A stretch of DNA of 64,000 nt. It comes from a bacterium (GTDB lineage: Bacteria > Bacillota > Clostridia > Oscillospirales > Acutalibacteraceae). Of this stretch, positions 1-64,000 are shown piece after piece (position 1 is the first letter of the stretch; the number at the start of each line of letters is the position of its first letter). The stretch is taken from the NCBI GenBank assembly GCA_963661495.1, contig CAVLCA010000012.1, positions 4,450 to 68,449 of the forward strand, written 5' to 3'. Position numbers and translations under genes: made by a program. The notes beneath the pieces are model-generated. The model was not told the DNA's origin. It made no database searches and saw only the letters and a program-made list of their open reading frames with translations.

Positions 1-339
1 TAACTGATAGTCCTGAACGCTGTAACCGCCCTTCATATTCATCAACTTCATATCAGTGATAGCTTCATCAGCGTTATTAGTTGTTTTATAACCTACATAA
101 ACAGCTCTTTTTGTTGAAAGCAAATTATCTGCGCCGTCGTTAAGGTTATTGTCGATTACCTCATAGTCATTGTCGGTAAGCCACTTTTTGGCTTCTTCCT
201 CCGTTTTGCCGTAGCTGATAATCATTTCTTTAACATACTTTTTGCCGTTGAATGTTGCGGCAAAAGCACTTGTGCAGGTGGTTACGCAAAGTGTAACCGC
301 AAGCACAACGCTAATTAATGTACTTAAAAATTTCTTCAT
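1..339 (-). CDS. 5' part (113 codons) of a further member of the tandem surface-protein paralog family (subfamily A); runs off the left window edge
   Basis: Own translation from ATG at 339: MKKFLSTLISVVLAVTLCVTTCTSAFAATFNGKKYVKEMIISYGKTEEEAKKWLTDNDYEV...MKLMNMKGGYSVQDYQ. It is colinear with the N-termini of ORFs 383..2635 and 2628..4859. GGAGG RBS at 347-351. Confidence 0.85.
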   Translation of the reverse strand, partial: MKKFLSTLISVVLAVTLCVTTCTSAFAATFNGKKYVKEMIISYGKTEEEAKKWLTDNDYEVIDNNLNDGADNLLSTKRAVYVGYKTTNNADEAITDMKLMNMKGGYSVQDYQL

Positions 340-382
340 ATTTTTTCCTCCGTTGCCATTAGCTTTTTCGGTAATTTATCCG

Positions 383-2635
383 TTAAGCATTTTGCTTCTT
401 TGTTTTTTTCTTTCCGGTAACCGTACCAAGGTAAAACGCCACAGCGGCTACAACGATTGCAACACCGCCACCGATGAGTGCATATGTTCCGTTTGAAATT
501 GCACTGCCGGCAAATGCGCTTGCGTCTGTACCGTAGAAAAGATAGATACCGTCATTTGAATCGGCATATGTATAACCGGCTTTTTTGTTTGTAAGATTTT
601 GAGCGGCACTTTCGCAGAAGATTGAAAGCGGTGTGCTGTCGTTCGGCAAATCGCTATTGCCGACCTGAACTGTAAAATCTGTTGTTATCGGGTCGCCTGC
701 TGACTTATCCTTAGTGGTGTACAGTGCCACCCACTGTTTGCCGACATCACCGTTCAAATCGCCGTAGTCGCCAAGGAGTTTATTGTTATCCTTAACCATT
801 CCCTGTTCTTCTCTGTTGCACTTTACAGCAGTATAATAGGTATATGTTTTTTTGTCGTTTTCGTCCACACCCTGGTTCACCATATGCAACGGAATCGGTG
901 TAAACTCAACATTATAATACGCTTTTACATCCTGATATGTGCTCCAAAGTGTTGCAGCTGCTAACACAAGGGTAACGCAAGTTACCGCAATACTCGCATA
1001 ACATACCGTCTTTTGAAATGTCTTTGCAGTTCCTATGCTCTTATTAAGTCTATAAATTTGCACTTCCTTTTCACCTGACTGCTTAAATAGTTCCTTCGCT
1101 TCGTTACTTAATCCGTCAGTAACTTTTTGACCGCCTTTTGATACTAAATCTTTGGATTCTTGGGCTAATTTATTAATATTAGCTGTCGTATCACTAATAA
1201 AGTCTTTCATAGCAGCTTTAGTAGCACTGTTAAATACCCAAGCAGCGGTTGTAGCAACAAGTCCGGCACCGAAACAACAAAGCAAAACCAATGATGTGGT
1301 TGAAATATTGTCGCTCAAACCGTTCACTGCGTTTTCACCTGTTGCCGATTGAAGCTTGTATGCCTCACCCGTAAGTGCAACTTCATCGGTAAAAACCGTT
1401 CTGTCTACACCGCTGTAAACTGAAACATTTAACGATTTAACAGAATCCACATCTGTTTCCTCAACTCCCTGCTGTAACGCTTCGTCGTTGTTTATGCCAA
1501 GACCTACGATTTGATACATTGTTAAGAAATCAAGGCAAGCCTTTTGACCGTTTGACAAAACGGAAACAAGCGGATAAAGCATATATCTGTCGCTGCCCTC
1601 AAGATCGTAATCACCACTCGTAATCAAATCAAGGAGTGTAATATCGTCATTTTTCAATGTTTTAAGAAGTTCATACTGAATACCTGCAGCAACCCAGTTT
1701 TCATCTTCAAAATCAGCGTTTGCCGACTTGTATGCTTCTATCTCTTCGCTTGTACTTGTAACAGAAATGTCTGCATTTGTATATTTTTCAAGAAGTGTTT
1801 TGTACTCGTCAAGCTTTGAAGCTATCGTTTCAGCATATTGATCGTATTGAGTTGCAAGTTTCTTTGTAGCTTGATTTACTGTAAGGTCATCCTTATCCAT
1901 AAGTTCATCAAGCATTTCATCGTAAGTTTTTGCTTTATTATACCTTTCAAACCAGAGTTCGTCGCTGTCGTCAGCCGCCGTTGCAATAGTTTGCTCTATA
2001 GAAAGAACAGCTTCTGCATTGCCCTGCATAAGAATGGTTGTCATATCGCCAACCTTTGCTTTTTCGTCATCGCTCAAAGCATTGTATTCTTCATCTGTAT
2101 ACTCTTCTCTTACTCGATTGAGTAAAAGGTCGCCCATATACTGCTCTGTGTCGTCATCATAAAGCATATTAAGCATATCGTGAGCCGCAATTGCACGACC
2201 CTTGTTTGCTTTGTAATTATCTCTGTATTCCTGAACAGCAACTTTGAAATTGCTGAAAAAGTTCTTAATGCTTTCCTTTTGCTCAGAGAGAAGCATTTGA
2301 TAATCCTGAACGCTGTAGCCGCCCTTCATATTCATAAGCTTCATATCAGTGATAGCTTCTTCTGCATTTTCTGTTGTTTTGTAACCGAGGTAAACGGCTC
2401 TTTTTGTTGAAATAATATCGTCGGCACCGTCGTTGAGGTTGCTGTCGATAACTTCATAACCGTTGTCGGTAAGCCATTTTTTGGCTTTCTCAGCCGTGTC
2501 ACCGTAGCTGATAATCATTTCCTTAACATATTTATTGCCGTTGAATGTTGCGGCAAAAGCACTTGTGCAGGTGGTTACGCAAAGTGTAACCGCAAGCACA
2601 ACGCTGATAATCGAACTGAATAATTTTTTATACAT
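383..2635 (-). CDS. Uncharacterised three-span surface protein, paralog subfamily A (750 aa)
   Basis: Signal peptide ...LAVTLCVTTCTSAFA|A. Hydrophobic spans at about aa 445-468, 544-566 and 717-739. Lys-rich tail GKKKTKKQNA. The ATG overlaps the stop of the upstream paralog (ATGTATAA at 2628-2635). AAGGAG RBS. Confidence 0.9.
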   Translation of the reverse strand: MYKKLFSSIISVVLAVTLCVTTCTSAFAATFNGNKYVKEMIISYGDTAEKAKKWLTDNGYEVIDSNLNDGADDIISTKRAVYLGYKTTENAEEAITDMKLMNMKGGYSVQDYQMLLSEQKESIKNFFSNFKVAVQEYRDNYKANKGRAIAAHDMLNMLYDDDTEQYMGDLLLNRVREEYTDEEYNALSDDEKAKVGDMTTILMQGNAEAVLSIEQTIATAADDSDELWFERYNKAKTYDEMLDELMDKDDLTVNQATKKLATQYDQYAETIASKLDEYKTLLEKYTNADISVTSTSEEIEAYKSANADFEDENWVAAGIQYELLKTLKNDDITLLDLITSGDYDLEGSDRYMLYPLVSVLSNGQKACLDFLTMYQIVGLGINNDEALQQGVEETDVDSVKSLNVSVYSGVDRTVFTDEVALTGEAYKLQSATGENAVNGLSDNISTTSLVLLCCFGAGLVATTAAWVFNSATKAAMKDFISDTTANINKLAQESKDLVSKGGQKVTDGLSNEAKELFKQSGEKEVQIYRLNKSIGTAKTFQKTVCYASIAVTCVTLVLAAATLWSTYQDVKAYYNVEFTPIPLHMVNQGVDENDKKTYTYYTAVKCNREEQGMVKDNNKLLGDYGDLNGDVGKQWVALYTTKDKSAGDPITTDFTVQVGNSDLPNDSTPLSIFCESAAQNLTNKKAGYTYADSNDGIYLFYGTDASAFAGSAISNGTYALIGGGVAIVVAAVAFYLGTVTGKKKTKKQNA

Positions 2636-4859
2636 TGGCTTTCTCCTTCTTTTTTCTCTCTACACTTCTGCCTACAAAGAATGCTGCAACCGCAACCGCA
2701 ACAGCCGATACGCCACCGATAAATGCGTACATTCCGTTTGAAAACGCACTTCCTGCAAATGCGTTCTCGTCTGCACCGTAGAAAAGGTAGATACCACCCT
2801 TTGAATCGTTATATGTGTAGCCCATTTTTTCATTTGTAAGATTTTGTGCAACGCTTTCGCAGAAAATCGAAAGCGGATTACGGTCATCCGGTATATTTGT
2901 GTCTTTATACTGAACAACCATATCGGTTGTTATCGGGTCGCCGGCGGCTTTGTCCTTGGTAGTGTACAGTGCCACCCACTGTCTGCCGACATCACCGTTC
3001 AAATCGCCGAAATCCTCAAGAAGCTTGTTGTTATCGTTTACCATTCCCTGCTCCTCTCGGTTGCACTTAACAGCCGAGTAATATGTAAACACCTTTTCGT
3101 CATTTTCATCGACGCCCTGATTTACCATATGGGACGGAATCGCAGTAAATTCAGTGTTGTAGTACGCTTTTACATCTTCGTAAACTCTCCAAAGCGAAAC
3201 GAGCATAAGCACGATTGTAACGCATGATATGATTATTCCGGCTGTGAAAAGCACTTTTGACATAGCAGCAGCACTTTTTGAAGAAGCTTTGGATTGAACA
3301 TATTTTTTATGAAAATCATTCGCTTCGTTTTCGAGAGCCTCGGCTTTTTCACCTTCTATTAATTCGTAAGAATCTGACAATTTTAATTCATATTTATTAT
3401 AGAAATCCTTTGAAGCTTTCTTCAAATTTTTAGATAAATGACTGTAATAACCGCTAAGAGAAAATGTGGCAAGCGTTGCAAGAGCCGAAACACCGAAAGA
3501 ACAATAGAAAATGAGCGATAATGTGGAAATGTTATCCGTCCACTTTTCCGTCGGGTTTTTGCCTGATGAATTTTGAAGCGTGTACGCCTCGCCCGTCAAA
3601 GCAACATCACCGTCAAAGAACGAGCGGTCAATACCCTCGTAAACAGAGTAAGTACCCTCTTCTTTTGAAACTGCTTTGCCTATTTTATCCATAGCCGCTT
3701 TAACAGTTTCGTCATTGTTCAAACCGATTGCCATAAGCTGTTGCATCGGCAAGAAGTCAAGACAGGCTCTTTGACCTTCGGTGAGCACCGATACAAGCGG
3801 ATAAAGCATATATCTGTCGGCATTTTCCACATCGTACTCATCGCTGTAAATCAAATCGTAAAGCGAAACTTCGTCGTTCTCCAACGATTTTGTAAGCTCG
3901 TACTGAGTTCCCGCCGTAAACCAAACGGAATAGTCAAAGTCCTCGTGTGCCTTTTGATACGCTTCAAGCTCATCTTCCGTGCTGTAAAGAGTTATATCGG
4001 TATTTGTATAATTTTCAAGATAAGATTTGTATTGAACAAGGGCTTCCGCAATTTTCTTTGCGTCATCGTCATATTCGATAGCAAGCTCTTTGGTCGCCTG
4101 TTTTAATGTAATATCGTCATTATTCAAAGCGTCACTAATCATATCGTCATAGGTCTTTGCATCTTGATATCTTGTCATCCAAAGCGTGTCGTTGTCGTCC
4201 GTTGCAAGAGCGATAACTTGCTCCATCGCCAACACGGCATTGCCGTTTGCCTGCATAAGAATTGTCGTCATATCGGCAACTTTTGCCTTTTCGTCGTCAG
4301 ACAAAGCATTATATTCCTCGTCCGTATACTCCTCTTTTGTTTTGTTGAGCAAAAGGTCACCGAGATTTTGCTTCGTGTCGTCGTCATACATCATATTGAG
4401 CAAATCGTGAGCCGCAATTGCACGCTGCTGACCTGCATTATAGTTGTTTCTGTATTCTTTAACGGCAACCTTAAAGTTGTTAAAAAATGCTCTGATATTG
4501 CTTTTTTGCTCATCAAGAAGCATTTGATAGTCCTGAACGCTGTAACCGCCCTTCATATTCATAAGTTTCATATCGGTTATAGCCTCGTCAGCGTCGTCGG
4601 TCGTTTTATAACCGATGTAAACTGCTCTTTTTGTTGAAAGTTTGTTATCTGCGCCCTCGTTGAGATTGTAATCAAGAATTTCATAATCGTTATCGGTAAG
4701 CCATTTTTTAGCCTCGTCTGCTGTGTTACCGTAGCTTATAATCATTTCCTTGACATACTTTTTACCACTAAACGAAGCCGCAAAGGCACTTGTGCAGGTG
4801 GTAACACAAAGTGATACCGCCAGCACTATACTAATCAAAGCGCTCCAAAATTTCTTCAT
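2628..4859 (-). CDS. Uncharacterised three-span surface protein, paralog subfamily A (743 aa)
   Basis: Same architecture as 383..2635. The N-terminal about 440 aa and C-terminal about 190 aa are colinear with it. The loop between spans 1 and 2 is unrelated. Confidence 0.9.
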   Translation of the reverse strand: MKKFWSALISIVLAVSLCVTTCTSAFAASFSGKKYVKEMIISYGNTADEAKKWLTDNDYEILDYNLNEGADNKLSTKRAVYIGYKTTDDADEAITDMKLMNMKGGYSVQDYQMLLDEQKSNIRAFFNNFKVAVKEYRNNYNAGQQRAIAAHDLLNMMYDDDTKQNLGDLLLNKTKEEYTDEEYNALSDDEKAKVADMTTILMQANGNAVLAMEQVIALATDDNDTLWMTRYQDAKTYDDMISDALNNDDITLKQATKELAIEYDDDAKKIAEALVQYKSYLENYTNTDITLYSTEDELEAYQKAHEDFDYSVWFTAGTQYELTKSLENDEVSLYDLIYSDEYDVENADRYMLYPLVSVLTEGQRACLDFLPMQQLMAIGLNNDETVKAAMDKIGKAVSKEEGTYSVYEGIDRSFFDGDVALTGEAYTLQNSSGKNPTEKWTDNISTLSLIFYCSFGVSALATLATFSLSGYYSHLSKNLKKASKDFYNKYELKLSDSYELIEGEKAEALENEANDFHKKYVQSKASSKSAAAMSKVLFTAGIIISCVTIVLMLVSLWRVYEDVKAYYNTEFTAIPSHMVNQGVDENDEKVFTYYSAVKCNREEQGMVNDNNKLLEDFGDLNGDVGRQWVALYTTKDKAAGDPITTDMVVQYKDTNIPDDRNPLSIFCESVAQNLTNEKMGYTYNDSKGGIYLFYGADENAFAGSAFSNGMYAFIGGVSAVAVAVAAFFVGRSVERKKKEKANV

Positions 4860-4895
4860 TCTTTTTCCTCCGTCAAATTATGCAACCGTATGCCG

Positions 4896-7163
4896 TTAAG
4901 CATTTTTCTTCTTTTTTCCTTTGTTTCTGTTCTTTAACTTTTGGAAAAGTACATCAACAGCAACACCCATAACGGCACCTACACCAACGGCGATTGCCAT
5001 ATTTCCGCTTGAGAAAACCGAACCTACAGCCAAAGTTTCTCCTCTGTCAAAGTAAATATATGTTCCGTTTGCGGAATCTTTTTTGCCTGTGTAATCCTTT
5101 GAAGTAATGTTAAGAGCCGACTCTTCGCCAAAAAGATTTACGCTGTCGTAATCCAGAGGGGCATTGGATGATCCCTTAACAATTTTCATATCGGTTGTAA
5201 TCGGTTCACCAACAGATTGATCCTTTGTGTAGTAAAGAGTGAGCCAACCAACCGTACCCACAAAGTTATTCAAATCGCCCGCATTGCCCGAAAGGCTCGG
5301 CACGTAGTTATATGCAACATAGTCGTCCCCGTTGTCGGTACTTACAGTGTCAACAATATGATTTGGAATTGACGAATACTTTGCTGTTTGCGGTTCGTTT
5401 TCAGCAAACAATGTGTAAAGAGCCATACCGATTGAAATAAGTGTAAAAATAACCGTTACCGCAAGGAAGAACGCTCTTATTCCCAATATAACCTTACCGC
5501 CCGTTGTAGAGGCAATTGACGAACCTTTGCCGTAAGACATATTGGCAAGTTTTGAAGAGACTGTTCTTGTTGCTCGCTCGGTATAAGTTTCATCACATAT
5601 AATATTTTCAAACACTAATTTAGAAACTTTAGCTGACTCAACATGATAGCGGAACATTGCATTTGCCGAAGTTCTTGTTGCGGAGCCGATTGTAGTATCA
5701 AGTCTATGTAAAAACGCAGTTATTCCGAGATATATTGAAGCCGAAACCACCGCAGGAACAACATAAAATGCCCAAAAATCGTACCATTTATAGTCGCCGG
5801 CTTTTTGCGGTTGGAAAACTCTATCGAACAAATCCTCCGACCAACTCTTACCGCTTGAAGTGTATTTTTCGGTTGTTGCACTTGTCAAAGCAACGCCGTC
5901 ATCAAAAAGGCTTCTGTCTACGCCTTCGTAAATCGAAACGCTGTCATAACCCGAAAGGAGTTCGCTTACTTCGGCAAAGTCATCTTTTTTTGAATCGTCG
6001 CCGTCAATAATCACACGGGATATAACCTGCTGAAGACCGACATTTGTTACCTGTGCACAAAGCTTTTTACCCATAAAATAAGCAAGTGAGTAAAGTTCTG
6101 TATCATCAACTTCGCTCTCGTCACGCATAAAGAAATCGAGCATTGTGCCGTCACCGTATTCAACGCCGTTAAGATATTCAATAAGAACAGCATCCGAAAT
6201 GTCATTGGTTGCCGACTGAACCTCAATATTCTTTTCAAGCACTTCATTGAGCGCAGTTTCCGACATACCTTCCGTTACATCGGACGAAGTCGGAGCGTCT
6301 TCAACCTGCTCTGTAATTGCTTGAGAATTGAATATGAGTTTGCCGTTTTTCTCTGTGAAGTACTTAGTTTTAACAGCACTGAGGTTTTGATAAAATGTAT
6401 TCCATGTAAGACGAATAGTATCTGCCGAAGTACCGTAATCAGCCGCTAAAGCCTGATAAGCCTTGTTTGGAGTAGGATATGAATCCATATACAAATCCAA
6501 AAGGAAATCTTCATCCGATTCTGCCATCTTTTCAATCCACTTTTTATCGTTTGAGCTTTCACCCGCAATAAACAAAAGCTGTTGAATGTTCACAATAAAT
6601 GACGAATAACCCTGCATAAACACTTTGGTTATATCGGTCGTGTCCTTCAAATCGCAGTTGAGAAGATAATCGCCCATATAGGTTTGTGAATCGTCCTCAT
6701 AAAACTTATTAAGTGTGTCGTGTACAGAAACGGCAATTGCCTTACCGTCATTATAGTTTGTTCTGTAAGCGGTAATCATCGGAATCAAGCCGTTAACTGT
6801 AGCCGTTACGCTTTCCTTAATACTGTCAAGAAGTCTTTCGTAATCCGTGTAACTGTACTTACCGTTCATATTCATAGCAGAAAGACCGGTGATAGCTTCG
6901 TTTCTGTTCAAAGTTGATTTGTAGCCCAAATACATTCCGCCGTCCGAAAGACTTTCATTCAAATTGTCCTCCGACATAAGTTTATATCCCTGTGCCTTGA
7001 GCTTTGTTTCTGCTTCATCGGCAGACTTTGCCGTACAAAGAATCAAATCCGAAATATATGATTCCTTACTTGTTGCGGCAAAAGCACTTGTGCAGGTTGT
7101 TACACAGATTGTAACAGCCAAAATCACGCTTATTAACGCACTGAAGAATTTTTTATTTCTCAT
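4896..7163 (-). CDS. Uncharacterised three-span surface protein, paralog subfamily B (755 aa)
   Basis: Signal peptide ...LAVTICVTTCTSAFA|A, then TSKESYISDLILCTAKSADEAE...MYLGYKST..EAIT. Spans at about aa 463-485, 559-585 and 722-742. Tail KNRNKGKKKKNA. Confidence 0.9.
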   Translation of the reverse strand: MRNKKFFSALISVILAVTICVTTCTSAFAATSKESYISDLILCTAKSADEAETKLKAQGYKLMSEDNLNESLSDGGMYLGYKSTLNRNEAITGLSAMNMNGKYSYTDYERLLDSIKESVTATVNGLIPMITAYRTNYNDGKAIAVSVHDTLNKFYEDDSQTYMGDYLLNCDLKDTTDITKVFMQGYSSFIVNIQQLLFIAGESSNDKKWIEKMAESDEDFLLDLYMDSYPTPNKAYQALAADYGTSADTIRLTWNTFYQNLSAVKTKYFTEKNGKLIFNSQAITEQVEDAPTSSDVTEGMSETALNEVLEKNIEVQSATNDISDAVLIEYLNGVEYGDGTMLDFFMRDESEVDDTELYSLAYFMGKKLCAQVTNVGLQQVISRVIIDGDDSKKDDFAEVSELLSGYDSVSIYEGVDRSLFDDGVALTSATTEKYTSSGKSWSEDLFDRVFQPQKAGDYKWYDFWAFYVVPAVVSASIYLGITAFLHRLDTTIGSATRTSANAMFRYHVESAKVSKLVFENIICDETYTERATRTVSSKLANMSYGKGSSIASTTGGKVILGIRAFFLAVTVIFTLISIGMALYTLFAENEPQTAKYSSIPNHIVDTVSTDNGDDYVAYNYVPSLSGNAGDLNNFVGTVGWLTLYYTKDQSVGEPITTDMKIVKGSSNAPLDYDSVNLFGEESALNITSKDYTGKKDSANGTYIYFDRGETLAVGSVFSSGNMAIAVGVGAVMGVAVDVLFQKLKNRNKGKKKKNA

Positions 7164-7200
7164 TTTAACACCATTCCCTATACTTATTATATATAGTCAG

Positions 7201-9489
7201 TTACTGTTGATTAGGAACTGTCTTTTTTCTCTTTTCTTTCATCTTTCGGAAAAGCATATCAATCGCTATGCCGATAACCGCGCCCACACCGATTGAAATC
7301 GCTGTATTTCCGCTTGAGAAAACAGAACCCGTTGTTATTGCCTCACCACGGTTAAAATAAATGTAAGTTCCGTCTACAGAATCCTTAACTCCCGTGTAAT
7401 CCTTTGAAGTGATATCAAGAGCCGTCTCTTCACCAAAGAGGTTTATGCCCTCGTAATCAATAGGCGTCTTAGTTGAACCTTTAACAATTTTCATATCGGT
7501 TGTAAGCGGTTCGCCTGCTGCACTATCCTTTGTATAATAAAGAGTAAGCCAACCTGCCTTACCGACAAAATTGTTCAAATCACTTGCGTTGCCGGAAATA
7601 TTCGGCACAAAATTATATGCAATATAATCTTCGCCGTTGTCGGTAGTCACAGTGTCAACTATATGATTAGGTATCGTGGTATATTCTGCCGTTTGCACTT
7701 CGTTTTCGGAAAACAGTGTGTAAATTGCCATACCGATTGAAACAAGAGTTAAAATAATTGTTACGGCAAAGAAGAATGTTCTGAGCCCCGAAAGAAGTTG
7801 ACCGCCGCTCTTTGTTGAGCCGTCAACCAATGTACCCTTACCGAAAATTGCTCGTGAAGACCTTGATATTTCCTTTGCGTCTGTTGCATATAAATGCGGA
7901 TTGAATTTAATTTTTTTAAAAACCGCTTCCTTACCAATCTCTATTGACTGTCTGTTTACTTCCATACAACTGTTTACAAATTTTTGTTTCGTTTTGCCGT
8001 ATAAATCTTTAATCAAAGTTTTTTCTAAATGATTCGAAATACCGACAATCGTGCCGTAGCATGTAGCTGAAATAACTGTCGGCATAACATAGAATGCCAA
8101 AAAGTCATACCACTTATATTCACCGGCTTTTTGCGGTTGGAAAATTCTGCCAAACAGTCCGTCCGACCAGCTCTTGCCGCTTGAAAGGTTCTTGCTTGTT
8201 GTTGCACTTGTCAAAGCAACGCCGTTTTCAAAAAGAGTTCTGTCTACACCCTCGTAAACCGAAACTTTTTCGTAGCCTGAAAGAATACCTTCAATATTTT
8301 CGTAATCGCTTGCCTGAGCGTCGTCGCCGACAATGGTTAAGCGAGATACGACCTGCTGAAGTCCGACATTTGCCGACTGAGCACAAAGCTTTTCGCCCAT
8401 AAAGTATGCAAGTGTGTAAAGTTCAAAATCATTAACTTCGCTCTCGTCACGCATAAAGAAGTCAAGCATTGTGCCGTCGCCGTATTCCAAACCGTCGAGA
8501 TACGAAATGAGCACACTGTCAACAAAATCACTGCTTGCTTCCTGACCGTCAATACTTGCCGACATTGCGTCAACAGCGTCGTCTGTCGTTGAACTGTCGT
8601 CTAAATTAAACTTATCCGTATCAACGCTGTCAAAAGTTTGATTCATAGCGTCTTCGTTAAATTTAAGCTTGCCGTCACTTTCGGTAAAATATTTGTTCTT
8701 CGTGGTTTTAAGGTTTTCATAAAACACATTCCATGAAAGACGAATGTTGTCTGCCGAAGTGCCGTAATCTGCCGCCAAAGCTTGATACGCCTTGTTCGGA
8801 GTCGGGTAAGAATTGATGTACAAATCCAAAAGGAAATCGTCGTTTGAATCTGCCATTTTTTCAACCCACTTCTTGTCGTTTGAGTTTTCACCCGCGGTAA
8901 ACAAAAGTTGCTGAATATCAACAATAAATGCCGAATAGCCCTGCATAAACACCTTGGTTATATCGGTCGTGTCCTTCAAATCGCAGTTGAGAAGATAATC
9001 GCCCATATAGGTTTTTGAATCGTCTTCATAAAACTTGTTGAGCGTATCGTGAACCGAAACGGCAACCGTTCTGCCCGCTTTGTAATTTGTTCTGTAAGCT
9101 GTAATCATCGGAATCAAGCCGTTGATTGTTGTTGAAACGCTTTCCTTTAAACTGTTAAGAAGATTTTCATAATCGGTGTAACTGTACTTACCGTTCATAT
9201 TCAAAGCCGAAATATCAGTAATGGCTTCACTTCTGTTTGTGGTTGATTTATAGCCCAAATACATACCGCCGTCTGTAAGGCTGTCATTCAAGTTTTCATC
9301 CGACATCAGTTTGTAATCCTGCGCCTTGAGCTTTTTTTCTGCTTCATCAGCAGATTTTGCCGAGCAAAGAACCAAGTCGGAAATGTACGATTCTTTACTC
9401 GTTGCGGCAAAAACGCTTGTACAAGTTGTAACGCAGAGGACAACAGCCAAAATCGCACTGATAATTGCACTTAGCGTTTTTTTACGCAT
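7201..9489 (-). CDS. Uncharacterised three-span surface protein, paralog subfamily B (about 762 aa)
   Basis: Colinear with 4896..7163. The ORF track starts at 9495 (ATG), but the second in-frame ATG at 9489 has better spacing to the GGGGGAG RBS. Both overlap the stop (9482-9484) of the upstream paralog. Confidence 0.88.
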   Translation of the reverse strand: MRKKTLSAIISAILAVVLCVTTCTSVFAATSKESYISDLVLCSAKSADEAEKKLKAQDYKLMSDENLNDSLTDGGMYLGYKSTTNRSEAITDISALNMNGKYSYTDYENLLNSLKESVSTTINGLIPMITAYRTNYKAGRTVAVSVHDTLNKFYEDDSKTYMGDYLLNCDLKDTTDITKVFMQGYSAFIVDIQQLLFTAGENSNDKKWVEKMADSNDDFLLDLYINSYPTPNKAYQALAADYGTSADNIRLSWNVFYENLKTTKNKYFTESDGKLKFNEDAMNQTFDSVDTDKFNLDDSSTTDDAVDAMSASIDGQEASSDFVDSVLISYLDGLEYGDGTMLDFFMRDESEVNDFELYTLAYFMGEKLCAQSANVGLQQVVSRLTIVGDDAQASDYENIEGILSGYEKVSVYEGVDRTLFENGVALTSATTSKNLSSGKSWSDGLFGRIFQPQKAGEYKWYDFLAFYVMPTVISATCYGTIVGISNHLEKTLIKDLYGKTKQKFVNSCMEVNRQSIEIGKEAVFKKIKFNPHLYATDAKEISRSSRAIFGKGTLVDGSTKSGGQLLSGLRTFFFAVTIILTLVSIGMAIYTLFSENEVQTAEYTTIPNHIVDTVTTDNGEDYIAYNFVPNISGNASDLNNFVGKAGWLTLYYTKDSAAGEPLTTDMKIVKGSTKTPIDYEGINLFGEETALDITSKDYTGVKDSVDGTYIYFNRGEAITTGSVFSSGNTAISIGVGAVIGIAIDMLFRKMKEKRKKTVPNQQ

Positions 9490-11914
9490 TCGCATTCTCC
9501 CCCTTGCCGCTCTTTGCCTTTTTCTTTTTGATTGCCTTGCAAACCAAGCAAGAAATTGCTGCTACCACTACCATTGAAGCACCGGCAATAAGTGCATATG
9601 TTCCGCTTGAGAACACACTGCCTGCGTATGCGTTACTGTCAACATCGTAGAAAAGGTAAATACCTTTCTTAGAGTCTGCATATGTGTAGCCTGCTTTTTT
9701 GTTTGTAAGATTTTGAGCCGTGCTTTCACAGAACATTGAAAGAGGTGTGGAATCGTCCGGCACATCGCTCTTGCCGTACTGAACATCAAAATCAGTTGTA
9801 ATCGGGTCGCCTGCCGAGCTGTCCTTTGTTGTATAAAGTGCAACCCACTGTCTGCCGACATCACCGTTGAGGTCACCGTAATCTTCAAGGAGCTTGTTAT
9901 TGTCGGTTACCATCTGTGCTTCTTCTCTGTTGCACTTAACAGCTGTATAATAAGTAAACACCTTTTCGTCCTTGTCGTTTACGCCCTGATTTACCATATG
10001 CATAGGAATCGGTGTGAACTCTGCATTATAGTACTTCTTCAAATCTTGATATGAGCTCCAAAGTGAAGCTACCATCAAACCAATTGTAATACATGAAATT
10101 GCAACCGAAAAACCGGTCATCCATTTTTGCAATGAAGCGTTACCTTTTACAGCGTCGGTTGTTCTGGTGCCAAGGTTTTCACCTTGCAATGTTTTTTGAG
10201 TGTTTGCAATATCGTCAACCGAGTCTGCCATTTGATTTTTAATTGAGTTAGCTACATCATCGCCAACATCACCGACTCTCTCGGCAATTTGTGCTGAACC
10301 GTTTGCAATTTGAACACCCTTCGCACCAGCCTCTTCAAATACAAAACTACTGTCGGAAGAAAAGCTTCTTTCCAATGTCTCTGAAGCAGCACTTACTGCA
10401 TCGTCAAACCGATCTGCTGTTTCGGAAATAGCATTCGATACGGTTTCATGACACATATTAAAATCGGCGTCAGCCAATTTGCTTATATTCACCTTATTGT
10501 TCCAAATAATAGTACTTCTTGTCGTCCAGCTGGCAATTGTTGCCACCATACTAATGCCGGTCAAAACATACAAAAGTTTTGTTGAGCTTGAAATGAATCC
10601 TGTCCAGTTTTCAACAGCAACTTTGTTTGATGAATTTTGAAGTGCATATGCGTCGCCGGTAAGAGCAACATTTTCGGAAAAGATTGAACGGTCCATACCG
10701 GAATAAATCGATACATAATACTTTTCCTCATCAATATCAATGTTCTTTGCAGCTTCCGCAATTGACTTATCGTCATTGATACCCATAGAAACTATCTGGC
10801 TCATTGTGATAAAGCCAAGGCAAATTCTTTGGCCTTTTGTCAATGAAGCAACCAAAGGATAAAGCAAATATGCGTCTTCGCCCTCAACATCATATTCGTC
10901 GCTTGTTACCAAGTCGAGGAGTGATACATCGTCAACTACCAACGACTCTAACAAATTGTACTGAGTACCTACTGTAAGCCAATTAGACATATCAAAATCT
11001 TCGTGCTCTTTTGCATAAGCTTCAATTTCTTCCTGAGTGTTATCAAAAGAAACTCCTGCGTCTGTGTAATTTTTAAGATATGTTGCATACTCTTCAAACT
11101 TCGAAGCGATTGTCTTTGCATCAACATCATATTCTGCCGCAAGTTTTTTAGCAGCTTGGCTGACTGTAAGATTATCGTTTTCCATAAGGTCATCGACCAT
11201 TTCATCGTAAGTCTTTGCCTTTTGGTATCTGTCAATCCAAGTTTTGTCATTATCGTCGGAAGCAAGTGCGATTGCCTGCTCCATAACAAGAACAGATGTG
11301 CTGTTACCCTGCATAAGGATTGTTGTCAAGTCGGCAACCTTGCTTTGTTCTTTCTTTGAAAGAGCCGCAAATTCGTCTTCCGTGTACTCTTCCTTAACCT
11401 TTTGAATAAACAAGTCGCCCAAATATTCTTCTGTGTCGTTATCATACATATGGTTGAGCACTTCAAAAGCGGTGAGAGCACGCTGCTGACCGTTTTTGTA
11501 ATTTTCTCTAAATTCGTTAATTGCAACGATAAAGCTGTTAACAAATTCCTGAATATCAGCCTTTTGCTGTTCAACAAGCATTTGATAATCCTGAACGCTG
11601 TATCCGCCGTTCATATTCATTACTTTCATATCAGTAATAGCTTCGCTTGCCTTTGAGGTTGTTTTGTAGCCAAGATAAACAGCTCTCTTTGTTGAGAATG
11701 TGTCATCGGCGCCGGCATTAAGGTTGTCGTCAACAAACTTATAACCTCTGTTTTGGAGCCAAGACTTAGCGTCAGCTTCTGTTTTACCGTAGCTTAAAAT
11801 CAATTCTTTAACATAGGTCTTACCTGTAAATGTTGCCGAAAACGCCGTGCACGGCTGTAACATACAGGTAAAACAAAGAATAATTGCCACAATAGATTTA
11901 ATCATTTTCTTCAT
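9482..11914 (-). CDS. Uncharacterised three-span surface protein, paralog subfamily A with enlarged loop (810 aa)
   Basis: N- and C-terminal modules are colinear with 383..2635. The inter-span loop is about 133 aa, versus about 65-79 aa in the other paralogs. The start overlaps the 3' end of 11898..13178 by 17 nt. Confidence 0.9.
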   Translation of the reverse strand: MKKMIKSIVAIILCFTCMLQPCTAFSATFTGKTYVKELILSYGKTEADAKSWLQNRGYKFVDDNLNAGADDTFSTKRAVYLGYKTTSKASEAITDMKVMNMNGGYSVQDYQMLVEQQKADIQEFVNSFIVAINEFRENYKNGQQRALTAFEVLNHMYDNDTEEYLGDLFIQKVKEEYTEDEFAALSKKEQSKVADLTTILMQGNSTSVLVMEQAIALASDDNDKTWIDRYQKAKTYDEMVDDLMENDNLTVSQAAKKLAAEYDVDAKTIASKFEEYATYLKNYTDAGVSFDNTQEEIEAYAKEHEDFDMSNWLTVGTQYNLLESLVVDDVSLLDLVTSDEYDVEGEDAYLLYPLVASLTKGQRICLGFITMSQIVSMGINDDKSIAEAAKNIDIDEEKYYVSIYSGMDRSIFSENVALTGDAYALQNSSNKVAVENWTGFISSSTKLLYVLTGISMVATIASWTTRSTIIWNNKVNISKLADADFNMCHETVSNAISETADRFDDAVSAASETLERSFSSDSSFVFEEAGAKGVQIANGSAQIAERVGDVGDDVANSIKNQMADSVDDIANTQKTLQGENLGTRTTDAVKGNASLQKWMTGFSVAISCITIGLMVASLWSSYQDLKKYYNAEFTPIPMHMVNQGVNDKDEKVFTYYTAVKCNREEAQMVTDNNKLLEDYGDLNGDVGRQWVALYTTKDSSAGDPITTDFDVQYGKSDVPDDSTPLSMFCESTAQNLTNKKAGYTYADSKKGIYLFYDVDSNAYAGSVFSSGTYALIAGASMVVVAAISCLVCKAIKKKKAKSGKGENANA

Positions 11915-13178
11915 TTTTCTTCTTACCTTTCTTCTTATAAATTAATAATCCGACTACTACCAAAACGATAATAACCAAGAATACAATTATTGCCTTTATA
12001 TTACCCGAGCTGATTACCGAACCCGACTTATCGCCTTCGGTCTCCTCCTCGGTAGTTGCCTCAGTGGTTTCCTCTTTTTCTATATCAAGATATTCATCGG
12101 TAACTTCTTCAACCGTCGTGCTTTCCTGCTCGGTGGTCGCTTGTGTCGTTTCCTCCGGAACACTCACATTTGCAGTGCCCAAATAAATACCGTAAATTTT
12201 CCTGTCGCCTGCCGAAACACAACTGCATTCGTCTTTGCTTTTTGCAAACGATTTATATTCTGACGATGTTTTTGAAATCGATTTATTTGTTGCCGCATAA
12301 ATTCCTGCCCAATCGCCGAGGGTAAAACTGTCGTTAAACAACTTGCCGTTTGAAATATCAAGCAAGTACGCACCCGACTTGCCGTCTCGGCTGAGTTTTA
12401 CATCGTCGCCGTCAATACCGAGTTCGGTAACGGCTTGCGTTTGGTCCGCCGTTCTTTGATAAGCAATATAAGTCACATTATTATTACTGTCGGATATATC
12501 CTTATCCAAGTAATAATCACAGCCCTTTGATGCCGCCGAATTAAGTGCCTTGGCTTTTGTACTTGCCGTAACCATACACACATTTGAAATGTACTGCTTA
12601 ATACTCGACTCTCTGTACATCAAAAGATAAAGTTCATTGTTGCTGATACCTTTGTCGAAATTAGCAAGTTTGCCGTCATCGGTACGAACCGGTGACGAGC
12701 CGTCATTCCTAAGCGAAACAACGCTGTCTTCGCTCGTAAAGCCCGATACCGTATCAAGTGAGGTAATTCCCTCTCCCGCCGAACTGTCACTTGTGCAATA
12801 AAGATAAATTGCCGAGCCGGAAGTTCCGTTATTTAAATTAACATCCGCAACTAAATTATATGTATGACCGTTTGAAGCAATTGAGCTTTCTTTCTTGTCC
12901 GATACAATAAAATCTGTTATAGCGTTTGAGCCTTTTTTGTAACCCAAATATACCATTGAACTTTTGTTATCGTCCGTAACCAAATTCAAGCTTTGGAACA
13001 TAACCGAATATCCGCTTTTTTCAAGATTGGTTCTTGCGTTTGCTCCCGTTGCAAGAGTAACCTCGGAAATGTAAGATTCCTTGGCAAACGCACACACGGA
13101 GAAACTGTTTATAACCATACAAATCGTAAGCATTATGCACACAATTCCTATACGGCTTTTGTTTATTTTCTTAAACAA
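11898..13178 (-). CDS. Short membrane-anchored relative of the paralog family (about 426 aa from TTG 13178)
   Basis: From TTG 13178: MFKKINKSRIGIVCIMLTICMVINSFSVCAFA|KESYISEVTL..., with RBS GAGGTG at 13187-13192. Two copies of the family N-module. An acidic Thr/Glu stalk, one C-terminal span, and tail KKKGKKKNEEND. The ORF-track ATG at 13235 lies inside the predicted promoter spacer. Confidence 0.8.
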   Translation of the reverse strand: MFKKINKSRIGIVCIMLTICMVINSFSVCAFAKESYISEVTLATGANARTNLEKSGYSVMFQSLNLVTDDNKSSMVYLGYKKGSNAITDFIVSDKKESSIASNGHTYNLVADVNLNNGTSGSAIYLYCTSDSSAGEGITSLDTVSGFTSEDSVVSLRNDGSSPVRTDDGKLANFDKGISNNELYLLMYRESSIKQYISNVCMVTASTKAKALNSAASKGCDYYLDKDISDSNNNVTYIAYQRTADQTQAVTELGIDGDDVKLSRDGKSGAYLLDISNGKLFNDSFTLGDWAGIYAATNKSISKTSSEYKSFAKSKDECSCVSAGDRKIYGIYLGTANVSVPEETTQATTEQESTTVEEVTDEYLDIEKEETTEATTEEETEGDKSGSVISSGNIKAIIVFLVIIVLVVVGLLIYKKKGKKKNEEND

Positions 13179-13225
13179 AATTCCACCACCTCTATTATTT
13201 AAAATTATATATTTATACACACTAA

Positions 13226-13254
13226 ATTTTAACATTATGTTTATAATTTGTCAA
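13226..13254 (-). promoter_or_regulatory. Sigma-A type promoter for the paralog array
   Basis: Minus strand reads TTGACA (13254-13249), a 17-nt spacer, then TAAAAT (13231-13226). It sits in the 245-bp gap after rfbC, about 40 nt upstream of TTG 13178. Confidence 0.6.
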
Positions 13255-13480
13255 TAATTTGACAACAATTAAGTATTGTAAAAAGTTACAAATTAACGCC
13301 CCTGATTTTCAACACTTTTATTTAAATTTTCACCCATTCCACCACACAAAAACACTTTTAAAGCCGTCGTATAATTACAAGACTGTCAAGGCAAAATCAG
13401 TCTATAACTAAAAAATAAAACTCCTCACAGCAGACTGTCAAATCTGCCATAAGAAGTTTGTCAAAAACTCATTCAAAATA

Positions 13481-14023
13481 TCAAAGCATTTTCCAATTTT
13501 TATCTTTTTCCGAAAGATTGAGCACCATGCCGTCTGTAACCGGCCACTGTACGCCGATTGTAGGGTCGTTATATGCAATTCCGCCTTCATCATTTGGATG
13601 AAAGAAATCATCAACTTTATAGCAGAATTCGGCATAGTCGCTCAATACAAGAAATCCGTGAGCAAACCCCTTAGGAATAAAGAATTGCTTTTTGTTTTCC
13701 TCTGTAAGCTCAATGCCATACCATTTTAAATATGTCGGGCTGTTTTCACGCATATCAACGGCAACATCAAAAACAGAGCCTTTTATAACTCTGACAAGCT
13801 TTGATTGCGGATACTTTATTTGTCTGTGAAGTCCGCGAAGAACGCCTTTAGTAGAGGCAGATTGATTGTCTTGAACAAATTTAATGTCAATTCCGGCTTC
13901 TTTCATATCGTTTTCATTGTATGTTTCCATAAAATATCCACGATTATCACCGTGAACGGTTGGGGTAATAACGCAAAGTCCTTCAATCCCACCAACATTT
14001 TTTTCAACTGTAATTTGTCCCAT
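13481..14023 (-). CDS. rfbC: dTDP-4-dehydrorhamnose 3,5-epimerase
   Basis: 180 aa; motifs GDNRGYFMETY, VLRGLHRQ, GFAHGF typical of RmlC. TAATG overlap with rfbD. Confidence 0.95.
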   Translation of the reverse strand: MGQITVEKNVGGIEGLCVITPTVHGDNRGYFMETYNENDMKEAGIDIKFVQDNQSASTKGVLRGLHRQIKYPQSKLVRVIKGSVFDVAVDMRENSPTYLKWYGIELTEENKKQFFIPKGFAHGFLVLSDYAEFCYKVDDFFHPNDEGGIAYNDPTIGVQWPVTDGMVLNLSEKDKNWKML

Positions 14024-14883
14024 TAATAATCTATCTCCTTAAGGTATCTTGACAAAGCGTCTTGCCAAGTCGGAAGCGGATTAAATCCGTTTTCAATAAG
14101 CTTTCGTTTGTCAAGTCTGCTGTTAAACGGTCGCTTTGCTTTAGACAAACCGTATTCTTCTGTCGTCACCGGCTTGACCTTAGTTGAATAACCCGCTTGC
14201 CTGAATATCTCACAAGCAAAATCGTACCAACTGATATATCCACCCTCGTTTGTTGCATGATAGTAACCGTATTTTTCGGTTTCAATCATATCAACAAGAA
14301 GTCGTGCAAGGTCATAAGTATATGTCGGCGTTCCGATTTGGTCGTTAACAACCGTAATTTGCTCATACTTTTTACCAATATTAAGCATAGTTTTAATAAA
14401 ATTATTGCCGTTAACCCCAAAAACCCAAGCTATACGAACAATAAAGTATTTGTCGAGCGTTTCTACAACCGCAAGCTCACCATCTAATTTTGTTTGACCA
14501 TAAACATTAAGAGGTGCATAATCTTTGCAATCAGGCTTCCAAGGTTCTGTTCCCTGACCGTCAAAAACATAATCTGTGCTGATATACATCATCTTGCAGT
14601 TGAGCTTTTTGCATACTTCAGCAATGTTTCTTGTGCCGTCTGTATTTACCGCACGAACCAAAGCAATTTTGTCGTCATCTTCAGCGAGGTCAACAGCCGT
14701 CCAAGCAGCACAATGAATAACTGCATCCGGTTTTTCTTTGCCGATTACTTTCTCGACGCTTTGCCTGTCGGTAATATCCATATCTTTGATATCAACACCA
14801 ACAGCCTCATGCCCTCTTTTAGCCAATTCGTTAACAACATCATAACCGAGCTGACCTTTTGCACCCGTTACCAATACTTTCAT
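14023..14883 (-). CDS. rfbD: dTDP-4-dehydrorhamnose reductase
   Basis: 286 aa; MKVLVTGAKGQLG Rossmann start, YISTDYVFDG and YGQTK motifs typical of RmlD. Confidence 0.95.
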   Translation of the reverse strand: MKVLVTGAKGQLGYDVVNELAKRGHEAVGVDIKDMDITDRQSVEKVIGKEKPDAVIHCAAWTAVDLAEDDDKIALVRAVNTDGTRNIAEVCKKLNCKMMYISTDYVFDGQGTEPWKPDCKDYAPLNVYGQTKLDGELAVVETLDKYFIVRIAWVFGVNGNNFIKTMLNIGKKYEQITVVNDQIGTPTYTYDLARLLVDMIETEKYGYYHATNEGGYISWYDFACEIFRQAGYSTKVKPVTTEEYGLSKAKRPFNSRLDKRKLIENGFNPLPTWQDALSRYLKEIDY

Positions 14884-15903
14884 TTATCTGTTACCGTACA
14901 TCTTTTCATAATAATTTTGATATTCGCCGGAAATAATGGTTTCCCACCACTCTTTATTATCAAGATACCACGCAATCGTCTTTTTAATGCCGTCTGCAAA
15001 CTTCGTTTCGGGAAGCCAACCGAGTTCGTTGTGAATTTTTGTCGGGTCGATTGCATAACGCATATCGTGACCTTTTCTGTCAGCAACATAGGTAATAAGA
15101 CTTTCCGGCTTTCCGAGTTCCTTGCAAATCAGCTTAACAATGTCAATGTTTTTCATTTCATTATGGCCGCCAATGTTGTAAACCTCGCCGACACGACCGT
15201 TATGTATAATCAAATCAATAGCCTTGCAGTGGTCTTCAACATAAAGCCAATCACGAACATTAAGCCCCTCACCGTAAACAGGTAAAGGCTTGTCGTTAAG
15301 TGCATTTGCTATCATAAGCGGAATCAGCTTTTCCGGGAAATGATACGGACCGTAATTGTTTGAGCACCTGCTGATTGTTACAGGCAAACCGTATGTTCTG
15401 TAATAAGCAAGCACAAGCAAATCTGCACCGGCTTTTGAAGAACTGTACGGTGAAGATGTGTGAATAGGTGTTTCCTCAGTAAAAAAAAGGTCCGGTCTGT
15501 CAAGCGGCAAATCACCGTAAACTTCATCAGTTGAAACTTGATGATATCGCCGAATGCCATATTTACGACAAGCATCCATAAGAATTTGAGTGCCGAGAAT
15601 GTTTGTCTTGAGGAAAATGCCCGGGTCTTCGATTGAACGGTCAACATGAGATTCTGCCGCAAAATTTACAACTATATCCGGATTTTCCTCTTCAAAAAGT
15701 TTTTCAACTGTTTCTTTGTCACAAATATCAGCTTTAACAAACCTAAAGTGCGGATTTTCCATTACAGTAGTAAGCGTTGAAAGATTGCCGGCATATGTAA
15801 GCTTATCCAAACAAACGATTCTGTAATCAGGATGTTTTTTCAACATATAAAATATAAAATTCGAACCGATAAATCCCGCACCGCCGGTCACTATAATCGT
15901 CAT
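14884..15903 (-). CDS. rfbB: dTDP-glucose 4,6-dehydratase
   Basis: IIVTGGAGFIGSNF, YSSSKAGADLL. The ORF-track start at 15909 is TTG; ATG at 15903 follows a GGGAGGAA RBS. Confidence 0.95.
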   Translation of the reverse strand: MTIIVTGGAGFIGSNFIFYMLKKHPDYRIVCLDKLTYAGNLSTLTTVMENPHFRFVKADICDKETVEKLFEEENPDIVVNFAAESHVDRSIEDPGIFLKTNILGTQILMDACRKYGIRRYHQVSTDEVYGDLPLDRPDLFFTEETPIHTSSPYSSSKAGADLLVLAYYRTYGLPVTISRCSNNYGPYHFPEKLIPLMIANALNDKPLPVYGEGLNVRDWLYVEDHCKAIDLIIHNGRVGEVYNIGGHNEMKNIDIVKLICKELGKPESLITYVADRKGHDMRYAIDPTKIHNELGWLPETKFADGIKKTIAWYLDNKEWWETIISGEYQNYYEKMYGNR

Positions 15904-15905
15904 TG

Positions 15906-16799
15906 TCAAATTCCTCCCAAAGTTCCTTCCTCAGCTACCTTTTTAAGATACTTGCCATAGTCGGATTTTCCGTACTTTTCCGCCGATTCAATAAGTTTGT
16001 CTATATTAATCCAACCTTTACGCCAAGCAATTTCCTCCGGAGCCGAAATACAAATTGCCTGCCGATTTTGAATCGTTCTGACAAAATCAGCCGCGTCAAT
16101 AAGACTGTCCATTGTTCCGGTATCAAGCCAAGCAAACCCTCTGCCAAGAAGCTTAACATCGAGTTCGCCGCTGTCAAGGTACACTCTGTTAAGGTCTGTA
16201 ATTTCCAATTCACCGCGAGCAGACGGCTTTTGATTTTTTGCATATTCAACACAGCGATTATCATAAAAATACAATCCCGTAATCGCCCACGGCGACTTCG
16301 GATTTTTAGGTTTTTCCTCAACAGAAAGTACTTTCCCGGTTTTGTCAAACTCAACAATACCAAATCTTTCCGGGTCTTCAACATGATAACCGAAAACAGT
16401 TGCTCTGTGATTTTCTTCGGCATTTTCCTTTGCTTTAACGAGAATATCGCCAAATCCGGCACCGTAAAAAATATTATCACCCAACACCATAGCACAACAG
16501 TCATCGCCAATAAAATCCTCACCCAAAGTAAACGCTTGAGCAAGCCCATCCGGAGACGGCTGAACTTTGTATGAAAGCTTCACTCCAAATTGACTTCCGT
16601 CGCCGAGAAGTCGCTCAAAATTCGGCAAATCGTTCGGAGTTGAAATGATTAGGATATCATTTATTCCGGCAAGCATAAGTGTACTCAGCGGATAATAAAT
16701 CATAGGTTTGTCGTATATCGGTAACAGTTGCTTTGATGTTACCATTGTTAACGGGTATAGCCTCGTTCCGCTTCCCCCTGCAAGAATTATACCTTTCAT
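15906..16799 (-). CDS. rfbA: Glucose-1-phosphate thymidylyltransferase
   Basis: [18 protein letters not shown]... The ORF-track start at 16805 is GTG; ATG at 16799 follows an AGGAAAGG RBS. Confidence 0.95.
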
Positions 16800-16836
16800 A
16801 AACACCTTTCCTTAATGGACATAAAAACCACAAAAA

Positions 16837-17955
16837 TCACAAAAGACTTTTTATTTTATTTTTTACACGATCTATTGTGGTGGGCAAAAAACATTTTGTA
16901 TACAAATAATCAAAGTTTTTGCTTGAAATATTCCGTAAATACTTATTTCTTTTGTAATGCGGAGCAACTGATTTCACGGCTGAAGAGTTATACTTTAACG
17001 CATTATCAATTAAAATCTTTTTATATTTTAAAGAGGTTTTGATTGAATTAAAACAAAATTCACCTTTGTCACTGTTAATTAAAACCAAAGATGTTCCTTT
17101 ATCATCAAACATTTCGGGTAAAATATTTTGAACTCCCCAAAAATCCGCCAATGTTATATCGCTTGCTCTTTCTATAGATTTAAATTCACAATTATAGCAA
17201 GATTCCCTTAAACTGATATTTTGAAGAAACATTTGCATATAAGGATTTAGGTTAAATATAAAGCTTTTTGTCAAATCTTTATATTTTATAACAAGACTAT
17301 AATCCAACCAGCCTTTTGATTTGTTTCTAAAATTCACTTCTATAGGCTGGGTGAAATAAACAGATTTCAGGTATTTTTGCCATAATAGCGGACTTGGTAC
17401 TCCATGACAAATTATGTCTTGAGTAATTAAATTACTATATTTCTTACTCAAAAAGGAAAGCAAACCGTTAATTTGACAAGGTGTTCCTGTAAATAAAACC
17501 AATATTCCCTTTTCTAACTTTTTCTTTGCCTCTCTATATGAAGTGCCGATTGTACTCTGTACATATTTTGATTTTTGTAATTTATATAAATCAGATTTAT
17601 CCGATATACATATATGTTTAACATTGAAGTCTTCATCAAATGCCGCACCAAATACTACTCCGTCATTTTCTAAAACATAATTAGCAAGAAGATTAAACAT
17701 CCCTCCGGACGAACTGTCCAATCTAACCTCATCATTTTTATTAATGGCAGCATATGCTTCAATATGATTTTTTATTGCCTTATCGTTCAACAAAGGGCAA
17801 ACCTTTTCACACAGTCCGCAATTTACACAAAGTGCACTGTCAACTTCCGGGTATAAAAAGCCTTCAACATTAGGCTTCATCGTAATACAATTTTTAAGGC
17901 ATATATTATAACAAGCATGACAGCCGTTACAATAAATTTCATCAGGCATAATCAT
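16837..17955 (-). CDS. Fe-S protein resembling the coenzyme F420 hydrogenase/dehydrogenase beta subunit (usual partner of polysaccharide pyruvyl transferases)
   Basis: Two ferredoxin-type Cys clusters, CNGCHACYNICLKNC and CVNCGLCEKVCP, followed by an about 300-aa domain. Lies near the pyruvyl-transferase gene, separated from it by the flippase gene. Confidence 0.7.
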   Translation of the reverse strand: MIMPDEIYCNGCHACYNICLKNCITMKPNVEGFLYPEVDSALCVNCGLCEKVCPLLNDKAIKNHIEAYAAINKNDEVRLDSSSGGMFNLLANYVLENDGVVFGAAFDEDFNVKHICISDKSDLYKLQKSKYVQSTIGTSYREAKKKLEKGILVLFTGTPCQINGLLSFLSKKYSNLITQDIICHGVPSPLLWQKYLKSVYFTQPIEVNFRNKSKGWLDYSLVIKYKDLTKSFIFNLNPYMQMFLQNISLRESCYNCEFKSIERASDITLADFWGVQNILPEMFDDKGTSLVLINSDKGEFCFNSIKTSLKYKKILIDNALKYNSSAVKSVAPHYKRNKYLRNISSKNFDYLYTKCFLPTTIDRVKNKIKSLL

Positions 17956-17956
17956 A

Positions 17957-19507
17957 TCAAACTAACCTCTTCAAAATTCTAATTTTACCCTTAGTCAATC
18001 CGTCAATCATATATATCAATTGTTTAAACTCCTCCTGCTTTCTAAACAAACAGAAAAATATAACATTTGAAACCGCTGTAGCAATTAATGCATTTATTAT
18101 TAAAGCAACAATATTGGATTTAACATTTACAAACGATACTAATACAATGCAAATGGCAGTAGAGGCAACGGCTATAGATGAATATAACGCCAATTTAATT
18201 AAATATTTTTTTGCACCGGAATGAAACAACACAGTGAACAAATTTTTATATAGCCACGGCGTACCAATAAAAAGCGTACTTATTATTGTAGACATAATTA
18301 TACCGTATAATCCCCAAAATTGCACCATTATCAAATTCATTATTAAATTCGCTAACGCTGTAACTAATGGTCTAAATCTGTCTTCATGCCAAATACCTGC
18401 GGCGTCTTTATAGAGATTTAATAAAGAATTAATTACCCTAACATAAAAATACAGACAAAACAGAATAATATAACTATAATCTAACAATAGTTTTTCACCA
18501 ACCCAAATTTTCATAAACGGTTGATACATTCCGGCAAAACAGCAACAACAAAAAGCTCCAAGCCACGACATTAATAATGTGAATTTTTTTAAATCATTAT
18601 AATTTTTTTCTTCTGTTTCTACAACAATACTATTACCTATTCCTGCTGTACAGGCACTAAAAATAACAGTTACAAATCCAAATACAGCACTGATTACGCA
18701 ATTATAATTTTGATAAACAGCAAGGATTTTTAATCCCAAAAATGCGGAAATAACAATTGTGTCAACAGAATTTACAATTACAGTCCCGAGCTTTGCGGTA
18801 AACAAGTCACGAACACGCTTGTTAATTTTTGAAATCTCGCTCTTAGGTAAGGAGCCTGTCGGACGGTACCCCGGAAAAACTTTATCTACAATGATAGAAG
18901 TCACTATGTTACTTATACCATTCATTATAATCATAACTATTAAATAAACATAATAATTATGCGTAACAACAAGTGCTAATATCTGCAAAATATATGAGAT
19001 AGTTGATACAACCATTGCTATTTTTGATGAAATGTCATTTCTCTGATGTGCAGATAACAAACAATTTTTATATGCAAACAGCCAATAAGTTATTACTGTT
19101 GCCCCGAGATTCATTAAATACAATACATATATATTTAAATCATCGGGAATACTGCCCTTTATAAGTTTTGGAATAAACGGAATTAGCGCTATTCCAAGCA
19201 CTGCAATTACCAATCCGATTATTCTGTAATAAGTTCTGTAAAGCTTCATTAAAGCACAAATTACAGTTTTATTATCTTCGGCTATCGGCTTGTACATACT
19301 AAAAACCATTGCCGAGCCAACTCCGAGTTCGGCAAGATTCAATACCGATAAAATAGAAGCAAAAAGGCTATTAAGTCCCAGATATTCTACGCCCATTACG
19401 TGTATCATAACTGTTCGTATAATAAAAGGAACCAATTGACTATATGTAGTCAGAGCAAATCCAAAAATTATATTTCTTGTTGCGTTTTTACTTCTCTCAA
19501 TTTTCAT
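17957..19507 (-). CDS. Polysaccharide flippase (MOP/Wzx family)
   Basis: 516 aa and hydrophobic throughout (12 or more predicted spans), located within a glycosyltransferase cluster. Confidence 0.8.
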   Translation of the reverse strand: MKIERSKNATRNIIFGFALTTYSQLVPFIIRTVMIHVMGVEYLGLNSLFASILSVLNLAELGVGSAMVFSMYKPIAEDNKTVICALMKLYRTYYRIIGLVIAVLGIALIPFIPKLIKGSIPDDLNIYVLYLMNLGATVITYWLFAYKNCLLSAHQRNDISSKIAMVVSTISYILQILALVVTHNYYVYLIVMIIMNGISNIVTSIIVDKVFPGYRPTGSLPKSEISKINKRVRDLFTAKLGTVIVNSVDTIVISAFLGLKILAVYQNYNCVISAVFGFVTVIFSACTAGIGNSIVVETEEKNYNDLKKFTLLMSWLGAFCCCCFAGMYQPFMKIWVGEKLLLDYSYIILFCLYFYVRVINSLLNLYKDAAGIWHEDRFRPLVTALANLIMNLIMVQFWGLYGIIMSTIISTLFIGTPWLYKNLFTVLFHSGAKKYLIKLALYSSIAVASTAICIVLVSFVNVKSNIVALIINALIATAVSNVIFFCLFRKQEEFKQLIYMIDGLTKGKIRILKRLV

Positions 19508-20615
19508 TCAAATTTAATGCACCTTTCAAATATTTGTATGCAAATTCCTGTTCTTTTAAAATTAACTCTTCCGTTTTAGAATAATCAACATCAAACAAAC
19601 CGTCATACTCTTCTGTATTTCCTATAAATTTATCATCTAATTGCAACTTTTCAAACAAGGTTTCCATTCTGCTGTTCATACTCGATATATGTTCTTCACA
19701 TCGAGAAAACCATCTGAACGGTTTATTAAATATAACTGAAAAACAACAACCGTGGAATGAGTCCGTTAACATCAACTCACAATTATCGACAAGCCACAAA
19801 AATTCCGACGGACCGTAATTATATGCCGAATCATTTAAATAACAATATTTTTCTCCATACAGATTAACTATTTTACAATCATTTTCTTTTGCGATTTTAT
19901 TTATATATCGCTCTATTTCATCTGATTTATTACCCAAAAAATATGTTAAAATATATTTTCCGTTAATATCAACGGATTTTTCAACATCTCTCCATTTTTC
20001 AGCACTAAGAAGCAATGTGGGGTCAACAGTAGTCAGAACCTCTCTGTTGGTGTATTTTTTTATGATTTGTGCACCACGATTTTCTCTTACAGAAATATCC
20101 TTAAATTCTAAAACAGCTTCATTAAAATAACTGACCATATCTTGCGATATATCATCGGTTCCTATACTTGCCGAATAGGCTATTCTTTTCTGTTGCGGAA
20201 CAAACTTAGCGAAATAAAAATCAACTTGAGCTTTCACAAATTCCATGTTCCAAATTTGGTCAGAGCCGCAAATGATATAATCAAAATTATCGATTTTCTT
20301 TTTAAAAACCTTACTTTCATTATAACTGATAAAATCAATGCTTTTATTAAATATGTCAAATGATTTTATTCGTTTGTTTTTTTTATTAGCTTTTAGGCGG
20401 AGCAACGAAGAATAAACAGATTTTGCAAATGCAAATCTGATTTTGTTTTCTTTCATTCCTTTATAACAATTATAAAATAAATTTTGTTTTACCGTTTTGG
20501 AAGATATCCCAAGCCCATTCAGCGTTTGTATCAAAGCATAATTTTGCAATGATTGCCCATAATTGTTATCTCCCGTTAATGTTACGATCCCTACTTTTTT
20601 ACATTCTTTTTCCAT
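19497..20615 (-). CDS. Polysaccharide pyruvyl transferase
   Basis: VGIVTLTGDNNYGQSLQNYAL and ICGSDQIWN motifs typical of PS_pyruv_trans (CsaB/EpsO-like). Confidence 0.8.
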   Translation of the reverse strand: MEKECKKVGIVTLTGDNNYGQSLQNYALIQTLNGLGISSKTVKQNLFYNCYKGMKENKIRFAFAKSVYSSLLRLKANKKNKRIKSFDIFNKSIDFISYNESKVFKKKIDNFDYIICGSDQIWNMEFVKAQVDFYFAKFVPQQKRIAYSASIGTDDISQDMVSYFNEAVLEFKDISVRENRGAQIIKKYTNREVLTTVDPTLLLSAEKWRDVEKSVDINGKYILTYFLGNKSDEIERYINKIAKENDCKIVNLYGEKYCYLNDSAYNYGPSEFLWLVDNCELMLTDSFHGCCFSVIFNKPFRWFSRCEEHISSMNSRMETLFEKLQLDDKFIGNTEEYDGLFDVDYSKTEELILKEQEFAYKYLKGALNLNEN

Positions 20616-20797
20616 AATTCAACCATCCAGTATACTCTTGGAAATTTACAAATAAAAAATAATCTTTTACCTATCTTTCCTTTTAATTTTTTATAATCAT
20701 ATTTATAATATTTTAATTTTTTTACGACAGATAAATATAAATCTTTAAATTCATGTGTTCTGGTCAAGCTTTTTTGTAACATTTCAACCTAATTTTC

Positions 20798-21727
20798 CTA
20801 AAAAAGTCTTAAAATATATACCAACTTCTCTTTCCAACCAATTGTTTTTGCGAGCAAAACCTTTATAATGTTTTTCTTTGCAATTGATTTCAATTTAATA
20901 TGATCATTGCCATCTACATTTAAGAATGTGTCAACTAATATTCTTTCTCTACCAAAATATGAATTAATTTCTAAGCCCATATTTCTTTCAGCTATCTCAT
21001 AAGTTTTTATAAGTGCAAAATATAATTTTAAATACTTTTTACTATCTAATGTACGCATAACACTATCATTACGAATAAAATAATAATACAAAAATACATC
21101 ATCTAAAACAATCATTGATTCAATTGTTGACAGAAATGTTAGTACGAAACACAAATCCTCACCATAAGATAAGCTCGTATCGAATCGTAAATTATGTATT
21201 GAACTTTTAAGAAACAGCTTGTTCCATACACATCCAATCATATTACACTTATCTGAAAGACGAATGTACTCATACGCTTGTTTTCCACTAAAACATTCGT
21301 ATTTATTTTCTAAAATAATATCTTGCACTTTTATATTATTAAAGTCTGAAAAATTCTCAAAATTGCAAACAACACATTCTGCATCATTATCCTTTGCAAA
21401 TTTATATAAAACCTCATACATTTGAGGATGAATAAGATCATCAGGATCACAAAATGCTATATATTTTCCTAATGCATTATCTAATCCTATATTTCTAGCA
21501 GAAGATACTCCTCCATTTTCTTTATGTATAACCTTAATTCTATTATCTTTTTTTGCCCAATCATCACACATTTTAGGACAATTATCAGGTGAACCGTCAT
21601 CAATTAATATAATTTCCAAATTTGTGTAAGTTTGATTAACTATAGACTCTACACACCTATCAAGATATTTTTCGACATTATAAACAGGTACAATAACACT
21701 TATCAAATCATTATTTTTCATAATCAT
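20798..21727 (-). CDS. Family-2 glycosyltransferase
   Basis: ISVIVPVYNVEKYLDRCVESIVNQTY..LEIILIDDGSPD...DPDD. Confidence 0.9.
   Translation of the reverse strand: MIMKNNDLISVIVPVYNVEKYLDRCVESIVNQTYTNLEIILIDDGSPDNCPKMCDDWAKKDNRIKVIHKENGGVSSARNIGLDNALGKYIAFCDPDDLIHPQMYEVLYKFAKDNDAECVVCNFENFSDFNNIKVQDIILENKYECFSGKQAYEYIRLSDKCNMIGCVWNKLFLKSSIHNLRFDTSLSYGEDLCFVLTFLSTIESMIVLDDVFLYYYFIRNDSVMRTLDSKKYLKLYFALIKTYEIAERNMGLEINSYFGRERILVDTFLNVDGNDHIKLKSIAKKNIIKVLLAKTIGWKEKLVYILRLF
21516..21688. repeat. 173-nt near-identical segment shared with 22514..22686 (5' ends of adjacent GT2 genes)
   Basis: Manual alignment gives 9 mismatches in 173 nt, including a perfect run of more than 60 nt. The remainder of the two genes is dissimilar. 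Confidence 0.85.
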
Positions 21728-22716
21728 CCTTTAATCATATTCCAAAATTTCATTGCAACTCTAAAACATCCATACATTCTTTTGTTTATCATCAGCGAAA
21801 AAAGTTTAAAATGCTTTGGCAATAGTTTTCTGTACTTTGTTGCATTATTCAAAGAGTCGTCTTTCACAATCTTATTATAATCATCAATTCTATTTAAAGC
21901 CAACAAATTCTTCAAATAAACGATAACATTCATTTGAAACTGATAATAAAATTCATTATAATCAATAGGAATTTCTTTTGCAAAACTATCATTTAACTTT
22001 CTTTTTTGATTTTTAACCCATCTGTCATAACTTATATTATCTATATTATGAGTGGTACTATCCGCATTTTGAAAATAAAAATACAAGCATTCATCAAAAA
22101 AAGTGACGATGTTTGCACAATGAAAAACCCTAAAATTAAACCAATAATCTTCGCATCGAATATCATTAACATCAAAATGCAAATTGTTCTTTTTTAAAAA
22201 CTCCGCTTTATATAATTTATTCCAAGGTCCAAACAGTCCAATATTTTTATTTGTGTAAAATGATTTTAATAAATTTTCTTTTACCGCTTTATTATTTGAA
22301 TATAGTTTTTCAAGTTCAAAATGAACAGGTGTAATTTTGCCTCCATTATCAATATTCCAAGAAAAAATAACAACATCACTATTATTTTCTAAAGCATTTT
22401 TTAAACATTTTTCAATTTGTGTCTTTTCACAATAATCATCACTGTCTACAAAAGAGATATATTCACCGGTTGAAATTTCCAATCCTAAATTTCTTGCATC
22501 GGCTTGTCCACCGTTTTCTTTATGTATAACCTTAATTCTATTATCTTTTTTTGCCCAATCATCACACATTTTAGGACAGTTATCCGGCGAGCCGTCATCA
22601 ATTAATATAATTTCCAAATTTGTATAAGTTTGATTAACTATAGACTCTATACACCTATCAAGATATTTTTCAACGTTATATACAGGAATAATTACAGACA
22701 CTAAAATGTTTTTCAT
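21724..22716 (-). CDS. Family-2 glycosyltransferase
   Basis: VSVIIPVYNVEKYLDRCIESIVNQTYTNLEIILIDDGSPD...DSDD. Stop overlaps the next start (4 nt). Confidence 0.9.
   Translation of the reverse strand: MKNILVSVIIPVYNVEKYLDRCIESIVNQTYTNLEIILIDDGSPDNCPKMCDDWAKKDNRIKVIHKENGGQADARNLGLEISTGEYISFVDSDDYCEKTQIEKCLKNALENNSDVVIFSWNIDNGGKITPVHFELEKLYSNNKAVKENLLKSFYTNKNIGLFGPWNKLYKAEFLKKNNLHFDVNDIRCEDYWFNFRVFHCANIVTFFDECLYFYFQNADSTTHNIDNISYDRWVKNQKRKLNDSFAKEIPIDYNEFYYQFQMNVIVYLKNLLALNRIDDYNKIVKDDSLNNATKYRKLLPKHFKLFSLMINKRMYGCFRVAMKFWNMIKG
22514..22686. repeat. Partner copy of repeat 21516..21688
   Basis: See 21516..21688; the offset is exactly 998 nt. Confidence 0.85.
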
Positions 22717-22770
22717 ATAAATTCACCTAAACATATCAGTTACTAATAAGTAAACAAATTACAATTATAA

Positions 22771-23838
22771 TTAAAACTTAAAACTCTTATACAATCTCAT
22801 TATAATTTCACTATTTTTTATTTGATTCTTTAATTTAGTTATCATTATAATCAAATTAGTTTTCCTATGATTAAAAGCCCAAATTTGAATATTATTTATA
22901 GGATTTTTAACATATTGTATTTTGTTTTTTAGTAAGACTTCAATTAATTCTTTATTATTAAAAACTTTATTAACCTCTTTTTTTAGTTCTGACTTGGCAT
23001 AATTACAATCTTTATGAAAATAATTTTGACAAACGACATTATACATTCCTTTAAGAAACCTTAACTGAATATAATCCAATACTCTATCATCATTTATTTG
23101 CCAATTGTTGTAAAGATCTGTAAATTTATAATACACATCAAGTATAAATTCGGATTTATTAGGCAAATACCTCGAACATGCATTACCATTTAAATAAATC
23201 ACATAATGATAATAAACTTCCGACGAAACATACACATCATTTAATCGGGGGTATAATTGCATATTAAAAATTTCATCTTCTTGTATTCTCTGATTACCAA
23301 AATGAAAATTGCACTTTTTTAAAAATGACATTCGATAAAACTTATTCCAAGCAAATCCATTCCCGTGTTTCATCCATAACAATTCATCTGAATAAACTTT
23401 TTTCAAATCATTATTAGAGTGAATAATATGCTCATTTAAAGATATCTTTTCCTCCCCCGGTTCCGAATTTACTTTAACATAATATCCGAAAATCACTAAA
23501 TCAGCAGCGTTTTCTGTTGCCATTTTGACAGCATTTTCAATAAAATCAACTTCAATAGAATCATCCACATCAAAGAAATATATAAACTCCCCTTTAGAAT
23601 TATCAATACCAACATTTCTGGCACTGCCAGGTCCACCGTTTTCTTTATGAAAAACACGAATTCTATTATCTTTTTCTTTTAATTCATCACACAAATGTGA
23701 TGTGTTATCTGTTGAACCATCATCCACAATAATTATATCTAAATTTTTATATGTTTGATTTATTATATATTTTACTCCGCTAATCAAAAATTTTTCAACA
23801 TTATACGCTGCAATTGCAACTGTAACCAACGGTTCCAT
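22771..23838 (-). CDS. Family-2 glycosyltransferase
   Basis: VTVAIAAYNVEKFL...IIIVDDGSTDNT...DVDD. Confidence 0.9.
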   Translation of the reverse strand: MEPLVTVAIAAYNVEKFLISGVKYIINQTYKNLDIIIVDDGSTDNTSHLCDELKEKDNRIRVFHKENGGPGSARNVGIDNSKGEFIYFFDVDDSIEVDFIENAVKMATENAADLVIFGYYVKVNSEPGEEKISLNEHIIHSNNDLKKVYSDELLWMKHGNGFAWNKFYRMSFLKKCNFHFGNQRIQEDEIFNMQLYPRLNDVYVSSEVYYHYVIYLNGNACSRYLPNKSEFILDVYYKFTDLYNNWQINDDRVLDYIQLRFLKGMYNVVCQNYFHKDCNYAKSELKKEVNKVFNNKELIEVLLKNKIQYVKNPINNIQIWAFNHRKTNLIIMITKLKNQIKNSEIIMRLYKSFKF

Positions 23839-23848
23839 TTTGTTTCTC

Positions 23849-24562
23849 CTATAAAATCCCTTTTAACTTCTCAACAGTATCCTTACCAATCACTCTACGA
23901 ACGAAACGGTTAAACTTTAATTGTAACGCTGATTTATCGCTCCAACTTGCATCATACCAATGAATAGAATAAGTTTTATCGGTTTTATTCAATCGTCCCG
24001 TAATGCTGTCGTACGGATTGAAATATTCTTCCGGATAAAGGTGAACATCGCACACTGTTTGTTCACTTCCGTCCAAAATTATTCCTTTTGTTTTAAACAA
24101 ATCCGTTGCGACCTTGGGACAGCCTATTTGGTTATATGTGCCGTCCTCGTTTGTAAAATTCCATTCTTTATAAACATCAATATGTTCCTTCAAAAACGGC
24201 AATCCCGCTTCAGAGCCAAAACCTTGCCCTGTATTTATGTTTTCATTATTTTCAAAACTCATATATGCCCTATTTTCAAGCAAATCATCAAGCGGCTTTA
24301 CAACCTCAACATCGGTGTCCATATATATTCCGCCATATTGATAAACAAGCATAAGTCGTGCAACATCTGTTACAAAAGCATATTTTTTCGCTTCATATGC
24401 TTGCTCAACAAACGGCATACAATGAATATCAAAATTACTTTCGTTCCATTCGATTATTTCATAATCCGGGCAAAACTTTTTCCAGCTGTTTATGCACTTT
24501 TGAACACTTTTCGGTTTTTCGTTTCCGCCAAACCAACAATAATGAATTTTTTTTGGAATCAT
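23849..24562 (-). CDS. DXD-motif glycosyltransferase (Gly_transf_sug / GT32-like)
   Basis: IPKKIHYCWFGG...SWKKFCPDYEIIEWNE...TDVARL..YQYGGIYMDTDVEV. Confidence 0.8.
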   Translation of the reverse strand: MIPKKIHYCWFGGNEKPKSVQKCINSWKKFCPDYEIIEWNESNFDIHCMPFVEQAYEAKKYAFVTDVARLMLVYQYGGIYMDTDVEVVKPLDDLLENRAYMSFENNENINTGQGFGSEAGLPFLKEHIDVYKEWNFTNEDGTYNQIGCPKVATDLFKTKGIILDGSEQTVCDVHLYPEEYFNPYDSITGRLNKTDKTYSIHWYDASWSDKSALQLKFNRFVRRVIGKDTVEKLKGIL

Positions 24563-25743
24563 AATTGTTCTCCGATAATTTCATACAACTTTTCTATTTC
24601 TTTTGAATTCGTATAATCTGTTTTTCGAGTATTAGCAATTAATTTTTTTAAACACTCGTTATCATTTATCACCTTAACAATTCCCTCAGCACATTTTTGA
24701 TTATCCATAGGAACAATTATTCCGTCAAAGCCATCAGTCAACTGTGACTTTGACGAAGCATAATCAGTAATTATCACAGGTTTATTAAGAATTTGTGCTT
24801 CTCTGACAGCAACACATTTTCCTTCATATCTTGAAGGTTGAACATAAATATCACAAGCTTTTATATACGGATAAGGATTTTCCTTTTTACCAAGAATGAT
24901 AACAGTATCTTCCATTTTGTACTCGGCAATTTTGGATTTGATGAGCCTTTCATCGGCACCGAATCCGATTATATACCATTTAAAATCTATACCTTTTGAT
25001 TTTATAATGCTTGCAATTTCAGGCACATTATCAAAATTCTTTGCTTCGCAAAATCTACCGATTGACAAAAGCTTAACAGAACCGTCAGGCATTTCGTTTA
25101 TAACATTTATCTTATCAGCTTCATTTTTAATAAATTGCTCTGATAATATATTTTCTATAACTATTGTCTTGTTTTTCAATTCCGGAAACAAAGTATAAAA
25201 CGTCTTTTGGTTTTGATTACTTACACAAGCAATGTAATTCATTTTTTTATAATCTTTTTTTAGAAAATCCATATCTTCATTAGCAGACGAATAATCAGTA
25301 TGTACCCAACCTACTTTTACATCAGCACTTACTTTTTCTATTATTAAATCAAAAGGTCTAAAAAATCCCAAAGCCAAATCATAATGTTTTTTTAATGGTT
25401 TAACCTTCATTCTCATTATTTCTGCCCATGTTTCATCATGATTAACATAAATAAATTTGGATAACAAAGCATCTCTTAAACGTAAAAAAGCAGAATAATA
25501 ACACTTATTTTTAACTTTAGAAACGAACGATTCTCGTAAATATGCTAATTCTTTAACTTCAGGTAAAATATTTACATTCTCATTGATTAAATTCATTAAT
25601 GTACCGTGATGGGAATATAAAAACAAATCAACATTATATTTTTTATAATCTACAGAATCCAGCAGCCCTAGCAAGCTTCGCTCTATTCCGCCAAGTTCCA
25701 TTGGACCCGTAAACACAACTAATATATTCTTCTTTTCTTCCAT
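24559..25743 (-). CDS. Family-4 (group 1) glycosyltransferase
   Basis: 394 aa; C-terminal YVQPSRYEGKCVAVREAQILNKPVIITD (EX7E-type region). Confidence 0.85.
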   Translation of the reverse strand: MEEKKNILVVFTGPMELGGIERSLLGLLDSVDYKKYNVDLFLYSHHGTLMNLINENVNILPEVKELAYLRESFVSKVKNKCYYSAFLRLRDALLSKFIYVNHDETWAEIMRMKVKPLKKHYDLALGFFRPFDLIIEKVSADVKVGWVHTDYSSANEDMDFLKKDYKKMNYIACVSNQNQKTFYTLFPELKNKTIVIENILSEQFIKNEADKINVINEMPDGSVKLLSIGRFCEAKNFDNVPEIASIIKSKGIDFKWYIIGFGADERLIKSKIAEYKMEDTVIILGKKENPYPYIKACDIYVQPSRYEGKCVAVREAQILNKPVIITDYASSKSQLTDGFDGIIVPMDNQKCAEGIVKVINDNECLKKLIANTRKTDYTNSKEIEKLYEIIGEQL

Positions 25744-25768
25744 ATTTACCGCCTAATAAAATAAACGC

Positions 25769-26890
25769 TTAATATTTACATGATTTTAATGCCAACAAAT
25801 AAAGATTAAAATTTTTTTTCATTATAGAATTATATAGATTTTTATATTCGAGTCCTTTATACTTGCATTCTGAAAAATATTTATCAAAAATATCACAAAT
25901 ATATACAAACAAATTCATTTGAATATTTTTATTCATATAAAAATATCTGTTATAACTATTTATAACTTGTCGTAACGTGATATTCAAAACGCGTTCATTA
26001 ATAGAAATATTTAAATAATTCATTCTATCTAATATTTGAGGAACTATTAAAATTGAATCTAAAGAAGCATAATTGCTGGAAGCCGAAAACGAAATACCTT
26101 TTCGATTGCGTCTGTAACCGTATGTATATTCATCAACTACTCCAACTTTTCCCCCTGCCATTTCATGCACGAAGAATTCCATACAAGTATCTTCAAATAC
26201 ATATCCTTCTTCAAACTCAAAATGTTCTAATAAAGAGTTTTTTATTACTTTATTACAAGCAAGACCATATAGTTTCTCTCCTGCTCTTTGAACTTTTGAA
26301 ATTATCTTATCTCCTTCGAAATAGTAATAATTACCTTCAACTATACTTAATTCTTCAGAATATGCTTTATCTAACAATAGCTCAACAGTATTATCTTTAA
26401 TAACATCATCCGAATCAACAAATAAAACATAATCACTTTCTATATTTTTAATTCCAAAATTTCTTGCTGAAGACAATCCTCCGTTTTGTTTTTCTAAAAA
26501 CTGTATTTTAGGATCGTTAATAAAACTTTGAATGATTTGTTTTGAGGAATCTGTAGAACCGTCGTTTATTATTTTAATTATATATTTATATTTTGTTTTC
26601 TGATTTAATAAAGATTCAATACATTCACCAATATATTTCTCAACATTATAAACGGGTACAATAATAGTAAGGTTATAATTGGAAGATTCCATAGAATTAA
26701 CGATACTTAAATCTGAAGGTTTATGAAGCCTAACATCAGTTAAAAATTTTTGAGAATCATTTAAAGTCGGCAGATTAATTTTCTTGTTTTTAAACACTTT
26801 ATACAATATCGGATATAAAACACGATAAGTATATTTTGATAAAATCTTATTTATTTTAAAAACGAAACTCATGTTCATAGCATTCTCCAT
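25769..26890 (-). CDS. Family-2 glycosyltransferase with an about 70-aa N-terminal extension
   Basis: LTIIVPVYNVEKYIGECIESLLNQ...NDGSTDSS...DSDD. Confidence 0.85.
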   Translation of the reverse strand: MENAMNMSFVFKINKILSKYTYRVLYPILYKVFKNKKINLPTLNDSQKFLTDVRLHKPSDLSIVNSMESSNYNLTIIVPVYNVEKYIGECIESLLNQKTKYKYIIKIINDGSTDSSKQIIQSFINDPKIQFLEKQNGGLSSARNFGIKNIESDYVLFVDSDDVIKDNTVELLLDKAYSEELSIVEGNYYYFEGDKIISKVQRAGEKLYGLACNKVIKNSLLEHFEFEEGYVFEDTCMEFFVHEMAGGKVGVVDEYTYGYRRNRKGISFSASSNYASLDSILIVPQILDRMNYLNISINERVLNITLRQVINSYNRYFYMNKNIQMNLFVYICDIFDKYFSECKYKGLEYKNLYNSIMKKNFNLYLLALKSCKY

Positions 26891-26908
26891 TTTTAAAAGA
26901 CTTTTTAA

Positions 26909-28036
26909 TTAACTAATCCATTTAAACTCATTTAATGCTATACTGTCAAATGAGTTGTCGAATGTTCCAAAGCCAGAATAGATATTACCATACCACATAT
27001 AAAACAGATAACATCCGACAGCGGCTACTTTCATAGGCACACGCCATTTAGGTTTAACCATATTAAACATTCTCGGCAAAGCAACTACAGGAAAAATATA
27101 AAAATAGTTTGCCAAACGGGCAAAATAGTTTGCCGTGCCAAATAAGGCGATAAACATTATTTCACCATTAAGGAACGACAAATTTAAGCAAACATTATCT
27201 TGTCTGTCATATTCATAATATGGATCATTTATTTGTTTTCGAAGTATAAACGACAAAACTAACGGAACTAATGTAACTAAAAGTCTAAAAGGATTAACTC
27301 CTTCTCCGCTGAACTCCTCAACCGTATAATCTTTGCCCAAGGATTCGGTTGTTTCCAAAAGTGTACCTAACATTGGGCGAAGCAAAATTCCGGCAAAGAA
27401 AAATAGAACTATCCACATAACTGTTCTTTTGTCCTGCCATGGAATAAAAAACATAAACGGAACAATTAAATACATGATTGAGTACGCATGGAAAGTCTCG
27501 GCTATTAATATCCAAAAAACAAACCAAAACCACTTTTTATTTATCGCCTTATCAACCGCAATCAGGCAAAATGCAACCGCAACGCATTGCTTAATTGCCG
27601 CAAGCGGAAAAGTGAATACAAGGCAAAAAAACAAAAACATTGACATCAGAAAATCGGTTGAATATTTATGTATAAACCAAATGTATATGCTGTATGTCAC
27701 AATGGCAAACACCATCAAATAACCGTTACTGCTGAAGCCTAATGACTTTAAAACAATGCCCGCAACATTAAATCCGAAATTATCGCCAAATGTCCACTCA
27801 ACATCCGAAAAGTCAAAATCCGAATTTGTTAAGTATTCATACATTTCTAAATATGTAATGGTATCGTTATAATTTGTTCTCAATCCGGCAAATACCGCCA
27901 TAACAACAACGGCTATAATCCATATAAACTTTTCTTTATAAATATAGCCGGTCAGCCTCTCATTTTTTCTTGAAAACCTATCAGAAAAAAAGGCTGTTAC
28001 CAGACAAATAACAAATATAGGAATTAATTTCCACAT
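26909..28036 (-). CDS. EpsG-family polysaccharide polymerase (Wzy-like)
   Basis: 375 aa, about 10-11 hydrophobic spans, RTNYNDTITY-type N-terminal motif as in EpsG proteins. Confidence 0.7.
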   Translation of the reverse strand: MWKLIPIFVICLVTAFFSDRFSRKNERLTGYIYKEKFIWIIAVVVMAVFAGLRTNYNDTITYLEMYEYLTNSDFDFSDVEWTFGDNFGFNVAGIVLKSLGFSSNGYLMVFAIVTYSIYIWFIHKYSTDFLMSMFLFFCLVFTFPLAAIKQCVAVAFCLIAVDKAINKKWFWFVFWILIAETFHAYSIMYLIVPFMFFIPWQDKRTVMWIVLFFFAGILLRPMLGTLLETTESLGKDYTVEEFSGEGVNPFRLLVTLVPLVLSFILRKQINDPYYEYDRQDNVCLNLSFLNGEIMFIALFGTANYFARLANYFYIFPVVALPRMFNMVKPKWRVPMKVAAVGCYLFYMWYGNIYSGFGTFDNSFDSIALNEFKWIS

Positions 28037-28048
28037 AAATGATCTCCG

Positions 28049-28855
28049 CTATTTTTTTATTGAATGCAAAACTTTATAAACCGATTTTGGCAATAATCCA
28101 ACCATTATTGGTCTTAAAGCATATATATAATTCACAGGTGATAAGTTAAGCAATTTAACTGCCTGTACCGTCAGCCTCGCTTCATTAATTCTGTATTTGA
28201 ATTTTCTTCGTGAAAAAGCATTTCTGTCATCTCTCATTTTATAAAGAGGATCTTGAAGATTGTATCCTTTATACCCTTTTGCATACATTCTTATCCATAA
28301 ATCCCAATCCTCAACACGAAGTTTTTTAGGATTAACCTCATATCCGTTTACAGCTTCATATGCTTCTCTCCTCACCATACACGGAGCATGACAAAAAGGA
28401 GTTCCTTTTGCAAGAGTTGAAACTTTCGGTTCCCCATTGCCCTGACAAGCCCTAAAATCACCATTCTCATCAAAATATATCATCGGTGTACTAACTATCG
28501 CATATTCCGGATGCTCGTCCAAAAAAGATACCTCTTTTTCAAATCTTAATGGAAGTGATATATCATCCCCGTCCATTCGTGCTATATAAGCACCTTTTGA
28601 ATATTTAAGACAATGATTCAAAGTATAATTAAGTCCCATATTCTTCTCATTTTCAATCAGAACAATTCTATTTGGATACTCATCCTTATACTGCTTTGCG
28701 ATTTCAAAAGTGTTATCCGTTGAGCCGTCATTACACATTATAATTTCAAAATTTTTATATGTTTGTGCCAACAATGAATCAAGGCTTTCTGCCAAAGTAT
28801 CAGCACAATTATATATACCCATAATTACAGAAACTAATGGTTGAGAATTTAACAT
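28049..28855 (-). CDS. Family-2 glycosyltransferase
   Basis: VSVIMGIYNCADTLAESLDSLLAQTY..FEIIMCNDGSTDNT...DGDD. Confidence 0.9.
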   Translation of the reverse strand: MLNSQPLVSVIMGIYNCADTLAESLDSLLAQTYKNFEIIMCNDGSTDNTFEIAKQYKDEYPNRIVLIENEKNMGLNYTLNHCLKYSKGAYIARMDGDDISLPLRFEKEVSFLDEHPEYAIVSTPMIYFDENGDFRACQGNGEPKVSTLAKGTPFCHAPCMVRREAYEAVNGYEVNPKKLRVEDWDLWIRMYAKGYKGYNLQDPLYKMRDDRNAFSRRKFKYRINEARLTVQAVKLLNLSPVNYIYALRPIMVGLLPKSVYKVLHSIKK

Positions 28856-28857
28856 TA

Positions 28858-29994
28858 TTATTCTCCTAATAATTTTTTTCTATCCTCTAAAATATAGTTA
28901 AACAATTGTTTTTGCTCAAAATTATTTACTACGAAATCGTGAGCCTTTTCTGCCATAGCAAAATATCGCACTTTATCTTCACGAATACTTATCATCGCAT
29001 TATATAAACTTTCAACATCCGCTTTTTGAACAACAATTCCTGTTTCGTTATCTATCATTGCATCTGTTGGGCCCGGAATATCAGTTACAATTACAGGAAC
29101 ACCCATTGCCTCTGCTTCAACAACACCCATTCCAAAGCCTTCACGATAACTTGGAAGAATGTAGCAATCCATAACAGATAAATATTGCTCAACAACTGTT
29201 GTATAGCCTGTAAATTTAATTTTTTCATTTTTTGATGCCCAAGTATAAAGATCTTGGTTAATTGTTTCATCGACCTCACTTGGACCAACAATAATTAAAT
29301 AGCTGTCATCATTTATCATCTTATAGGCCTCTAACAATTCATTAACACCCTTATCCCTTGTGATTCTACCAACAAATCCATAAACAAAGGCATCCTCTGG
29401 AACATCGAGCTGTTCTCTGATATCTTTTCTGTATTCCTCTTTACTGGAAATATCAAACTTAGTTAAATTTACACCACAAGCACTACCATTCCAAATAACA
29501 GAACCTTTGCTTTTAGGATACAATCCGATCTCATGCGCAAATCTTAAATTGCTGTTGCTATCCGGCTCAATATGAGTTGAAAGATAACAAACATATTTTT
29601 CTTCCATTTGAAAGATTTTACACTTTAAGCCTTGGAAGCCAACGAAAGCCATTCCCCATTGGCAATACAATCTAACTGGGATATTCGCAAGCTTACCAGC
29701 AATAGAAGCATAAAGGGAAGCGTTTGGAGTTGAATACTGAATTAAATCAAACTTTTCTCTTTTAAAAATTTTCTTAATTTCAAACATCGCCTTAACGCCT
29801 GCAATACTGATACCTCTTTCCATTTTTACCGGAAAATAATGAATATACTTTGGAAGTGATGAACCAAAATCATTTTCATCACTACAAATAAAACTAATGT
29901 CCCAATCTGTGTTTTCATGAAGATATTTTGCTGTATTTAAAACAAAGGTGTTTAATGTCAAAGGAATTGTAGTTATGAAGCAAATCTTTTTCAC
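28858..29994 (-). CDS. Family-4 (group 1) glycosyltransferase
   Basis: 378 aa; YILPSYREGFGMGVVEAEAMGVPVIVTD. Confidence 0.85.
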   Translation of the reverse strand: MKKICFITTIPLTLNTFVLNTAKYLHENTDWDISFICSDENDFGSSLPKYIHYFPVKMERGISIAGVKAMFEIKKIFKREKFDLIQYSTPNASLYASIAGKLANIPVRLYCQWGMAFVGFQGLKCKIFQMEEKYVCYLSTHIEPDSNSNLRFAHEIGLYPKSKGSVIWNGSACGVNLTKFDISSKEEYRKDIREQLDVPEDAFVYGFVGRITRDKGVNELLEAYKMINDDSYLIIVGPSEVDETINQDLYTWASKNEKIKFTGYTTVVEQYLSVMDCYILPSYREGFGMGVVEAEAMGVPVIVTDIPGPTDAMIDNETGIVVQKADVESLYNAMISIREDKVRYFAMAEKAHDFVVNNFEQKQLFNYILEDRKKLLGE

Positions 29995-30602
29995 TTGATT
30001 CTCCTTACAGGTACGCCTGCATATGTACCGCTTTCAGTTATATCTTTCACTATCACCGAACCGACCCCAAACACACAATCCGATGCAATGTTCAGTACCT
30101 GTTTTGTGCAAGAACCTGCTCCGATATGTGTTGATTTGCCAACTTTAACAGTTCCGGCAAGAACACAATTCGGTGACAGATGAACAAAATCATCCAAAAC
30201 ATTATCGTGTTCAACTATCGCCCCGGTATTGATAATACAATGCTTGCCGATTTTTGCACACGGATTAACAACCGCATTAGCCATAACAACCGTTCCTTCG
30301 CCGATTTCAACGCCCAAAGATGAAACTACGGCATTCGGATGAATCGCTGTGTACCACTTAACAGGCAAATCAGAAATTTTTTCTCGTATATACGGATTTC
30401 CAACTGCAATCACAAACTCGCAATCTAAAAAATTCTTATAATCGGCTGTTACGCCTAAAACCGGAATCTCGGCAACACTTTTCCCTTGCAAATCCGCCTC
30501 ATCGTCTAAAAAGCCCTTTACCTTGTCACCTGACGATAAAACAACATCGGCAATAACTTTTCCGTGGCCACCTGCACCGATTACGATAACATTTTTAGGC
30601 AT
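29991..30602 (-). CDS. Hexapeptide-repeat sugar N-acetyltransferase (NeuD/PglD/EpsM-like)
   Basis: MPKNVIVIGAGGHGKVIADV... followed by left-handed beta-helix repeats. The ORF-track start at 30674 is GTG inside the upstream gene; ATG at 30602 gives an 8-nt overlap with its stop. Confidence 0.85.
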   Translation of the reverse strand: MPKNVIVIGAGGHGKVIADVVLSSGDKVKGFLDDEADLQGKSVAEIPVLGVTADYKNFLDCEFVIAVGNPYIREKISDLPVKWYTAIHPNAVVSSLGVEIGEGTVVMANAVVNPCAKIGKHCIINTGAIVEHDNVLDDFVHLSPNCVLAGTVKVGKSTHIGAGSCTKQVLNIASDCVFGVGSVIVKDITESGTYAGVPVRRIK

Positions 30603-31221
30603 TTGCTGTTTCTCCGTTTTCATTTCCCATAAATTCTTCCATAGTCGCACTTGTTTCGGAGCTGATACCGTCACGCTTCAAAACATTGGCAACCGTCATA
30701 AACAAAACTTTTATATCCATCAAAAGTGAATAGTTATCAACATATTCAACATCAAAATCAAACTTTTCTTCCCAGCTTATTGCATTTCTGCCGTTAACCT
30801 GAGCCCAACCCGACAAACCGGGCTTAACCTCGTGACGGCGGTGCTGGTGTTCATTATATCTCGGCAAATATTGAACAAGAAGTGGTCTCGGGCCGATAAC
30901 CGACATATCGCCCTTTAAAATATTAAACAATTCCGGCAACTCGTCAATGCTTGTCGAACGCAAAAACTTACCGAATTTTGTGAGTCTTACCTCATCGGGA
31001 AGCAACTCACCGTTTTCGTCCCTTTCATCGGTCATTGTGCGGAACTTCATCAATGTAAATATTTTTTCGTTCTTGCCCGGTCTTTCCTGCTTGAACAAAA
31101 CAGGACTGCCGAGTTTTGTTTTAACCAAAACGGAAGTTACCGCAAGAAGCGGCGACAAAATAATTATTGCAAGAAGCGATGAAATTACATCAAGAATTCG
31201 TTTTACATACTTATAAATCAT
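30595..31221 (-). CDS. Small (PglC/EpsL-type) undecaprenyl-phosphate sugar-phosphate transferase
   Basis: KRILDVISSLLAIIILSPLL...LFKQERPGKNEKIFTLMKFRTM...DELPELFNILKGDMSVIGPRP. ATG at 31221 follows a GGGTGGA RBS; the ORF-track start at 31233 is TTG. Confidence 0.9.
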   Translation of the reverse strand: MIYKYVKRILDVISSLLAIIILSPLLAVTSVLVKTKLGSPVLFKQERPGKNEKIFTLMKFRTMTDERDENGELLPDEVRLTKFGKFLRSTSIDELPELFNILKGDMSVIGPRPLLVQYLPRYNEHQHRRHEVKPGLSGWAQVNGRNAISWEEKFDFDVEYVDNYSLLMDIKVLFMTVANVLKRDGISSETSATMEEFMGNENGETANA

Positions 31222-31233
31222 AATTCCACCCAA

Positions 31234-32454
31234 TTAATCAAAACAATGCTTAACCGCCTCAATAATTCTGTTCTGCTGTTCGGCGGTCATCTTATTATCG
31301 CTCGGCAGACAAAGTCCCCGGTTGAAAATATCCATTCCCACATCGTTCGCTTCGCCTGCAATATAAGCATTTGTTCTTGCCCTGCCGTTGCCGCTTTTTG
31401 TCACAAAACCGTTCATTCTGTAAATCGGTTGCATATGCATAGGTTTCCAAATCGGTCTGCCCTCTGCATTGATTTTTGCAAGTTCGTCCAAAATTTCCTG
31501 CGGACAGGTTTTGCCGCTTTCGCTGTTATAGCAATAATCCGTCTCGCCTCTTACCTGCTTACACATTGCATTTTCGTCAATAATAAGGCAAGAAAGCCAA
31601 AAATTAGGCTCGCTGTTTTTTTCGTCATACGGATTCATTTTTATCGGCAAATCCTTAAATGCCTCTTTGTATCGCATATAAATTGCCTTTTTCTGTGCAA
31701 TATGCTCTGTCAAATATGGAATTTGACCCCGAACCACACCTGCAATTACATTGCTCATTCTGTAATTGTAACCGAGTTCCTCGTGCTGATACCACGGTGC
31801 ATTTTCTCTTGACTGTGTTGACCACTTACGCACCTTGTCAGCCGCTTCTTTATCATCCGTCAAAAGCATTCCGCCGCTTGAGCCGGTTATAATTTTATTT
31901 CCGTTAAAACTAATGCAATTATATTTTCCGAATGTGCCCGTTTGCACTCCCTTGTATGTAGCACCGAGTGATTCAGCCGCATCCTCAATAATAACCGCAT
32001 TGTGCTTTTCGCAAATTGCTTTAAGCTCGTCAACCTTACCCGGCGTGCCGTAAAGATGTGCAACTACCGCAACTTTAACTTCCGGATAAATTTCAAACGC
32101 CTTTTCAAGGGCAATCGGATCCATATTCCAAGTGTCGTACTCCGTATCGATAAACACAGGCACGCCGCCCTCATAAACAACCGGATTAACCGTTGCGTCA
32201 AATGTCATATCCGAGCAAAACACCCTGTCACCGTGCCCAACTCCCGCAAGTTTTACGGCAAGATGAAGTGCCGCCGTACCGGACGACAACGCAACCGCAT
32301 ATTTGCAACCGACCTTTTCGCAAGTCTCTTTTTCAACCTCGTTGATATTAGCACCAACAGTTGACATCCAATTTGTTTCAAAGGCTTCGGTCATATATTT
32401 AAGTTCATCACCGTGCATAGTTGGCGATGAAAGCCAAATTTTTTCATCAGCCAT
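31234..32454 (-). CDS. DegT/DnrJ/EryC1-family sugar aminotransferase (PglE/EpsN-like)
   Basis: ...LSSGTAALHLA...EDAAESLG...SFNGNKIIT (PLP lysine). ATG at 32454 follows a GGAGGA RBS; the ORF-track start at 32484 is TTG. Confidence 0.9.
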   Translation of the reverse strand: MADEKIWLSSPTMHGDELKYMTEAFETNWMSTVGANINEVEKETCEKVGCKYAVALSSGTAALHLAVKLAGVGHGDRVFCSDMTFDATVNPVVYEGGVPVFIDTEYDTWNMDPIALEKAFEIYPEVKVAVVAHLYGTPGKVDELKAICEKHNAVIIEDAAESLGATYKGVQTGTFGKYNCISFNGNKIITGSSGGMLLTDDKEAADKVRKWSTQSRENAPWYQHEELGYNYRMSNVIAGVVRGQIPYLTEHIAQKKAIYMRYKEAFKDLPIKMNPYDEKNSEPNFWLSCLIIDENAMCKQVRGETDYCYNSESGKTCPQEILDELAKINAEGRPIWKPMHMQPIYRMNGFVTKSGNGRARTNAYIAGEANDVGMDIFNRGLCLPSDNKMTAEQQNRIIEAVKHCFD

Positions 32455-32530
32455 AACTGTCCTCCAAATGTGTAAACTGCACAAACAAAATGATTTTATT
32501 TGTACATTCTCAATATATTCCTCAAAGTAA

Positions 32531-32559
32531 ATTATACACTATACAGCATAAAATTACAA
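32531..32559 (-). promoter_or_regulatory. Sigma-A type promoter of the polysaccharide locus
   Basis: Minus strand reads TTGTAA (32559-32554), a 17-nt spacer, then TATAAT (32536-32531). It lies just downstream of the spoVAD terminator. Confidence 0.6.
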
Positions 32560-32580
32560 TATGGTTTATTAATATTTTAT

Positions 32581-32618
32581 AAAAAAGCAACCACAAGCTA
32601 AAAAATCGCCGTGATTGC
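32581..32618 (-). terminator. Rho-independent terminator after spoVAD
   Basis: Minus strand reads GCAATCAC-(16 nt)-GTGGTTGC followed by TTTTTT. The stem has 7 of 8 bases paired. Confidence 0.6.
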
Positions 32619-32623
32619 AAAAC

Positions 32624-33649
32624 TTATTTTTCAAGCAAAACTGCGTGAGCTATTCCCGGAATTGTTTGTCCCTGTTTTGACGAAGTCGGGGACATCAACG
32701 CACCTGTCGCAACAAACAAAACCTTTTTGAGTTTGCCGTTTTTGAAATTTTTCATAATGTGTGAGCACAGTACGCTTGCCGAACAACCGCAACCCGAGCC
32801 GCCGGAATTAACATCTTGTTCCGCCAAATCAAAAATCATTGTTCCGCAATCTTTGTGCCGGCTTTTGATGTCAATGTTGCTGTCTTTTTTGATAAGTTCA
32901 TACAGTAAATTTGACCCGGTAAAGCCCAAATCTCCCGTTAAAATCATATCGTAGCCGTCGGGCTTAGTCTGAGTATCGTTCAAAAAATCGGCTATGGTTT
33001 TCGCCGCCGCAGGAGCCATTGCCGCACCCATATTGTTTGCGTCTTTTATACCCAAATCCGTAATCGTGCCGATGTGAACCGCCGTGATTTTTACCGCATT
33101 TTGCAGTTCATCGCTTGCAACATTATCCGGATTTTTAACAATAGCACAACCGGCACCTGTAACGGTTCTCTGCGATGTCGGCGGCCGCTGTCCGCCGTAT
33201 TCAAGCGGAAAACGAAATTGCCTTTCGCTTGACGCAAAATGACTTGAAGCTCCGGCAACGCAAATATTCGCCCCTGCCGAAACAATCATAGCCGAGTTGC
33301 ACAGAGTGAGTGCCATTGTGGAGCAGGCTCCGTACATTCCGATGAACGGCATACCCAAATCTTTGAGTGCAAAGCACGAACCGGTGCACTGGTCGAGCAA
33401 ATCGCCCGCCATTACAAAATCAACTTCACTCGACGACACCTCGGCATTTGAAAGTGCCCTGATAATTGCATCGTGAAGCATCGCACTCTCGGCAAGCTCA
33501 AAGCTTTCCTGCCCCATCGTCGTGTCTTCAAATATCATATCAAAATCACTTTTGAGCGGACCTTCGCCCTCTTTCTTGCCCGCTACTCCGGCGGAGCCGA
33601 TAATCAACGGCGGCGACTCAAAAATATATGTTTTCCCGATTTTTTTCAT
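32624..33649 (-). CDS. spoVAD: Stage V sporulation protein AD (thiolase-fold)
   Basis: 341 aa; N-terminus MKKIGKTYIFESPPLIIGSAGVAGKKEGEGPL.. and overall length match SpoVAD as I recall it. Confidence 0.85.
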   Translation of the reverse strand: MKKIGKTYIFESPPLIIGSAGVAGKKEGEGPLKSDFDMIFEDTTMGQESFELAESAMLHDAIIRALSNAEVSSSEVDFVMAGDLLDQCTGSCFALKDLGMPFIGMYGACSTMALTLCNSAMIVSAGANICVAGASSHFASSERQFRFPLEYGGQRPPTSQRTVTGAGCAIVKNPDNVASDELQNAVKITAVHIGTITDLGIKDANNMGAAMAPAAAKTIADFLNDTQTKPDGYDMILTGDLGFTGSNLLYELIKKDSNIDIKSRHKDCGTMIFDLAEQDVNSGGSGCGCSASVLCSHIMKNFKNGKLKKVLFVATGALMSPTSSKQGQTIPGIAHAVLLEK

Positions 33650-34103
33650 AAAAACACCTCGGTATTAGTTTTACCGAGGATTTTGATTATATTTATTCTA
33701 AATGCATAAGTGAATTATTTTCACATACCGTCTTTGAATAGGTTTTAAAGTGGATAGTGAAAATTATTCACTATCCATTTGCAAAGCATCCATAAACATA
33801 TTCTCGTGAATTTTCTTCATATTCAAAATAACATATAATATAAATAAATCAAACTGTTTTGCTTTGCATTATTTTGAATATATTTGCCTCTTCATATCCG
33901 AATACATCAACTTCTACAACAATTACCGTATTCAAACTAAAACAAAACTGACTCCGCTCGAAAAACGAAATCAGTTTGTTACTTAAATTAGTTTTCTACT
34001 TTAGGTAGTCTTTTTTGTACTGTCTGCACAATCTGGGGCGGTTCAATAACTATTATCCGCAAGTTTATTCTATACTTAAATTTGAACCGAATAAATAAAA
34101 GCT

Positions 34104-34144
34104 AAAACCGTGGGCACCTCATAAATTGAGATACCCACGGTTTT
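34104..34144 (-). terminator. Rho-independent terminator after the DivIVA-domain gene
   Basis: AAAACCGTGGG / CCCACGGTTTT form an 11-bp stem with a 19-nt loop. T-rich tract follows on the minus strand. Confidence 0.75.
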
Positions 34145-34165
34145 AGTTTAATCTGTCATTATCAA

Positions 34166-35023
34166 TTATTGCTCATTATTATTTTGAACTCTTTTGAGCA
34201 TATCGCGGAGAAGAGCATTTCTGTCTGCCGGCGGTGTTGAATTTTGTACAGGAGCGGTTGAAACAGGTTCTTCTTTAATCTGCTGTGCAATCGGCTGAGC
34301 CGGTGTCGGTGCCGGTTGACTGTCAATCGGAGCCTCGGCCTTCTTTTCCTCAACAACCGCCGTTTCGGCAGGTGTGGAAGCCAAAACCGGTTCGGCAACT
34401 TTTTCTGTAGTCTTAACAGTTTGAGATTTTTCATTTGTTGAAAACGAATCGAAAAACTCTTTATATTCTTCAGCAACGGCATTTGCCTTGTTTGCATTTT
34501 CGGTTTTGATATTTTGAATATCGTCCATTGATTCGGCAACGAGTATTGCTTTTTTAATCATAGCGTCTGTGTTGGCAGACACAGCGTTAATTTCTTTTGT
34601 AAGATTTGCAAGAAGTGCCTTAACATCAGTATTAATAAGATTGTATGCACTGATCGCCTTTTGTGCCTCTGCCTTTGCCTGTGCCGAAACGCTTTCGATT
34701 TTTTGCAAAAATTCCTGTGAACCGGCCTTTGCGTCATCGGTAATTTTAGCTCCGCTTTCATACGCCGAATAAAAAATCTGACCGATACTTGAAATATAGT
34801 CGCTATTCGATTCTTCGCTTTCTTCAAGCTTTTTTTCCAATTCCGCAACACGGTTTTTAAGCTTTGCAGCTTCGTTTTGATACTTATCAACCTTGAGTGC
34901 GTTATGCTCTGCAAGGTCAAGTGCCTTTTTCAATGTTTCGTTTTCACTTTCAAGCTTTGCTAAGTATTCGTCAACCGACTTTTTATTATATCCGCCCATA
35001 AAAGACGACTTAAATTCTGCCAT
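34166..35023 (-). CDS. DivIVA-domain coiled-coil protein
   Basis: N-terminus FKSSFMGGYNKKSVDEYL followed by heptad-rich sequence; Pro/Ala-rich C-terminus. Confidence 0.7.
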   Translation of the reverse strand: MAEFKSSFMGGYNKKSVDEYLAKLESENETLKKALDLAEHNALKVDKYQNEAAKLKNRVAELEKKLEESEESNSDYISSIGQIFYSAYESGAKITDDAKAGSQEFLQKIESVSAQAKAEAQKAISAYNLINTDVKALLANLTKEINAVSANTDAMIKKAILVAESMDDIQNIKTENANKANAVAEEYKEFFDSFSTNEKSQTVKTTEKVAEPVLASTPAETAVVEEKKAEAPIDSQPAPTPAQPIAQQIKEEPVSTAPVQNSTPPADRNALLRDMLKRVQNNNEQ

Positions 35024-35054
35024 TGGTATCTCTCCTTTAATTTATAACTATATT

Positions 35055-35083
35055 ATTATATCACAAAGAATCAACAATTACAA
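35055..35083 (-). promoter_or_regulatory. Sigma-A type promoter (extended -10) for the DivIVA-domain gene
   Basis: Minus strand reads TTGTAA (35083-35078), a 17-nt spacer ending in TGA, then TATAAT (35060-35055). Confidence 0.5.
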
Positions 35084-35151
35084 TGCGGCAGATAAAGTGC
35101 CGATGCCGACTGTGACATCTATATATAGTTTACAGTTGGTTTGTCACAAAA

Positions 35152-37371
35152 TTACTTTTCGGTTTTTGTGTACTGCTTGAGGTGCTTTTGAAGAACATAA
35201 TAACCCGGTTTTAATCTTTCGTGATAAGTTGGAGTGTTCCACGAATCGTAATTATATTTACCGTCAATTTTTATTTGACCCGAAGTGTCTTTTGATGAAC
35301 CCAAGCCAAACGAAAATTCTTCATATGCAGTCGGAGAAATGCTTTGTGTTTTGTAAAAATCGTTTATCTGCTGTTTTGAAGACGGGTCCATAACATTGAG
35401 AAGTTGCCACGGAAGTCTGATTTCTATTTTGCCGTTTTTGTAGCAAAAATCGGTAAGTGATGTATAATCGTCCGAATCCGGATTTGCATTGCCGTACTGC
35501 AATTTACCCGTTTCGTAAACAAGGTCTTTAACCTCTTGATTTGTATGCGGAACAGTAAGATGATAACCGTAGCACATACGCATTTCATTAAATACGCCGC
35601 TGTTTTTGACATTTGAATTTTTGTCAATAGCCATATCGGCAAGTGTGCCGGAGCGTATAAAATAATAGTAAAACGCATCATAATAGCGGTCAACATATAT
35701 ATGCGAATTTTTTGCACCGTTAATCATTACAAGAAAATCTGCGCCCTTGTCAAATTTCAAATTATATTTGCTTGCCGTTGTGTTGCCTTGAGAAGCAATA
35801 GTATCAATCGGGATATAAATTGTGTCGGTGTTAAAATCGTACTTTGAAGTGTCGGTATCAACCATAAGATAAAGATAGCGTTCATCCGATTTTACATACA
35901 GTTTTCCGTAATCTGTTGTGCAAACGGGCTCCTGACCTTTCCATTCGGACACATCGCCGTCAACATAACAAACGGACTGCGTATCTCCCGGGTCAAACGC
36001 AAGCAAGCCAAAGCATTGCTCTGTTGTTTGAATATTTGACCAAAACGGTCGTCTGTCGGCAACATCGAACATAACATTGTTCCAGGTTCTCTTAAACCAT
36101 TCGTCCTGCCAAGTAAAGACAATACCGCCGGCATATTTTTGCTCGTAAATCTTATCAAACAAAGAGGAAAGAATTTGTCCCTGCTTAGTTTCGTCAATTC
36201 GTCCCTGGTCGTAATTCATAACGCTTTTATGCCCCAAACCTCTTGAAGTAGGCACGCCGAATTCCGCAACCATAATCGGCATTGTGTGAGCAAGTTTTAA
36301 GTCGGCAAGATAAGCACTGTATGTGTCAACATTGCCTTCATCGTCATAATTATTCAAATAATCCGTTTGATAATTAAGACTGTCCGGATAATACGGATAA
36401 ATGTGATACGAAGCAAACATTCCCGGTTTAAAGTTATCTCTCGATTTTACATTTTCAACATTAACCGTAACCTTGTCCTCGTCATAATGAGGCTCGTTCG
36501 GGTGAGTGAGCGGGTCGGTTGTAATCCAGTTTGAAAAAGCAAGCGTCGATTGAAATTTGTAATCCTCCGCCTCTTTTTTTATTACAGCGTCGCCAACCTC
36601 ACAGAGAAATGCCTCAAACGGAGTTGCCGCCTGTGTATAAAGATATTCGCCGTCATAAGTTGCTTTGTCGGCGTGCTGTTCATTTGTATTGAGTACCAAA
36701 TTCGGGTCCCACTCAATACCTAAAATCCAACCGCCGAACCAGTGTGAAACATCCGCCGTGTATGTACCGGAAGCCTCACCTGCCGTTTCGGGCAAAGTAA
36801 TGTTGCCGTGAATAACATCAACAAGGTTAAGTGCATCTTCTTTAAAGCCTTCAAGGATTTTACCGTTTTCGGCATAAACATCCGAAAGGCGTGAAATATC
36901 CTCTTCGTTTACCCATACGCCCTGGAAAAGATAAAGCGGATTTTCGGCAGTTTTGTTGTATGTTGCAAGTGCCGTGTAAAACTGCGGTCGCATCGTGGTA
37001 TAAACACGGATACAGTTGCAGTTCATCTCGCCTATATATTTAAACCATCTAAGATAGGTTTCGTACGAAATTGTAAGTTCTCCCGGGAAAATACCCGGCT
37101 CGCCGGCACCGATATTAACACCTGCCCAGAAAACCTCGTTCCACTCGCCGTTTTCGTATATTTGAAAATAATCGCCCTCCGTCTTTACCCGATAGGAAAC
37201 ACCCGTTTCATCGTCGGTAAAGACTTCTTTTTTATTGGAAGCTTCACTGTCTTTACTGTCTGAAAACGGACTTGAAATACCGTGAATACCGAAAGGCTGA
37301 AGAACTCCCGTTTGTGCAAGAACGAGAAAAACCATTAATGTTGCAACAATGGGAATAACATATTTTTTCAT
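35152..37371 (-). CDS. Secreted or anchored 739-aa protein of the EPS-synthase operon; possible TIM-barrel glycoside hydrolase/transglycosylase-like domain
   Basis: N-terminal hydrophobic anchor. NCIRVYTTMRPQFY, HPNEPH and MVAEFGVPT motifs. The C-terminal module is shared with 39910..43068. Start overlaps the GT2 stop (TAATG). Confidence 0.85.
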   Translation of the reverse strand: MKKYVIPIVATLMVFLVLAQTGVLQPFGIHGISSPFSDSKDSEASNKKEVFTDDETGVSYRVKTEGDYFQIYENGEWNEVFWAGVNIGAGEPGIFPGELTISYETYLRWFKYIGEMNCNCIRVYTTMRPQFYTALATYNKTAENPLYLFQGVWVNEEDISRLSDVYAENGKILEGFKEDALNLVDVIHGNITLPETAGEASGTYTADVSHWFGGWILGIEWDPNLVLNTNEQHADKATYDGEYLYTQAATPFEAFLCEVGDAVIKKEAEDYKFQSTLAFSNWITTDPLTHPNEPHYDEDKVTVNVENVKSRDNFKPGMFASYHIYPYYPDSLNYQTDYLNNYDDEGNVDTYSAYLADLKLAHTMPIMVAEFGVPTSRGLGHKSVMNYDQGRIDETKQGQILSSLFDKIYEQKYAGGIVFTWQDEWFKRTWNNVMFDVADRRPFWSNIQTTEQCFGLLAFDPGDTQSVCYVDGDVSEWKGQEPVCTTDYGKLYVKSDERYLYLMVDTDTSKYDFNTDTIYIPIDTIASQGNTTASKYNLKFDKGADFLVMINGAKNSHIYVDRYYDAFYYYFIRSGTLADMAIDKNSNVKNSGVFNEMRMCYGYHLTVPHTNQEVKDLVYETGKLQYGNANPDSDDYTSLTDFCYKNGKIEIRLPWQLLNVMDPSSKQQINDFYKTQSISPTAYEEFSFGLGSSKDTSGQIKIDGKYNYDSWNTPTYHERLKPGYYVLQKHLKQYTKTEK

Positions 37372-38783
37372 TATTCGTCAAATTCCTTTCGTTCGATTTT
37401 GCCCCAAGTTTGGCGGAGTTTACGGTATTTGAGTATGCCCTCAACTCGGAAAAGCGTGATAAGCTGACGGTAGCCGAAATTTTCAAGTATGGCATAAACC
37501 GAAATTTGAATGTACTGCTTTGCCGTCATTGCCGATTTTTTGGTATACTGCTCCAAAATAAGACTGCCGATAGACAACATAATACCGAGAAGCGTTGCAA
37601 GCAAAAAGTATATTACAAAAAAGAATATATTAAGCTCGCCCATAAGCAGTGAAAACGGAATAAGAAAATATCCGATAACCTCAATACACGCACCGAGGAG
37701 TTCAAAAATCCAGTTGTACGGCACGGCAAGCAAGCCGACTGCACCGTAACGCGGATTTAAAAACAGTTTTTTATGAGAAAGAAGCGTATCAAGAAGACCG
37801 ATTTGCCATCTTCTGCGTTGACCTCTGATATCTTTAAGTTGCATAGGTCCCTGCGTCCAGCACACGGAATCTTCACAAAAAATAATCTTATACTTACGCC
37901 TGTTTTTACGCATATATTCGTGGAGACGAACAACGATTTCCATATCCTCACCGATGGTGTTTGTTTTATATCCGCCGACTTCAATAACCGCCTGCTTTTG
38001 GAACACGCCGAATGCACCCGACACGATGAGCATTGAATTTGAAAGACCCCAACTTACCCTGCCCGATAAAAACGAACGGTAATATTCCACAATTTGGAAA
38101 CGCTCAATGAGCTTTTTCGGCATAGAAAAACTTTCAAACACACCGTCACGGATAATCGAGCCGTTTGCGATACGCACGATACCTCCGGCAACGATTGTAT
38201 TCTTATTCTTGTTAAACTCAATTGCAAGTTTCAAAAGAGCATCTTTTTCAAGACGGGAGTCCGCGTCAAGGCAGGCAAAAAGCGGATATGACGAAGCGTT
38301 TATACCGGCATTGAGTGCGTCCGATTTACCGCCGTTCGCCTTGTCGATATAAATCAACTGCGGATATTTTACATTGTAGTAAACGCCCCTTACCTCTTTT
38401 GTCGGAATGGAAATCTTTTGAGAAGTTTCGATTTGATAAAGGTCAAACGCCTTGATGATTTTGTCGTGCGTGCGGTCGGTTGAACCGTCGTTTACAACAA
38501 CAATCTCAAAATTTGGATAATCCATTTTCATAAGCGACTTGATGTTTTGTACAACATTTTCTTCCTCATTGTATGCGGGAATAAGCAAAGAAATCGGCAG
38601 AAGATTATCCGAATACATATACCGCTCGTAATCGTTTGAACGCATTTCTTTTGAATCTCTGCGTACCTTAATCAAAGACAATACCATTTGTGCAATATAT
38701 ATCAAGCTGAGGAGCAGAGTGAACGCCATACAAAAGTAGTTGAAGAACTTAATTACAGCTCTTATATAGGTCATAATATCCAT
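37371..38783 (-). CDS. Processive membrane-embedded family-2 glycosyltransferase (PgaC/IcaA/BcsA-type polysaccharide synthase)
   Basis: N-terminal span; LLIPAYNEEENV...VVVNDGSTDRT; DADS; GEDMEIV; QRRRWQIG (Q-x-x-R-W). Several C-terminal spans. Confidence 0.9.
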   Translation of the reverse strand: MDIMTYIRAVIKFFNYFCMAFTLLLSLIYIAQMVLSLIKVRRDSKEMRSNDYERYMYSDNLLPISLLIPAYNEEENVVQNIKSLMKMDYPNFEIVVVNDGSTDRTHDKIIKAFDLYQIETSQKISIPTKEVRGVYYNVKYPQLIYIDKANGGKSDALNAGINASSYPLFACLDADSRLEKDALLKLAIEFNKNKNTIVAGGIVRIANGSIIRDGVFESFSMPKKLIERFQIVEYYRSFLSGRVSWGLSNSMLIVSGAFGVFQKQAVIEVGGYKTNTIGEDMEIVVRLHEYMRKNRRKYKIIFCEDSVCWTQGPMQLKDIRGQRRRWQIGLLDTLLSHKKLFLNPRYGAVGLLAVPYNWIFELLGACIEVIGYFLIPFSLLMGELNIFFFVIYFLLATLLGIMLSIGSLILEQYTKKSAMTAKQYIQISVYAILENFGYRQLITLFRVEGILKYRKLRQTWGKIERKEFDE

Positions 38784-38788
38784 AGCGT

Positions 38789-39868
38789 CTACCCCCTCAT
38801 ATCAATTTCTCTGTAAAGTGAATTCTTAACCGCATCGGCGGCATATCGGTCGTAGCCTTTCATAATCTCGTCTATATCCTTGATTTTAACCGACATATTA
38901 AGAAGTGCCGAAGCCGCAACCTGACGAACCCACCACTCTTTGTCTTTCGTGGCGATTTTAACGGCGTCAACGGATTCTCTCGTTTGAAAAGCGGCAAGCC
39001 CTTTAATAGCGGCAATACGCACAACCCAATTTTTATCCTTTGCCGCAACGATAAGCGCGTGCTCGTATTCAAGGTTTTTAAGTCCCGAAAGTGCCTTGAC
39101 GCAAGCAATTTTCATATCCTCGTTTGTACTTGTAACGCCTGCATAATAAATATCGGCAAAATCACTCAAACCGTATGAAGCAACCGCCGTAATAATAGTT
39201 GCTTTCATACTCTCGTTGCAATTTTTAAGAACAAGTGCAACCAACTCGGTTAAATCCCCGCCGTAACACGCAATAATTTCATATACCACTCGGGTTGATA
39301 ATTTTTTATCGTCTTCAAGGCTGACAATGTACTTTGCCACACGCTCGCAATCACCGAATACAGACAACGCCATAGCCGCATTGTACGCGATTGTGCGGTT
39401 TTTGTCGGTTACAAGTTTGCCTATATCGTTGACATAATCAACCGCACTAAAATCGGCAAGACGGCGGCACGCATAACATTTATCGTGCCAACTTCCGTCC
39501 TTGAGAAGTTTTGCGTAAATTTCAATCGGCTTTAGCGTATTGTCAATGTCAACAAAAATATTCTCTCTTGATTTTGTGAAATCATCGGCTTGATTTTTCC
39601 ATTTATTCACTTCTTCATACACGGTGTCAAGAATTTCACAGTCACCGTTCACAAGGTCGCTCAGCGATTTAAGCTCACTTTCTCTTGAACGGTGGGTCGG
39701 GCTGAACATAATTCCCTCCACTATCTTTTTTGCCTTTTTTCGTGCCGCAGAATATTTATTTGTATGTTTTTCCTGCTTAACTGCAAGAATGTAGAGCCAC
39801 AAATATTCAATCGCAAGCAGAAATAAGCAAATGATAATACCTATTACCGCTAAAAGTTCGTATGTCAA
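38789..39868 (-). CDS. Membrane-anchored HEAT-repeat protein
   Basis: N-terminal span, then repeats of the type DKNWVVRIAAIKGLA / DKEWWVRQVAASALL. Confidence 0.8.
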   Translation of the reverse strand: MTYELLAVIGIIICLFLLAIEYLWLYILAVKQEKHTNKYSAARKKAKKIVEGIMFSPTHRSRESELKSLSDLVNGDCEILDTVYEEVNKWKNQADDFTKSRENIFVDIDNTLKPIEIYAKLLKDGSWHDKCYACRRLADFSAVDYVNDIGKLVTDKNRTIAYNAAMALSVFGDCERVAKYIVSLEDDKKLSTRVVYEIIACYGGDLTELVALVLKNCNESMKATIITAVASYGLSDFADIYYAGVTSTNEDMKIACVKALSGLKNLEYEHALIVAAKDKNWVVRIAAIKGLAAFQTRESVDAVKIATKDKEWWVRQVAASALLNMSVKIKDIDEIMKGYDRYAADAVKNSLYREIDMRG

Positions 39869-39909
39869 AATCTCACCGCCTTTCGGATATATCTTTCAAA
39901 TATCTAATG

Positions 39910-42900
39910 TTATTTTATAGTTTTAAAGTATTTTTTCAGAGTGCCGAATCCGTCTTTTTCACGGTACTCAAAATCCACAGTTTCCCAACTGTTCCACTTG
40001 AAAGTTTTGTAGCCCGGATCCTGTTTTGATTCAGGGAACATATAAAGAAGGTCCTTTGTGCTCTTATCGGCAATCATAAGCGAAATCAAAAAGCCGTTTG
40101 TCTGCGTTGTTTTTGCCTGTGAGCCGAGTTTACCCGGATTGTTGATAACAATCTTTTGCGTCGGGTCGGTCACATTAAGAAGTGCCCACGGAATACGGAT
40201 ATATGTTGTTGTACCCGTTGAGTAATATTGATTGTCGCCCGAACGGAAACCGCCGTATTTGAGAGTTGCAACAAGACTGTACTTACCTGTATAGCTTTCC
40301 TTTGAAGAATAGTTGCCCTCACTTTTGTCATACGATTTTACAACATAAAGCTTCGCATTTTGTTTGCTTGAAAAATGTATAACAAATTCCATACCCGAAA
40401 GAGCGGTAGGCGTATACTTTGAAGCGTAGTAATATTCACCGTCGTTACGCTGATAAGTGTCAATGCCGACGAAGAAATCTTCTTTTGAATAATCTACCTC
40501 TTCAAGCATTCTTACATTAATATAAAGATAGCTTTCATTTGCCGAAACGGACATACCCTGCATTCTGTCATCATCGGTGTATTCCAAATCCGTGTTTTCC
40601 GGCGTTTTGGAATCAAGCGACACGATACCGGTCGTTTGAGCACTGTCGGCAACATTATGCCACAAATAATTATTAAGAAGCGGCACTGTAAACGGATACA
40701 TTTTACTCGAAACGGCAGACCAATTGTCGTTGAGGTCGGATATAACCGCACCCATAGTGTTTGCACCCGATACGGCATTAAGTCCGGCAATGAGTTTGCT
40801 TGCCTGTTCTGCCTCGCTGTTACCTCCGATGTTTGACGAAATGCTTATTGAGCTTACAAGAAGCGGAGCCTTAACGGCTGTCAAAAGGTCGCTGAGGTAT
40901 TTAGAAAATCCGTCGCCGTATGTGTTGCCGTAGCGTTTTGCGTTTTGAGCAAACACACCCTTGTCAAGCTCGCCGTTTACGGAGAGGAAGAAATACGGCT
41001 TTGACTTTTCGTTTGCCGAAATAACGGTTGACATATCGTATTTTGTGTCACCCTTTGCAAGCGAATAGTCGGCAACCGAATTTGAGTCAATCTGTACGCC
41101 GACAGGGATTTTGTAGCCGTAAGATTTGACATTTTTACTTTCGGCAATATCGCAAAGTTTTGCGGCAAACGCCTCAACAGGAGCATTTGCACTGAAATAC
41201 TTGCCGGTATAGGTGAATCCGTTTGAGCTGTTTTTAATCGCCTTGGCGTTGGCGGAAGTCAAATTTGCGTCAATCAAAACTCCGAGTACATAAGGTGAAA
41301 CATCGTTAAAATAGGAAGTGGCGTTAAGATTGGTTGTAGCCTTTGTCGAGCCGTCGCCGTGGAGTGCTTTGATAACTGTTTCAATCGCTTTTTTCCACTG
41401 CTTTTGACCGTCCTCGGTTAAATATTTATCCGCAGAAAGTCCCTCGGGAGCGGTTACCGTTTGAATTATGTAAATCTTATTATCGCTGTTATCAACATTA
41501 TTTTGATAAATCGCACGGTAAAACTCAGCCGGCATAAGACCTTTTGCTCTTACGCAATTTGCACCTATTTCATTCATTTCCTCAACAAGATTCTGATAGT
41601 AAGTGTAGTCGCGGGTGTACTTTGTTTCGCCCGGCTTGTTTGCGTTTATACTAAAGGCTTTCAGGTTAAATTCTTTGAATTTTTTGCCGTCGAGAACCTC
41701 AAATTTGCCGTTGTTTACTCGGGCAACTTCGGTAGAGTTTTTGCTTTCCTGTGCTCCTTTTTTGTGACGGTCGCCGTTTTCGGCTTTACAGTCCTTGAGG
41801 ATTTTCGTCATAAGCGGATTGTAAAACTTCCAATAAAAGCACGAAATGTCGCCCAAATTATCATAAGACAAAAACTTGAAAAACTTGTCTGCACCCAAGA
41901 ATTTATTGATATTCTTTTTGCTGACATAATCGTTAAAGTCACCGGCAAAATAGTATGCCGCCGGCTTATTTTTTACTTTTTTTCGGGTAATGGCAACAAA
42001 TCTCGGTGTGTTTGAAATTTCTGCCATTTTCTCCATACCTGTTGCATTTACATCAAATTCGAATGTGGCAAATGCCTCGGCGTCTGCATTAGCTTCAATC
42101 AATTCAAACCAATTATAAAAGTTGGTTTTTTTACAGCCCTTAAATTCCTTTTTATAATCCTCGTTCAAATAGATTTTGAGTAGGTTTTTGGAATCGAAGT
42201 CTGTTTTTTGCTCCAAGACAATGATTTTACCCTCTTTTGACACAAGCAATATTCCCGATCCGGTAAACTGCCACTCAACGCCCGACTGCTGTTCATAAAG
42301 TTCAGGTGCCCAATCGGGAACATCGGTGAAGTCCTGCAAATCATAAATATATCTGCCGACCCATCCTGTTTCGCTTATGCCGAAAAGCGACTGAAGCTGT
42401 GCGGTAACAGAAGCGGTCATATTTGAGTTAAAAAGTTCCATTTCACCGATAACTGTTGCATTATTTTCGTAAGCATAAGACACAACGGACATATCGTCGG
42501 CGTTGAAGCCCGAACCTTTGGCGTCGTCATCGTTAAAATATCCGTAAGTGTCGTTTGTCGCACCGTAAACATCGGAAATATACATCAAATCAGGCACATA
42601 ATCAAGCGTGGTAAGCTCTTTCATTTCGGTAGTCGTTCCGTCCTCTTTGAGGTGCTGACCGAAATAATCGTTTGTGTAATCGTATGCACTACCGTCCTGA
42701 AAAACGATTTTCTTTTGATTCAAAAGCCAAAAAAGTCCCTCGTGCTTTCTGTAAGCAAGCTCGTTATCAACATCGTTATCTTCTTCGGCAACAAGCACCG
42801 TTTTATCAAGCACGCAAACATTAAGGTAGGTTTTTGCCTTAATCTGCCAGCCGACAAAAGCAATAATTATTATCAAAAGCAAAATCATCGGAACTATAAA

Positions 42901-43068
42901 GTACCACTTGAAAAACCATTTTTGTTTTATCTTTTTAGTTTCCTGTTTTGTTTGCTCCGCACGGTCTTTTTCGGGATCAAATGTGTTTTCGTCCACCTGC
43001 GGTGCAACATAAGTGTTTGGATTTGAGGCTTCGTTAAGTTCTGCCCCGTTAAGCTTTTCTTCACTCAT
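39910..43068 (-). CDS. 1052-aa single-span ectoprotein of the EPS-synthase operon
   Basis: About 50-aa cytoplasmic N-terminus and span FKWYFIVPMILLLIIIIAFVGW. ANCVRAKGLMPAEFY segment. C-terminal module IRIPWALLNVTDP shared with 35152..37371. Confidence 0.85.
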   Translation of the reverse strand: MSEEKLNGAELNEASNPNTYVAPQVDENTFDPEKDRAEQTKQETKKIKQKWFFKWYFIVPMILLLIIIIAFVGWQIKAKTYLNVCVLDKTVLVAEEDNDVDNELAYRKHEGLFWLLNQKKIVFQDGSAYDYTNDYFGQHLKEDGTTTEMKELTTLDYVPDLMYISDVYGATNDTYGYFNDDDAKGSGFNADDMSVVSYAYENNATVIGEMELFNSNMTASVTAQLQSLFGISETGWVGRYIYDLQDFTDVPDWAPELYEQQSGVEWQFTGSGILLVSKEGKIIVLEQKTDFDSKNLLKIYLNEDYKKEFKGCKKTNFYNWFELIEANADAEAFATFEFDVNATGMEKMAEISNTPRFVAITRKKVKNKPAAYYFAGDFNDYVSKKNINKFLGADKFFKFLSYDNLGDISCFYWKFYNPLMTKILKDCKAENGDRHKKGAQESKNSTEVARVNNGKFEVLDGKKFKEFNLKAFSINANKPGETKYTRDYTYYQNLVEEMNEIGANCVRAKGLMPAEFYRAIYQNNVDNSDNKIYIIQTVTAPEGLSADKYLTEDGQKQWKKAIETVIKALHGDGSTKATTNLNATSYFNDVSPYVLGVLIDANLTSANAKAIKNSSNGFTYTGKYFSANAPVEAFAAKLCDIAESKNVKSYGYKIPVGVQIDSNSVADYSLAKGDTKYDMSTVISANEKSKPYFFLSVNGELDKGVFAQNAKRYGNTYGDGFSKYLSDLLTAVKAPLLVSSISISSNIGGNSEAEQASKLIAGLNAVSGANTMGAVISDLNDNWSAVSSKMYPFTVPLLNNYLWHNVADSAQTTGIVSLDSKTPENTDLEYTDDDRMQGMSVSANESYLYINVRMLEEVDYSKEDFFVGIDTYQRNDGEYYYASKYTPTALSGMEFVIHFSSKQNAKLYVVKSYDKSEGNYSSKESYTGKYSLVATLKYGGFRSGDNQYYSTGTTTYIRIPWALLNVTDPTQKIVINNPGKLGSQAKTTQTNGFLISLMIADKSTKDLLYMFPESKQDPGYKTFKWNSWETVDFEYREKDGFGTLKKYFKTIK

Positions 43069-45317
43069 TATGCTTCACCGCCTTTTTTGAGTTCGCAAAT
43101 CAAATCATAGCTTTTAATAAAAGCGTCAACAACTTTCGGGTCAAATATAGTGCCGCTGTATTCCTTGAGATACGATATGGCACGCTCGTCCGTCCACGCA
43201 TTTTTATACGAACGCACAGAAGTGAGTGCGTCAAACACATCGGCAACAGTTGTAATGCGTGCGGCAAGAGGAATTTCCTCACCCTTTAAACCGTAATATC
43301 CGTTACCGTCAATTTGTTCGTGATGATAATGTGCAATTTGAGCCGCAATGGAAATGAATTCACCGGGAACGCCCGAAAGGAGTTTGCCGCCGAACTCTGC
43401 GTGAGTTTTAACAATACTCTTCTCATCATCCGAAAGAGCCCCCTGATTTCCAAGAATGCTTTCCGGAATGATGATTTTACCTATATCGTGAAGTGCCGAA
43501 GCAAACCCGATTCGCCTTATGTCATCCTGGCTGAGACCCAATTCAGAGCAAATACAAAGCGAAATGGCTGAAACATTTGTAAGGTGGTTCTTTCCGCTTC
43601 CGCTCTTTGTTTCAACAACCTCAGCAAGCCTTGACAAAAAGTCAACCTGAAAATCCTCGTCCTTTTGCTCATCGCCCGTTGTGTTAATAAGAAGCGTAAG
43701 CTGTGCACACAAGACCTCAATTACATTGGAAATTTTGTCGTTGAGCATTTCCTTACTGCCCTCAAAGTGAATAATCGAATGAATATCGTCAAATTTTTTA
43801 AGTACAATATCAAAATAAGTGTCGCCCCAAAAGACATTATTGAGTTCGCTGTAATTTGCATAACGGTAATTAATTAGGTCGTAATTACACTCTTCGTCAA
43901 TATTATCGGAATAAATCTGATTAAATCCGCCCGCCTCGGAATTGCCTATGCACACGCCGACGGTCAACTGCTCGTCTTCGGAAAGTTGAGAATTAAGTAC
44001 TTTTTTAAGTTCCTTTGCCGCAACAACAATTTTTTCGCCGTCGTCCGAAATACTGACAACCTCATCAATAATTTTATTAAGTGCGTCAACCCAAGATGTA
44101 TCTTTTATAAATCTTTCGTATTCTTCCTGTTTTTTCTTGTATTTAAGCGATGACTTGTCAAATCCGACGGCAGTCATAACAACCGTAAACACTGCGTCTG
44201 TCATAAAATTGAACAAAACAAAGTATTTTACATTGCCAAAAAACATTTGAAGCGATAGTATAACGCTTGAAAACACAACAAAATTAAGTGCAAACCAAAC
44301 CGAAAACGAACCTTTGGCACGCCTGCCCATAGCTTGCAAAAATGCCGATTGCGAAAGTACAAGCGACGCCAAAAGAAGTGCCGAGCACACAAGCGGAAGA
44401 ATTCGGGTGACAAGCGGAACATTCGGTATCAGCGAACACAAAGCCGCAACAAACGACAGTGTGATTGTAAATTTAGCACTTTTTTTAAGAGAGCCGAAAG
44501 CGTTAAACGCTATAATTTCGGCAATAACGATACCCACAAGCGACAACGCCTGTGAAATATTTGCATAAATCGGAGCGTTAAGCGTATATGAACTTTGCAA
44601 AAATTCCCACAATCCAACTGAGCCGCCCGAAAGAATATTGTAAAACGCAATATAAAGTATCGGTGAAAAATGCTTATTCTTAATTGAAAAGGCAAGTGAA
44701 ATCAGAAGTATAATTACACCGACGGCAAGCATAACAATCGCAAACACCATACCTTGGTTAACCGGGAATGTGCTCGGTGCCTTGGTTGAAGTGCTCACTT
44801 CAAAGCATACAGAATAAGGCACAGCCATATACACCTCCACAGTTTGCGAAAGTGCTGTTTTTGTGAGCTTTACACTGTTGTAGCTGTTGCCGGTGTAACT
44901 GTCGGTTCCGTAGTGGTTATTGTACACTTCTTCACCGTTTACAAGTATTTTCAAAGGTGAACGGTCGGTTTTTATCGTAAGATATGTATCATCACTGACC
45001 TTTTCAAAGGTGTGACGAAGATAATAATATCCCGTGTTACCCTTTGTAGATATAGGCAAAACATAACTTGACTGACTTAACTCGTCCGTGTTTGGCTTGG
45101 CGTCGGCATTTTTAAGATAGCAATATTCCCACGACTGCACGCTTTTTGTATCGTTTTGCGACACGATAACATAATTTGCCGTGTACTTAACCGCAAACGA
45201 CAGCAAAATCATTGCAATCGCCAAAGCGGAGCCTATAACCAAATTCTGTCTGCCGCCCGACAAAAACTTTTTCAAATTCAATATTAACTTGTTAAACGCA
45301 TGCTTAACTGAATTCAT
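43068..45317 (-). CDS. 7TM-receptor (7TMR-DISM-like) HD-GYP domain protein, putative c-di-GMP phosphodiesterase
   Basis: N-terminal span, about 140-aa ectodomain, seven spans. Then ALHDIGKI...KTHAEFG...HYHHEQIDGNGYYGLKGEEIP...VADVFDALTS. Confidence 0.85.
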   Translation of the reverse strand: MNSVKHAFNKLILNLKKFLSGGRQNLVIGSALAIAMILLSFAVKYTANYVIVSQNDTKSVQSWEYCYLKNADAKPNTDELSQSSYVLPISTKGNTGYYYLRHTFEKVSDDTYLTIKTDRSPLKILVNGEEVYNNHYGTDSYTGNSYNSVKLTKTALSQTVEVYMAVPYSVCFEVSTSTKAPSTFPVNQGMVFAIVMLAVGVIILLISLAFSIKNKHFSPILYIAFYNILSGGSVGLWEFLQSSYTLNAPIYANISQALSLVGIVIAEIIAFNAFGSLKKSAKFTITLSFVAALCSLIPNVPLVTRILPLVCSALLLASLVLSQSAFLQAMGRRAKGSFSVWFALNFVVFSSVILSLQMFFGNVKYFVLFNFMTDAVFTVVMTAVGFDKSSLKYKKKQEEYERFIKDTSWVDALNKIIDEVVSISDDGEKIVVAAKELKKVLNSQLSEDEQLTVGVCIGNSEAGGFNQIYSDNIDEECNYDLINYRYANYSELNNVFWGDTYFDIVLKKFDDIHSIIHFEGSKEMLNDKISNVIEVLCAQLTLLINTTGDEQKDEDFQVDFLSRLAEVVETKSGSGKNHLTNVSAISLCICSELGLSQDDIRRIGFASALHDIGKIIIPESILGNQGALSDDEKSIVKTHAEFGGKLLSGVPGEFISIAAQIAHYHHEQIDGNGYYGLKGEEIPLAARITTVADVFDALTSVRSYKNAWTDERAISYLKEYSGTIFDPKVVDAFIKSYDLICELKKGGEA

Positions 45318-45335
45318 ATTGTTACCCTGTCTTTG

Positions 45336-45548
45336 TTATTTGTTTATGTTTGAATACTTATTGAGTAATTTTTTAACCTGTTGGTCGTTGTCCACGGTTG
45401 CATCGTCGTTTTCACCGACAAGTTCGTGAAACTCTGCAATGAGCTTTCCGATTTCTTCATACTTATCTTCAATATCGGAAAGAATGTCTACAAGCTTTGA
45501 ATTAACATATTTTAATTCTTCCGCTTCTTTTATGTAATCCTGATTCAT
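45336..45548 (-). CDS. Small acidic hypothetical protein (70 aa)
   Basis: ORF tightly packed between flanking genes (16-18 nt gaps). No recognisable motif. Confidence 0.5.
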   Translation of the reverse strand: MNQDYIKEAEELKYVNSKLVDILSDIEDKYEEIGKLIAEFHELVGENDDATVDNDQQVKKLLNKYSNINK

Positions 45549-45564
45549 AATTTGTCCTTTACAG

Positions 45565-46185
45565 TTATGCTAATTTTGCTATGTACTGCTTGCCGTCCTT
45601 TTGAGTTGTTACGGTAATCGTAGCAGAGCCGGACGAAGTTGTCTTTTTTTCATCCGAGAAAAACGACGCTTCAATCACATACGTTCCGTCGCTTTGAGCG
45701 GTTGACGAAGCAGTATAATATAAATCTCTGCCGTAAAGCGGTTCCCACATTTCAAACTTCTTTTTACCGCTGTTGTACAAATCGGATTTTGTAATATCAA
45801 CATTCAGCTTGCCAAAATCCTTTTGAATTTGAGAGTTAATTTGCTCGGCTGTTGCCTCACGCATTTTAACGCCCTCTCTCGGCATATCCGTGAGATTGTT
45901 ATAATAAAGTCTGCAAAAAGCATATTGCACCAACTTGCTTGTTGATATTTCACTCGGCGAATTAAAGCTGTCAATCGCAAGCAAATATTTCAATTCGTAC
46001 GCACGGTTGGCATAATATTCTTCATCAATAGTTGAGGTGTCGGCAGAAGTTTCTTCCGATGTGTCAACAACATAGTTGTCGTCCTTTTCACTTTTTTGCT
46101 TGACATTTGGGTCAACATTTGAGCAAGCCGCAAAAGCACCCACCATAAAAATAACCGACAGCAAAAACGCAATAGTCTTTTTCAT
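45565..46185 (-). CDS. Lipoprotein, function unknown
   Basis: Lipobox MKKTIAFLLSVIFMVGAFAAC|SN. Confidence 0.75.
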   Translation of the reverse strand: MKKTIAFLLSVIFMVGAFAACSNVDPNVKQKSEKDDNYVVDTSEETSADTSTIDEEYYANRAYELKYLLAIDSFNSPSEISTSKLVQYAFCRLYYNNLTDMPREGVKMREATAEQINSQIQKDFGKLNVDITKSDLYNSGKKKFEMWEPLYGRDLYYTASSTAQSDGTYVIEASFFSDEKKTTSSGSATITVTTQKDGKQYIAKLA

Positions 46186-46281
46186 ATTTATATCTCCTAA
46201 CCGTTTCTCTATATATTATATACATTATATATTATATCGGTATACAAAGCAAACAATTATACATATCTTACACTTTTTTAT

Positions 46282-46307
46282 AAAAAAAGGGACCGCAATG
46301 CAGTCCC
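46282..46307 (-). terminator. Probable rho-independent terminator after 46328..47518
   Basis: Minus strand reads GGGAC-(9 nt)-GTCCC followed by TTTTTTT. Confidence 0.5.
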
Positions 46308-46327
46308 TATGCGTATTGAAATTAGTT

Positions 46328-47518
46328 TTAGAAGCCCCAGTTGTAATCTGTGTATGAAATTGTCTTGTCTTCAGCCTGTTCAATGAATACAAAAGCTGTT
46401 TTTACATACTTGAATGAATTGTAAGCGTCTGTAATAATTGTTGAGCCTAAAGGAAGGTTTACAGAAAGGCTTTCTGTAGGAGTGTTTACAACTTTAAGAA
46501 TACCTGTTTGCTTGTCATAGTCTTCGTTGAAGTGGAATCTGTAAGCCATAAAGCACTTGTTTACATCTGTACGGAGAACCGGGTCGCCTTTTGGAAGAAC
46601 AAATGTCTTTGTTGCTTCGTCATAGCTTCTTTCTGTGTAGCTGTTTGAAACCTTAACGGTGTAAACAACTGTACCGGCAATACCGTAGCCGTAATCTGTG
46701 TAAGTGTCTGTATCCCAGTCGTTTGAGCACATCTGGAATTTGTATTCTTTACCGATTTCAAGATTAAGAGTGTCGCCTGTCTTATAAACACTGCCGTCTT
46801 CAAAACGAACAGACATCTTTTTAGGAGTTACAATGCCGAGTTCGATTGACTTTGAATCGTCATCTTCATCGTCTTTCTTGTCGTCCTTTTTGTCATCTTC
46901 TTTTTCAGTTGATTTCCACTGAGCATAAAGAGTGAAAATGTTGATTCCTTTAGGGAAACCGAGGTCTTTTACAACAATTGTGTCGCCCTCTTTGTAAGCT
47001 TTACCCGAACCGTCAGCCTTTGTGTTCCAACCTGTGAATTCATGACCCTCATATGTGAATGAGCTTGCCTTAACTGTAGCTGTGTCCTTTTTGAAGTAGT
47101 GCTGTGGGTCTGTTGTTGAGCCCGATGTTGCACCGTTTCCGTCATAAAGGAAGCTGTAAAACGGAATAATTACGCCGTCAACATGCCAACCTTCGCTTTC
47201 TTGCTTTGTAACATACCAAACAACAGATTGACCGCTTTCAAGTGAAACTTCAGGAGCGGATACGATGTTTGAAACGCCCTCTTCGTTGTACTCGCCGGTG
47301 TAACCGTCTGTAACTGTGATTTTACCGTTGCCTGCTGCCGAATAATTGCTCTTTGGCTGGCTTGCCGTACCTACAGGAACCGGAAGACCCGAGTTCAAAA
47401 GGTAAAACGAAGCGTTAACCGTTTTGCTCGATGCTGCAAATGCACTTACAGGGAACATTGATACGATAAACATAACAAGAATTACTGCCGCAGCAATTTT
47501 TTTCATACTCTTTTTCAT
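46328..47518 (-). CDS. Secreted 396-aa protein with one Listeria-Bacteroides-type (Flg_new) repeat; riboswitch-controlled
   Basis: Signal peptide ...FPVSAFA|AS. FTYEGHEFTGWNTKADGSGKAYKEGDTI...LYAQW. Asp/Lys-rich linker. No membrane anchor. Confidence 0.85.
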   Translation of the reverse strand: MKKSMKKIAAAVILVMFIVSMFPVSAFAASSKTVNASFYLLNSGLPVPVGTASQPKSNYSAAGNGKITVTDGYTGEYNEEGVSNIVSAPEVSLESGQSVVWYVTKQESEGWHVDGVIIPFYSFLYDGNGATSGSTTDPQHYFKKDTATVKASSFTYEGHEFTGWNTKADGSGKAYKEGDTIVVKDLGFPKGINIFTLYAQWKSTEKEDDKKDDKKDDEDDDSKSIELGIVTPKKMSVRFEDGSVYKTGDTLNLEIGKEYKFQMCSNDWDTDTYTDYGYGIAGTVVYTVKVSNSYTERSYDEATKTFVLPKGDPVLRTDVNKCFMAYRFHFNEDYDKQTGILKVVNTPTESLSVNLPLGSTIITDAYNSFKYVKTAFVFIEQAEDKTISYTDYNWGF

Positions 47519-47564
47519 AATTATTATCTCCTTTACGAATTATTTGTAATTTACGGGTTGTTTG

Positions 47565-47706
47565 TAAAAATAAAAACCGCAAACTGTAAAACAATCTGCG
47601 GTTTGACTACCATAGTAAATACTTTAGGTTCATAACTTTGCGTCCTGCCGTTTCCGACAGTTTGCCAAATATTAACTTAAAAATTTCAGAGATTTCTCTC
47701 GATTGC
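47565..47706 (-). promoter_or_regulatory. Class-I c-di-GMP riboswitch (GEMM-I) with terminator-type expression platform
   Basis: Minus-strand RNA reads UUUGGCAAAC-UGUCG-GAAA-CGGCA-GGACGCAAAG-UUAUGAA-CCUAAAG-UAUUUAC-UAUGGUAG-UCAAACCGCAG. It has the GGCAAAC and GACGCAAAG blocks, a GAAA tetraloop hairpin and the CCUAA(A)G/UAUGG receptor. The hairpin AAACCGCA/UGCGGUUU (47604-47574) plus a U-tract follows. Confidence 0.8.
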
Positions 47707-47712
47707 AAGGCA

Positions 47713-47741
47713 AGTATATCAAATAAAAATCCGTTTGTCAA
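47713..47741 (-). promoter_or_regulatory. Sigma-A type promoter driving the riboswitch leader
   Basis: Minus strand reads TTGACA (47741-47736), a 17-nt spacer, then TATACT (47718-47713). Confidence 0.65.
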
Positions 47742-47778
47742 TAGAAAATTCAAAAAAATATTTGTAAATTTTTCACAA

Positions 47779-48129
47779 TCAATTTTCAATCTTTTTGATG
47801 TTTTCAACAACGAGATTATAATTTTGTGTTAATTCCTCAATCATTTGTGCAGTTACACCGTTTTCGCCTCCACGCAACGCCTCGGAAATTTTAATACACG
47901 ATTTTGAAAGAAGATAGAACCCAAGATTAAGACTTATACCTTTAAGCGAATATATCGCCCTATAAGCCTCCTCCAAATTTCCGTTTTGATATTCCGTCAC
48001 AAACCTGTCGTAGCTTTCGTCATGTGAAAACGCATTTACATACTTCATTATAAGCTCATTTGAGCAAAGCCGTGAAAATACTTTTTGATAATCGCTTCCG
48101 ATTGCTTTGTAAAATTCTTTGATTTGCAT
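47779..48129 (-). CDS. Hpt-like four-helix protein lacking the phospho-accepting histidine
   Basis: EEAYRAIYSLKGISLNLGF corresponds to the Hpt H-x-x-K-G helix with Tyr in place of His. ATG at 48129 follows AAGGAAG and lies 1 nt after the upstream stop; the ORF-track start at 48156 is TTG. Confidence 0.6.
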   Translation of the reverse strand: MQIKEFYKAIGSDYQKVFSRLCSNELIMKYVNAFSHDESYDRFVTEYQNGNLEEAYRAIYSLKGISLNLGFYLLSKSCIKISEALRGGENGVTAQMIEELTQNYNLVVENIKKIEN

Positions 48130-48130
48130 A

Positions 48131-50572
48131 TTACTCACTTCCTTTATTTTGCTCAAATTCCGTAACGATGCGTTTATTATTTATTTTGCCGAAATACAAA
48201 AGCCTGTCGGCATCGTTAATTGCAAGTTCCGTATTTTCTTTGCCGTATTTGCCGCCGATTGTAATTGAAAATCGGTAATTCGGCATTTCCTCAAATTCTA
48301 TTTCACCGACCGCATTAACTAAATTTTGAAGCGTAGCGGTAAACTCGGTCTCGTTAACGCCAACAAATAACAACACAAATTCGTCTCCGCCGTAGCGAAT
48401 CAATTTGTCATTTTGTCCGATATTGGCGGTTATTGCTTTTGCAACGGCAGCAATAGCCTTATCACCGACAATATGACTGTAATTATCGTTAATCGCCTTA
48501 AATCCGTCTATATCAATCATACAAACAGCGGTGACATTTTTCAATTGCTTACCCACATCGTCAAAATAACGACGGTTAAGCGTGTCTGTAAGCGGGTCAC
48601 GGTAAAGCTTACGGTTATAGCTGTTGACATAATTGATAAAATCATTTTTACCGTAAGCGTCAAACAGCAAATCGCTTCTGTTTTGATACACCATTTCAAC
48701 CACTCTCGGATGACCGTCAATTTCCATATATTTGGAAAAGACTTGGTACACGCTGTCGTTCAAAAATTCAAGCTTCGAGTGTGTTTTTTTGGTTTTAAAA
48801 GTTTTGTACGATATGCAGTTTTGGCAACGCTCGTTTCTGCCCCAAATAGAATAACATTTGAGTCTGCCCGTTTTTTGTGCCTTGTCAACATCGCCCTCAA
48901 AAGTTTTGTTGCTTACAATATTCGTTTCAATCGGGTCAACCACACGCACAACATCAAACACTTTTTTGATTTGTTCGGCAAAAACTTCAAACCCGCTGTC
49001 GTTGTAGTTTTTCATATCGATTGTGTCAATACTCTCAAAACTGTTGCTCGGTATAATACGCATAACAACACTTTTACGCTTAAGAACCGTGTCACCCGTC
49101 CACAGCGACATAATCTTAACTTCGCACTTATACTTTTTGCCATCATGTTCAAGATGAGCCGTGCCATTAAAAATCGGAATATTCGGTGTTGTTTGATTAA
49201 TCATATCAATCAGCTTATCGTAGTTGCCGTTTCCCTTACTGAGTTCACGAAAAGTGTGCATATCAATCATTGAGCTGTCAAGATTCAAAAGTCTAACACC
49301 GTAATCCGACACAGTAACCATACCGTAGTCTATATCGTATTCGATTTGAATTTCCTTTATGCCGTTTGAAAAAAACTTACGCTTCGCATTTTCAAAAAAC
49401 AAAAGATATTTCTTATCGTCCTCATTGTCATCTTGCGAATTCAGTTTGTCGGCAATGAGTTCTTTTGTAACTCTGAACGCCATGGTATCTTCGCCCGGCA
49501 TATTCTTTCTGCCGTGCACAATCTTGCAAAGGTAGTCAGAACAATCGCTTAAACTGTTCAAAAGCAACGGATTAAAAGCCCCGCATTCGCCGGCAAGTAT
49601 CATTTTAACAGCCGTTTCGTGGTCATAAGCCGACTTGTAACAACGCTCGCTTGTAAGCGCGTCATACACATCTGCCAAAGCGACAACCTGTGCGGAAATA
49701 GGGATTTCTTCGCCTTTCAGCCCGTCCGGATAGCCAAAACCGTCCCACCTTTCGTGGTGCCATCGGCATATTTCATAAGCATATTTATATATCCCGTTTT
49801 CGTTTTTTACTCTTTTGTCAAATCCCGGCATTGCCTTTATCATATCGGAGCCTATTGCCGAATGTTTTTTTATAATTTCAAATTCGTCCGTAGTGAGTCT
49901 GCCCGGCTTATTAAGCACTTTTTCATCTATAGCGATTTTGCCTATATCATGGAGTGCGGAAGCCGTAGATATGAGCATAATTTTTCTGTTCGTCAACTCA
50001 TAACGATCCGTAATTTCGGCAACACGCTCAAGCAAAATGCGTGAAACAGTCTGAACATTATGGATATGAAGATTGCTCTCGCCGTTTCTGAATTCAACAA
50101 TATTGCCCAAAGCATCTATCATCTGACGGCTGTAAATTTCCGTTTCGGCAATTTGCTCTTCAACCATACCCATAAGTTGCTTTTGTTTTCTGTAAAGTGC
50201 AAGCGTGTTTTTTATACGGTTATGAATAGTCGCACTATTGTACGGTCGTTTAATATAATCCACAACCCCGATTTTATACGCTTCTTCCAAAAACATTTCA
50301 TCATTCGATGAAATAACAATAACAGGAACGGTTGTAAGCCAACCTCGTTCTTTCATAACACGGAGTGTCTTAAAGCCGTCCATAACAGGCATAACAAGGT
50401 CGAGCACCACAAGCTCTATTTCATCAAGATTTTCGGAAATAACAGAAACCGCCTCACAACCGTTGGCAGCTTGCAAAATCTCATATTCATCACTCAAAAG
50501 TTCCGCTAAAATCATTCTGTTGATTTGCGAATTATCAGCTATCAATATTTTTTGCTTGTCCATCGTGCTCAT
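48131..50572 (-). CDS. Response-regulator receiver + HD-GYP + Cys-motif linker domain + GGDEF protein
   Basis: REC: ILIADNS...LVVLDLVMPVMDG...DYIKRP. HD-GYP: ALHDIGKI...WHHERWDGFGYPDGLKGEEIP. GGDEF: LNRRYFDD...IDIDGFKAINDNYSHIVGD...RYGGDEFVLL. Confidence 0.9.
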   Translation of the reverse strand: MSTMDKQKILIADNSQINRMILAELLSDEYEILQAANGCEAVSVISENLDEIELVVLDLVMPVMDGFKTLRVMKERGWLTTVPVIVISSNDEMFLEEAYKIGVVDYIKRPYNSATIHNRIKNTLALYRKQKQLMGMVEEQIAETEIYSRQMIDALGNIVEFRNGESNLHIHNVQTVSRILLERVAEITDRYELTNRKIMLISTASALHDIGKIAIDEKVLNKPGRLTTDEFEIIKKHSAIGSDMIKAMPGFDKRVKNENGIYKYAYEICRWHHERWDGFGYPDGLKGEEIPISAQVVALADVYDALTSERCYKSAYDHETAVKMILAGECGAFNPLLLNSLSDCSDYLCKIVHGRKNMPGEDTMAFRVTKELIADKLNSQDDNEDDKKYLLFFENAKRKFFSNGIKEIQIEYDIDYGMVTVSDYGVRLLNLDSSMIDMHTFRELSKGNGNYDKLIDMINQTTPNIPIFNGTAHLEHDGKKYKCEVKIMSLWTGDTVLKRKSVVMRIIPSNSFESIDTIDMKNYNDSGFEVFAEQIKKVFDVVRVVDPIETNIVSNKTFEGDVDKAQKTGRLKCYSIWGRNERCQNCISYKTFKTKKTHSKLEFLNDSVYQVFSKYMEIDGHPRVVEMVYQNRSDLLFDAYGKNDFINYVNSYNRKLYRDPLTDTLNRRYFDDVGKQLKNVTAVCMIDIDGFKAINDNYSHIVGDKAIAAVAKAITANIGQNDKLIRYGGDEFVLLFVGVNETEFTATLQNLVNAVGEIEFEEMPNYRFSITIGGKYGKENTELAINDADRLLYFGKINNKRIVTEFEQNKGSE

Positions 50573-50626
50573 AACAAAAACGGCAGCAAAGCCGCTTACC
50601 CCTCCTGCACAAAATATCTAATCTAT

Positions 50627-50655
50627 ATTATAACAACAAATTATATTTTTATCAA
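50627..50655 (-). promoter_or_regulatory. Sigma-A type promoter upstream of the REC/HD-GYP/GGDEF gene
   Basis: Minus strand reads TTGATA (50655-50650), a 17-nt spacer, then TATAAT (50632-50627). Confidence 0.55.
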
Positions 50656-50694
50656 TAGGAATAAACCCGTTATTTCCCATTGTCAAAGCCCATT

Positions 50695-51333
50695 TTATAA
50701 ATTTATAACCATATCTGTCATCTTGTCAAAGTCGTCGGTATGTGAGACGATTATTACCGTTTTGCCGACAGAGTGCATTTTGCCGAGAAAATCTACAAGC
50801 CACAGTCTTGATTTTTTGTCAAGGAAATTCATCGGTTCATCAAGAATCAGCGTTTGCGGATTCATTGCAAGCACAGACGCCACGGCAACCTTTTTCTTTT
50901 CCCCCATCGAAAGATGAAAAGGTGCACGCTCCTTGAGGTGCTCCGTGCCGGTGAGGGCAAGCATATCGTCAACACGCTTTGCAATTTCATTTTCGTCAAG
51001 TTGCATTTGGCGTGGTGCAAAGGCTATTTCATCATACACACTTGAGCAAAACAGTTGTGCGTCCGTATTTTGAAAAATATAGCCGATTTTTTGATGAAAC
51101 GCTTTTGCGAATTGCTCGTTTTTCATTGAGCTTTTATTAATTTCCGTTCCGTCAAAGGTATATATTCCGATTTCGGGGAACTCCAACGCATTTATGATAT
51201 TCAAAAGCGTACTTTTGCCGCAACCGTTATCGCCTTTTATAACAACAAATTCGCCGTCGTTTATCTCCGCATTAAAATGCTTCAGCACGGGAGTGCTGTC
51301 GTATGCAAAGCAAATATCATTAAGATTAATCAT
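50695..51333 (-). CDS. cbiO: ECF transporter ATPase (CbiO-type)
   Basis: Walker A GDNGCGKST, signature LSMGEKKKVAVA, Walker B LILDEP. Confidence 0.85.
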   Translation of the reverse strand: MINLNDICFAYDSTPVLKHFNAEINDGEFVVIKGDNGCGKSTLLNIINALEFPEIGIYTFDGTEINKSSMKNEQFAKAFHQKIGYIFQNTDAQLFCSSVYDEIAFAPRQMQLDENEIAKRVDDMLALTGTEHLKERAPFHLSMGEKKKVAVASVLAMNPQTLILDEPMNFLDKKSRLWLVDFLGKMHSVGKTVIIVSHTDDFDKMTDMVINL

Positions 51334-52148
51334 TTTGCAATCACCTCAAAATAAACAAAAATTCCCACCGCACAGGCAACAAAAAGCATATACAAAAAGT
51401 CTTTTGCCTTTAATTTTTCGTGTCTTGTAACCGTGTATTTACCGCCAAAGCCTCGACATTCCATAGCTTTAACCGTTTCTTCGCCCGACTGCTTAGCTTT
51501 GATAAACACCGTGCCGAGTATTCCCGAAGCCGAGGATTTTTTGTTGTCATTCTTGCCGATTGAACGAATTTTAAGCGCCGTCAACATTTCAAAGCAAATC
51601 TCGCTCAAAATCAAAATGTATTTAACCGTAAAATCAAAGGTGAAAATCACCACATCAGGAATGTGAAACGATTTGAGCGACGAGGTTATGCTGTTAAACG
51701 GAGCGGTCAAATTGACCGACATAATAAGGCTTGTGCTGACAATCACCTTGCCGAGAACCGTGAGCAGCGTTTTCGGGTGTCCCATAAAAACAGCCGGAAG
51801 TAGAATGACAGTCGATATTAACATCGCAGGAATAAGCACTTTAAAAAGTGCCCTGATTTTGTCCGCCTTGAGAAGTGCAACTCTGACCGCAGTAACTCCG
51901 AGCATAAACAAAACGAAGCTGTAATTTTTTGCCACAGCAGTAAGAATTATCAGCAATAAAACGGCAAAAAGACGAACGGAAGTGTTCGCTTCCTTCGTCT
52001 TGTATACACCGCTGTTAACTTTATATTTTGACATCACCGCCACAACGGATTTTTGCGACTTCGTAATAAAATTGCGGTTATCCTTGGGCGGAATATAGTC
52101 CTCTTTTACCGTCAACCATGACGGTATTTCATTTTCAGTCATAGTCAA
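51330..52148 (-). CDS. cbiQ: ECF transporter T component (CbiQ-type)
   Basis: 272-aa multi-span protein overlapping both neighbours (4 and 14 nt), located between cbiM and cbiO. Confidence 0.8.
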   Translation of the reverse strand: MTMTENEIPSWLTVKEDYIPPKDNRNFITKSQKSVVAVMSKYKVNSGVYKTKEANTSVRLFAVLLLIILTAVAKNYSFVLFMLGVTAVRVALLKADKIRALFKVLIPAMLISTVILLPAVFMGHPKTLLTVLGKVIVSTSLIMSVNLTAPFNSITSSLKSFHIPDVVIFTFDFTVKYILILSEICFEMLTALKIRSIGKNDNKKSSASGILGTVFIKAKQSGEETVKAMECRGFGGKYTVTRHEKLKAKDFLYMLFVACAVGIFVYFEVIAK

Positions 52149-53124
52149 CCTTTGATTTCATAAATGTGCCGACAAGCTTAAACAAAATTGTTGAAATTGC
52201 AATACCGATAACGGCACACAAAATATATCCAATCCACTCAGGCAGACCGCCGATTGAATAATCCGGGCAAATCGCCTCAAATGTTGAGAGAGGACCGCTT
52301 GCAAGACCCTTAGGAACATAGCCGACAAGGTCGGTCATTTCGTCTGCTCCCCATTCGCCCCAAGCCGTGCCGGAAGCTAAAAGTCCGATAGGGGTTGCGA
52401 GTGTAAGCACTGCAAGAAGCACACCAATAAAAGTGTTGCCTTTTTTCGTTCTCGGTTGTTTTGCCATAATTTCCGGCGATGTCGAAGTAACAAAGGCAAG
52501 CATTGCAACAGTAAATATCGCTTCTGCCAAGCCGAAAAGTGTGAGGTGTTCCGCCATCATCGCAGGGATTGACACATTGAGTCCGTAAGGGCAATAGAGC
52601 GCCTGACCGTCTGCGGATTTGAAAAGCAGAGGCTGAATACCGAACTCGACAGCCGCACACAGTGCCGCACAGTTGATGCCTACATAACTGCCGACAGCCG
52701 CACCGATAAACTTTCCGTTTTTATTTTTGATTTTTCGGGTAATAAGATTATACACGGCATAGCCGACAAAAGGCAACACAAAAGCCATATTGAAGCAGTT
52801 TGCACCGATTGCAAGCACACCGCCGTCGCCAAACAGCAACGCTTGCAAAATCAGCGTCACGCTGACCGACAAACACGCCGCCTCGGGTCCCAAAAGTATG
52901 GCAATCAGCGTTCCGCCTACTGCGTGACCCGTTGAACCTCCGACAATCGGGATGTTGAACATCATTGCAACGAATGAAAAAGCGGCAAATATACCGAGTA
53001 GCGGCATTTTATCTTTTGTAATTTCCTTTGATACTTTTTTGATTGAATATCCCCATGCAGGAATTGTAGCGGCTGTCATAACCGCACAGGTAGCCGGGGA
53101 AAGATAGTTTTCCGGAATGTGCAT
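52135..53124 (-). CDS. cbiM: Cobalt/nickel ECF substrate component CbiM fused to a C-terminal PDGLE/CbiN-like extension
   Basis: Characteristic N-terminus MHIPENYLSP. Multi-span core. About 100 extra C-terminal aa with a further span and the GTAWGEWG segment. Confidence 0.8.
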   Translation of the reverse strand: MHIPENYLSPATCAVMTAATIPAWGYSIKKVSKEITKDKMPLLGIFAAFSFVAMMFNIPIVGGSTGHAVGGTLIAILLGPEAACLSVSVTLILQALLFGDGGVLAIGANCFNMAFVLPFVGYAVYNLITRKIKNKNGKFIGAAVGSYVGINCAALCAAVEFGIQPLLFKSADGQALYCPYGLNVSIPAMMAEHLTLFGLAEAIFTVAMLAFVTSTSPEIMAKQPRTKKGNTFIGVLLAVLTLATPIGLLASGTAWGEWGADEMTDLVGYVPKGLASGPLSTFEAICPDYSIGGLPEWIGYILCAVIGIAISTILFKLVGTFMKSKVDYD

Positions 53125-53244
53125 AAGTTTTCTCCTTGTTTTTTCTTTGTGTATATTATCATACCCAAAAATTCAAAACAAGCCTCCCCGGGGGTTGTTT
53201 TTATAAAAAAATAAAGACAACCAAACCGCCGTCAATTCAACCCT

Positions 53245-53538
53245 TTATACCAAGTGTAATTTTACAATTACCCCAATATTAACTATTGTTGCAACAAGTC
53301 CTGAAATTACGCCGATGGCGGTACATATTTTTGTTAATTTTTTATTGCTACTCATAATGTTTATTATAAAAGAGACAATATTAACCAAGCTCGGAATAAC
53401 GAATAAAGAATTAACGCAATCCATATTGATTACAGATATTAGTATTCCGATTATACTAACATACGCGAATATAATTATTAAATAATCATATTTATTTTTT
53501 CGTTCTTCATTATTAAACAAATTATTTTCGTTTTTCAT
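53245..53538 (-). CDS. Small three-span membrane protein (97 aa)
   Basis: Three hydrophobic segments. AT-rich. Divergent from the XRE regulator gene. Confidence 0.55.
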   Translation of the reverse strand: MKNENNLFNNEERKNKYDYLIIIFAYVSIIGILISVINMDCVNSLFVIPSLVNIVSFIINIMSSNKKLTKICTAIGVISGLVATIVNIGVIVKLHLV

Positions 53539-53633
53539 ATGACATATTATCTCCTTTCCAACAAACCACTATACTATTAATTGTATTGTTTATATTATGT
53601 TAATTATACTAATTATATCGGTACAAGTCAAGT

Positions 53634-53669
53634 TTAATCGGTAATGTTATCGTGAATATTACCGATTAA
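53634..53669. promoter_or_regulatory. Perfect 12-bp inverted repeat (candidate operator) in the divergent promoter region
   Basis: TTAATCGGTAAT-(12 nt)-ATTACCGATTAA. The right arm ends 7 nt upstream of a TAAAAT -10 (53677-53682) for the XRE gene. Confidence 0.6.
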
Positions 53670-53699
53670 ATTAGTGTAAAATGAGTATGAGGTGGTAAT

Positions 53700-54008
53700 A
53701 TGTATGAGCAATTTATACGAAACAGAATTACCGAATTGCGTTTGCAAAAAAATGTTTCGGAATACAAAATGAGCCTTGATTTGGGTCACAGCAAAAGTTA
53801 TATACAAAGCATTTCATCAGGCAGAGCACTTCCTTCTATGATTGAATTTATTTCCATTTGCGAATACTTTAATATCACACCGTCCGAATTTTTTAACGAA
53901 AAAGGAACAGAACTAATAGCACTAAATGAACTTCAAACAGAGGCAAAACAATTAAACAATGATGACATAAAACTATTAACCTATATTGCCAAACGGTTAA
54001 ACAAATAA
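53700..54008 (+). CDS. XRE-family helix-turn-helix transcriptional regulator
   Basis: ITELRLQKNVSEYKMSLDLGHSKSYIQSISSGRALPSM..EFISICEYFNITPSEFF. GAGGTGG RBS. The only convincing plus-strand gene. Confidence 0.85.
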   Translation: MYEQFIRNRITELRLQKNVSEYKMSLDLGHSKSYIQSISSGRALPSMIEFISICEYFNITPSEFFNEKGTELIALNELQTEAKQLNNDDIKLLTYIAKRLNK

Positions 54009-54040
54009 AAATGACTATCCGCTCGGGTAGCCATTTTTTT
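54007..54040. terminator. Bidirectional terminator between convergent genes
   Basis: AAAA-ATGACTATCC-GCTC-GGGTAGCCAT-TTTTTTT. The stem is perfect with G-U pairs on the minus-strand RNA and has two A-C mismatches on the plus-strand RNA. Confidence 0.6.
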
Positions 54041-54058
54041 GATTATATACACTTTACA

Positions 54059-54844
54059 TTATGACAGAAGCATTCTGTCGTTATCAAGATTTTCGCCGAC
54101 GGAAATTTTGAACTTTTCAAGGAGGTCAGGAACGGTAAGTCCGGCACGCTCCTCGTTTGCCACATCATAAACGACTCTGCCCTTATCCATCATAATCGTG
54201 CGGTTGCCGAGGTCGAGCGCAGACTGCATATTGTGGGTAATCATAAGACAGGTAATTTTGTTTTCATCCACTATTTGAGTGGTGAGATTGAGCACCTTTT
54301 CGGCTGTACCCGGGTCAAGAGCCGCCGTATGCTCGTCAAGGAGCAAAATCTTCGGCGGATTGATTGTTGCCATCATAAGAGTAAGAGCCTGACGCTGACC
54401 GCCCGAAAGAAGTCCCACGGGTGAATTCATTCTGTCCTCAAGTCCCATACCCAAAAGAGCAAGTTTTTCTCTAAAAATCTTTTTATCTTTTTTTGAAACG
54501 GTGCTGAGCCATCCGCCGTGACCTGCGGCAAGAGCAAGATTTTCTTCAATGCTCATACCGGGTGCACTGCCCTTCATAGGGTCTTGAAAAAGTCTGCCGA
54601 TAAAGCGTGCACGCTTGTGCTCCGGCATAGCGGTTATATCCTTACCCTCAAGCAAAATTCTGCCCTCGTCGGTAAGATATGTGCCGGCAATAGCGTTGAA
54701 AAGCGTTGACTTGCCTGCGCCGTTTGCACCGATAATTGTAATAAAATCGCCCTTGTTAACCTTAAGGGAAAGATTGTTAAGTGCCACCTTTGCGTCGGGT
54801 GTGCCCTTAAAGAATACCATTTTTACATCTGACAATGTGAGCAT
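54059..54844 (-). CDS. ABC transporter ATPase
   Basis: Walker A GANGAGKST, signature LSGGQRQAL, Walker B LLLDEHTAALD. Confidence 0.9.
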   Translation of the reverse strand: MLTLSDVKMVFFKGTPDAKVALNNLSLKVNKGDFITIIGANGAGKSTLFNAIAGTYLTDEGRILLEGKDITAMPEHKRARFIGRLFQDPMKGSAPGMSIEENLALAAGHGGWLSTVSKKDKKIFREKLALLGMGLEDRMNSPVGLLSGGQRQALTLMMATINPPKILLLDEHTAALDPGTAEKVLNLTTQIVDENKITCLMITHNMQSALDLGNRTIMMDKGRVVYDVANEERAGLTVPDLLEKFKISVGENLDNDRMLLS

Positions 54845-55797
54845 TATTGCACCTTCTTTCCCGAGCGAAGTTTTGCTTTTCTGATATATTCAGGCATTTT
54901 TGTTTTGAGATACGGTCCTGCAATTGCGATAATTACGATTACAGACGATACGAATTTGAGCATAAACGGCGGCATATGAAGGCCGATTGCGATTTGGTAA
55001 ACCAAGCGGAATACAACCGCACCGATAACCGCACCGATTGCACGAAGCGGAATTTTGCCCCGTCTGACAAACACACCGCCGATAAGAAGTGAAGCGAGTG
55101 CAACCGTTACCATACCTGTGCCGATATTGATTTCTGCCTGTTTTTGAGCCTGTGCAAGCAAGCAACCCGACAAAGCGGTGAACGAGTTTGCAATACAAAG
55201 ACCGATAATTGTTGTAACAATCGGATTGATTGACGATGATTTTACCATATCGGGATTGTTACCCGTTGCACGAATTGAAAGACCGAGCTTTGTTTTGAGG
55301 AACAATGACAAAAACAGCACAACAAAAAATACTGCCAAAGTCGCAATAATAAGGGCTTGTTTGCCCTCGAGTGCCGTGCCGTCAAGTTTTGATTTAAGAA
55401 GTGAAAAAACAGTGTCAACACTGTTGAGATTGAGCAATGACGATTTTTTCATAACCGCAATGTTAATCGAATACAGTCCTGTATTAACTACAATACCCGC
55501 AAGGAGGCTGTCTATACCGAGAACGGTTTGCAACAGTGCAGTAATCAAGCCCGAGGCGACACCGGCAAGCATTGCAAGCGGAATTGACAAAATCGGATGA
55601 CCGTTTAAAGCGACTATCGCACCGACTGCCGCGCCGAGAGTGAAGCAACCGTCGGTTGAAAGGTCGCACACATTAAGCATTGTGTAGCTGAGGAAAAGTG
55701 CAAGCACCGTAAGCGAAGTGATTAAGCCGAGTTCCAAAACGGTTTGCATTTGCCCCGCATCAAAAATTGAAGCTAAAGTTGACATTGTTTTCACCAT
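54844..55797 (-). CDS. ABC transporter permease
   Basis: 317-aa multi-span protein. Its stop overlaps the ATPase start by 1 nt. Confidence 0.85.
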   Translation of the reverse strand: MVKTMSTLASIFDAGQMQTVLELGLITSLTVLALFLSYTMLNVCDLSTDGCFTLGAAVGAIVALNGHPILSIPLAMLAGVASGLITALLQTVLGIDSLLAGIVVNTGLYSINIAVMKKSSLLNLNSVDTVFSLLKSKLDGTALEGKQALIIATLAVFFVVLFLSLFLKTKLGLSIRATGNNPDMVKSSSINPIVTTIIGLCIANSFTALSGCLLAQAQKQAEINIGTGMVTVALASLLIGGVFVRRGKIPLRAIGAVIGAVVFRLVYQIAIGLHMPPFMLKFVSSVIVIIAIAGPYLKTKMPEYIRKAKLRSGKKVQ

Positions 55798-55899
55798 TGT
55801 CTTTCGTTAAAATAATAAAATAATAGGCTGTTCATAAAGTTTCCGAATTTTGTTTCTTGCGAATTTGAACACAGTTCAGGAACTTTATCTACAGTCTAC

Positions 55900-55924
55900 G
55901 GCACCCTGCAAAATGCAAGGTGCC
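55900..55924 (-). promoter_or_regulatory. Intercistronic stem-loop between the binding-protein and permease genes
   Basis: GGCACC-C-TGCA-AAA-TGCA-A-GGTGCC with no U-tract. Such hairpins often set the binding-protein:permease expression ratio. Confidence 0.5.
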
Positions 55925-55942
55925 ATAATAATTAATTATAGA

Positions 55943-56992
55943 TTATTCAAAGCTTTCTGCTGTTTGGATTTCTTTAATTTCTGTGCAGAACGGATTTGAC
56001 TTTGTTTTTACATCGTCAAGATTGTAGCCAAGTGTTGAGCAGGTTTCTGTATTGATTGTTGCTGTGCCGTTATCAAAGAATTTTACAGGATATGTTGACG
56101 GGTCCTTGCCGTTTACAAGAATGTCTGAAATCATATCTGCTGTTTGCTGACCGAGAGCGGCATAGTCAACACCGTAGCCGAGGAATGCACCGTTGAGTGC
56201 GAATGAATCGGCACCTGTGTAATGAGGGATACCTACCTTTGCAAGGTCTTCGTAAATTGAAAGTTCTGCTGTCATAATTGTGTTGTCGGTCGGAGTAAAC
56301 ACAGCGTCGCACTTATCGTTGATGATAGTTGAAACAGCCTGCTGAACTTCAGTTACATTTGTGCCCGTGTATTCTTTGTATGAAACGCCTTTTTCATCAA
56401 GGTATTTCTTTGCGTTTTCAATAGGGGTTTTTGACGAATCCTGACCCATATCGTAAAGAAGAGCAATGTTGCTTGCCTTTTCGTTATTTGCAAAAATCAA
56501 ATCCATAATGGCATCAGTATTAAGATAGTCGGAAGTACCTGTTACATTTGCACCCGGTGCGTCCTTATCTGCAACCAAGCCTGCACCTACAGGGTCCGAA
56601 ACAGCGGCAAATACAACAGGAATTTTATTATCTTCCGTTGCTGCCTGCATTGCAACTGCTACAGGTGTTGCAACACCAACCATAAGGTCAACATTTGTTG
56701 AGATGTAGTTTGAAATGATTTGATTCATAACCGAAGCGTCTGCGTTGCAGTTTTCAACAGTTACATCAAATGTTACATTGTTTTCTTCACCCAAAGTTTT
56801 GAGCTGTGACTGAATGTTTTCAACGATTTGGTTAAGCGAAGCATCGTCAACATAATTACAAATGCCTACTTTATAGGTCTTTGTTGTTGAAGATGTGTCG
56901 GTGCTGTCTGCAGTTTTTTTGCTGCATGCCGCAAATGCGAAGATAATTGAAATTGCTGTGAGTACTGCGATAATTTTCTTAAACTTTTTCAT
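55943..56992 (-). CDS. ABC substrate-binding lipoprotein (ABC_sub_bind / PF04392-like)
   Basis: Lipobox LTAISIIFAFAAC|SK. YKVGICNYVDDASLNQ...VGVATPVA...PVVFAAVSDPVGAGLV...NVTGTSD. Confidence 0.85.
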   Translation of the reverse strand: MKKFKKIIAVLTAISIIFAFAACSKKTADSTDTSSTTKTYKVGICNYVDDASLNQIVENIQSQLKTLGEENNVTFDVTVENCNADASVMNQIISNYISTNVDLMVGVATPVAVAMQAATEDNKIPVVFAAVSDPVGAGLVADKDAPGANVTGTSDYLNTDAIMDLIFANNEKASNIALLYDMGQDSSKTPIENAKKYLDEKGVSYKEYTGTNVTEVQQAVSTIINDKCDAVFTPTDNTIMTAELSIYEDLAKVGIPHYTGADSFALNGAFLGYGVDYAALGQQTADMISDILVNGKDPSTYPVKFFDNGTATINTETCSTLGYNLDDVKTKSNPFCTEIKEIQTAESFE

Positions 56993-57112
56993 AATAAGTT
57001 TTCCTTTCGATGTTAAAAAATGATGTTTTGTTTTTTGTTTTTAATGATTGTGCAAAACTCACTTTCGCCATCGCCTTTTCAAAATAAACATTTCGTTTCT
57101 CCTTTGACAAAT

Positions 57113-57381
57113 AAAAAAACTCTTGTCCTGACATTTCTGTCGGGACAAGAGTGATAAATCAATCTCCTGCGGTGCCACCCGTCTTGACACATATACTGTG
57201 CCCACTCTACACGCACTACCATGCGCAGACCGTTGTTAACGAAGTGCCAGCTCCGTCTCACCTACTGTAATTTCGGATCGCCCTCAAAAGTCCATTCGGT
57301 TTTTCCCTTACCTATCGCCATCCCACCGTCGGCAACTCTCTGAAAAGCGGTAAAAAACTTACTTACTCTTTCTCATCGGTT
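57113..57381 (-). promoter_or_regulatory. T-box riboswitch leader, probable Trp (UGG) specifier
   Basis: Minus strand shows the GA/K-turn CGAUGAGAAAGAGUA, the AG bulge CAGAGAG, and the specifier loop GAA-UGG-A (codon at 57294-57292). The T-box core is GGGUGGCACCGC (57180-57169). A 13-bp terminator (57151-57120) is followed by U7. Confidence 0.85.
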
Positions 57382-57387
57382 TTCTTA

Positions 57388-57416
57388 ACTCTAACACACA
57401 AAAATCAATTTGTCAA
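57388..57416 (-). promoter_or_regulatory. Sigma-A type promoter of the T-box leader
   Basis: Minus strand reads TTGACA (57416-57411), a 17-nt spacer, then TAGAGT (57393-57388). Confidence 0.55.
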
Positions 57417-57468
57417 CAGTTTTTTCAAAAAATTACTCAAATTCAATTCAAAACCGGTAAAAAATTCA

Positions 57469-58818
57469 TTAATAAATACCCTGTTCCATCATGGCCTGTG
57501 CTACTTTTTCAAAGCCTGCGATATTAGCACCGGCAACAAGATTGTATCCGAGACCGTATTTTTCTGCGGCGGCAACGGAATTCTTGTAAATATTAATCAT
57601 AGCATGATGAAGTTTTTCGTCAACTTCTTCAGCCGTCCATGAAAGACGCTGGGAGTTCTGGCTCATTTCAAGACCGGAAACGCATACACCGCCTGCATTA
57701 ACTGCCTTTGACGGTGCAACGGTAATTCCGTCGGTATCAATAAACAAATTAAGTGCGTCTTCGGTTGTCGGCATATTGGCAACTTCTATGTAATACTTTG
57801 TGCCGTTAGCAATAATCTTCTTAGCCTCTTCAATAGTAATTTCATTTTGAGTTGCACAAGGCATAGCAATGTCAACCTTTTCGCCCCAAGGTTTTTCACC
57901 CGGGAAGAAAGGCACACCGAATTTGTCGGCATAATCCTGACATCTGTCTCTGCCCGAAGCCCTCATTTCAAGAAGATAATTTATTTTTTCATCTGTAACA
58001 ATGCCATCCTTATCATATACATAACCGTCAGGACCTGAAATTGTAACAGGCTTTGCACCGAGTTGTGCAAGTTTTTTGCAAGCACCCCACGCAACATTAC
58101 CAAAGCCTGAAACGGCAACAGTTTTATCTTTGATAGATTCGCCTGCATGCTTAAGTACTTCTTGTGTATAATATACGGCACCGTAACCGGTAGCTTCAGG
58201 TCTGATAAGCGAACCGCCGTAAGAAAGACCTTTACCGGTAATTACGCCGTTTTCAAATGCGTCCGAAATACGCTTATATTGACCGAAAAGGAAGCCGATT
58301 TCTCTTGAGCCGACGCCGATATCACCTGCCGGAACATCGACATTAGGGCCGATATGTCTGTAAAGTTCGGTCATAAACGCTTGGCAAAATCTCATAATTT
58401 CGCCCTTACTCTTACCTCTCGGGTCAAAGTCGGAACCGCCTTTCGCACCGCCCATCGGCAAACCTGTGAGCGAGTTTTTGAAAGTTTGCTCAAAGCCGAG
58501 GAAATACATAATCGATGAATTTACGCTCGGATGAAAACGAAGACCGCCCTTGTACGGACCGATAGCCGAGTTGAACTGAACACGATAGCCTCTGTTAATT
58601 TGTGTCTTTCCTGCGTCGTCAACCCATGCAATACGGAATGTAATAAGTCTGTCAGGCTCTGCCATACGCTGAAGCAAATCATCCTCTACATACTCGGGAT
58701 GCTGCTCTATAACAGCCTCAAGTGACCTAAAAACTTCCTTAACGCACTGGATATATTCAGGTTTCGCATTATCCCTGCGTTCAACGGTTGCAATTACCTT
58801 TTCAATGTAATCATTCAT
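57469..58818 (-). CDS. gdhA: NADP-specific glutamate dehydrogenase
   Basis: 449 aa; GLPMGGAKGGSDFDP and GFGNVAWGA motifs; typical hexameric-GDH length. Confidence 0.95.
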   Translation of the reverse strand: MNDYIEKVIATVERRDNAKPEYIQCVKEVFRSLEAVIEQHPEYVEDDLLQRMAEPDRLITFRIAWVDDAGKTQINRGYRVQFNSAIGPYKGGLRFHPSVNSSIMYFLGFEQTFKNSLTGLPMGGAKGGSDFDPRGKSKGEIMRFCQAFMTELYRHIGPNVDVPAGDIGVGSREIGFLFGQYKRISDAFENGVITGKGLSYGGSLIRPEATGYGAVYYTQEVLKHAGESIKDKTVAVSGFGNVAWGACKKLAQLGAKPVTISGPDGYVYDKDGIVTDEKINYLLEMRASGRDRCQDYADKFGVPFFPGEKPWGEKVDIAMPCATQNEITIEEAKKIIANGTKYYIEVANMPTTEDALNLFIDTDGITVAPSKAVNAGGVCVSGLEMSQNSQRLSWTAEEVDEKLHHAMINIYKNSVAAAEKYGLGYNLVAGANIAGFEKVAQAMMEQGIY

Positions 58819-59238
58819 AGTATTTTCCTCCTGTTGTTTTAATCGGGTGAGTGGCTACTCACCCTTTCTACAATTAATACTATATCACCTTTACGAAAAA
58901 ATTCAATATCTTTTCAAATTTTTGTAGGATGTCACAAAAATAAGCTGTTTTTTCTGTGTAACATACAACCGAAAGAACAACCTATTTTTACTTTTTGTTA
59001 TACCGATTTATATAAACTTTTTTGTAATTTAACATTCCATAAGTTTAAAATGTTCGGTGTTATTTATAATTGTACAACCGTTTATACCGATGGCGATATA
59101 ATCCAAAAGCACAACGCCGATACTGTTAAACAAATATTTGAACTGTACCACGAATGTAACATCACCTATTCCGTCATCCGAAACAAAGTCCATCATACCG
59201 TGAAATCCCTTTATTTATGCGGCTTTTGGCATAAATAA

Positions 59239-59268
59239 AGCCTTTTGAACATTGCTGCTCAAAAGGCT
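59239..59268 (-). terminator. Probable terminator of the dockerin/cohesin operon
   Basis: AGCCTTTTGA-(10 nt)-TCAAAAGGCT. TTTATTTAT follows on the minus strand. Confidence 0.5.
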
Positions 59269-59307
59269 AAAAGTGTCCTTCTCTTGCTATGTTGATACAA
59301 TGAACTA

Positions 59308-59356
59308 GGGGTTCAAAAATATGCAAGGGGGTTCAAAATTTGATAAAGGGGTTCAA
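59308..59356. repeat. Three direct GGGGTTCAA repeats at exact 20-bp phasing
   Basis: Copies at 59308-59316, 59328-59336 and 59348-59356. The first two extend to GGGGTTCAAAA. Confidence 0.8.
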
Positions 59357-59433
59357 GTGAAGTTCTTGGGATGGAAAGTGGCAGTCTTTCGACTGCCATT
59401 CTCCTTAACTACCCTATATCTGAACGATAATAT

Positions 59434-60561
59434 TTATCGTTTAGAACGATTTTTTCTTTTCAAAATTAAAAGTATAATTATAGCAATTACAGCAATAACT
59501 GCTACTACTGAACCTGCAATAATCCAAATGTTTTTTGAATTGCTTTGTTCATTTGAAGTAACTTCCTCTGTTTCATCAGGTTCTGTTGATTTGTCAAGTT
59601 TGCTTATAACATCAACAGCTTCATCTGTGGATAAATCTTCTGATATATTTGGAACATCAGCATCTTCATCTTGGAGTTTTTGTTGAAATTCCTTGATGAA
59701 TTTTGGTTTATCTTCATCACTTAACTTTCTAACATCGTCAACGCCATATTCCTTCAAAGTATCATTTAATATTTCTTGAACTTTTTCGTCATCAATATTG
59801 TTTGTTACTTCTTTAATAAATTCATTGGAATAACTGTTTTTATAGGTATCCTTAAGTGAATCAAAATCAACTATTTTATTATCATTTGAACCTGTTATAG
59901 TATTAAGATTTTTATTAAGTTCTTTTATAAAAGCATACTTATCTTTTACATCATCCAATGATTCAACGCCCTCTTGTCTAAGAGTGGTATCTACTGCTTC
60001 CATAAATTGTTTATCATCGGCGACCCAAGTATTAGATTTAACTGTTGTTGAGTTTGATTCAGTTGTAACCTTTGTAGTAGTTTTTGATGCTTCAGAAAAA
60101 CTTACATCAATACTTTTGCAATCAAGTTTTACGTCCTTGTATGTAACATCAAAAGTATCAGGTTGTGAATAAGAAAGCTCAATTTTTGAACTACCATTTG
60201 CACCATCTTCAGACTTTGCTGATAAAGTGAACAATGTACCATCGCTTGTAATGTTTTCTGTATAGTTCCAAACGACATCAAATGTACTATCATTCGTACC
60301 AAAATTTGTAACAAAATTGCCTTTGCTACAAAAATCACCTTTTGTAACTGACTTGATTTTTACTTTTGTTGAATCATATTTAACATTAAATTTAAATCCC
60401 ATCAAACCGGAATTACCTTCAATTTTAATTGGTATTAATGTTTCATTCTCTGTTAGTACAACATCATCAGCAAATACAGTAGGTGTTGTATCAGCAAAAG
60501 CAATGATATTAACTTGAAAAATCAGTAACAAAGTAACTATTAAAGCTAGAAATTTTTTCAT
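59434..60561 (-). CDS. Membrane-anchored cohesin-domain protein
   Basis: Signal peptide. Cohesin-like LIPIKIEGNSGLMGFKFNVKYDSTKVKIKSVTKGDF... Helical acidic linker. C-terminal span IWIIAGSVVAVIAVIAIIILLIL plus KRKNRSKR. Confidence 0.8.
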   Translation of the reverse strand: MKKFLALIVTLLLIFQVNIIAFADTTPTVFADDVVLTENETLIPIKIEGNSGLMGFKFNVKYDSTKVKIKSVTKGDFCSKGNFVTNFGTNDSTFDVVWNYTENITSDGTLFTLSAKSEDGANGSSKIELSYSQPDTFDVTYKDVKLDCKSIDVSFSEASKTTTKVTTESNSTTVKSNTWVADDKQFMEAVDTTLRQEGVESLDDVKDKYAFIKELNKNLNTITGSNDNKIVDFDSLKDTYKNSYSNEFIKEVTNNIDDEKVQEILNDTLKEYGVDDVRKLSDEDKPKFIKEFQQKLQDEDADVPNISEDLSTDEAVDVISKLDKSTEPDETEEVTSNEQSNSKNIWIIAGSVVAVIAVIAIIILLILKRKNRSKR

Positions 60562-60603
60562 AATTTACTTCCTAGCCAGCCACAAAAGTGACCGGCTTTA
60601 AAT

Positions 60604-63600
60604 TTATAATGTTTCTTTACCAACAAGGTATCTTGCAACCATGGCAGCATCCTTGTTATTTACATAACCATCACCGTTAACATCCATTGCCAGAATTTGA
60701 CATTCATCTGGTGTAATTTTGCTTACTTGGTACTTATTAAACATAACTACATCACGGTTACTAATAATACCATCACCTGTCATATCAGCAGTTACAATAA
60801 CCGTATTGGTATCAATAATCTCTCCATCTTTGTAAAGATTAATTTTTGTGCCAGTACCAACATTATCAGTAGAGTCTAATGTTGTTCCGTCAATTTTTAC
60901 GAATGAAAGTTCGGCATTTTGGAATTGTGCCATAATATCTTCAACTGTTGAATTGAACTTAATTCTTCTCAAATATCCAAGTGAATCATAATTTAATGTG
61001 CTGTTGTTAGATAAAACAATGTTATCGCTTGTTGAAGAGCCAACAGTCACAAGACAAGTTGCCTTTTCTTTTGATGAAGTAACAGTAGCTGTTATAGTTG
61101 CTATGCCTACACCAATTGCTTTTACAATACCATTTTCATCGACTGTAGCAACACCACCATCACTTGATGACCAAGTAATTTCCTCATTTGTTAAATTAGA
61201 TGGAGTTAAACTATAGGATAGGATTGAACTGTTTCCTTTATCCATAGTCAATTTATCACAGTTCAATGTGATGTAGGCATACTCTGATTCCTTTACATAT
61301 TTACCTGTCACAACTGTATCTTCAGTAATTGCATCGAAATCTTTATCCCATCCAGCAAATACATATCCTGGTACAGAATCAGTTGCTGGAGCTGTTGCAG
61401 ATTCGCCATAAAGAACAGTTTGTGTATCAAGTTCAGTGCCATCTTGCATTTGGAAGGTAACTGTATAAGGTATCGGGCTGTAATTAACATATAAATATAG
61501 TTCCCTAGTAACAGGTAATGATGTATCTAATTTATTTGTTAGTTCACTATCCATGTAAAATCCTTCACATGTATAACCGTTAATTTCAGCAATACTATGA
61601 AAATCTAATGTTTTGTTGTCTTCTGACAAAATTATAATATCATTTTCGAAATTTTCATTATGTATTGTTACAATATGATATTTTTTATTCGTATATCTAT
61701 ATACATCATTAGTTTCGTATTCACGTTTTTCATTTGATGTTGGAGCATCAGTTGTCCAGTTAGTCCACTGATAATAAGTAGCAATTTGATAGTGTGAACG
61801 ATACTGTATCTTGGTTCCGTTAACCTTTGTTTGCTTGAACCATTGCTGGCTATTATAGTTATAGTAACTTATGCTATCATCTGTGAAACCAGCAATGCTC
61901 AACTTTGATTCCAATGTAATAGTTTCGAGTGTGCAATCAAATCCACTAACCTCAGTAGGTGAATATTGAGTTGTTCCGTCACCATCAACATATTTGTAAT
62001 GTGAATATTGATAATTGGTTACTGTTGTATCTGCAACCTCTTGTGTGTCAACTTCAAAGTCTATTTTTGAAGAGTCAATAGAAATTTCTTCATCCTGCCA
62101 ATCTGTCCAATCCGAATACTTTGTTGAATCAAACAGCCATCCTTCTTCTTCATAGTTTGAAGCTTCTGTACCATTGCTTGTTTCTACAGTATTCTTGTAT
62201 CTATAGCCGGTATCATTTTCAAGCAAATACTCACTTGCATTTTGAATCACTTCTGATGGTAGTTCTGAATAAAGCATCCATTCGCTTGGCTCACCAGAAT
62301 TTATGCAATAATAGTTTGTAGTCTTTTCGCTATCATTCTTTCCAAGTGATGTAGCATAATAAGTAATTGAACAAGTTTTATCAACTGTTATTGAACCAGT
62401 ATAAATTTTTTCAGTGGTTTCATCATCATTCAAATAATAATAAATTACAGCATTTGAATCATCAACTGATAATGTCAAATTAAGTTTAGTGTCATACTCG
62501 CCACTATCATAATTAGCAACAGGTTCTTCAGTTGTTTCTTCAAAATAATATGCTGGATACACGTTAACATCGTGGCTAACATTTTCGTATTCTTCTGGAT
62601 TGAACCAACCTGCAAATTGTTTTCCATCACTTGATTCATCAACAGTGCTTGGAGCTTCAGCAGATGAATTATATTCAACTGTTTGAGTGTCGATCACATT
62701 GCCATCAAAATCATAGAAGTTAACCGTATAAGTATTAATATCATACTTTGCTGTTACGATCATATTTGATGTAACAATGGTATTGCCAGCATTAATTTCG
62801 TCCCAACCTTCACAGGTATAACCTTCAATATCGCTAAAATCAGGAGCTGTTAATACATCACCATATTCAAATATTTCTGTTTTTAGCACCTGGTTTGCCC
62901 AGTCAACAAAAACGACTGTAAATTCTTGCTTTTCAAAATCAGCATAAATATCTGTATCGGCAGTTATGTTTGTATTGGTCTTATCCCATCCTACAAAATT
63001 ATATCCTTCTTTTGTAGGATTTGAAGGTAGAGTCGCATTTTCGCCCTTAGTTACAAGCTGTGTATCAATTACTGTGCCATCCCAATCATAGAAATTAACA
63101 GTATATTGTGGCTTTGGAGCCTCAATTGTATCAATAGTGATTAAATCCGTTGTACCTTCAATACCGATAGCAACAGTGAAATCACCGGTTGCAATAGTAG
63201 GTTCTTCACGTAGTTTGAATGTGAACGAATATGAACCATCTTCTGCAACTGTTGATTGACCGATATACTCATTAGTATAATCAGATGCACCGGTATAACC
63301 ATAAACATATAGTGTAATCTGCTTGCCAGCGAAATCGCTTGATAGCTTGTTACTAATTGTATATTCTTTTCCAGAATCATCTTCAGTAGCCGCTGAAACA
63401 CTCTTGTATCTATAAACAGTTTGAGTTTCAACCTGCTTATTGCTTGTTGCAGTTATTTCCTCATCGCTCCAGTCGGACCAATCCTTCCAGCGATAGAAAT
63501 TATATGTATATTTTGTATCTCTGTATCTATATTGTGTTGCATAATTTGCAGACGTCTGAACCTGAGAAGTTGCCTGTGAGCAAGCATAAAGAACACAATA

Positions 63601-64000
63601 ATTAGATCCATTATAATACCACTTATAACCAGTTACTCCTTGGCTAGTAGTATATGCACCACCTAAAGCACTATCGAATGAATATGAATAGCTGTTAGGA
63701 TGATTTGATGTTTGCCAAGCAGAGCTATAGCCTCCTGAATATTGAGCTGCCCATCTATAATAATTCCATACTGTTTTATAGTTATATGATTTTACTGCAG
63801 ATTGGGTTTGTACTTCTCTTTTTGAACTCTCGTTTGTATAAGCACTTACACTACTCCATGACCATGAAGACCAGTTACCAACACTTTCAGATCTCGTTCC
63901 ATCATAAGTCCATCCTGTCAACGAAGTTGTGTTTCCGGTTGTTGTTTCTTTGTCGCTATATCTATATTGAACCTTGCTTTCAACTTCCAAATCGGTAGTA
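60604..64000 (-). CDS. Giant dockerin-bearing surface protein, 5'-truncated by the window edge
   Basis: The reading frame stays open to nt 64000 (the ORF-track start at 63990 is an internal TTG). Contains several Flg_new repeats (YTVNFYDWDGTVIDTQ...GWDK), a Big_2-like domain, recurring YRY...W-DWSDW motifs, and a C-terminal dockerin DMTGDGIISNRD...DVNGDGYVNNKD. Confidence 0.9.
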   Translation of the reverse strand, partial: TTDLEVESKVQYRYSDKETTTGNTTSLTGWTYDGTRSESVGNWSSWSWSSVSAYTNESSKREVQTQSAVKSYNYKTVWNYYRWAAQYSGGYSSAWQTSNHPNSYSYSFDSALGGAYTTSQGVTGYKWYYNGSNYCVLYACSQATSQVQTSANYATQYRYRDTKYTYNFYRWKDWSDWSDEEITATSNKQVETQTVYRYKSVSAATEDDSGKEYTISNKLSSDFAGKQITLYVYGYTGASDYTNEYIGQSTVAEDGSYSFTFKLREEPTIATGDFTVAIGIEGTTDLITIDTIEAPKPQYTVNFYDWDGTVIDTQLVTKGENATLPSNPTKEGYNFVGWDKTNTNITADTDIYADFEKQEFTVVFVDWANQVLKTEIFEYGDVLTAPDFSDIEGYTCEGWDEINAGNTIVTSNMIVTAKYDINTYTVNFYDFDGNVIDTQTVEYNSSAEAPSTVDESSDGKQFAGWFNPEEYENVSHDVNVYPAYYFEETTEEPVANYDSGEYDTKLNLTLSVDDSNAVIYYYLNDDETTEKIYTGSITVDKTCSITYYATSLGKNDSEKTTNYYCINSGEPSEWMLYSELPSEVIQNASEYLLENDTGYRYKNTVETSNGTEASNYEEEGWLFDSTKYSDWTDWQDEEISIDSSKIDFEVDTQEVADTTVTNYQYSHYKYVDGDGTTQYSPTEVSGFDCTLETITLESKLSIAGFTDDSISYYNYNSQQWFKQTKVNGTKIQYRSHYQIATYYQWTNWTTDAPTSNEKREYETNDVYRYTNKKYHIVTIHNENFENDIIILSEDNKTLDFHSIAEINGYTCEGFYMDSELTNKLDTSLPVTRELYLYVNYSPIPYTVTFQMQDGTELDTQTVLYGESATAPATDSVPGYVFAGWDKDFDAITEDTVVTGKYVKESEYAYITLNCDKLTMDKGNSSILSYSLTPSNLTNEEITWSSSDGGVATVDENGIVKAIGVGIATITATVTSSKEKATCLVTVGSSTSDNIVLSNNSTLNYDSLGYLRRIKFNSTVEDIMAQFQNAELSFVKIDGTTLDSTDNVGTGTKINLYKDGEIIDTNTVIVTADMTGDGIISNRDVVMFNKYQVSKITPDECQILAMDVNGDGYVNNKDAAMVARYLVGKETL

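What the first reader, a model, noticed from the sequence alone, without database searches (positions are those of the whole stretch)
35152..50655. A 15-kb c-di-GMP island linking a maker/breaker, a riboswitch and an EPS machine
Seen: several elements lie in one co-directional stretch. First come a REC/HD-GYP/GGDEF protein and a pseudo-Hpt gene, then a GEMM-I riboswitch controlling a secreted protein. A lipoprotein gene and a 70-aa protein gene follow. Last is the HD-GYP sensor and EPS-synthase operon. Inference: this is a self-contained module. A phosphorelay input would set local c-di-GMP levels. That signal would switch on a secreted matrix or adhesin protein through RNA and, through an unidentified protein receptor, the polysaccharide synthase. 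The lipoprotein (45565..46185) and the 70-aa acidic protein (45336..45548) head the EPS transcription unit and have no recognisable function.
Basis: inference. Interest (0 to 1): 0.6.

Follow-up and report, generated by a model that had tools for sequence, protein, structure and literature searches.

The report
c-di-GMP riboswitch, enzymes and polysaccharide operon
A gut Clostridia bacterium keeps almost all of its c-di-GMP signalling parts in one conserved 15-kb block, next to an unstudied sugar-polymer-secreting machine that carries a c-di-GMP riboswitch upstream in every relative examined.

Summary
**Observation: confirmed.** All listed elements lie on the minus strand at the stated coordinates.

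**Layout: three transcription units.**
- A REC/HD-GYP/GGDEF enzyme with an Hpt-like gene.
- A c-di-GMP-I riboswitch (66.8 bits) leading a secreted 396-aa protein, closed by a strong terminator.
- A seven-gene unit: lipoprotein, 70-aa protein, 7TM HD-GYP-like sensor, 1052-aa pseudo-hydrolase, HEAT protein, processive GT2 synthase, GH-A-like 739-aa protein.

**The genome's c-di-GMP parts are concentrated here.** This 2.18-Mb genome has one riboswitch, two HD-GYP domains, two GGDEF domains, no EAL and no PilZ. All but one GGDEF lie in this block. 29 of 37 genomes of the genus have no GGDEF.

**Synteny.** The whole block is syntenic in three other genomes, two of them with mostly unrelated flanks. 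The core, from riboswitch to EPS operon, recurs in at least six further lineages. A riboswitch lies upstream in all 14 loci whose 5' end is visible. In five it directly leads the operon, and all 12 leaders folded place a terminator right after or over the aptamer end.

**Interpretation: partly supported.**
- The module is real.
- The receptor for the EPS machine is most likely the riboswitch itself, not an unknown protein.
- The phosphorelay idea is weak: His is replaced by Tyr here.
- The enzyme pair is a genus-specific addition.

This is a new variant of known kinds. No transcript data could be obtained.

The parts
50627..50655 (-). Sigma-70-like promoter for the enzyme unit (TTGATA-17-TATAAT, with an extended TG).
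   Evidence: Consensus scan, 11 of 12 matches. Prediction only.
48131..50572 (-). 813-aa cytoplasmic REC / HD-GYP / unassigned ~300-aa region / GGDEF protein. It is a likely bifunctional maker and breaker of c-di-GMP.
   Evidence: Pfam Response_reg, HD_5 and GGDEF are all above cut-off. Read by eye from the translation: acceptor Asp in VVLDLVMP, HHERWDGFGYP, and RYGGDEF. There is no RxxD I-site (GQND). Orthologues show 50% identity at the same position in G032 and G019.
47779..48129 (-). 116-aa single-domain Hpt-like protein with Tyr in place of the phospho-accepting His.
   Evidence: Pfam Hpt scores 20.9 bits, below the 24.6 cut-off. The window has AIYSLKG and L002 has AVYTLKG. G032 and G019 have IHTLKG and G013 has VHMFKG. 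It is the only Hpt-like match in the genome.
47713..47741 (-). Promoter of the riboswitch unit (TTGACA-17-TATACT, with TG).
   Evidence: Consensus scan, 11 of 12 matches.
47594..47676 (-). c-di-GMP-I (GEMM-I) riboswitch aptamer.
   Evidence: Rfam RF01051, 66.8 bits against a gathering score of 35, covering the full model 1-87. It is the only copy in the genome. Equivalent copies lie at the same position in all relatives.
47562..47604 (-). Expression platform: an intrinsic terminator. Its 5' arm shares 11 nt with the 3' end of the aptamer (P2 3' strand and tail). This predicts an ON switch acting by anti-termination.
   Evidence: A 14-bp hairpin plus U-tract, dG -18.3 kcal/mol. All 12 leaders folded carry a strong hairpin here; in 11 of the 12 its 5' arm starts inside the aptamer.
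46328..47518 (-). Secreted 396-aa protein: signal peptide, Flg_new repeat, K/D/E-rich linker and a conserved 180-aa C-terminal domain with no Pfam model.
   Evidence: The C-terminal domain recurs in 309 or more proteins with different heads: Flg_new, Beta_helix_3, pAdhesive_15, DUF7305 and CBM2. Two of three stand-alone members examined also have a c-di-GMP-I riboswitch upstream.
46281..46308 (-). Strong intrinsic terminator after the 396-aa gene.
   Evidence: A 9-bp stem with 6 GC pairs, followed by T7. It is conserved in L002, L017, L018, L056 and L057, and absent in L003.
46256..46284 (-). Candidate internal promoter for the EPS unit (TTTATA-17-TATAAT). TTGxxT-17-TATAAT elements lie at the matching place in G032 and G019.
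   Evidence: Scan. My own reading of the intergenic sequences. Prediction only.
45565..46185 (-). 206-aa lipoprotein, first gene of the EPS unit.
   Evidence: Invariant lipobox Cys21 followed by a near-invariant D/N-P-N/A/G-V/L/I stretch (consensus NVDPNVKQ), plus an FEMWxPxYG core, in 28 homologues. The AF2 model has pLDDT 84. The only fold match is weak, to IseA at E = 0.017. It always precedes the sensor.
45336..45548 (-). 70-aa acidic, helical, cytoplasmic protein of unknown role.
   Evidence: pI 4.4 and no TM segment. No Pfam hit better than E = 0.03. A 65-70-aa gene holds this position in L002, L017, L018, L003, L053/L056, L058, L059, L060 and L069.
43068..45317 (-). 749-aa membrane sensor: TM helix, ~130-aa ectodomain, about 6-7 TM helices, linker, then an HD-GYP-type domain with a GYY motif.
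   Evidence: HD_5 scores 114 bits. It aligns to the active PmGH structure 4mcw at E = 5e-41. Topology comes from hydropathy. The metal ligands are kept and the GYP motif is degenerate in all 14 operon-embedded sensors checked.
39910..43068 (-). 1052-aa single-pass membrane protein with a large ectodomain. Residues 456-1049 are a paralogue of the 739-aa protein that has lost both candidate catalytic Glu residues (a pseudo-hydrolase).
   Evidence: BLASTP E = 1e-24. NEP aligns to GDTKY and AEFG aligns to VSSIS. No Pfam or PDB sequence hit.
38789..39868 (-). 359-aa N-terminally anchored HEAT-repeat protein, probably cytoplasmic.
   Evidence: HEAT_2 scores 71 bits. TM segment at residues 1-32, followed by a Lys/Arg-rich stretch.
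37371..38783 (-). 470-aa processive family-2 glycosyltransferase, the synthase.
   Evidence: Glycos_transf_2 scores 91 bits, with Chitin_synth_2 also matched. PgaC_IcaA scores 132 bits, below its 422 cut-off. It aligns to BcsA over residues 49-389. The motifs DAD, GEDME and QRRRW are seen in the sequence.
35152..37371 (-). 739-aa secreted or anchored GH-A-like (TIM-barrel) protein with a beta-sandwich C-terminal part. It is the likely polymer-trimming hydrolase.
   Evidence: AF2 pLDDT 74.7. Foldseek finds GH157, GH2, GH5 (including the C. difficile cellulose-synthase subunit CcsZ) and GH72 at E = 1e-9 to 1e-5. E293 (in NEP) and E370 (in AEFG) are invariant in 15 sequences. More than 4,600 homologues exist, none with a Pfam domain.

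Best explanation
**Overall reading.** The stretch is a c-di-GMP regulon inherited as one block. It has an old core and a genus-specific add-on.

**Core (47741..35152).**
- It is a riboswitch-led exopolysaccharide locus.
- When c-di-GMP binds the class-I aptamer, it holds the 3' strand that would otherwise form the 5' arm of the leader terminator. Transcription then reads on (ON switch; inferred).
- The first product is a secreted protein whose conserved C-terminal domain is shared by many riboswitch-led surface proteins.
- Downstream lies the machine:
  - a processive GT2 synthase with a HEAT-repeat partner on the cytoplasmic side;
  - a membrane-anchored pseudo-hydrolase and a GH-A-like hydrolase outside the cell;
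  - a lipoprotein and a 70-aa protein of unknown role.
- The machine also includes a 7TM sensor with an HD-GYP-type phosphodiesterase domain. If it degrades c-di-GMP, it gives negative feedback gated by an outside signal (inferred).
- In relatives the riboswitch drives the whole operon.
- In this genus a strong terminator and a promoter-like element lie between the first gene and the machine. Riboswitch control of the machine here would therefore depend on read-through, which I rate at about even odds.

**Add-on (50655..47779).**
- It is a REC/HD-GYP/GGDEF enzyme with an Hpt-like partner.
- It supplies and tunes c-di-GMP in a genus where most species have no cyclase at all.
- In this species the Hpt-like protein has lost its His.
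For: **Annotation.**

**Inventory of the genome (99% complete).**
- One riboswitch.
- Two GGDEF domains.
- Two HD-GYP domains, both in this block.
- No EAL and no PilZ.

**Distribution in the genus.**
- 29 of 37 genomes have no GGDEF.
- The 739-aa marker occurs only in G000, G019, G032 and a fragment in G023, and all four have GGDEF.
- By my own hand calculation, Fisher's exact test gives p of about 0.001. This ignores phylogeny.

**Full-block synteny.**
- The whole block is kept in L002, G032 and G019 at 40-99% amino-acid identity.
- In G032 and G019 the flanks are otherwise unrelated.

**Core synteny with a riboswitch upstream.**
- L003.
- L055-57.
- L058/59.
- L060.
- G365.
- G410.
- The paralogous operons of G019 and G032.

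These rest.

**Leader and junction architecture.**
- A strong terminator follows the aptamer in all 12 leaders folded, and it overlaps the aptamer end in 11 of them.
- In L056 only about 25 nt separate the terminator from the lipoprotein ATG.
- In L003 there is no terminator at that junction.

**Proteins.**
- The 739-aa protein has a GH-A fold and invariant Glu residues.
- The 1052-aa protein is a pseudo-hydrolase paralogue.
- The sensor keeps its metal ligands.
Against: - No expression data could be obtained.
- In this genome the terminator at 46308..46288 is strong. Promoter-like hexamers follow it here and in G032 and G019. The EPS unit may therefore be transcribed independently of the riboswitch.
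- A second cyclase lies outside the block.
- The sensor's GYP motif is degenerate in every orthologue, and the third-metal Glu of PmGH is Ser here. Its substrate is therefore uncertain.
- The polymer, the hydrolase activity and the ligand response are all inferred.
- The Foldseek TM-scores for the 739-aa model are only 0.3-0.5.
Confidence: 0.65

Rival explanations
1. The EPS unit has its own c-di-GMP-blind promoter. The synthase is switched on after translation by c-di-GMP bound to an as yet unknown protein, such as the GT2 itself, the HEAT protein, the 70-aa protein or the GYY sensor acting as a receptor. The riboswitch controls only the 396-aa protein.
For: - A strong terminator and promoter-like hexamers lie between the two units, here and in G032 and G019.
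- From established knowledge, known synthase-dependent systems (Bcs, Pga, Pel, Alg, and YdaK in B. subtilis) use protein receptors.
- The degenerate GYP motif could mark a binding role rather than a cleaving one.
Against: - No PilZ domain exists in the genome. No degenerate GGDEF is present in the operon.
- All metal ligands of the sensor are conserved.
- In five loci the riboswitch directly leads the operon.
- In the L056 lineage no room is left for a promoter.
- This model is not exclusive of the best explanation.
Confidence: 0.3
2. The block is a neighbourhood without a dedicated circuit. c-di-GMP is a global pool set equally by the outside cyclase on contig C13. The REC/HD-GYP/GGDEF and Hpt pair merely sits next to the riboswitch locus in this genus.
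For: - The pair is absent next to the core in five other lineages.
- A second cyclase of about 370 aa exists here. ORFs of similar size carrying GGDEF occur in G019 and G032.
- No kinase gene is adjacent.
Against: - The pair and the core stay together in G000, L002, G019 and G032 while the flanks differ.
- Both HD-GYP domains of the genome are in the block.
- Most genus members lack any cyclase, so an ON-switch operon needs a cyclase to travel with it.
Confidence: 0.15
3. The operon-embedded HD-GYx sensor is not a c-di-GMP phosphodiesterase. It hydrolyses another nucleotide such as pGpG or 3'3'-cGAMP. It therefore gives no feedback on the riboswitch ligand.
For: - The GYP motif is replaced in all 14 operon-embedded sensors checked, by GYY, GYR, GYN, GMN, GQN, GNN, GYF or GYL.
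- The second-best PDB match is a cGAMP-specific HD-GYP, 5z7c.
- Ser sits at the position of the third-metal Glu of PmGH.
Against: - The best match is the c-di-GMP-active PmGH, at E = 5e-41.
- The aptamer has G and C at the positions that, from my memory of the Vc2 structure, specify c-di-GMP rather than cGAMP.
- No cGAMP synthase was looked for.
Confidence: 0.2

Closest known systems
c-di-GMP riboswitch-led surface-structure genes: C. difficile pilA1 pilus operon and the CD2831 adhesin, V. cholerae Vc1-gbpA, B. thuringiensis Bc2-cap (recalled from the literature, not tested here)
   Same: - An ON-type riboswitch lies upstream of a secreted or structural first gene.
- As I recall, in the pilA1 case assembly genes lie downstream of that first gene.
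- High c-di-GMP favours attachment.
   Different: - This is a class-I aptamer in front of a synthase-dependent polysaccharide locus.
- The locus carries its own phosphodiesterase.
- In this genus it also has a neighbouring cyclase/phosphodiesterase.
PNAG systems pgaABCD / icaADBC
   Same: - The synthase is a small processive GT2 with a QxxRW motif.
- It is the best NCBIfam match, PgaC_IcaA at 132 bits.
- From established knowledge, PgaCD is activated by c-di-GMP.
   Different: - The score is far below the 422-bit equivalog cut-off.
- The operon has no deacetylase and no PgaD or IcaD.
- The partners are a HEAT protein and GH-A-like ectoproteins.
C. perfringens NELoc-2 genes CP4_0466-0468 (685-aa hypothetical, HEAT-repeat protein, GT2 'chitin synthase'; PMC2879425)
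   Same: A large hypothetical protein, a HEAT-repeat protein (377 aa) and a GT2 (466 aa) lie in the same order and have similar sizes.
   Different: - Homology was judged only from the paper's table, not aligned here.
- The paper describes no riboswitch or HD-GYP sensor for that locus.
- Its function is also unknown.
B. subtilis ydaJKLMN (c-di-GMP receptor YdaK plus GT2 YdaM; recalled, not tested)
   Same: It is a Gram-positive synthase-type EPS operon whose first regulatory gene is a membrane c-di-GMP-domain protein.
   Different: - YdaK is a degenerate GGDEF receptor.
- Here the embedded protein is an HD-GYP-type enzyme with intact metal ligands, and the operon is RNA-controlled.
- No Pfam family is shared by the large proteins.
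HD-GYP phosphodiesterases PmGH (4mcw) and PA4781 (4r8z)
   Same: The H, HD, H, HHE and D metal ligands align.
   Different: - The operon sensor lacks the Pro, and in some lineages the Tyr, of the GYP motif.
- It lacks the third-metal Glu.
- It is fused to a 7TM sensor module.
Clan GH-A glycoside hydrolases of EPS systems, such as CcsZ (GH5, 6uje); PslG is recalled
   Same: - TIM-barrel fold.
- A NEP-type acid/base motif and a second invariant Glu.
- The gene lies beside the synthase.
   Different: - No sequence-level membership in any Pfam or PDB family.
- The protein has an extra ~280-aa beta-rich C-terminal part.

Membership tests
c-di-GMP-I riboswitch (RF01051) | Covariance-model score above the gathering threshold over the full model. 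| tested here: met
   66.8 bits against 35, covering model positions 1-87.
c-di-GMP-I riboswitch (RF01051) | Ligand-contact nucleotides, the equivalents of Vc2 G20, A47 and C92. | tested here: inconclusive
   G at model position 11, AA at 38-39 and C at 83 in the alignment. The mapping to Vc2 numbering is from memory.
c-di-GMP-I riboswitch (RF01051) | An expression platform coupled to the aptamer. | tested here: met
   The terminator's 5' arm overlaps the aptamer by 11 nt here. A strong hairpin follows the aptamer in all 12 leaders folded, and in 11 of the 12 it overlaps the aptamer end.
c-di-GMP-I riboswitch (RF01051) | Binds c-di-GMP and changes transcription. | not testable with these tools
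   Needs in-line probing or a reporter.
HD-GYP phosphodiesterase | HD_5 domain above cut-off, with H/HD/H/HHE/D metal ligands. | tested here: met
   Both proteins qualify: 89 and 114 bits, with alignment to 4mcw and motifs confirmed.
HD-GYP phosphodiesterase | GYP signature. | tested here: not met
   The 813-aa protein meets it (GFGYP). The 749-aa sensor does not (GNGYY), and neither do any of its 13 other operon-embedded counterparts checked.
GGDEF diguanylate cyclase | GGDEF domain above cut-off with an intact GG(D/E)EF site. | tested here: met
   86 bits. RYGGDEF is in the sequence. The RxxD I-site is absent.
Hpt phosphotransfer domain | Pfam score above cut-off and a phospho-accepting His in HxxKG. 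| tested here: not met
   20.9 bits, below 24.6. Tyr sits at the His position here and in L002. Orthologues in G032, G019 and G013 keep His.
PNAG synthase PgaC/IcaA | Equivalog-level score, with deacetylase and small-subunit partners. | tested here: not met
   132 bits against a 422 cut-off. No Polysacc_deac domain in the operon.
Processive membrane GT2 synthases (BcsA / chitin synthase / HAS type) | D, DxD, (T/G)ED and QxxRW motifs, flanked by TM helices. | tested here: met
   DAD, GEDME and QRRRW are in the sequence. TM segments lie at residues 9-41 and 358-412. It aligns to BcsA over residues 49-389.
Clan GH-A glycoside hydrolase (739-aa protein) | (beta/alpha)8 fold with two catalytic Glu residues. 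| tested here: inconclusive
   Foldseek matches GH157, GH2, GH5 and GH72 at probability 1.0, but with TM-scores of 0.3-0.5. E293 (in NEP) and E370 (in AEFG) are invariant. Their strand positions were not checked, and there is no CAZy or Pfam sequence match.
PilZ / known protein c-di-GMP receptors | A PilZ domain somewhere in the genome. | tested here: not met
   No match at E <= 0.01, while the control genomes are positive.
B. subtilis YdaJKLMN-type operon | Homology of the large proteins to YdaL and YdaN. | not tested
   No reference sequences were at hand. This is only a recalled resemblance.

The most novel reading that the evidence does not exclude
**A new class of EPS machine.** The riboswitch-led locus would encode a distinct, so far unstudied class of synthase-dependent exopolysaccharide machine. 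Its parts are the HEAT partner, a PgaC-like GT2, and a GH-A-like hydrolase with its pseudo-hydrolase paralogue. It would carry its own feedback enzyme, the 7TM HD-GYx sensor.

**A display system.** The conserved, un-named C-terminal domain of the 396-aa protein would be the module that fastens interchangeable heads to this polymer. The heads seen are Flg_new, beta-helix, a putative adhesin and CBM modules.

**Combined meaning.** Together these would form a c-di-GMP-switched surface-display system, carried as a portable island into lineages that otherwise lack c-di-GMP signalling.
Probability: 0.25. Interest if true: 0.75.

Novelty: new variant of a known kind. Interest (0 to 1): 0.55.

Why it matters
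- **A minimal natural network.** It has two cyclases, two HD-GYP enzymes, one riboswitch, and neither PilZ nor EAL. Most sister species have no GGDEF cyclase. This makes it a clean system for asking how a whole second-messenger circuit is gained with its target.
- **An unstudied, common machine.** The 739-aa protein alone has more than 4,600 homologues in gut and rumen metagenomes, and none has a domain name. I found no functional study of this polysaccharide machine.
- **A testable circuit.** A riboswitch that switches on an operon containing a likely c-di-GMP-degrading sensor predicts a feedback loop.
- **A lead for the surface proteins.** Many riboswitch-led surface proteins share one C-terminal domain, which suggests how these bacteria might change their surface.

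Tried and rejected
2. **Whole metagenome records.** Searching through locus handles failed. I used the look-up of encoding contigs with neighbouring proteins instead.
3. **'Empty site' test.** G013 has an Hpt homologue (66%) beside a homologue of the 285-aa flank gene (71%), plus a borderline riboswitch hit. The orientation and the other neighbours differ, so it is not a clean excision scar.
4. **The 70-aa protein versus the 256-aa protein** that follows the riboswitch in the paralogous operon: no similarity, E = 19.
5. **Pfam at E <= 10** gives nothing credible for the 739-aa, 1052-aa, 206-aa and 70-aa proteins. PDB sequence searches were empty.
6. **Lipoprotein fold.** Only a weak IseA-like match, at E = 0.017 and TM 0.34-0.43. 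I do not build on it.
7. **Literature.** Two full-text searches found no description of this operon type beyond the C. perfringens NELoc-2 gene table.
8. **Rejected: one 15-kb transcript.** Two intrinsic terminators and three promoter-like sites divide the stretch.
9. **Rejected: the sensor as a dead receptor.** All metal ligands are conserved in the 14 operon-embedded sensors checked.

Full report
**1. What is there**

All genes between 35152 and 50655 lie on the minus strand. Going from high to low coordinates, the stretch holds the following.

- **Promoter.** A near-consensus promoter lies at 50655..50627.
- **Enzyme.** An 813-aa protein has Response_reg, HD_5 and GGDEF domains, all above Pfam cut-offs.
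  - The sequence shows the acceptor Asp, HHERWDGFGYP and RYGGDEF.
  - It has no RxxD I-site.
- **Hpt-like gene.** It abuts the enzyme gene. The likely ATG is at 48129.
  - It scores 20.9 bits on Pfam Hpt, below the 24.6 cut-off.
  - It reads YSLKG where Hpt has HxxKG.
- **Second promoter.** It lies at 47741..47713.
- **Riboswitch.** A c-di-GMP-I aptamer lies at 47676..47594. It scores 66.8 bits against a gathering score of 35, over the full model.
- **Secreted protein.** The 396-aa gene follows, with a signal peptide and a Flg_new repeat.
- **Terminator.** A strong terminator lies at 46308..46288: a 9-bp stem with 6 GC pairs, then T7.
- **Third promoter-like site.** Promoter-like hexamers lie at 46284..46256.
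- **EPS unit.** A tightly packed seven-gene unit follows:
  - lipoprotein;
  - 70-aa acidic protein;
  - 749-aa membrane sensor with an HD-GYP-type domain;
  - 1052-aa single-pass protein;
  - anchored HEAT-repeat protein;
  - 470-aa GT2 with DAD, GEDME and QRRRW motifs;
  - 739-aa protein.

The stretch is three transcription units rather than one.

**2. Is the clustering meaningful?**

*Inventory of this genome.* The assembly is 2.18 Mb and 99% complete.
- It has one c-di-GMP-I riboswitch.
- It has two GGDEF domains.
- It has two HD-GYP domains.
- It has no EAL and no PilZ. Control genomes were positive in each family search except RF01051.
- Only one GGDEF protein lies outside the block. It is a 370-aa membrane protein with RIGGDEF on contig C13.

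*The genus.*
- Among 37 genomes of the genus, 29 have no GGDEF at all.
- The 739-aa marker of the EPS unit occurs only in G000, G019, G032 and as a fragment in G023. All four have GGDEF.
- By my own hand calculation, Fisher's exact test gives p of about 0.001. This ignores relatedness.

*Whole-block synteny.*
- The block, from the enzyme to the 739-aa gene and including the riboswitch, is kept in L002 at about 95% identity.
- It is also kept in G032 and G019 at 40-88% amino-acid identity per protein.
- In G032 and G019 the surrounding genes are unrelated to those of the window. The one exception is a weak homologue of the 285-aa flank gene.
- The block therefore holds together while its neighbourhood changes.

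**3. The core is older than the block**

Outside the genus, the enzyme/Hpt pair is not next to the core. The rest recurs as follows.

| Locus | Order seen |
|---|---|
| L003 (a Lachnospiraceae MAG) and contigs L052-57 | riboswitch, Flg_new protein, lipoprotein, 65-aa protein, HD-GYP sensor, ~1000-aa protein, HEAT, GT2, 736-aa protein, 708-aa protein |
| L058/L059 and G410 (another family) | riboswitch directly in front of the lipoprotein gene |
| L060 | riboswitch, then a 701-aa beta-helix protein, then the lipoprotein. The last 220 residues of the beta-helix protein match the C-terminal domain of the 396-aa protein at 49% |
| G365 (same family, other genus) | the window's order, plus a second, divergent riboswitch in front of a second homologue |
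| Paralogous operons in G019 and G032 | riboswitch, 256-aa protein, sensor, then the rest |

- A riboswitch lies upstream in all 14 loci whose 5' end I could see.
- The operon is rare among species representatives: 3 to 4 of 401 Clostridia genomes.
- It is common in metagenomes: more than 4,600 homologues of the 739-aa protein, none with a Pfam domain.

**4. How the switch probably works**

- In the window and in 10 of the 11 other leaders folded, a strong terminator (-18 to -28 kcal/mol) starts inside the 3' end of the aptamer. The exception is the second G365 riboswitch, whose hairpin starts just past the aptamer end.
- In the window the overlap is 11 nt. It covers the base of P2 and the tail that includes the C I take to pair with the ligand.
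- The ligand-bound aptamer and the terminator therefore exclude each other. I infer an ON switch.
- The nucleotides at the positions I recall as G20, A47 and C92 of Vc2 fit c-di-GMP rather than cGAMP (the numbering is from memory).

**5. Is the machine under the riboswitch in this genome?**

*For read-through.*
- In L003 there is no terminator between the first gene and the lipoprotein gene.
- In L056/57 the terminator's T-tract ends about 25 nt before the lipoprotein ATG. That leaves no room for a promoter.
- In five loci the riboswitch directly leads the operon.

*Against.*
- In the window, G032 and G019, about 100 nt of AT-rich sequence follow the terminator. It contains -35/-10-like hexamers.

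I therefore rate riboswitch control of the EPS unit in this genome at about even odds. In relatives I rate it as likely. No transcript data could be obtained.

**6. The proteins**

- **739-aa protein.**
  - The AF2 model has pLDDT 74.7.
  - It matches GH157, GH2, GH5 (including the C. difficile cellulose-synthase subunit CcsZ) and GH72 structures at E = 1e-9 to 1e-5. TM-scores are only 0.3-0.5.
  - E293 in a NEP motif and E370 in AEFG are invariant in 15 sequences.
  - I read it as a clan GH-A-like polymer-trimming hydrolase.
- **1052-aa protein.** Residues 456-1049 are its paralogue (E = 1e-24), with both Glu residues replaced. It is a pseudo-hydrolase, perhaps a polymer-binding partner.
- **GT2.** It is closest to PgaC/IcaA but far below the equivalog cut-off. 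No deacetylase is present.
- **Sensor.**
  - It aligns with the active PmGH enzyme at E = 5e-41 and keeps all metal ligands.
  - In all 14 operon-embedded sensors checked, the GYP motif is replaced by GYY, GYR, GYN, GMN, GQN, GNN, GYF or GYL. The neighbouring 813-aa enzyme keeps GYP.
  - Hydropathy gives one TM helix, a ~130-aa ectodomain, then six to seven TM helices.
  - A phosphodiesterase induced by its own substrate's riboswitch would give negative feedback. This is inference, and its substrate is not certain.
- **Lipoprotein.**
  - It has an invariant lipobox Cys and a confident model.
  - The only fold match is weak, to IseA.
  - Its role, and that of the 70-aa protein, stays open.

**7. 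The first gene**

- Residues 215-396 of the 396-aa protein form a conserved domain without a Pfam model.
- It is found in 309 or more proteins with different heads: Flg_new, Beta_helix_3, pAdhesive_15, DUF7305, CBM2, or none.
- Of three stand-alone members far from any EPS operon, two also have a c-di-GMP-I riboswitch upstream.
- The riboswitch plus this protein family therefore looks like a cassette in its own right.
- I suggest that the shared domain ties variable heads to the cell surface or to the polymer. This is a guess.

**8. The phosphorelay idea**

- The Hpt-like protein has Tyr at the His position in the window and in L002. It has His in G032, G019 and G013.
- It is the only Hpt-like sequence in the genome.
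- The genome's HATPase_c matches sit in open frames of 149-806 aa; none looked hybrid to me, but I did not check them for receiver domains.
- No kinase gene is adjacent.
- The receiver domain looks intact and may be fed directly by an orphan kinase. A His-Asp-His-Asp relay is not supported in this species.

**9. Comparison and novelty**

- Riboswitch-led adhesin or pilus genes, and c-di-GMP-controlled synthase-dependent polysaccharides, are both known kinds.
- This locus differs in four ways:
  - its partner set (HEAT protein and GH-A-like ectoproteins);
  - the embedded HD-GYx sensor;
  - RNA rather than protein as the likely receptor;
  - travel together with a cyclase/phosphodiesterase in a genus that mostly lacks the messenger.
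- The only literature trace I found is the gene table of C. perfringens NELoc-2. It lists a 685-aa hypothetical protein, a HEAT protein and a GT2 'chitin synthase', with no function assigned.
- Two earlier reports of this scan on other genomes describe the same operon type. My results agree with them and were obtained independently before I read them.

**Verdict**

- Observation confirmed.
- Interpretation partly supported.
- A new variant of known kinds, with interest 0.55.

Noticed in passing
L035 / L061 (G013:C1, about 253-256 kb): This genus member has no GGDEF and no EPS operon. It still carries an Hpt homologue (66% identity, with His intact) beside a homologue of the 285-aa flank gene. 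A borderline c-di-GMP-I hit (35.7 bits) lies about 0.5 kb upstream of the Hpt gene. It may be a decaying remnant of the block.
   Followed up: partly
L062 (G014:C39), riboswitches at 8041-8126 and 9299-9384, minus strand: In this genome the only GGDEF gene (an ORF of about 361 aa) is bracketed by two c-di-GMP-I riboswitches. One lies upstream of it and one lies downstream, leading into the next gene. This suggests a cyclase under control of its own product.
   Followed up: no
L060:7378-7580: After the aptamer and its terminator, the last ~25 nt of the aptamer and a second terminator are repeated in tandem. This is a partial duplication of the expression platform.
   Followed up: no
L069 (G365:C17), 14883-15315: Two c-di-GMP-I riboswitches lie back to back on opposite strands. 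Each leads to a protein carrying the C-terminal domain of the 396-aa protein.
   Followed up: partly
window 48600-49600 (residues ~345-650 of the 813-aa protein): A ~300-aa region between the HD-GYP and GGDEF domains has no Pfam match. It contains a Cys-rich stretch, CYSIWGRNERCQNC. It may be a metal- or ligand-binding input domain.
   Followed up: no
G000:C4:74132-76069 (L021:8124-10301): A lone 726-aa paralogue (39% identity) of the 739-aa GH-A-like protein lies far from the block. It sits next to a 1642-aa secreted protein. G019 and G032 have the equivalent copy as the last gene of their second operon.
   Followed up: partly
window 50695-53124: The genes just upstream of the block encode an ATP-binding-cassette ATPase and two membrane proteins that I read by eye as an ECF (CbiMQO-like) transporter. 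I see no link to c-di-GMP. They are conserved next to the block only in the 95% relative L002.
   Followed up: partly
L076:8536-8740: A 6S RNA gene (60.8 bits) lies about 1.1 kb upstream of a riboswitch-led stand-alone member of the 396-aa protein family. This is probably coincidental.
   Followed up: no

What the first reader, a model, noticed from the sequence alone, without database searches (positions are those of the whole stretch)
47565..47741. Class-I c-di-GMP riboswitch hidden in the 'intergenic' region upstream of a secreted protein gene
Seen: a near-consensus promoter (TTGACA-17-TATACT) starts immediately after the Hpt-like gene. The leader RNA then reads ...AAUAUUUGGCAAACUGUCGGAAACGGCAGGACGCAAAGUUAUGAACCUAAAGUAUUUACUAUGGUAGUCAAACCGCAGAUUGUUUUACAGUUUGCGGUUUUUAUUUUU. 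It contains four elements that match my recollection of the GEMM-I consensus and the Vc2 aptamer. These are GGCAAAC, a 6-bp hairpin capped by GAAA, GGACGCAAAG, and the CCUAA(A)G...UAUGG tetraloop-receptor pair followed by UAG. The 3' strand of the closing helix (CAAA) overlaps the 5' arm of an intrinsic terminator (AAACCGCA/UGCGGUUU plus a U-tract). Ligand binding should therefore influence termination. Inference: it is possibly an ON switch, because P1 formation steals part of the terminator stem, but the direction is uncertain. The controlled gene (46328..47518) encodes a 396-aa secreted protein with one Flg_new repeat and no anchor.
Basis: partly seen in the sequence, partly recalled or inferred. 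Interest (0 to 1): 0.7.

Follow-up and report, generated by a model that had tools for sequence, protein, structure and literature searches.

The report
Class-I c-di-GMP riboswitch, predicted ON switch
The stretch is a genuine class-I c-di-GMP riboswitch that most likely turns on a secreted, adhesin-like protein gene when the bacterial signal c-di-GMP is high; it is a correct call, but an ordinary new member of a well-known RNA family.

Summary
Rfam's c-di-GMP-I model (RF01051) matches window 47676..47594 (- strand) over its full length at 66.8 bits, against a gathering score of 35 (E 6.6e-11). The match lies between an 11/12 sigma-70 promoter (47741..47713) and a 14-bp intrinsic terminator (47604..47574 plus U-tract). 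A 396-aa secreted Flg_new protein gene follows.

The terminator's 5' arm reuses the last 11 nt of the aptamer: part of the 3' strand of the second hairpin, the predicted ligand-contact C, and the P1 3' strand. Aptamer and terminator therefore exclude each other, and ligand binding should give read-through (ON). The experimentally shown Bc2/cap class-I ON switch of Bacillus thuringiensis is described the same way.

This layout is conserved:
- 71 of 80 related loci from Oscillospiraceae, Ruminococcus and 'Eubacterium' MAGs carry the riboswitch (69 RF01051, 2 the GGC variant).
- 83 of the 86 RF01051 aptamers analysed (window included) have a terminator overlapping the aptamer's 3' end by at least 4 nt (mostly 6-21).
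- Both alternative structures show compensatory changes.

Verdict: new member of a known kind. Ligand binding and switch direction are untested. Side result: a conserved group of riboswitch, secreted protein, lipoprotein and HD-GYP genes.

The parts
47713..47741 (-). Sigma-70-type promoter: -35 TTGACA (47741-47736), 17-nt spacer with TG extension, -10 TATACT (47718-47713). Predicted transcription start about 47706.
   Evidence: 11 of 12 matches. The same TTGACAAA...TG.TATAAT layout is seen in orthologous leaders L002-L007.
47689..47700 (-). Small 5'-proximal hairpin GAGA-GAAA-UCUC near the predicted transcript start. Possibly a 5' stabiliser; its role is unknown.
   Evidence: Predicted in the folds. 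Close orthologues have a hairpin at the same place with different stem sequences (CACU/AGUG, GUAC/GUAC, GCAAU/GUUGC).
47594..47676 (-). c-di-GMP-I (GEMM-I) aptamer. P1 is AUUUG 47670-47666 paired with CAGAU 47598-47594. First hairpin has a GAAA tetraloop; second hairpin has the tetraloop receptor. Predicted ligand contacts: G47666 (Vc2 G20 equivalent), A47639 (A47 equivalent), C47598 (C92 equivalent).
   Evidence: RF01051, 66.8 bits against 35; 97.9% of cells paired, 4 pairs with changes on both sides. The mapping to Vc2 numbering rests on my own knowledge of the Vc2 structures.
47574..47604 (-). Intrinsic terminator hairpin, 14 bp with a UUU loop. Its 5' arm (47604-47591) shares 47604-47594 with the aptamer.
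   Evidence: (-17 kcal/mol, 11-nt overlap); 96.6% paired, 3 pairs with changes on both sides.
47566..47573 (-). U-tract (UUAUUUUU) immediately after the terminator stem.
47528..47533 (-). Shine-Dalgarno sequence AAGGAG, 9 nt before the ATG. It is not part of the switch in this locus.
   Evidence: read directly from the sequence.
46328..47518 (-). Regulated gene: 396-aa secreted protein. Layout is signal peptide, an all-beta N-terminal region with one Flg_new repeat, a D/K-rich linker, and a conserved ~175-aa C-terminal beta domain of unknown function.
46288..46308 (-). Terminator-like hairpin plus U-tract after the regulated gene. It suggests a mainly monocistronic unit.
45565..46185 (-). 206-aa predicted lipoprotein (lipobox ...GAFAAC). 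It is a syntenic partner of the regulated gene family.
   Evidence: synteny.
43068..45317 (-). 749-aa multi-pass membrane protein with a C-terminal HD-GYP-type domain (the motif reads GYY). It is the third member of the conserved gene triad.
48131..50572 (-). Upstream gene: response-regulator receiver + HD-GYP + GGDEF protein (813 aa, intact GGDEF motif at residue 728). A c-di-GMP turnover enzyme located next to the riboswitch.
47779..48156 (-). 125-aa Hpt-like ORF immediately upstream of the promoter. The Pfam match is weak.
   Evidence: 20.9 bits against a cut-off of 24.6.

Best explanation
This is a transcriptional class-I c-di-GMP riboswitch, most likely an ON switch.

Transcription starts near 47706 from the TTGACA-17-TATACT promoter, and the aptamer (47676-47594) is made first.

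At low c-di-GMP:
- The weak, AU-rich P1 (AUUUG/CAGAU) and the base of the second hairpin do not hold.
- Their 3' strand (AAACCGCAGAU) instead pairs with ACAGUUUGCGGUUU.
- This forms a 14-bp terminator followed by a U-tract, so most transcripts end near 47566-47573.

At high c-di-GMP:
- The ligand locks the junction of P1 and the two hairpins.
- It should do so through G47666, A47639 and C47598, the equivalents of Vc2 G20, A47 and C92.
- That holds the terminator's 5' arm inside the aptamer, and only a 3-bp remnant can then form.
- RNA polymerase reads through into the 396-aa secreted, adhesin-like protein gene.

What is shown: the aptamer match, the terminator, their physical overlap, and conservation and covariation of both structures. 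What is inferred: ligand identity, ligand binding, and the direction of regulation.
For: - Aptamer: RF01051 at 66.8 bits against a gathering score of 35, E 6.6e-11, full model length.
- Promoter and terminator flank the aptamer.
- The terminator's 5' arm overlaps the aptamer's last 11 nt.
- Without a ligand term, the terminator conformer is favoured: -37.0 kcal/mol against -20.8 with the aptamer enforced. The unconstrained minimum-energy fold also contains the terminator. The default state is therefore OFF.
- Comparative data: all 20 orthologue loci carry RF01051 70-180 nt upstream of the gene. Overall 71 of 80 loci encoding the C-terminal domain carry a class-I aptamer upstream.
- Of the 86 RF01051 aptamers analysed (window included), 83 have a hairpin plus U-tract whose 5' arm overlaps the aptamer's 3' end by at least 4 nt (mostly 6-21).
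- In 9 close relatives the aptamer helices are 97.9% paired, with 4 pairs changed on both sides. The terminator is 96.6% paired, with 3 such pairs. Both beat all slid controls.
- Alignment column 110 (window 47603) pairs in both structures: U-A or U-G in the aptamer, A-U or G-C in the terminator.
- In the L014, L019, L020, L021 subclade, the partner strand of the aptamer's 3' end is GAGAGGAG followed by a 7-8-nt U run and then AUG, i.e. the ribosome-binding site. Ligand binding there would free the site, which is also ON.
- Precedent: the class-I riboswitch Bc2 upstream of the collagen adhesion protein gene cap was shown to be an ON switch. In that system the terminator forms at low c-di-GMP and the ligand causes read-through (PMC4933901).
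- Biological fit: paralogue heads include adhesin-type modules (pAdhesive_15, CBM_2, beta-helix, Flg_new). High c-di-GMP generally promotes adherence (PMC6366702).
Against: - No experiment exists: ligand binding, termination and direction all come from sequence analysis.
- The review warns that the direction of c-di-GMP riboswitches cannot be extrapolated between species. All seven functional class-I switches of C. difficile are OFF.
- The thermodynamic gap of about 16 kcal/mol in favour of the terminator means the switch must be kinetically controlled. How efficiently it works cannot be judged here.
- The tip of the second hairpin is very short in the window (GUA-UU-UAC in the Rfam alignment, which is not a feasible hairpin as drawn).
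- My own-versus-cross complementarity control did not discriminate.
Confidence: 0.8

Rival explanations
1. It is a genuine c-di-GMP-I riboswitch but an OFF switch. Ligand binding would favour termination or mRNA decay, as in C. difficile Cd1 and the other class-I switches of that species.
For: All seven functional class-I riboswitches of C. difficile, another member of the Clostridia, are OFF (PMC6366702). In the window there is also a 9-nt perfect complementarity between the aptamer's 5' part (GCAAACUGU) and the terminator's 3' arm (ACAGUUUGC), read. In principle this could act as a ligand-sensitive anti-terminator.
Against: An OFF design needs the terminator to be compatible with the folded aptamer. 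Here 11 of the 14 nt of the terminator's 5' arm lie inside the aptamer, and 83 of 86 relatives share this overlap. The GCAAACUGU/ACAGUUUGC complementarity is not kept in orthologues such as L004 and L010. It largely follows from both strands being complementary to the same segment. The subclade in which the partner strand is the ribosome-binding site only makes sense as ON.
Confidence: 0.1
2. The aptamer senses a different cyclic dinucleotide, such as 3',3'-cGAMP (as GEMM-Ib does) or the unknown ligand of the GGC and UAU variants, rather than c-di-GMP.
For: Six related aptamers have A at the G20-equivalent position (L015, L038, L042, L049, L063, L071). Two loci score best as the GGC variant RF03167 (L034, L058). 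Specificity variants therefore exist within this regulon.
Against: The window's aptamer has G at that position (47666) and C at the C92 equivalent (47598). It scores best as RF01051 within the clan. The neighbouring genes encode GGDEF and HD-GYP enzymes, which act on c-di-GMP.
Confidence: 0.05
3. It is a decayed or non-functional aptamer copy. The hairpin plus U-tract would then simply be the terminator of the upstream GGDEF-Hpt operon.
For: Five of the 16 predicted c-di-GMP riboswitches of C. difficile 630 are non-functional. No separate terminator-like site was found between the Hpt-like ORF and the riboswitch.
Against: The match covers the full model at about 32 bits above threshold, with all conserved pocket nucleotides. 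The aptamer has its own strong promoter. The aptamer-terminator unit is kept upstream of homologues with only 40-60% protein identity and with different upstream genes. Both structures show compensatory changes.
Confidence: 0.05

Closest known systems
Bc2 c-di-GMP-I riboswitch upstream of cap (collagen adhesion protein), Bacillus thuringiensis BMB171 (PMC4933901)
   Same: Both are class-I aptamers in the 5' UTR of a surface or adhesion-type protein gene in a Firmicute. Both have an intrinsic terminator as the default state. In Bc2, ligand-dependent read-through (an ON switch, repression then de-repression) was shown. Here the aptamer itself would act as the anti-terminator.
   Different: The host is different (an uncultured gut member of the Clostridia/Oscillospiraceae) and the regulated protein is unrelated: no collagen-binding or LPXTG architecture. 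The window's switch has not been tested. I did not compare the Bc2 sequence directly.
Vc2 (Vibrio cholerae tfoY) c-di-GMP-I aptamer, the structural reference for the class
   Same: Both have a three-helix junction, a GAAA tetraloop docking into a receptor on the second hairpin, and equivalents of G20, A47 and C92 (Rfam alignment, plus my own knowledge of the Vc2 crystal structures).
   Different: Vc2 does not act through an intrinsic terminator and behaves as an OFF switch. The window's P1 is a continuous AU-rich 5-bp helix, and the tip of its second hairpin is much shorter.
Cd1 (Cdi-1-3) and other class-I riboswitches of Clostridioides difficile
   Same: Same aptamer class, same bacterial class, and control through transcription termination.
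   Different: Those switches are uniformly OFF. Here the terminator overlaps the aptamer, which predicts ON. In C. difficile the ON control of adhesins and pili is carried out by class-II aptamers.
Tandem c-di-GMP-I riboswitches (347 doublets and 12 triplets reported, PMC9481103)
   Same: Several paralogous loci of this gene family carry two or three complete aptamer-terminator units in series (L065, L067, L070, L074, L077, L078, L081).
   Different: The window has a single unit.

Membership tests
c-di-GMP-I riboswitch (GEMM-I, Rfam RF01051) | Covariance-model score at or above the curated gathering score, over the whole model | tested here: met
   66.8 bits against 35, E 6.6e-11, model positions 1-87 of 87, window 47676..47594 (-).
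c-di-GMP-I riboswitch (GEMM-I, Rfam RF01051) | Two adjacent hairpins: the first capped by a GNRA tetraloop, the second carrying the tetraloop receptor | tested here: met
   CUGUCG-GAAA-CGGCAG in the first hairpin. CCUAAA...CUAUGG aligns to the consensus CUAAg...uAuG. Helices are 98-100% paired in 9 relatives, with compensatory changes.
c-di-GMP-I riboswitch (GEMM-I, Rfam RF01051) | Ligand-pocket nucleotides equivalent to Vc2 G20, A47 and C92 | tested here: met
   G47666, A47639 and C47598 sit at the corresponding consensus positions. Across the 86 related aptamers, model position 11 is G in 80 and position 83 is always C. The mapping to Vc2 numbering is from my own knowledge.
c-di-GMP-I riboswitch (GEMM-I, Rfam RF01051) | Closing helix P1 joining the 5' and 3' ends | tested here: met
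   AUUUG (47670-47666) pairs with CAGAU (47598-47594). This helix is 92.3% paired in the close clade. In more distant relatives the register differs and contains internal mismatches.
c-di-GMP-I riboswitch (GEMM-I, Rfam RF01051) | Specific, high-affinity binding of c-di-GMP | not testable with these tools
   Requires in-line probing, ITC or gel-shift with RNA 47706-47590.
Transcriptional ON riboswitch (Bc2-like) | An intrinsic terminator that cannot coexist with the ligand-bound aptamer | tested here: met
   The two share 11 nt in the window. The same overlap is found in 83 of 86 related aptamers. Terminator pairing is kept through compensatory changes.
Transcriptional ON riboswitch (Bc2-like) | Ligand-dependent increase in read-through or expression | not testable with these tools
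   Requires single-round transcription assays or reporter fusions.
GEMM-Ib (3',3'-cGAMP riboswitch) | A in place of G at the G20-equivalent position | tested here: not met
   The window has G at 47666. Six relatives do have A.
c-di-GMP-II riboswitch (RF01786) | A match to the class-II covariance model | tested here: not met
   No such match anywhere in the window, even at E up to 1.

The most novel reading that the evidence does not exclude
The riboswitch may be one entry point into an undescribed c-di-GMP-controlled surface-protein system of gut and rumen Oscillospiraceae and Ruminococcus.

The observed components are:
- A family of modular secreted proteins. They share a ~175-aa all-beta C-terminal domain that has no Pfam or NCBIfam model and no PDB fold match. 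It is fused to interchangeable adhesin-like heads: Flg_new, DUF7305, beta-helix, pAdhesive_15, CBM_2.
- ON-type class-I c-di-GMP riboswitches upstream of nearly every copy, single, double or triple.
- A lipoprotein gene and a multi-pass membrane HD-GYP phosphodiesterase gene, usually found next door.

The speculative part: the C-terminal domain could be the attachment or partner-binding module, since these proteins lack LPXTG. The HD-GYP protein could close a negative feedback loop on c-di-GMP.
Probability: 0.35. Interest if true: 0.5.

Novelty: new member of a known kind. Interest (0 to 1): 0.3.

Why it matters
For the window itself, the result annotates an 'intergenic' stretch as a regulatory RNA. 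It also predicts that the 396-aa secreted protein is made only when c-di-GMP is high. This is routine but useful annotation for an uncultured gut bacterium.

More broadly, the comparative data show that one protein family, defined by an uncharacterised C-terminal domain, is almost always preceded by ON-type class-I c-di-GMP riboswitches across Oscillospiraceae and Ruminococcus. That gives a concrete, testable handle on what c-di-GMP controls in these abundant, poorly studied gut and rumen commensals. The likely answer is surface adhesion to fibre, mucus or other cells.

It also adds many predicted class-I ON switches to a class whose best-studied clostridial examples are all OFF.

Tried and rejected
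1. Own-versus-cross complementarity control for the terminator. I measured the longest complementary run between each aptamer's last 12 nt and its own downstream region, then compared it with other loci's downstream regions. The result was not discriminating (mean 7.4 against 6.0). All aptamers share the GCUGCA core, and stems contain bulges. I relied instead on the alignment-based pair counts and the 83 of 86 terminator count.

2. An anti-terminator idea. The window's GCAAACUGU (aptamer 5' part) is a perfect complement of ACAGUUUGC (terminator 3' arm), which could support OFF logic. I rejected it because the complementarity is not conserved in orthologues and follows from both strands pairing with the same segment.

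3. Direct energy evaluation of the Rfam-drawn aptamer failed, because the drawn tip of the second hairpin (GUA-UU-UAC) has an impossible 2-nt loop. I used constrained folding instead.

4. Fold search of the full 396-aa model gave only meaningless multi-domain matches to pilus adhesins (TM about 0.14). The high-confidence C-terminal domain model (pLDDT 95) found no significant PDB match (best E 0.025). NCBIfam had nothing for the 396-aa, 206-aa, 1052-aa or Hpt-like proteins.

5. Literature searches for c-di-GMP riboswitches in Ruminococcus, Oscillospiraceae or Eubacterium found nothing relevant in the held library.

6. I looked for a second riboswitch in front of the 206-aa lipoprotein gene in the window, as seen in L003, L005, L061 and L067. 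None was found even at E up to 1.

7. I looked for extra paralogues of the regulated gene within the window. There are none.

Full report
**1. What is in the sequence**

All features lie on the - strand.

- An Hpt-like ORF ends at 47779.
- Next comes a promoter-like site, TTGACA-17-TATACT with a TG extension, at 47741..47713. It has 11 of 12 matches and is the best of the ten sites found in 46000-48500.
- About 30 nt after the predicted transcription start, Rfam's c-di-GMP-I model RF01051 matches 47676..47594. The score is 66.8 bits against a gathering score of 35, E 6.6e-11, covering model positions 1-87 of 87. It is the only family above threshold in the whole 64-kb window.
- A 14-bp hairpin followed by UUAUUUUU lies at 47604..47574.
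- The Shine-Dalgarno sequence AAGGAG is at 47533-47528. The ATG at 47518 opens a 396-aa ORF (46328..47518).
- That protein has a signal-peptide-like N-terminus and one Flg_new domain.

**2. Corrections to the anatomy**

The closing helix P1 is AUUUG (47670-47666) with CAGAU (47598-47594). It is 92% paired across nine close relatives.

The terminator's 5' arm (AAACCGCAGAUUGU, 47604-47591) therefore shares 11 nt with the aptamer, not 4. The shared part comprises the base of the second hairpin, the C that corresponds to Vc2 C92 (47598), and the whole P1 3' strand.

The G20 equivalent is G47666 and the A47 equivalent is A47639. This mapping to Vc2 numbering rests on my own knowledge of the Vc2 crystal structures.

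**3. Mechanism**

Aptamer and terminator use the same nucleotides, so they exclude each other.

- Without any ligand term, the terminator conformer is far more stable: -37.0 kcal/mol against -20.8 with the aptamer enforced. The unconstrained fold also contains the terminator (z-score -3.1).
- The default state is therefore termination.
- A ligand-locked aptamer leaves only a 3-bp remnant of the terminator, which should allow read-through.

This is ON logic. It corresponds to the mechanism reported for Bc2, the class-I riboswitch in front of the collagen adhesion protein gene of B. thuringiensis. There the terminator forms at low c-di-GMP and the ligand promotes read-through (PMC4933901).

The direction here is inferred, not shown. 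A review warns explicitly that direction cannot be extrapolated between species and notes that C. difficile class-I switches are all OFF (PMC6366702).

**4. Comparative evidence**

The 396-aa protein has 1255 relatives at E <= 0.001 in the protein collection. Using an alignment of 24 full-length relatives, I fetched 80 loci from GTDB representative genomes. All are Oscillospiraceae, Ruminococcus, 'Eubacterium' or unclassified Clostridia, mostly gut or rumen MAGs. The closest, L002, is 96% identical.

Rfam scans gave the following:
- RF01051 lies upstream of the gene in all 20 full-length orthologue loci.
- Across all 80 loci, 71 carry a class-I aptamer upstream on the coding strand. Of these, 69 are RF01051 and 2 score as the GGC variant RF03167.
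- Four of the nine loci without a hit are cut off close upstream of the match (L033, L045, L059, L075).

For the 86 RF01051 aptamers analysed (window included), I looked for a stable hairpin ending at a U-tract.
- 83 have one whose 5' arm overlaps the aptamer's 3' end by at least 4 nt (mostly 6-21).
- One overlaps by 2 nt, and two have no detected terminator.

Stem sequences differ widely between clades (AAACCGCAG, AGGCUGCAC, GCCAGGUUGC, GACCGGCUGC, GACAGUCCGG, GCUCCU) while complementarity is kept.

In a MAFFT alignment of nine close leaders:
- The aptamer helices are 97.9% paired, with 4 pairs changed on both sides. Slid controls reach only 20-45%.
- The terminator is 96.6% paired, with 3 such pairs. 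Slid controls reach 33-50%.
- Alignment column 110 (window 47603) pairs in both structures. It forms U-A or U-G in the aptamer and A-U or G-C in the terminator, so the terminator's 3' arm tracks a change inside the aptamer.

In the subclade L014, L019, L020, L021, the strand that pairs with the aptamer's 3' end (GCUCCU) is GAGAGGAG followed by a 7-8-nt U run and then AUG. The same hairpin therefore both terminates transcription and hides the ribosome-binding site. Only ON logic makes sense of that arrangement.

**5. What is regulated, and the neighbourhood**

The 396-aa protein is predicted to be all-beta.

Its last ~175 residues form a domain that models at pLDDT 95. That domain has no significant PDB fold match (best E 0.025) and no Pfam or NCBIfam model.

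Many relatives share only this domain. In them it is fused to other heads: multiple Flg_new repeats, DUF7305, Beta_helix_3, pAdhesive_15 or CBM_2. This is the pattern of modular adhesins or carbohydrate binders. There is no LPXTG motif or C-terminal membrane anchor.

tblastn synteny shows that in about 45 loci the gene is followed by homologues of two window genes:
- the 206-aa gene (45565-46185), a predicted lipoprotein with lipobox GAFAAC;
- the 749-aa gene (43068-45317), a multi-pass membrane protein ending in an HD-GYP-type domain whose motif reads GYY.

In L003, L005, L061 and L067 the lipoprotein gene has its own class-I aptamer. In the window it does not. There the regulated gene is followed by its own terminator-like hairpin at 46308..46288.

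Upstream, only the close relatives L002-L007 share the receiver + HD-GYP + GGDEF protein (48131-50572, intact GGDEF motif). The Hpt-like ORF was detected in four of them (L002, L004, L005, L006).

The riboswitch thus sits among c-di-GMP-making and c-di-GMP-degrading genes. This fits c-di-GMP as the ligand.

**6. Comparison with known systems, and novelty**

The RNA passes every membership feature of c-di-GMP-I that can be tested in silico. It fails the tests for GEMM-Ib (G, not A, at the G20 position) and for class II (no model match).

Its expression platform is of the known terminator/aptamer-overlap ON type. It is a new member of a known kind. A specialist would not be surprised, and no open question hinges on it.

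The more interesting by-product is the regulon-level picture: an uncharacterised C-terminal domain family, almost always under ON-type class-I riboswitches, often in tandem. Tandem class-I arrangements are already known in general (347 doublets and 12 triplets; PMC9481103). This family is linked to a lipoprotein and an HD-GYP gene. I found no paper on this in the held library. It remains a hypothesis about function.

**7. Verdict**

- Observation: confirmed.
- Interpretation: supported, with minor corrections to helix labels and overlap.
- Mechanism: ON through mutually exclusive aptamer and terminator, confidence about 0.8.
- Novelty: new member of a known kind.
- Interest: 0.3.

Noticed in passing
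window 43068-47518 (-); loci L002-L067: A gene triad is conserved in about 45 loci across Oscillospiraceae and Ruminococcus. It consists of a secreted protein with the ~175-aa C-terminal domain, a ~206-aa lipoprotein, and a multi-pass membrane HD-GYP protein. In L003, L005, L061 and L067 the lipoprotein gene has its own c-di-GMP-I aptamer.
   Followed up: partly
window 46331-46855 (-), residues 222-396 of the 396-aa protein: The C-terminal domain models at pLDDT 95 but has no significant PDB fold match and no Pfam or NCBIfam model. In paralogues it is fused to Flg_new, DUF7305, Beta_helix_3, pAdhesive_15 or CBM_2 heads.
   Followed up: partly
L015:2821, L038:2207, L042:2359, L049:2356, L063:1840, L071:1839: Six related aptamers have A instead of G at the G20-equivalent pocket position. 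This change is associated with c-AMP-GMP-responsive variants (PMC9481103). L034 and L058 score best as the c-di-GMP-I-GGC variant RF03167.
   Followed up: no
L065, L067, L070, L074, L077, L078, L081: Two or three complete c-di-GMP-I aptamer-terminator units lie in tandem upstream of paralogues of the gene family.
   Followed up: partly
window 47689-47700 (-): A 4-bp hairpin with a GAAA loop sits near the predicted transcription start. Orthologues L003-L007 keep a hairpin there with different stem sequences and purine-rich loops. It may be a 5' mRNA stabiliser.
   Followed up: no
window 57138-57385 (-): A T-box leader match scores 92.4 bits, just under the gathering score of 93 (E 7e-19, full model length). 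It is almost certainly a real T-box.
   Followed up: no
window 47742-47778 (-): No terminator-like site was found between the GGDEF/Hpt-like operon and the riboswitch. Read-through from that operon might also be gated by the riboswitch terminator.
   Followed up: no
window 43068-45317 (-), residues ~610-675: The HD-GYP-type domain of the 749-aa protein reads HHEQIDGNGYYG (GYY instead of GYP). The upstream 813-aa protein has the canonical GFGYP. Whether the GYY protein is catalytically active is unknown.
   Followed up: no
window 39910-43068 (-); L012, L014, L026, L069, L079: A 1052-aa protein with one N-terminal transmembrane segment has no Pfam or NCBIfam match. Weak homologues (about 19-22% identity) lie upstream of the riboswitch-controlled gene in five other loci.
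   Followed up: no
window 50695-53124 (-): A CbiM/CbiQ/ABC ATPase (ECF-type cobalt or nickel transporter) gene cluster lies upstream of the c-di-GMP genes. It appears unrelated to the finding.
   Followed up: no
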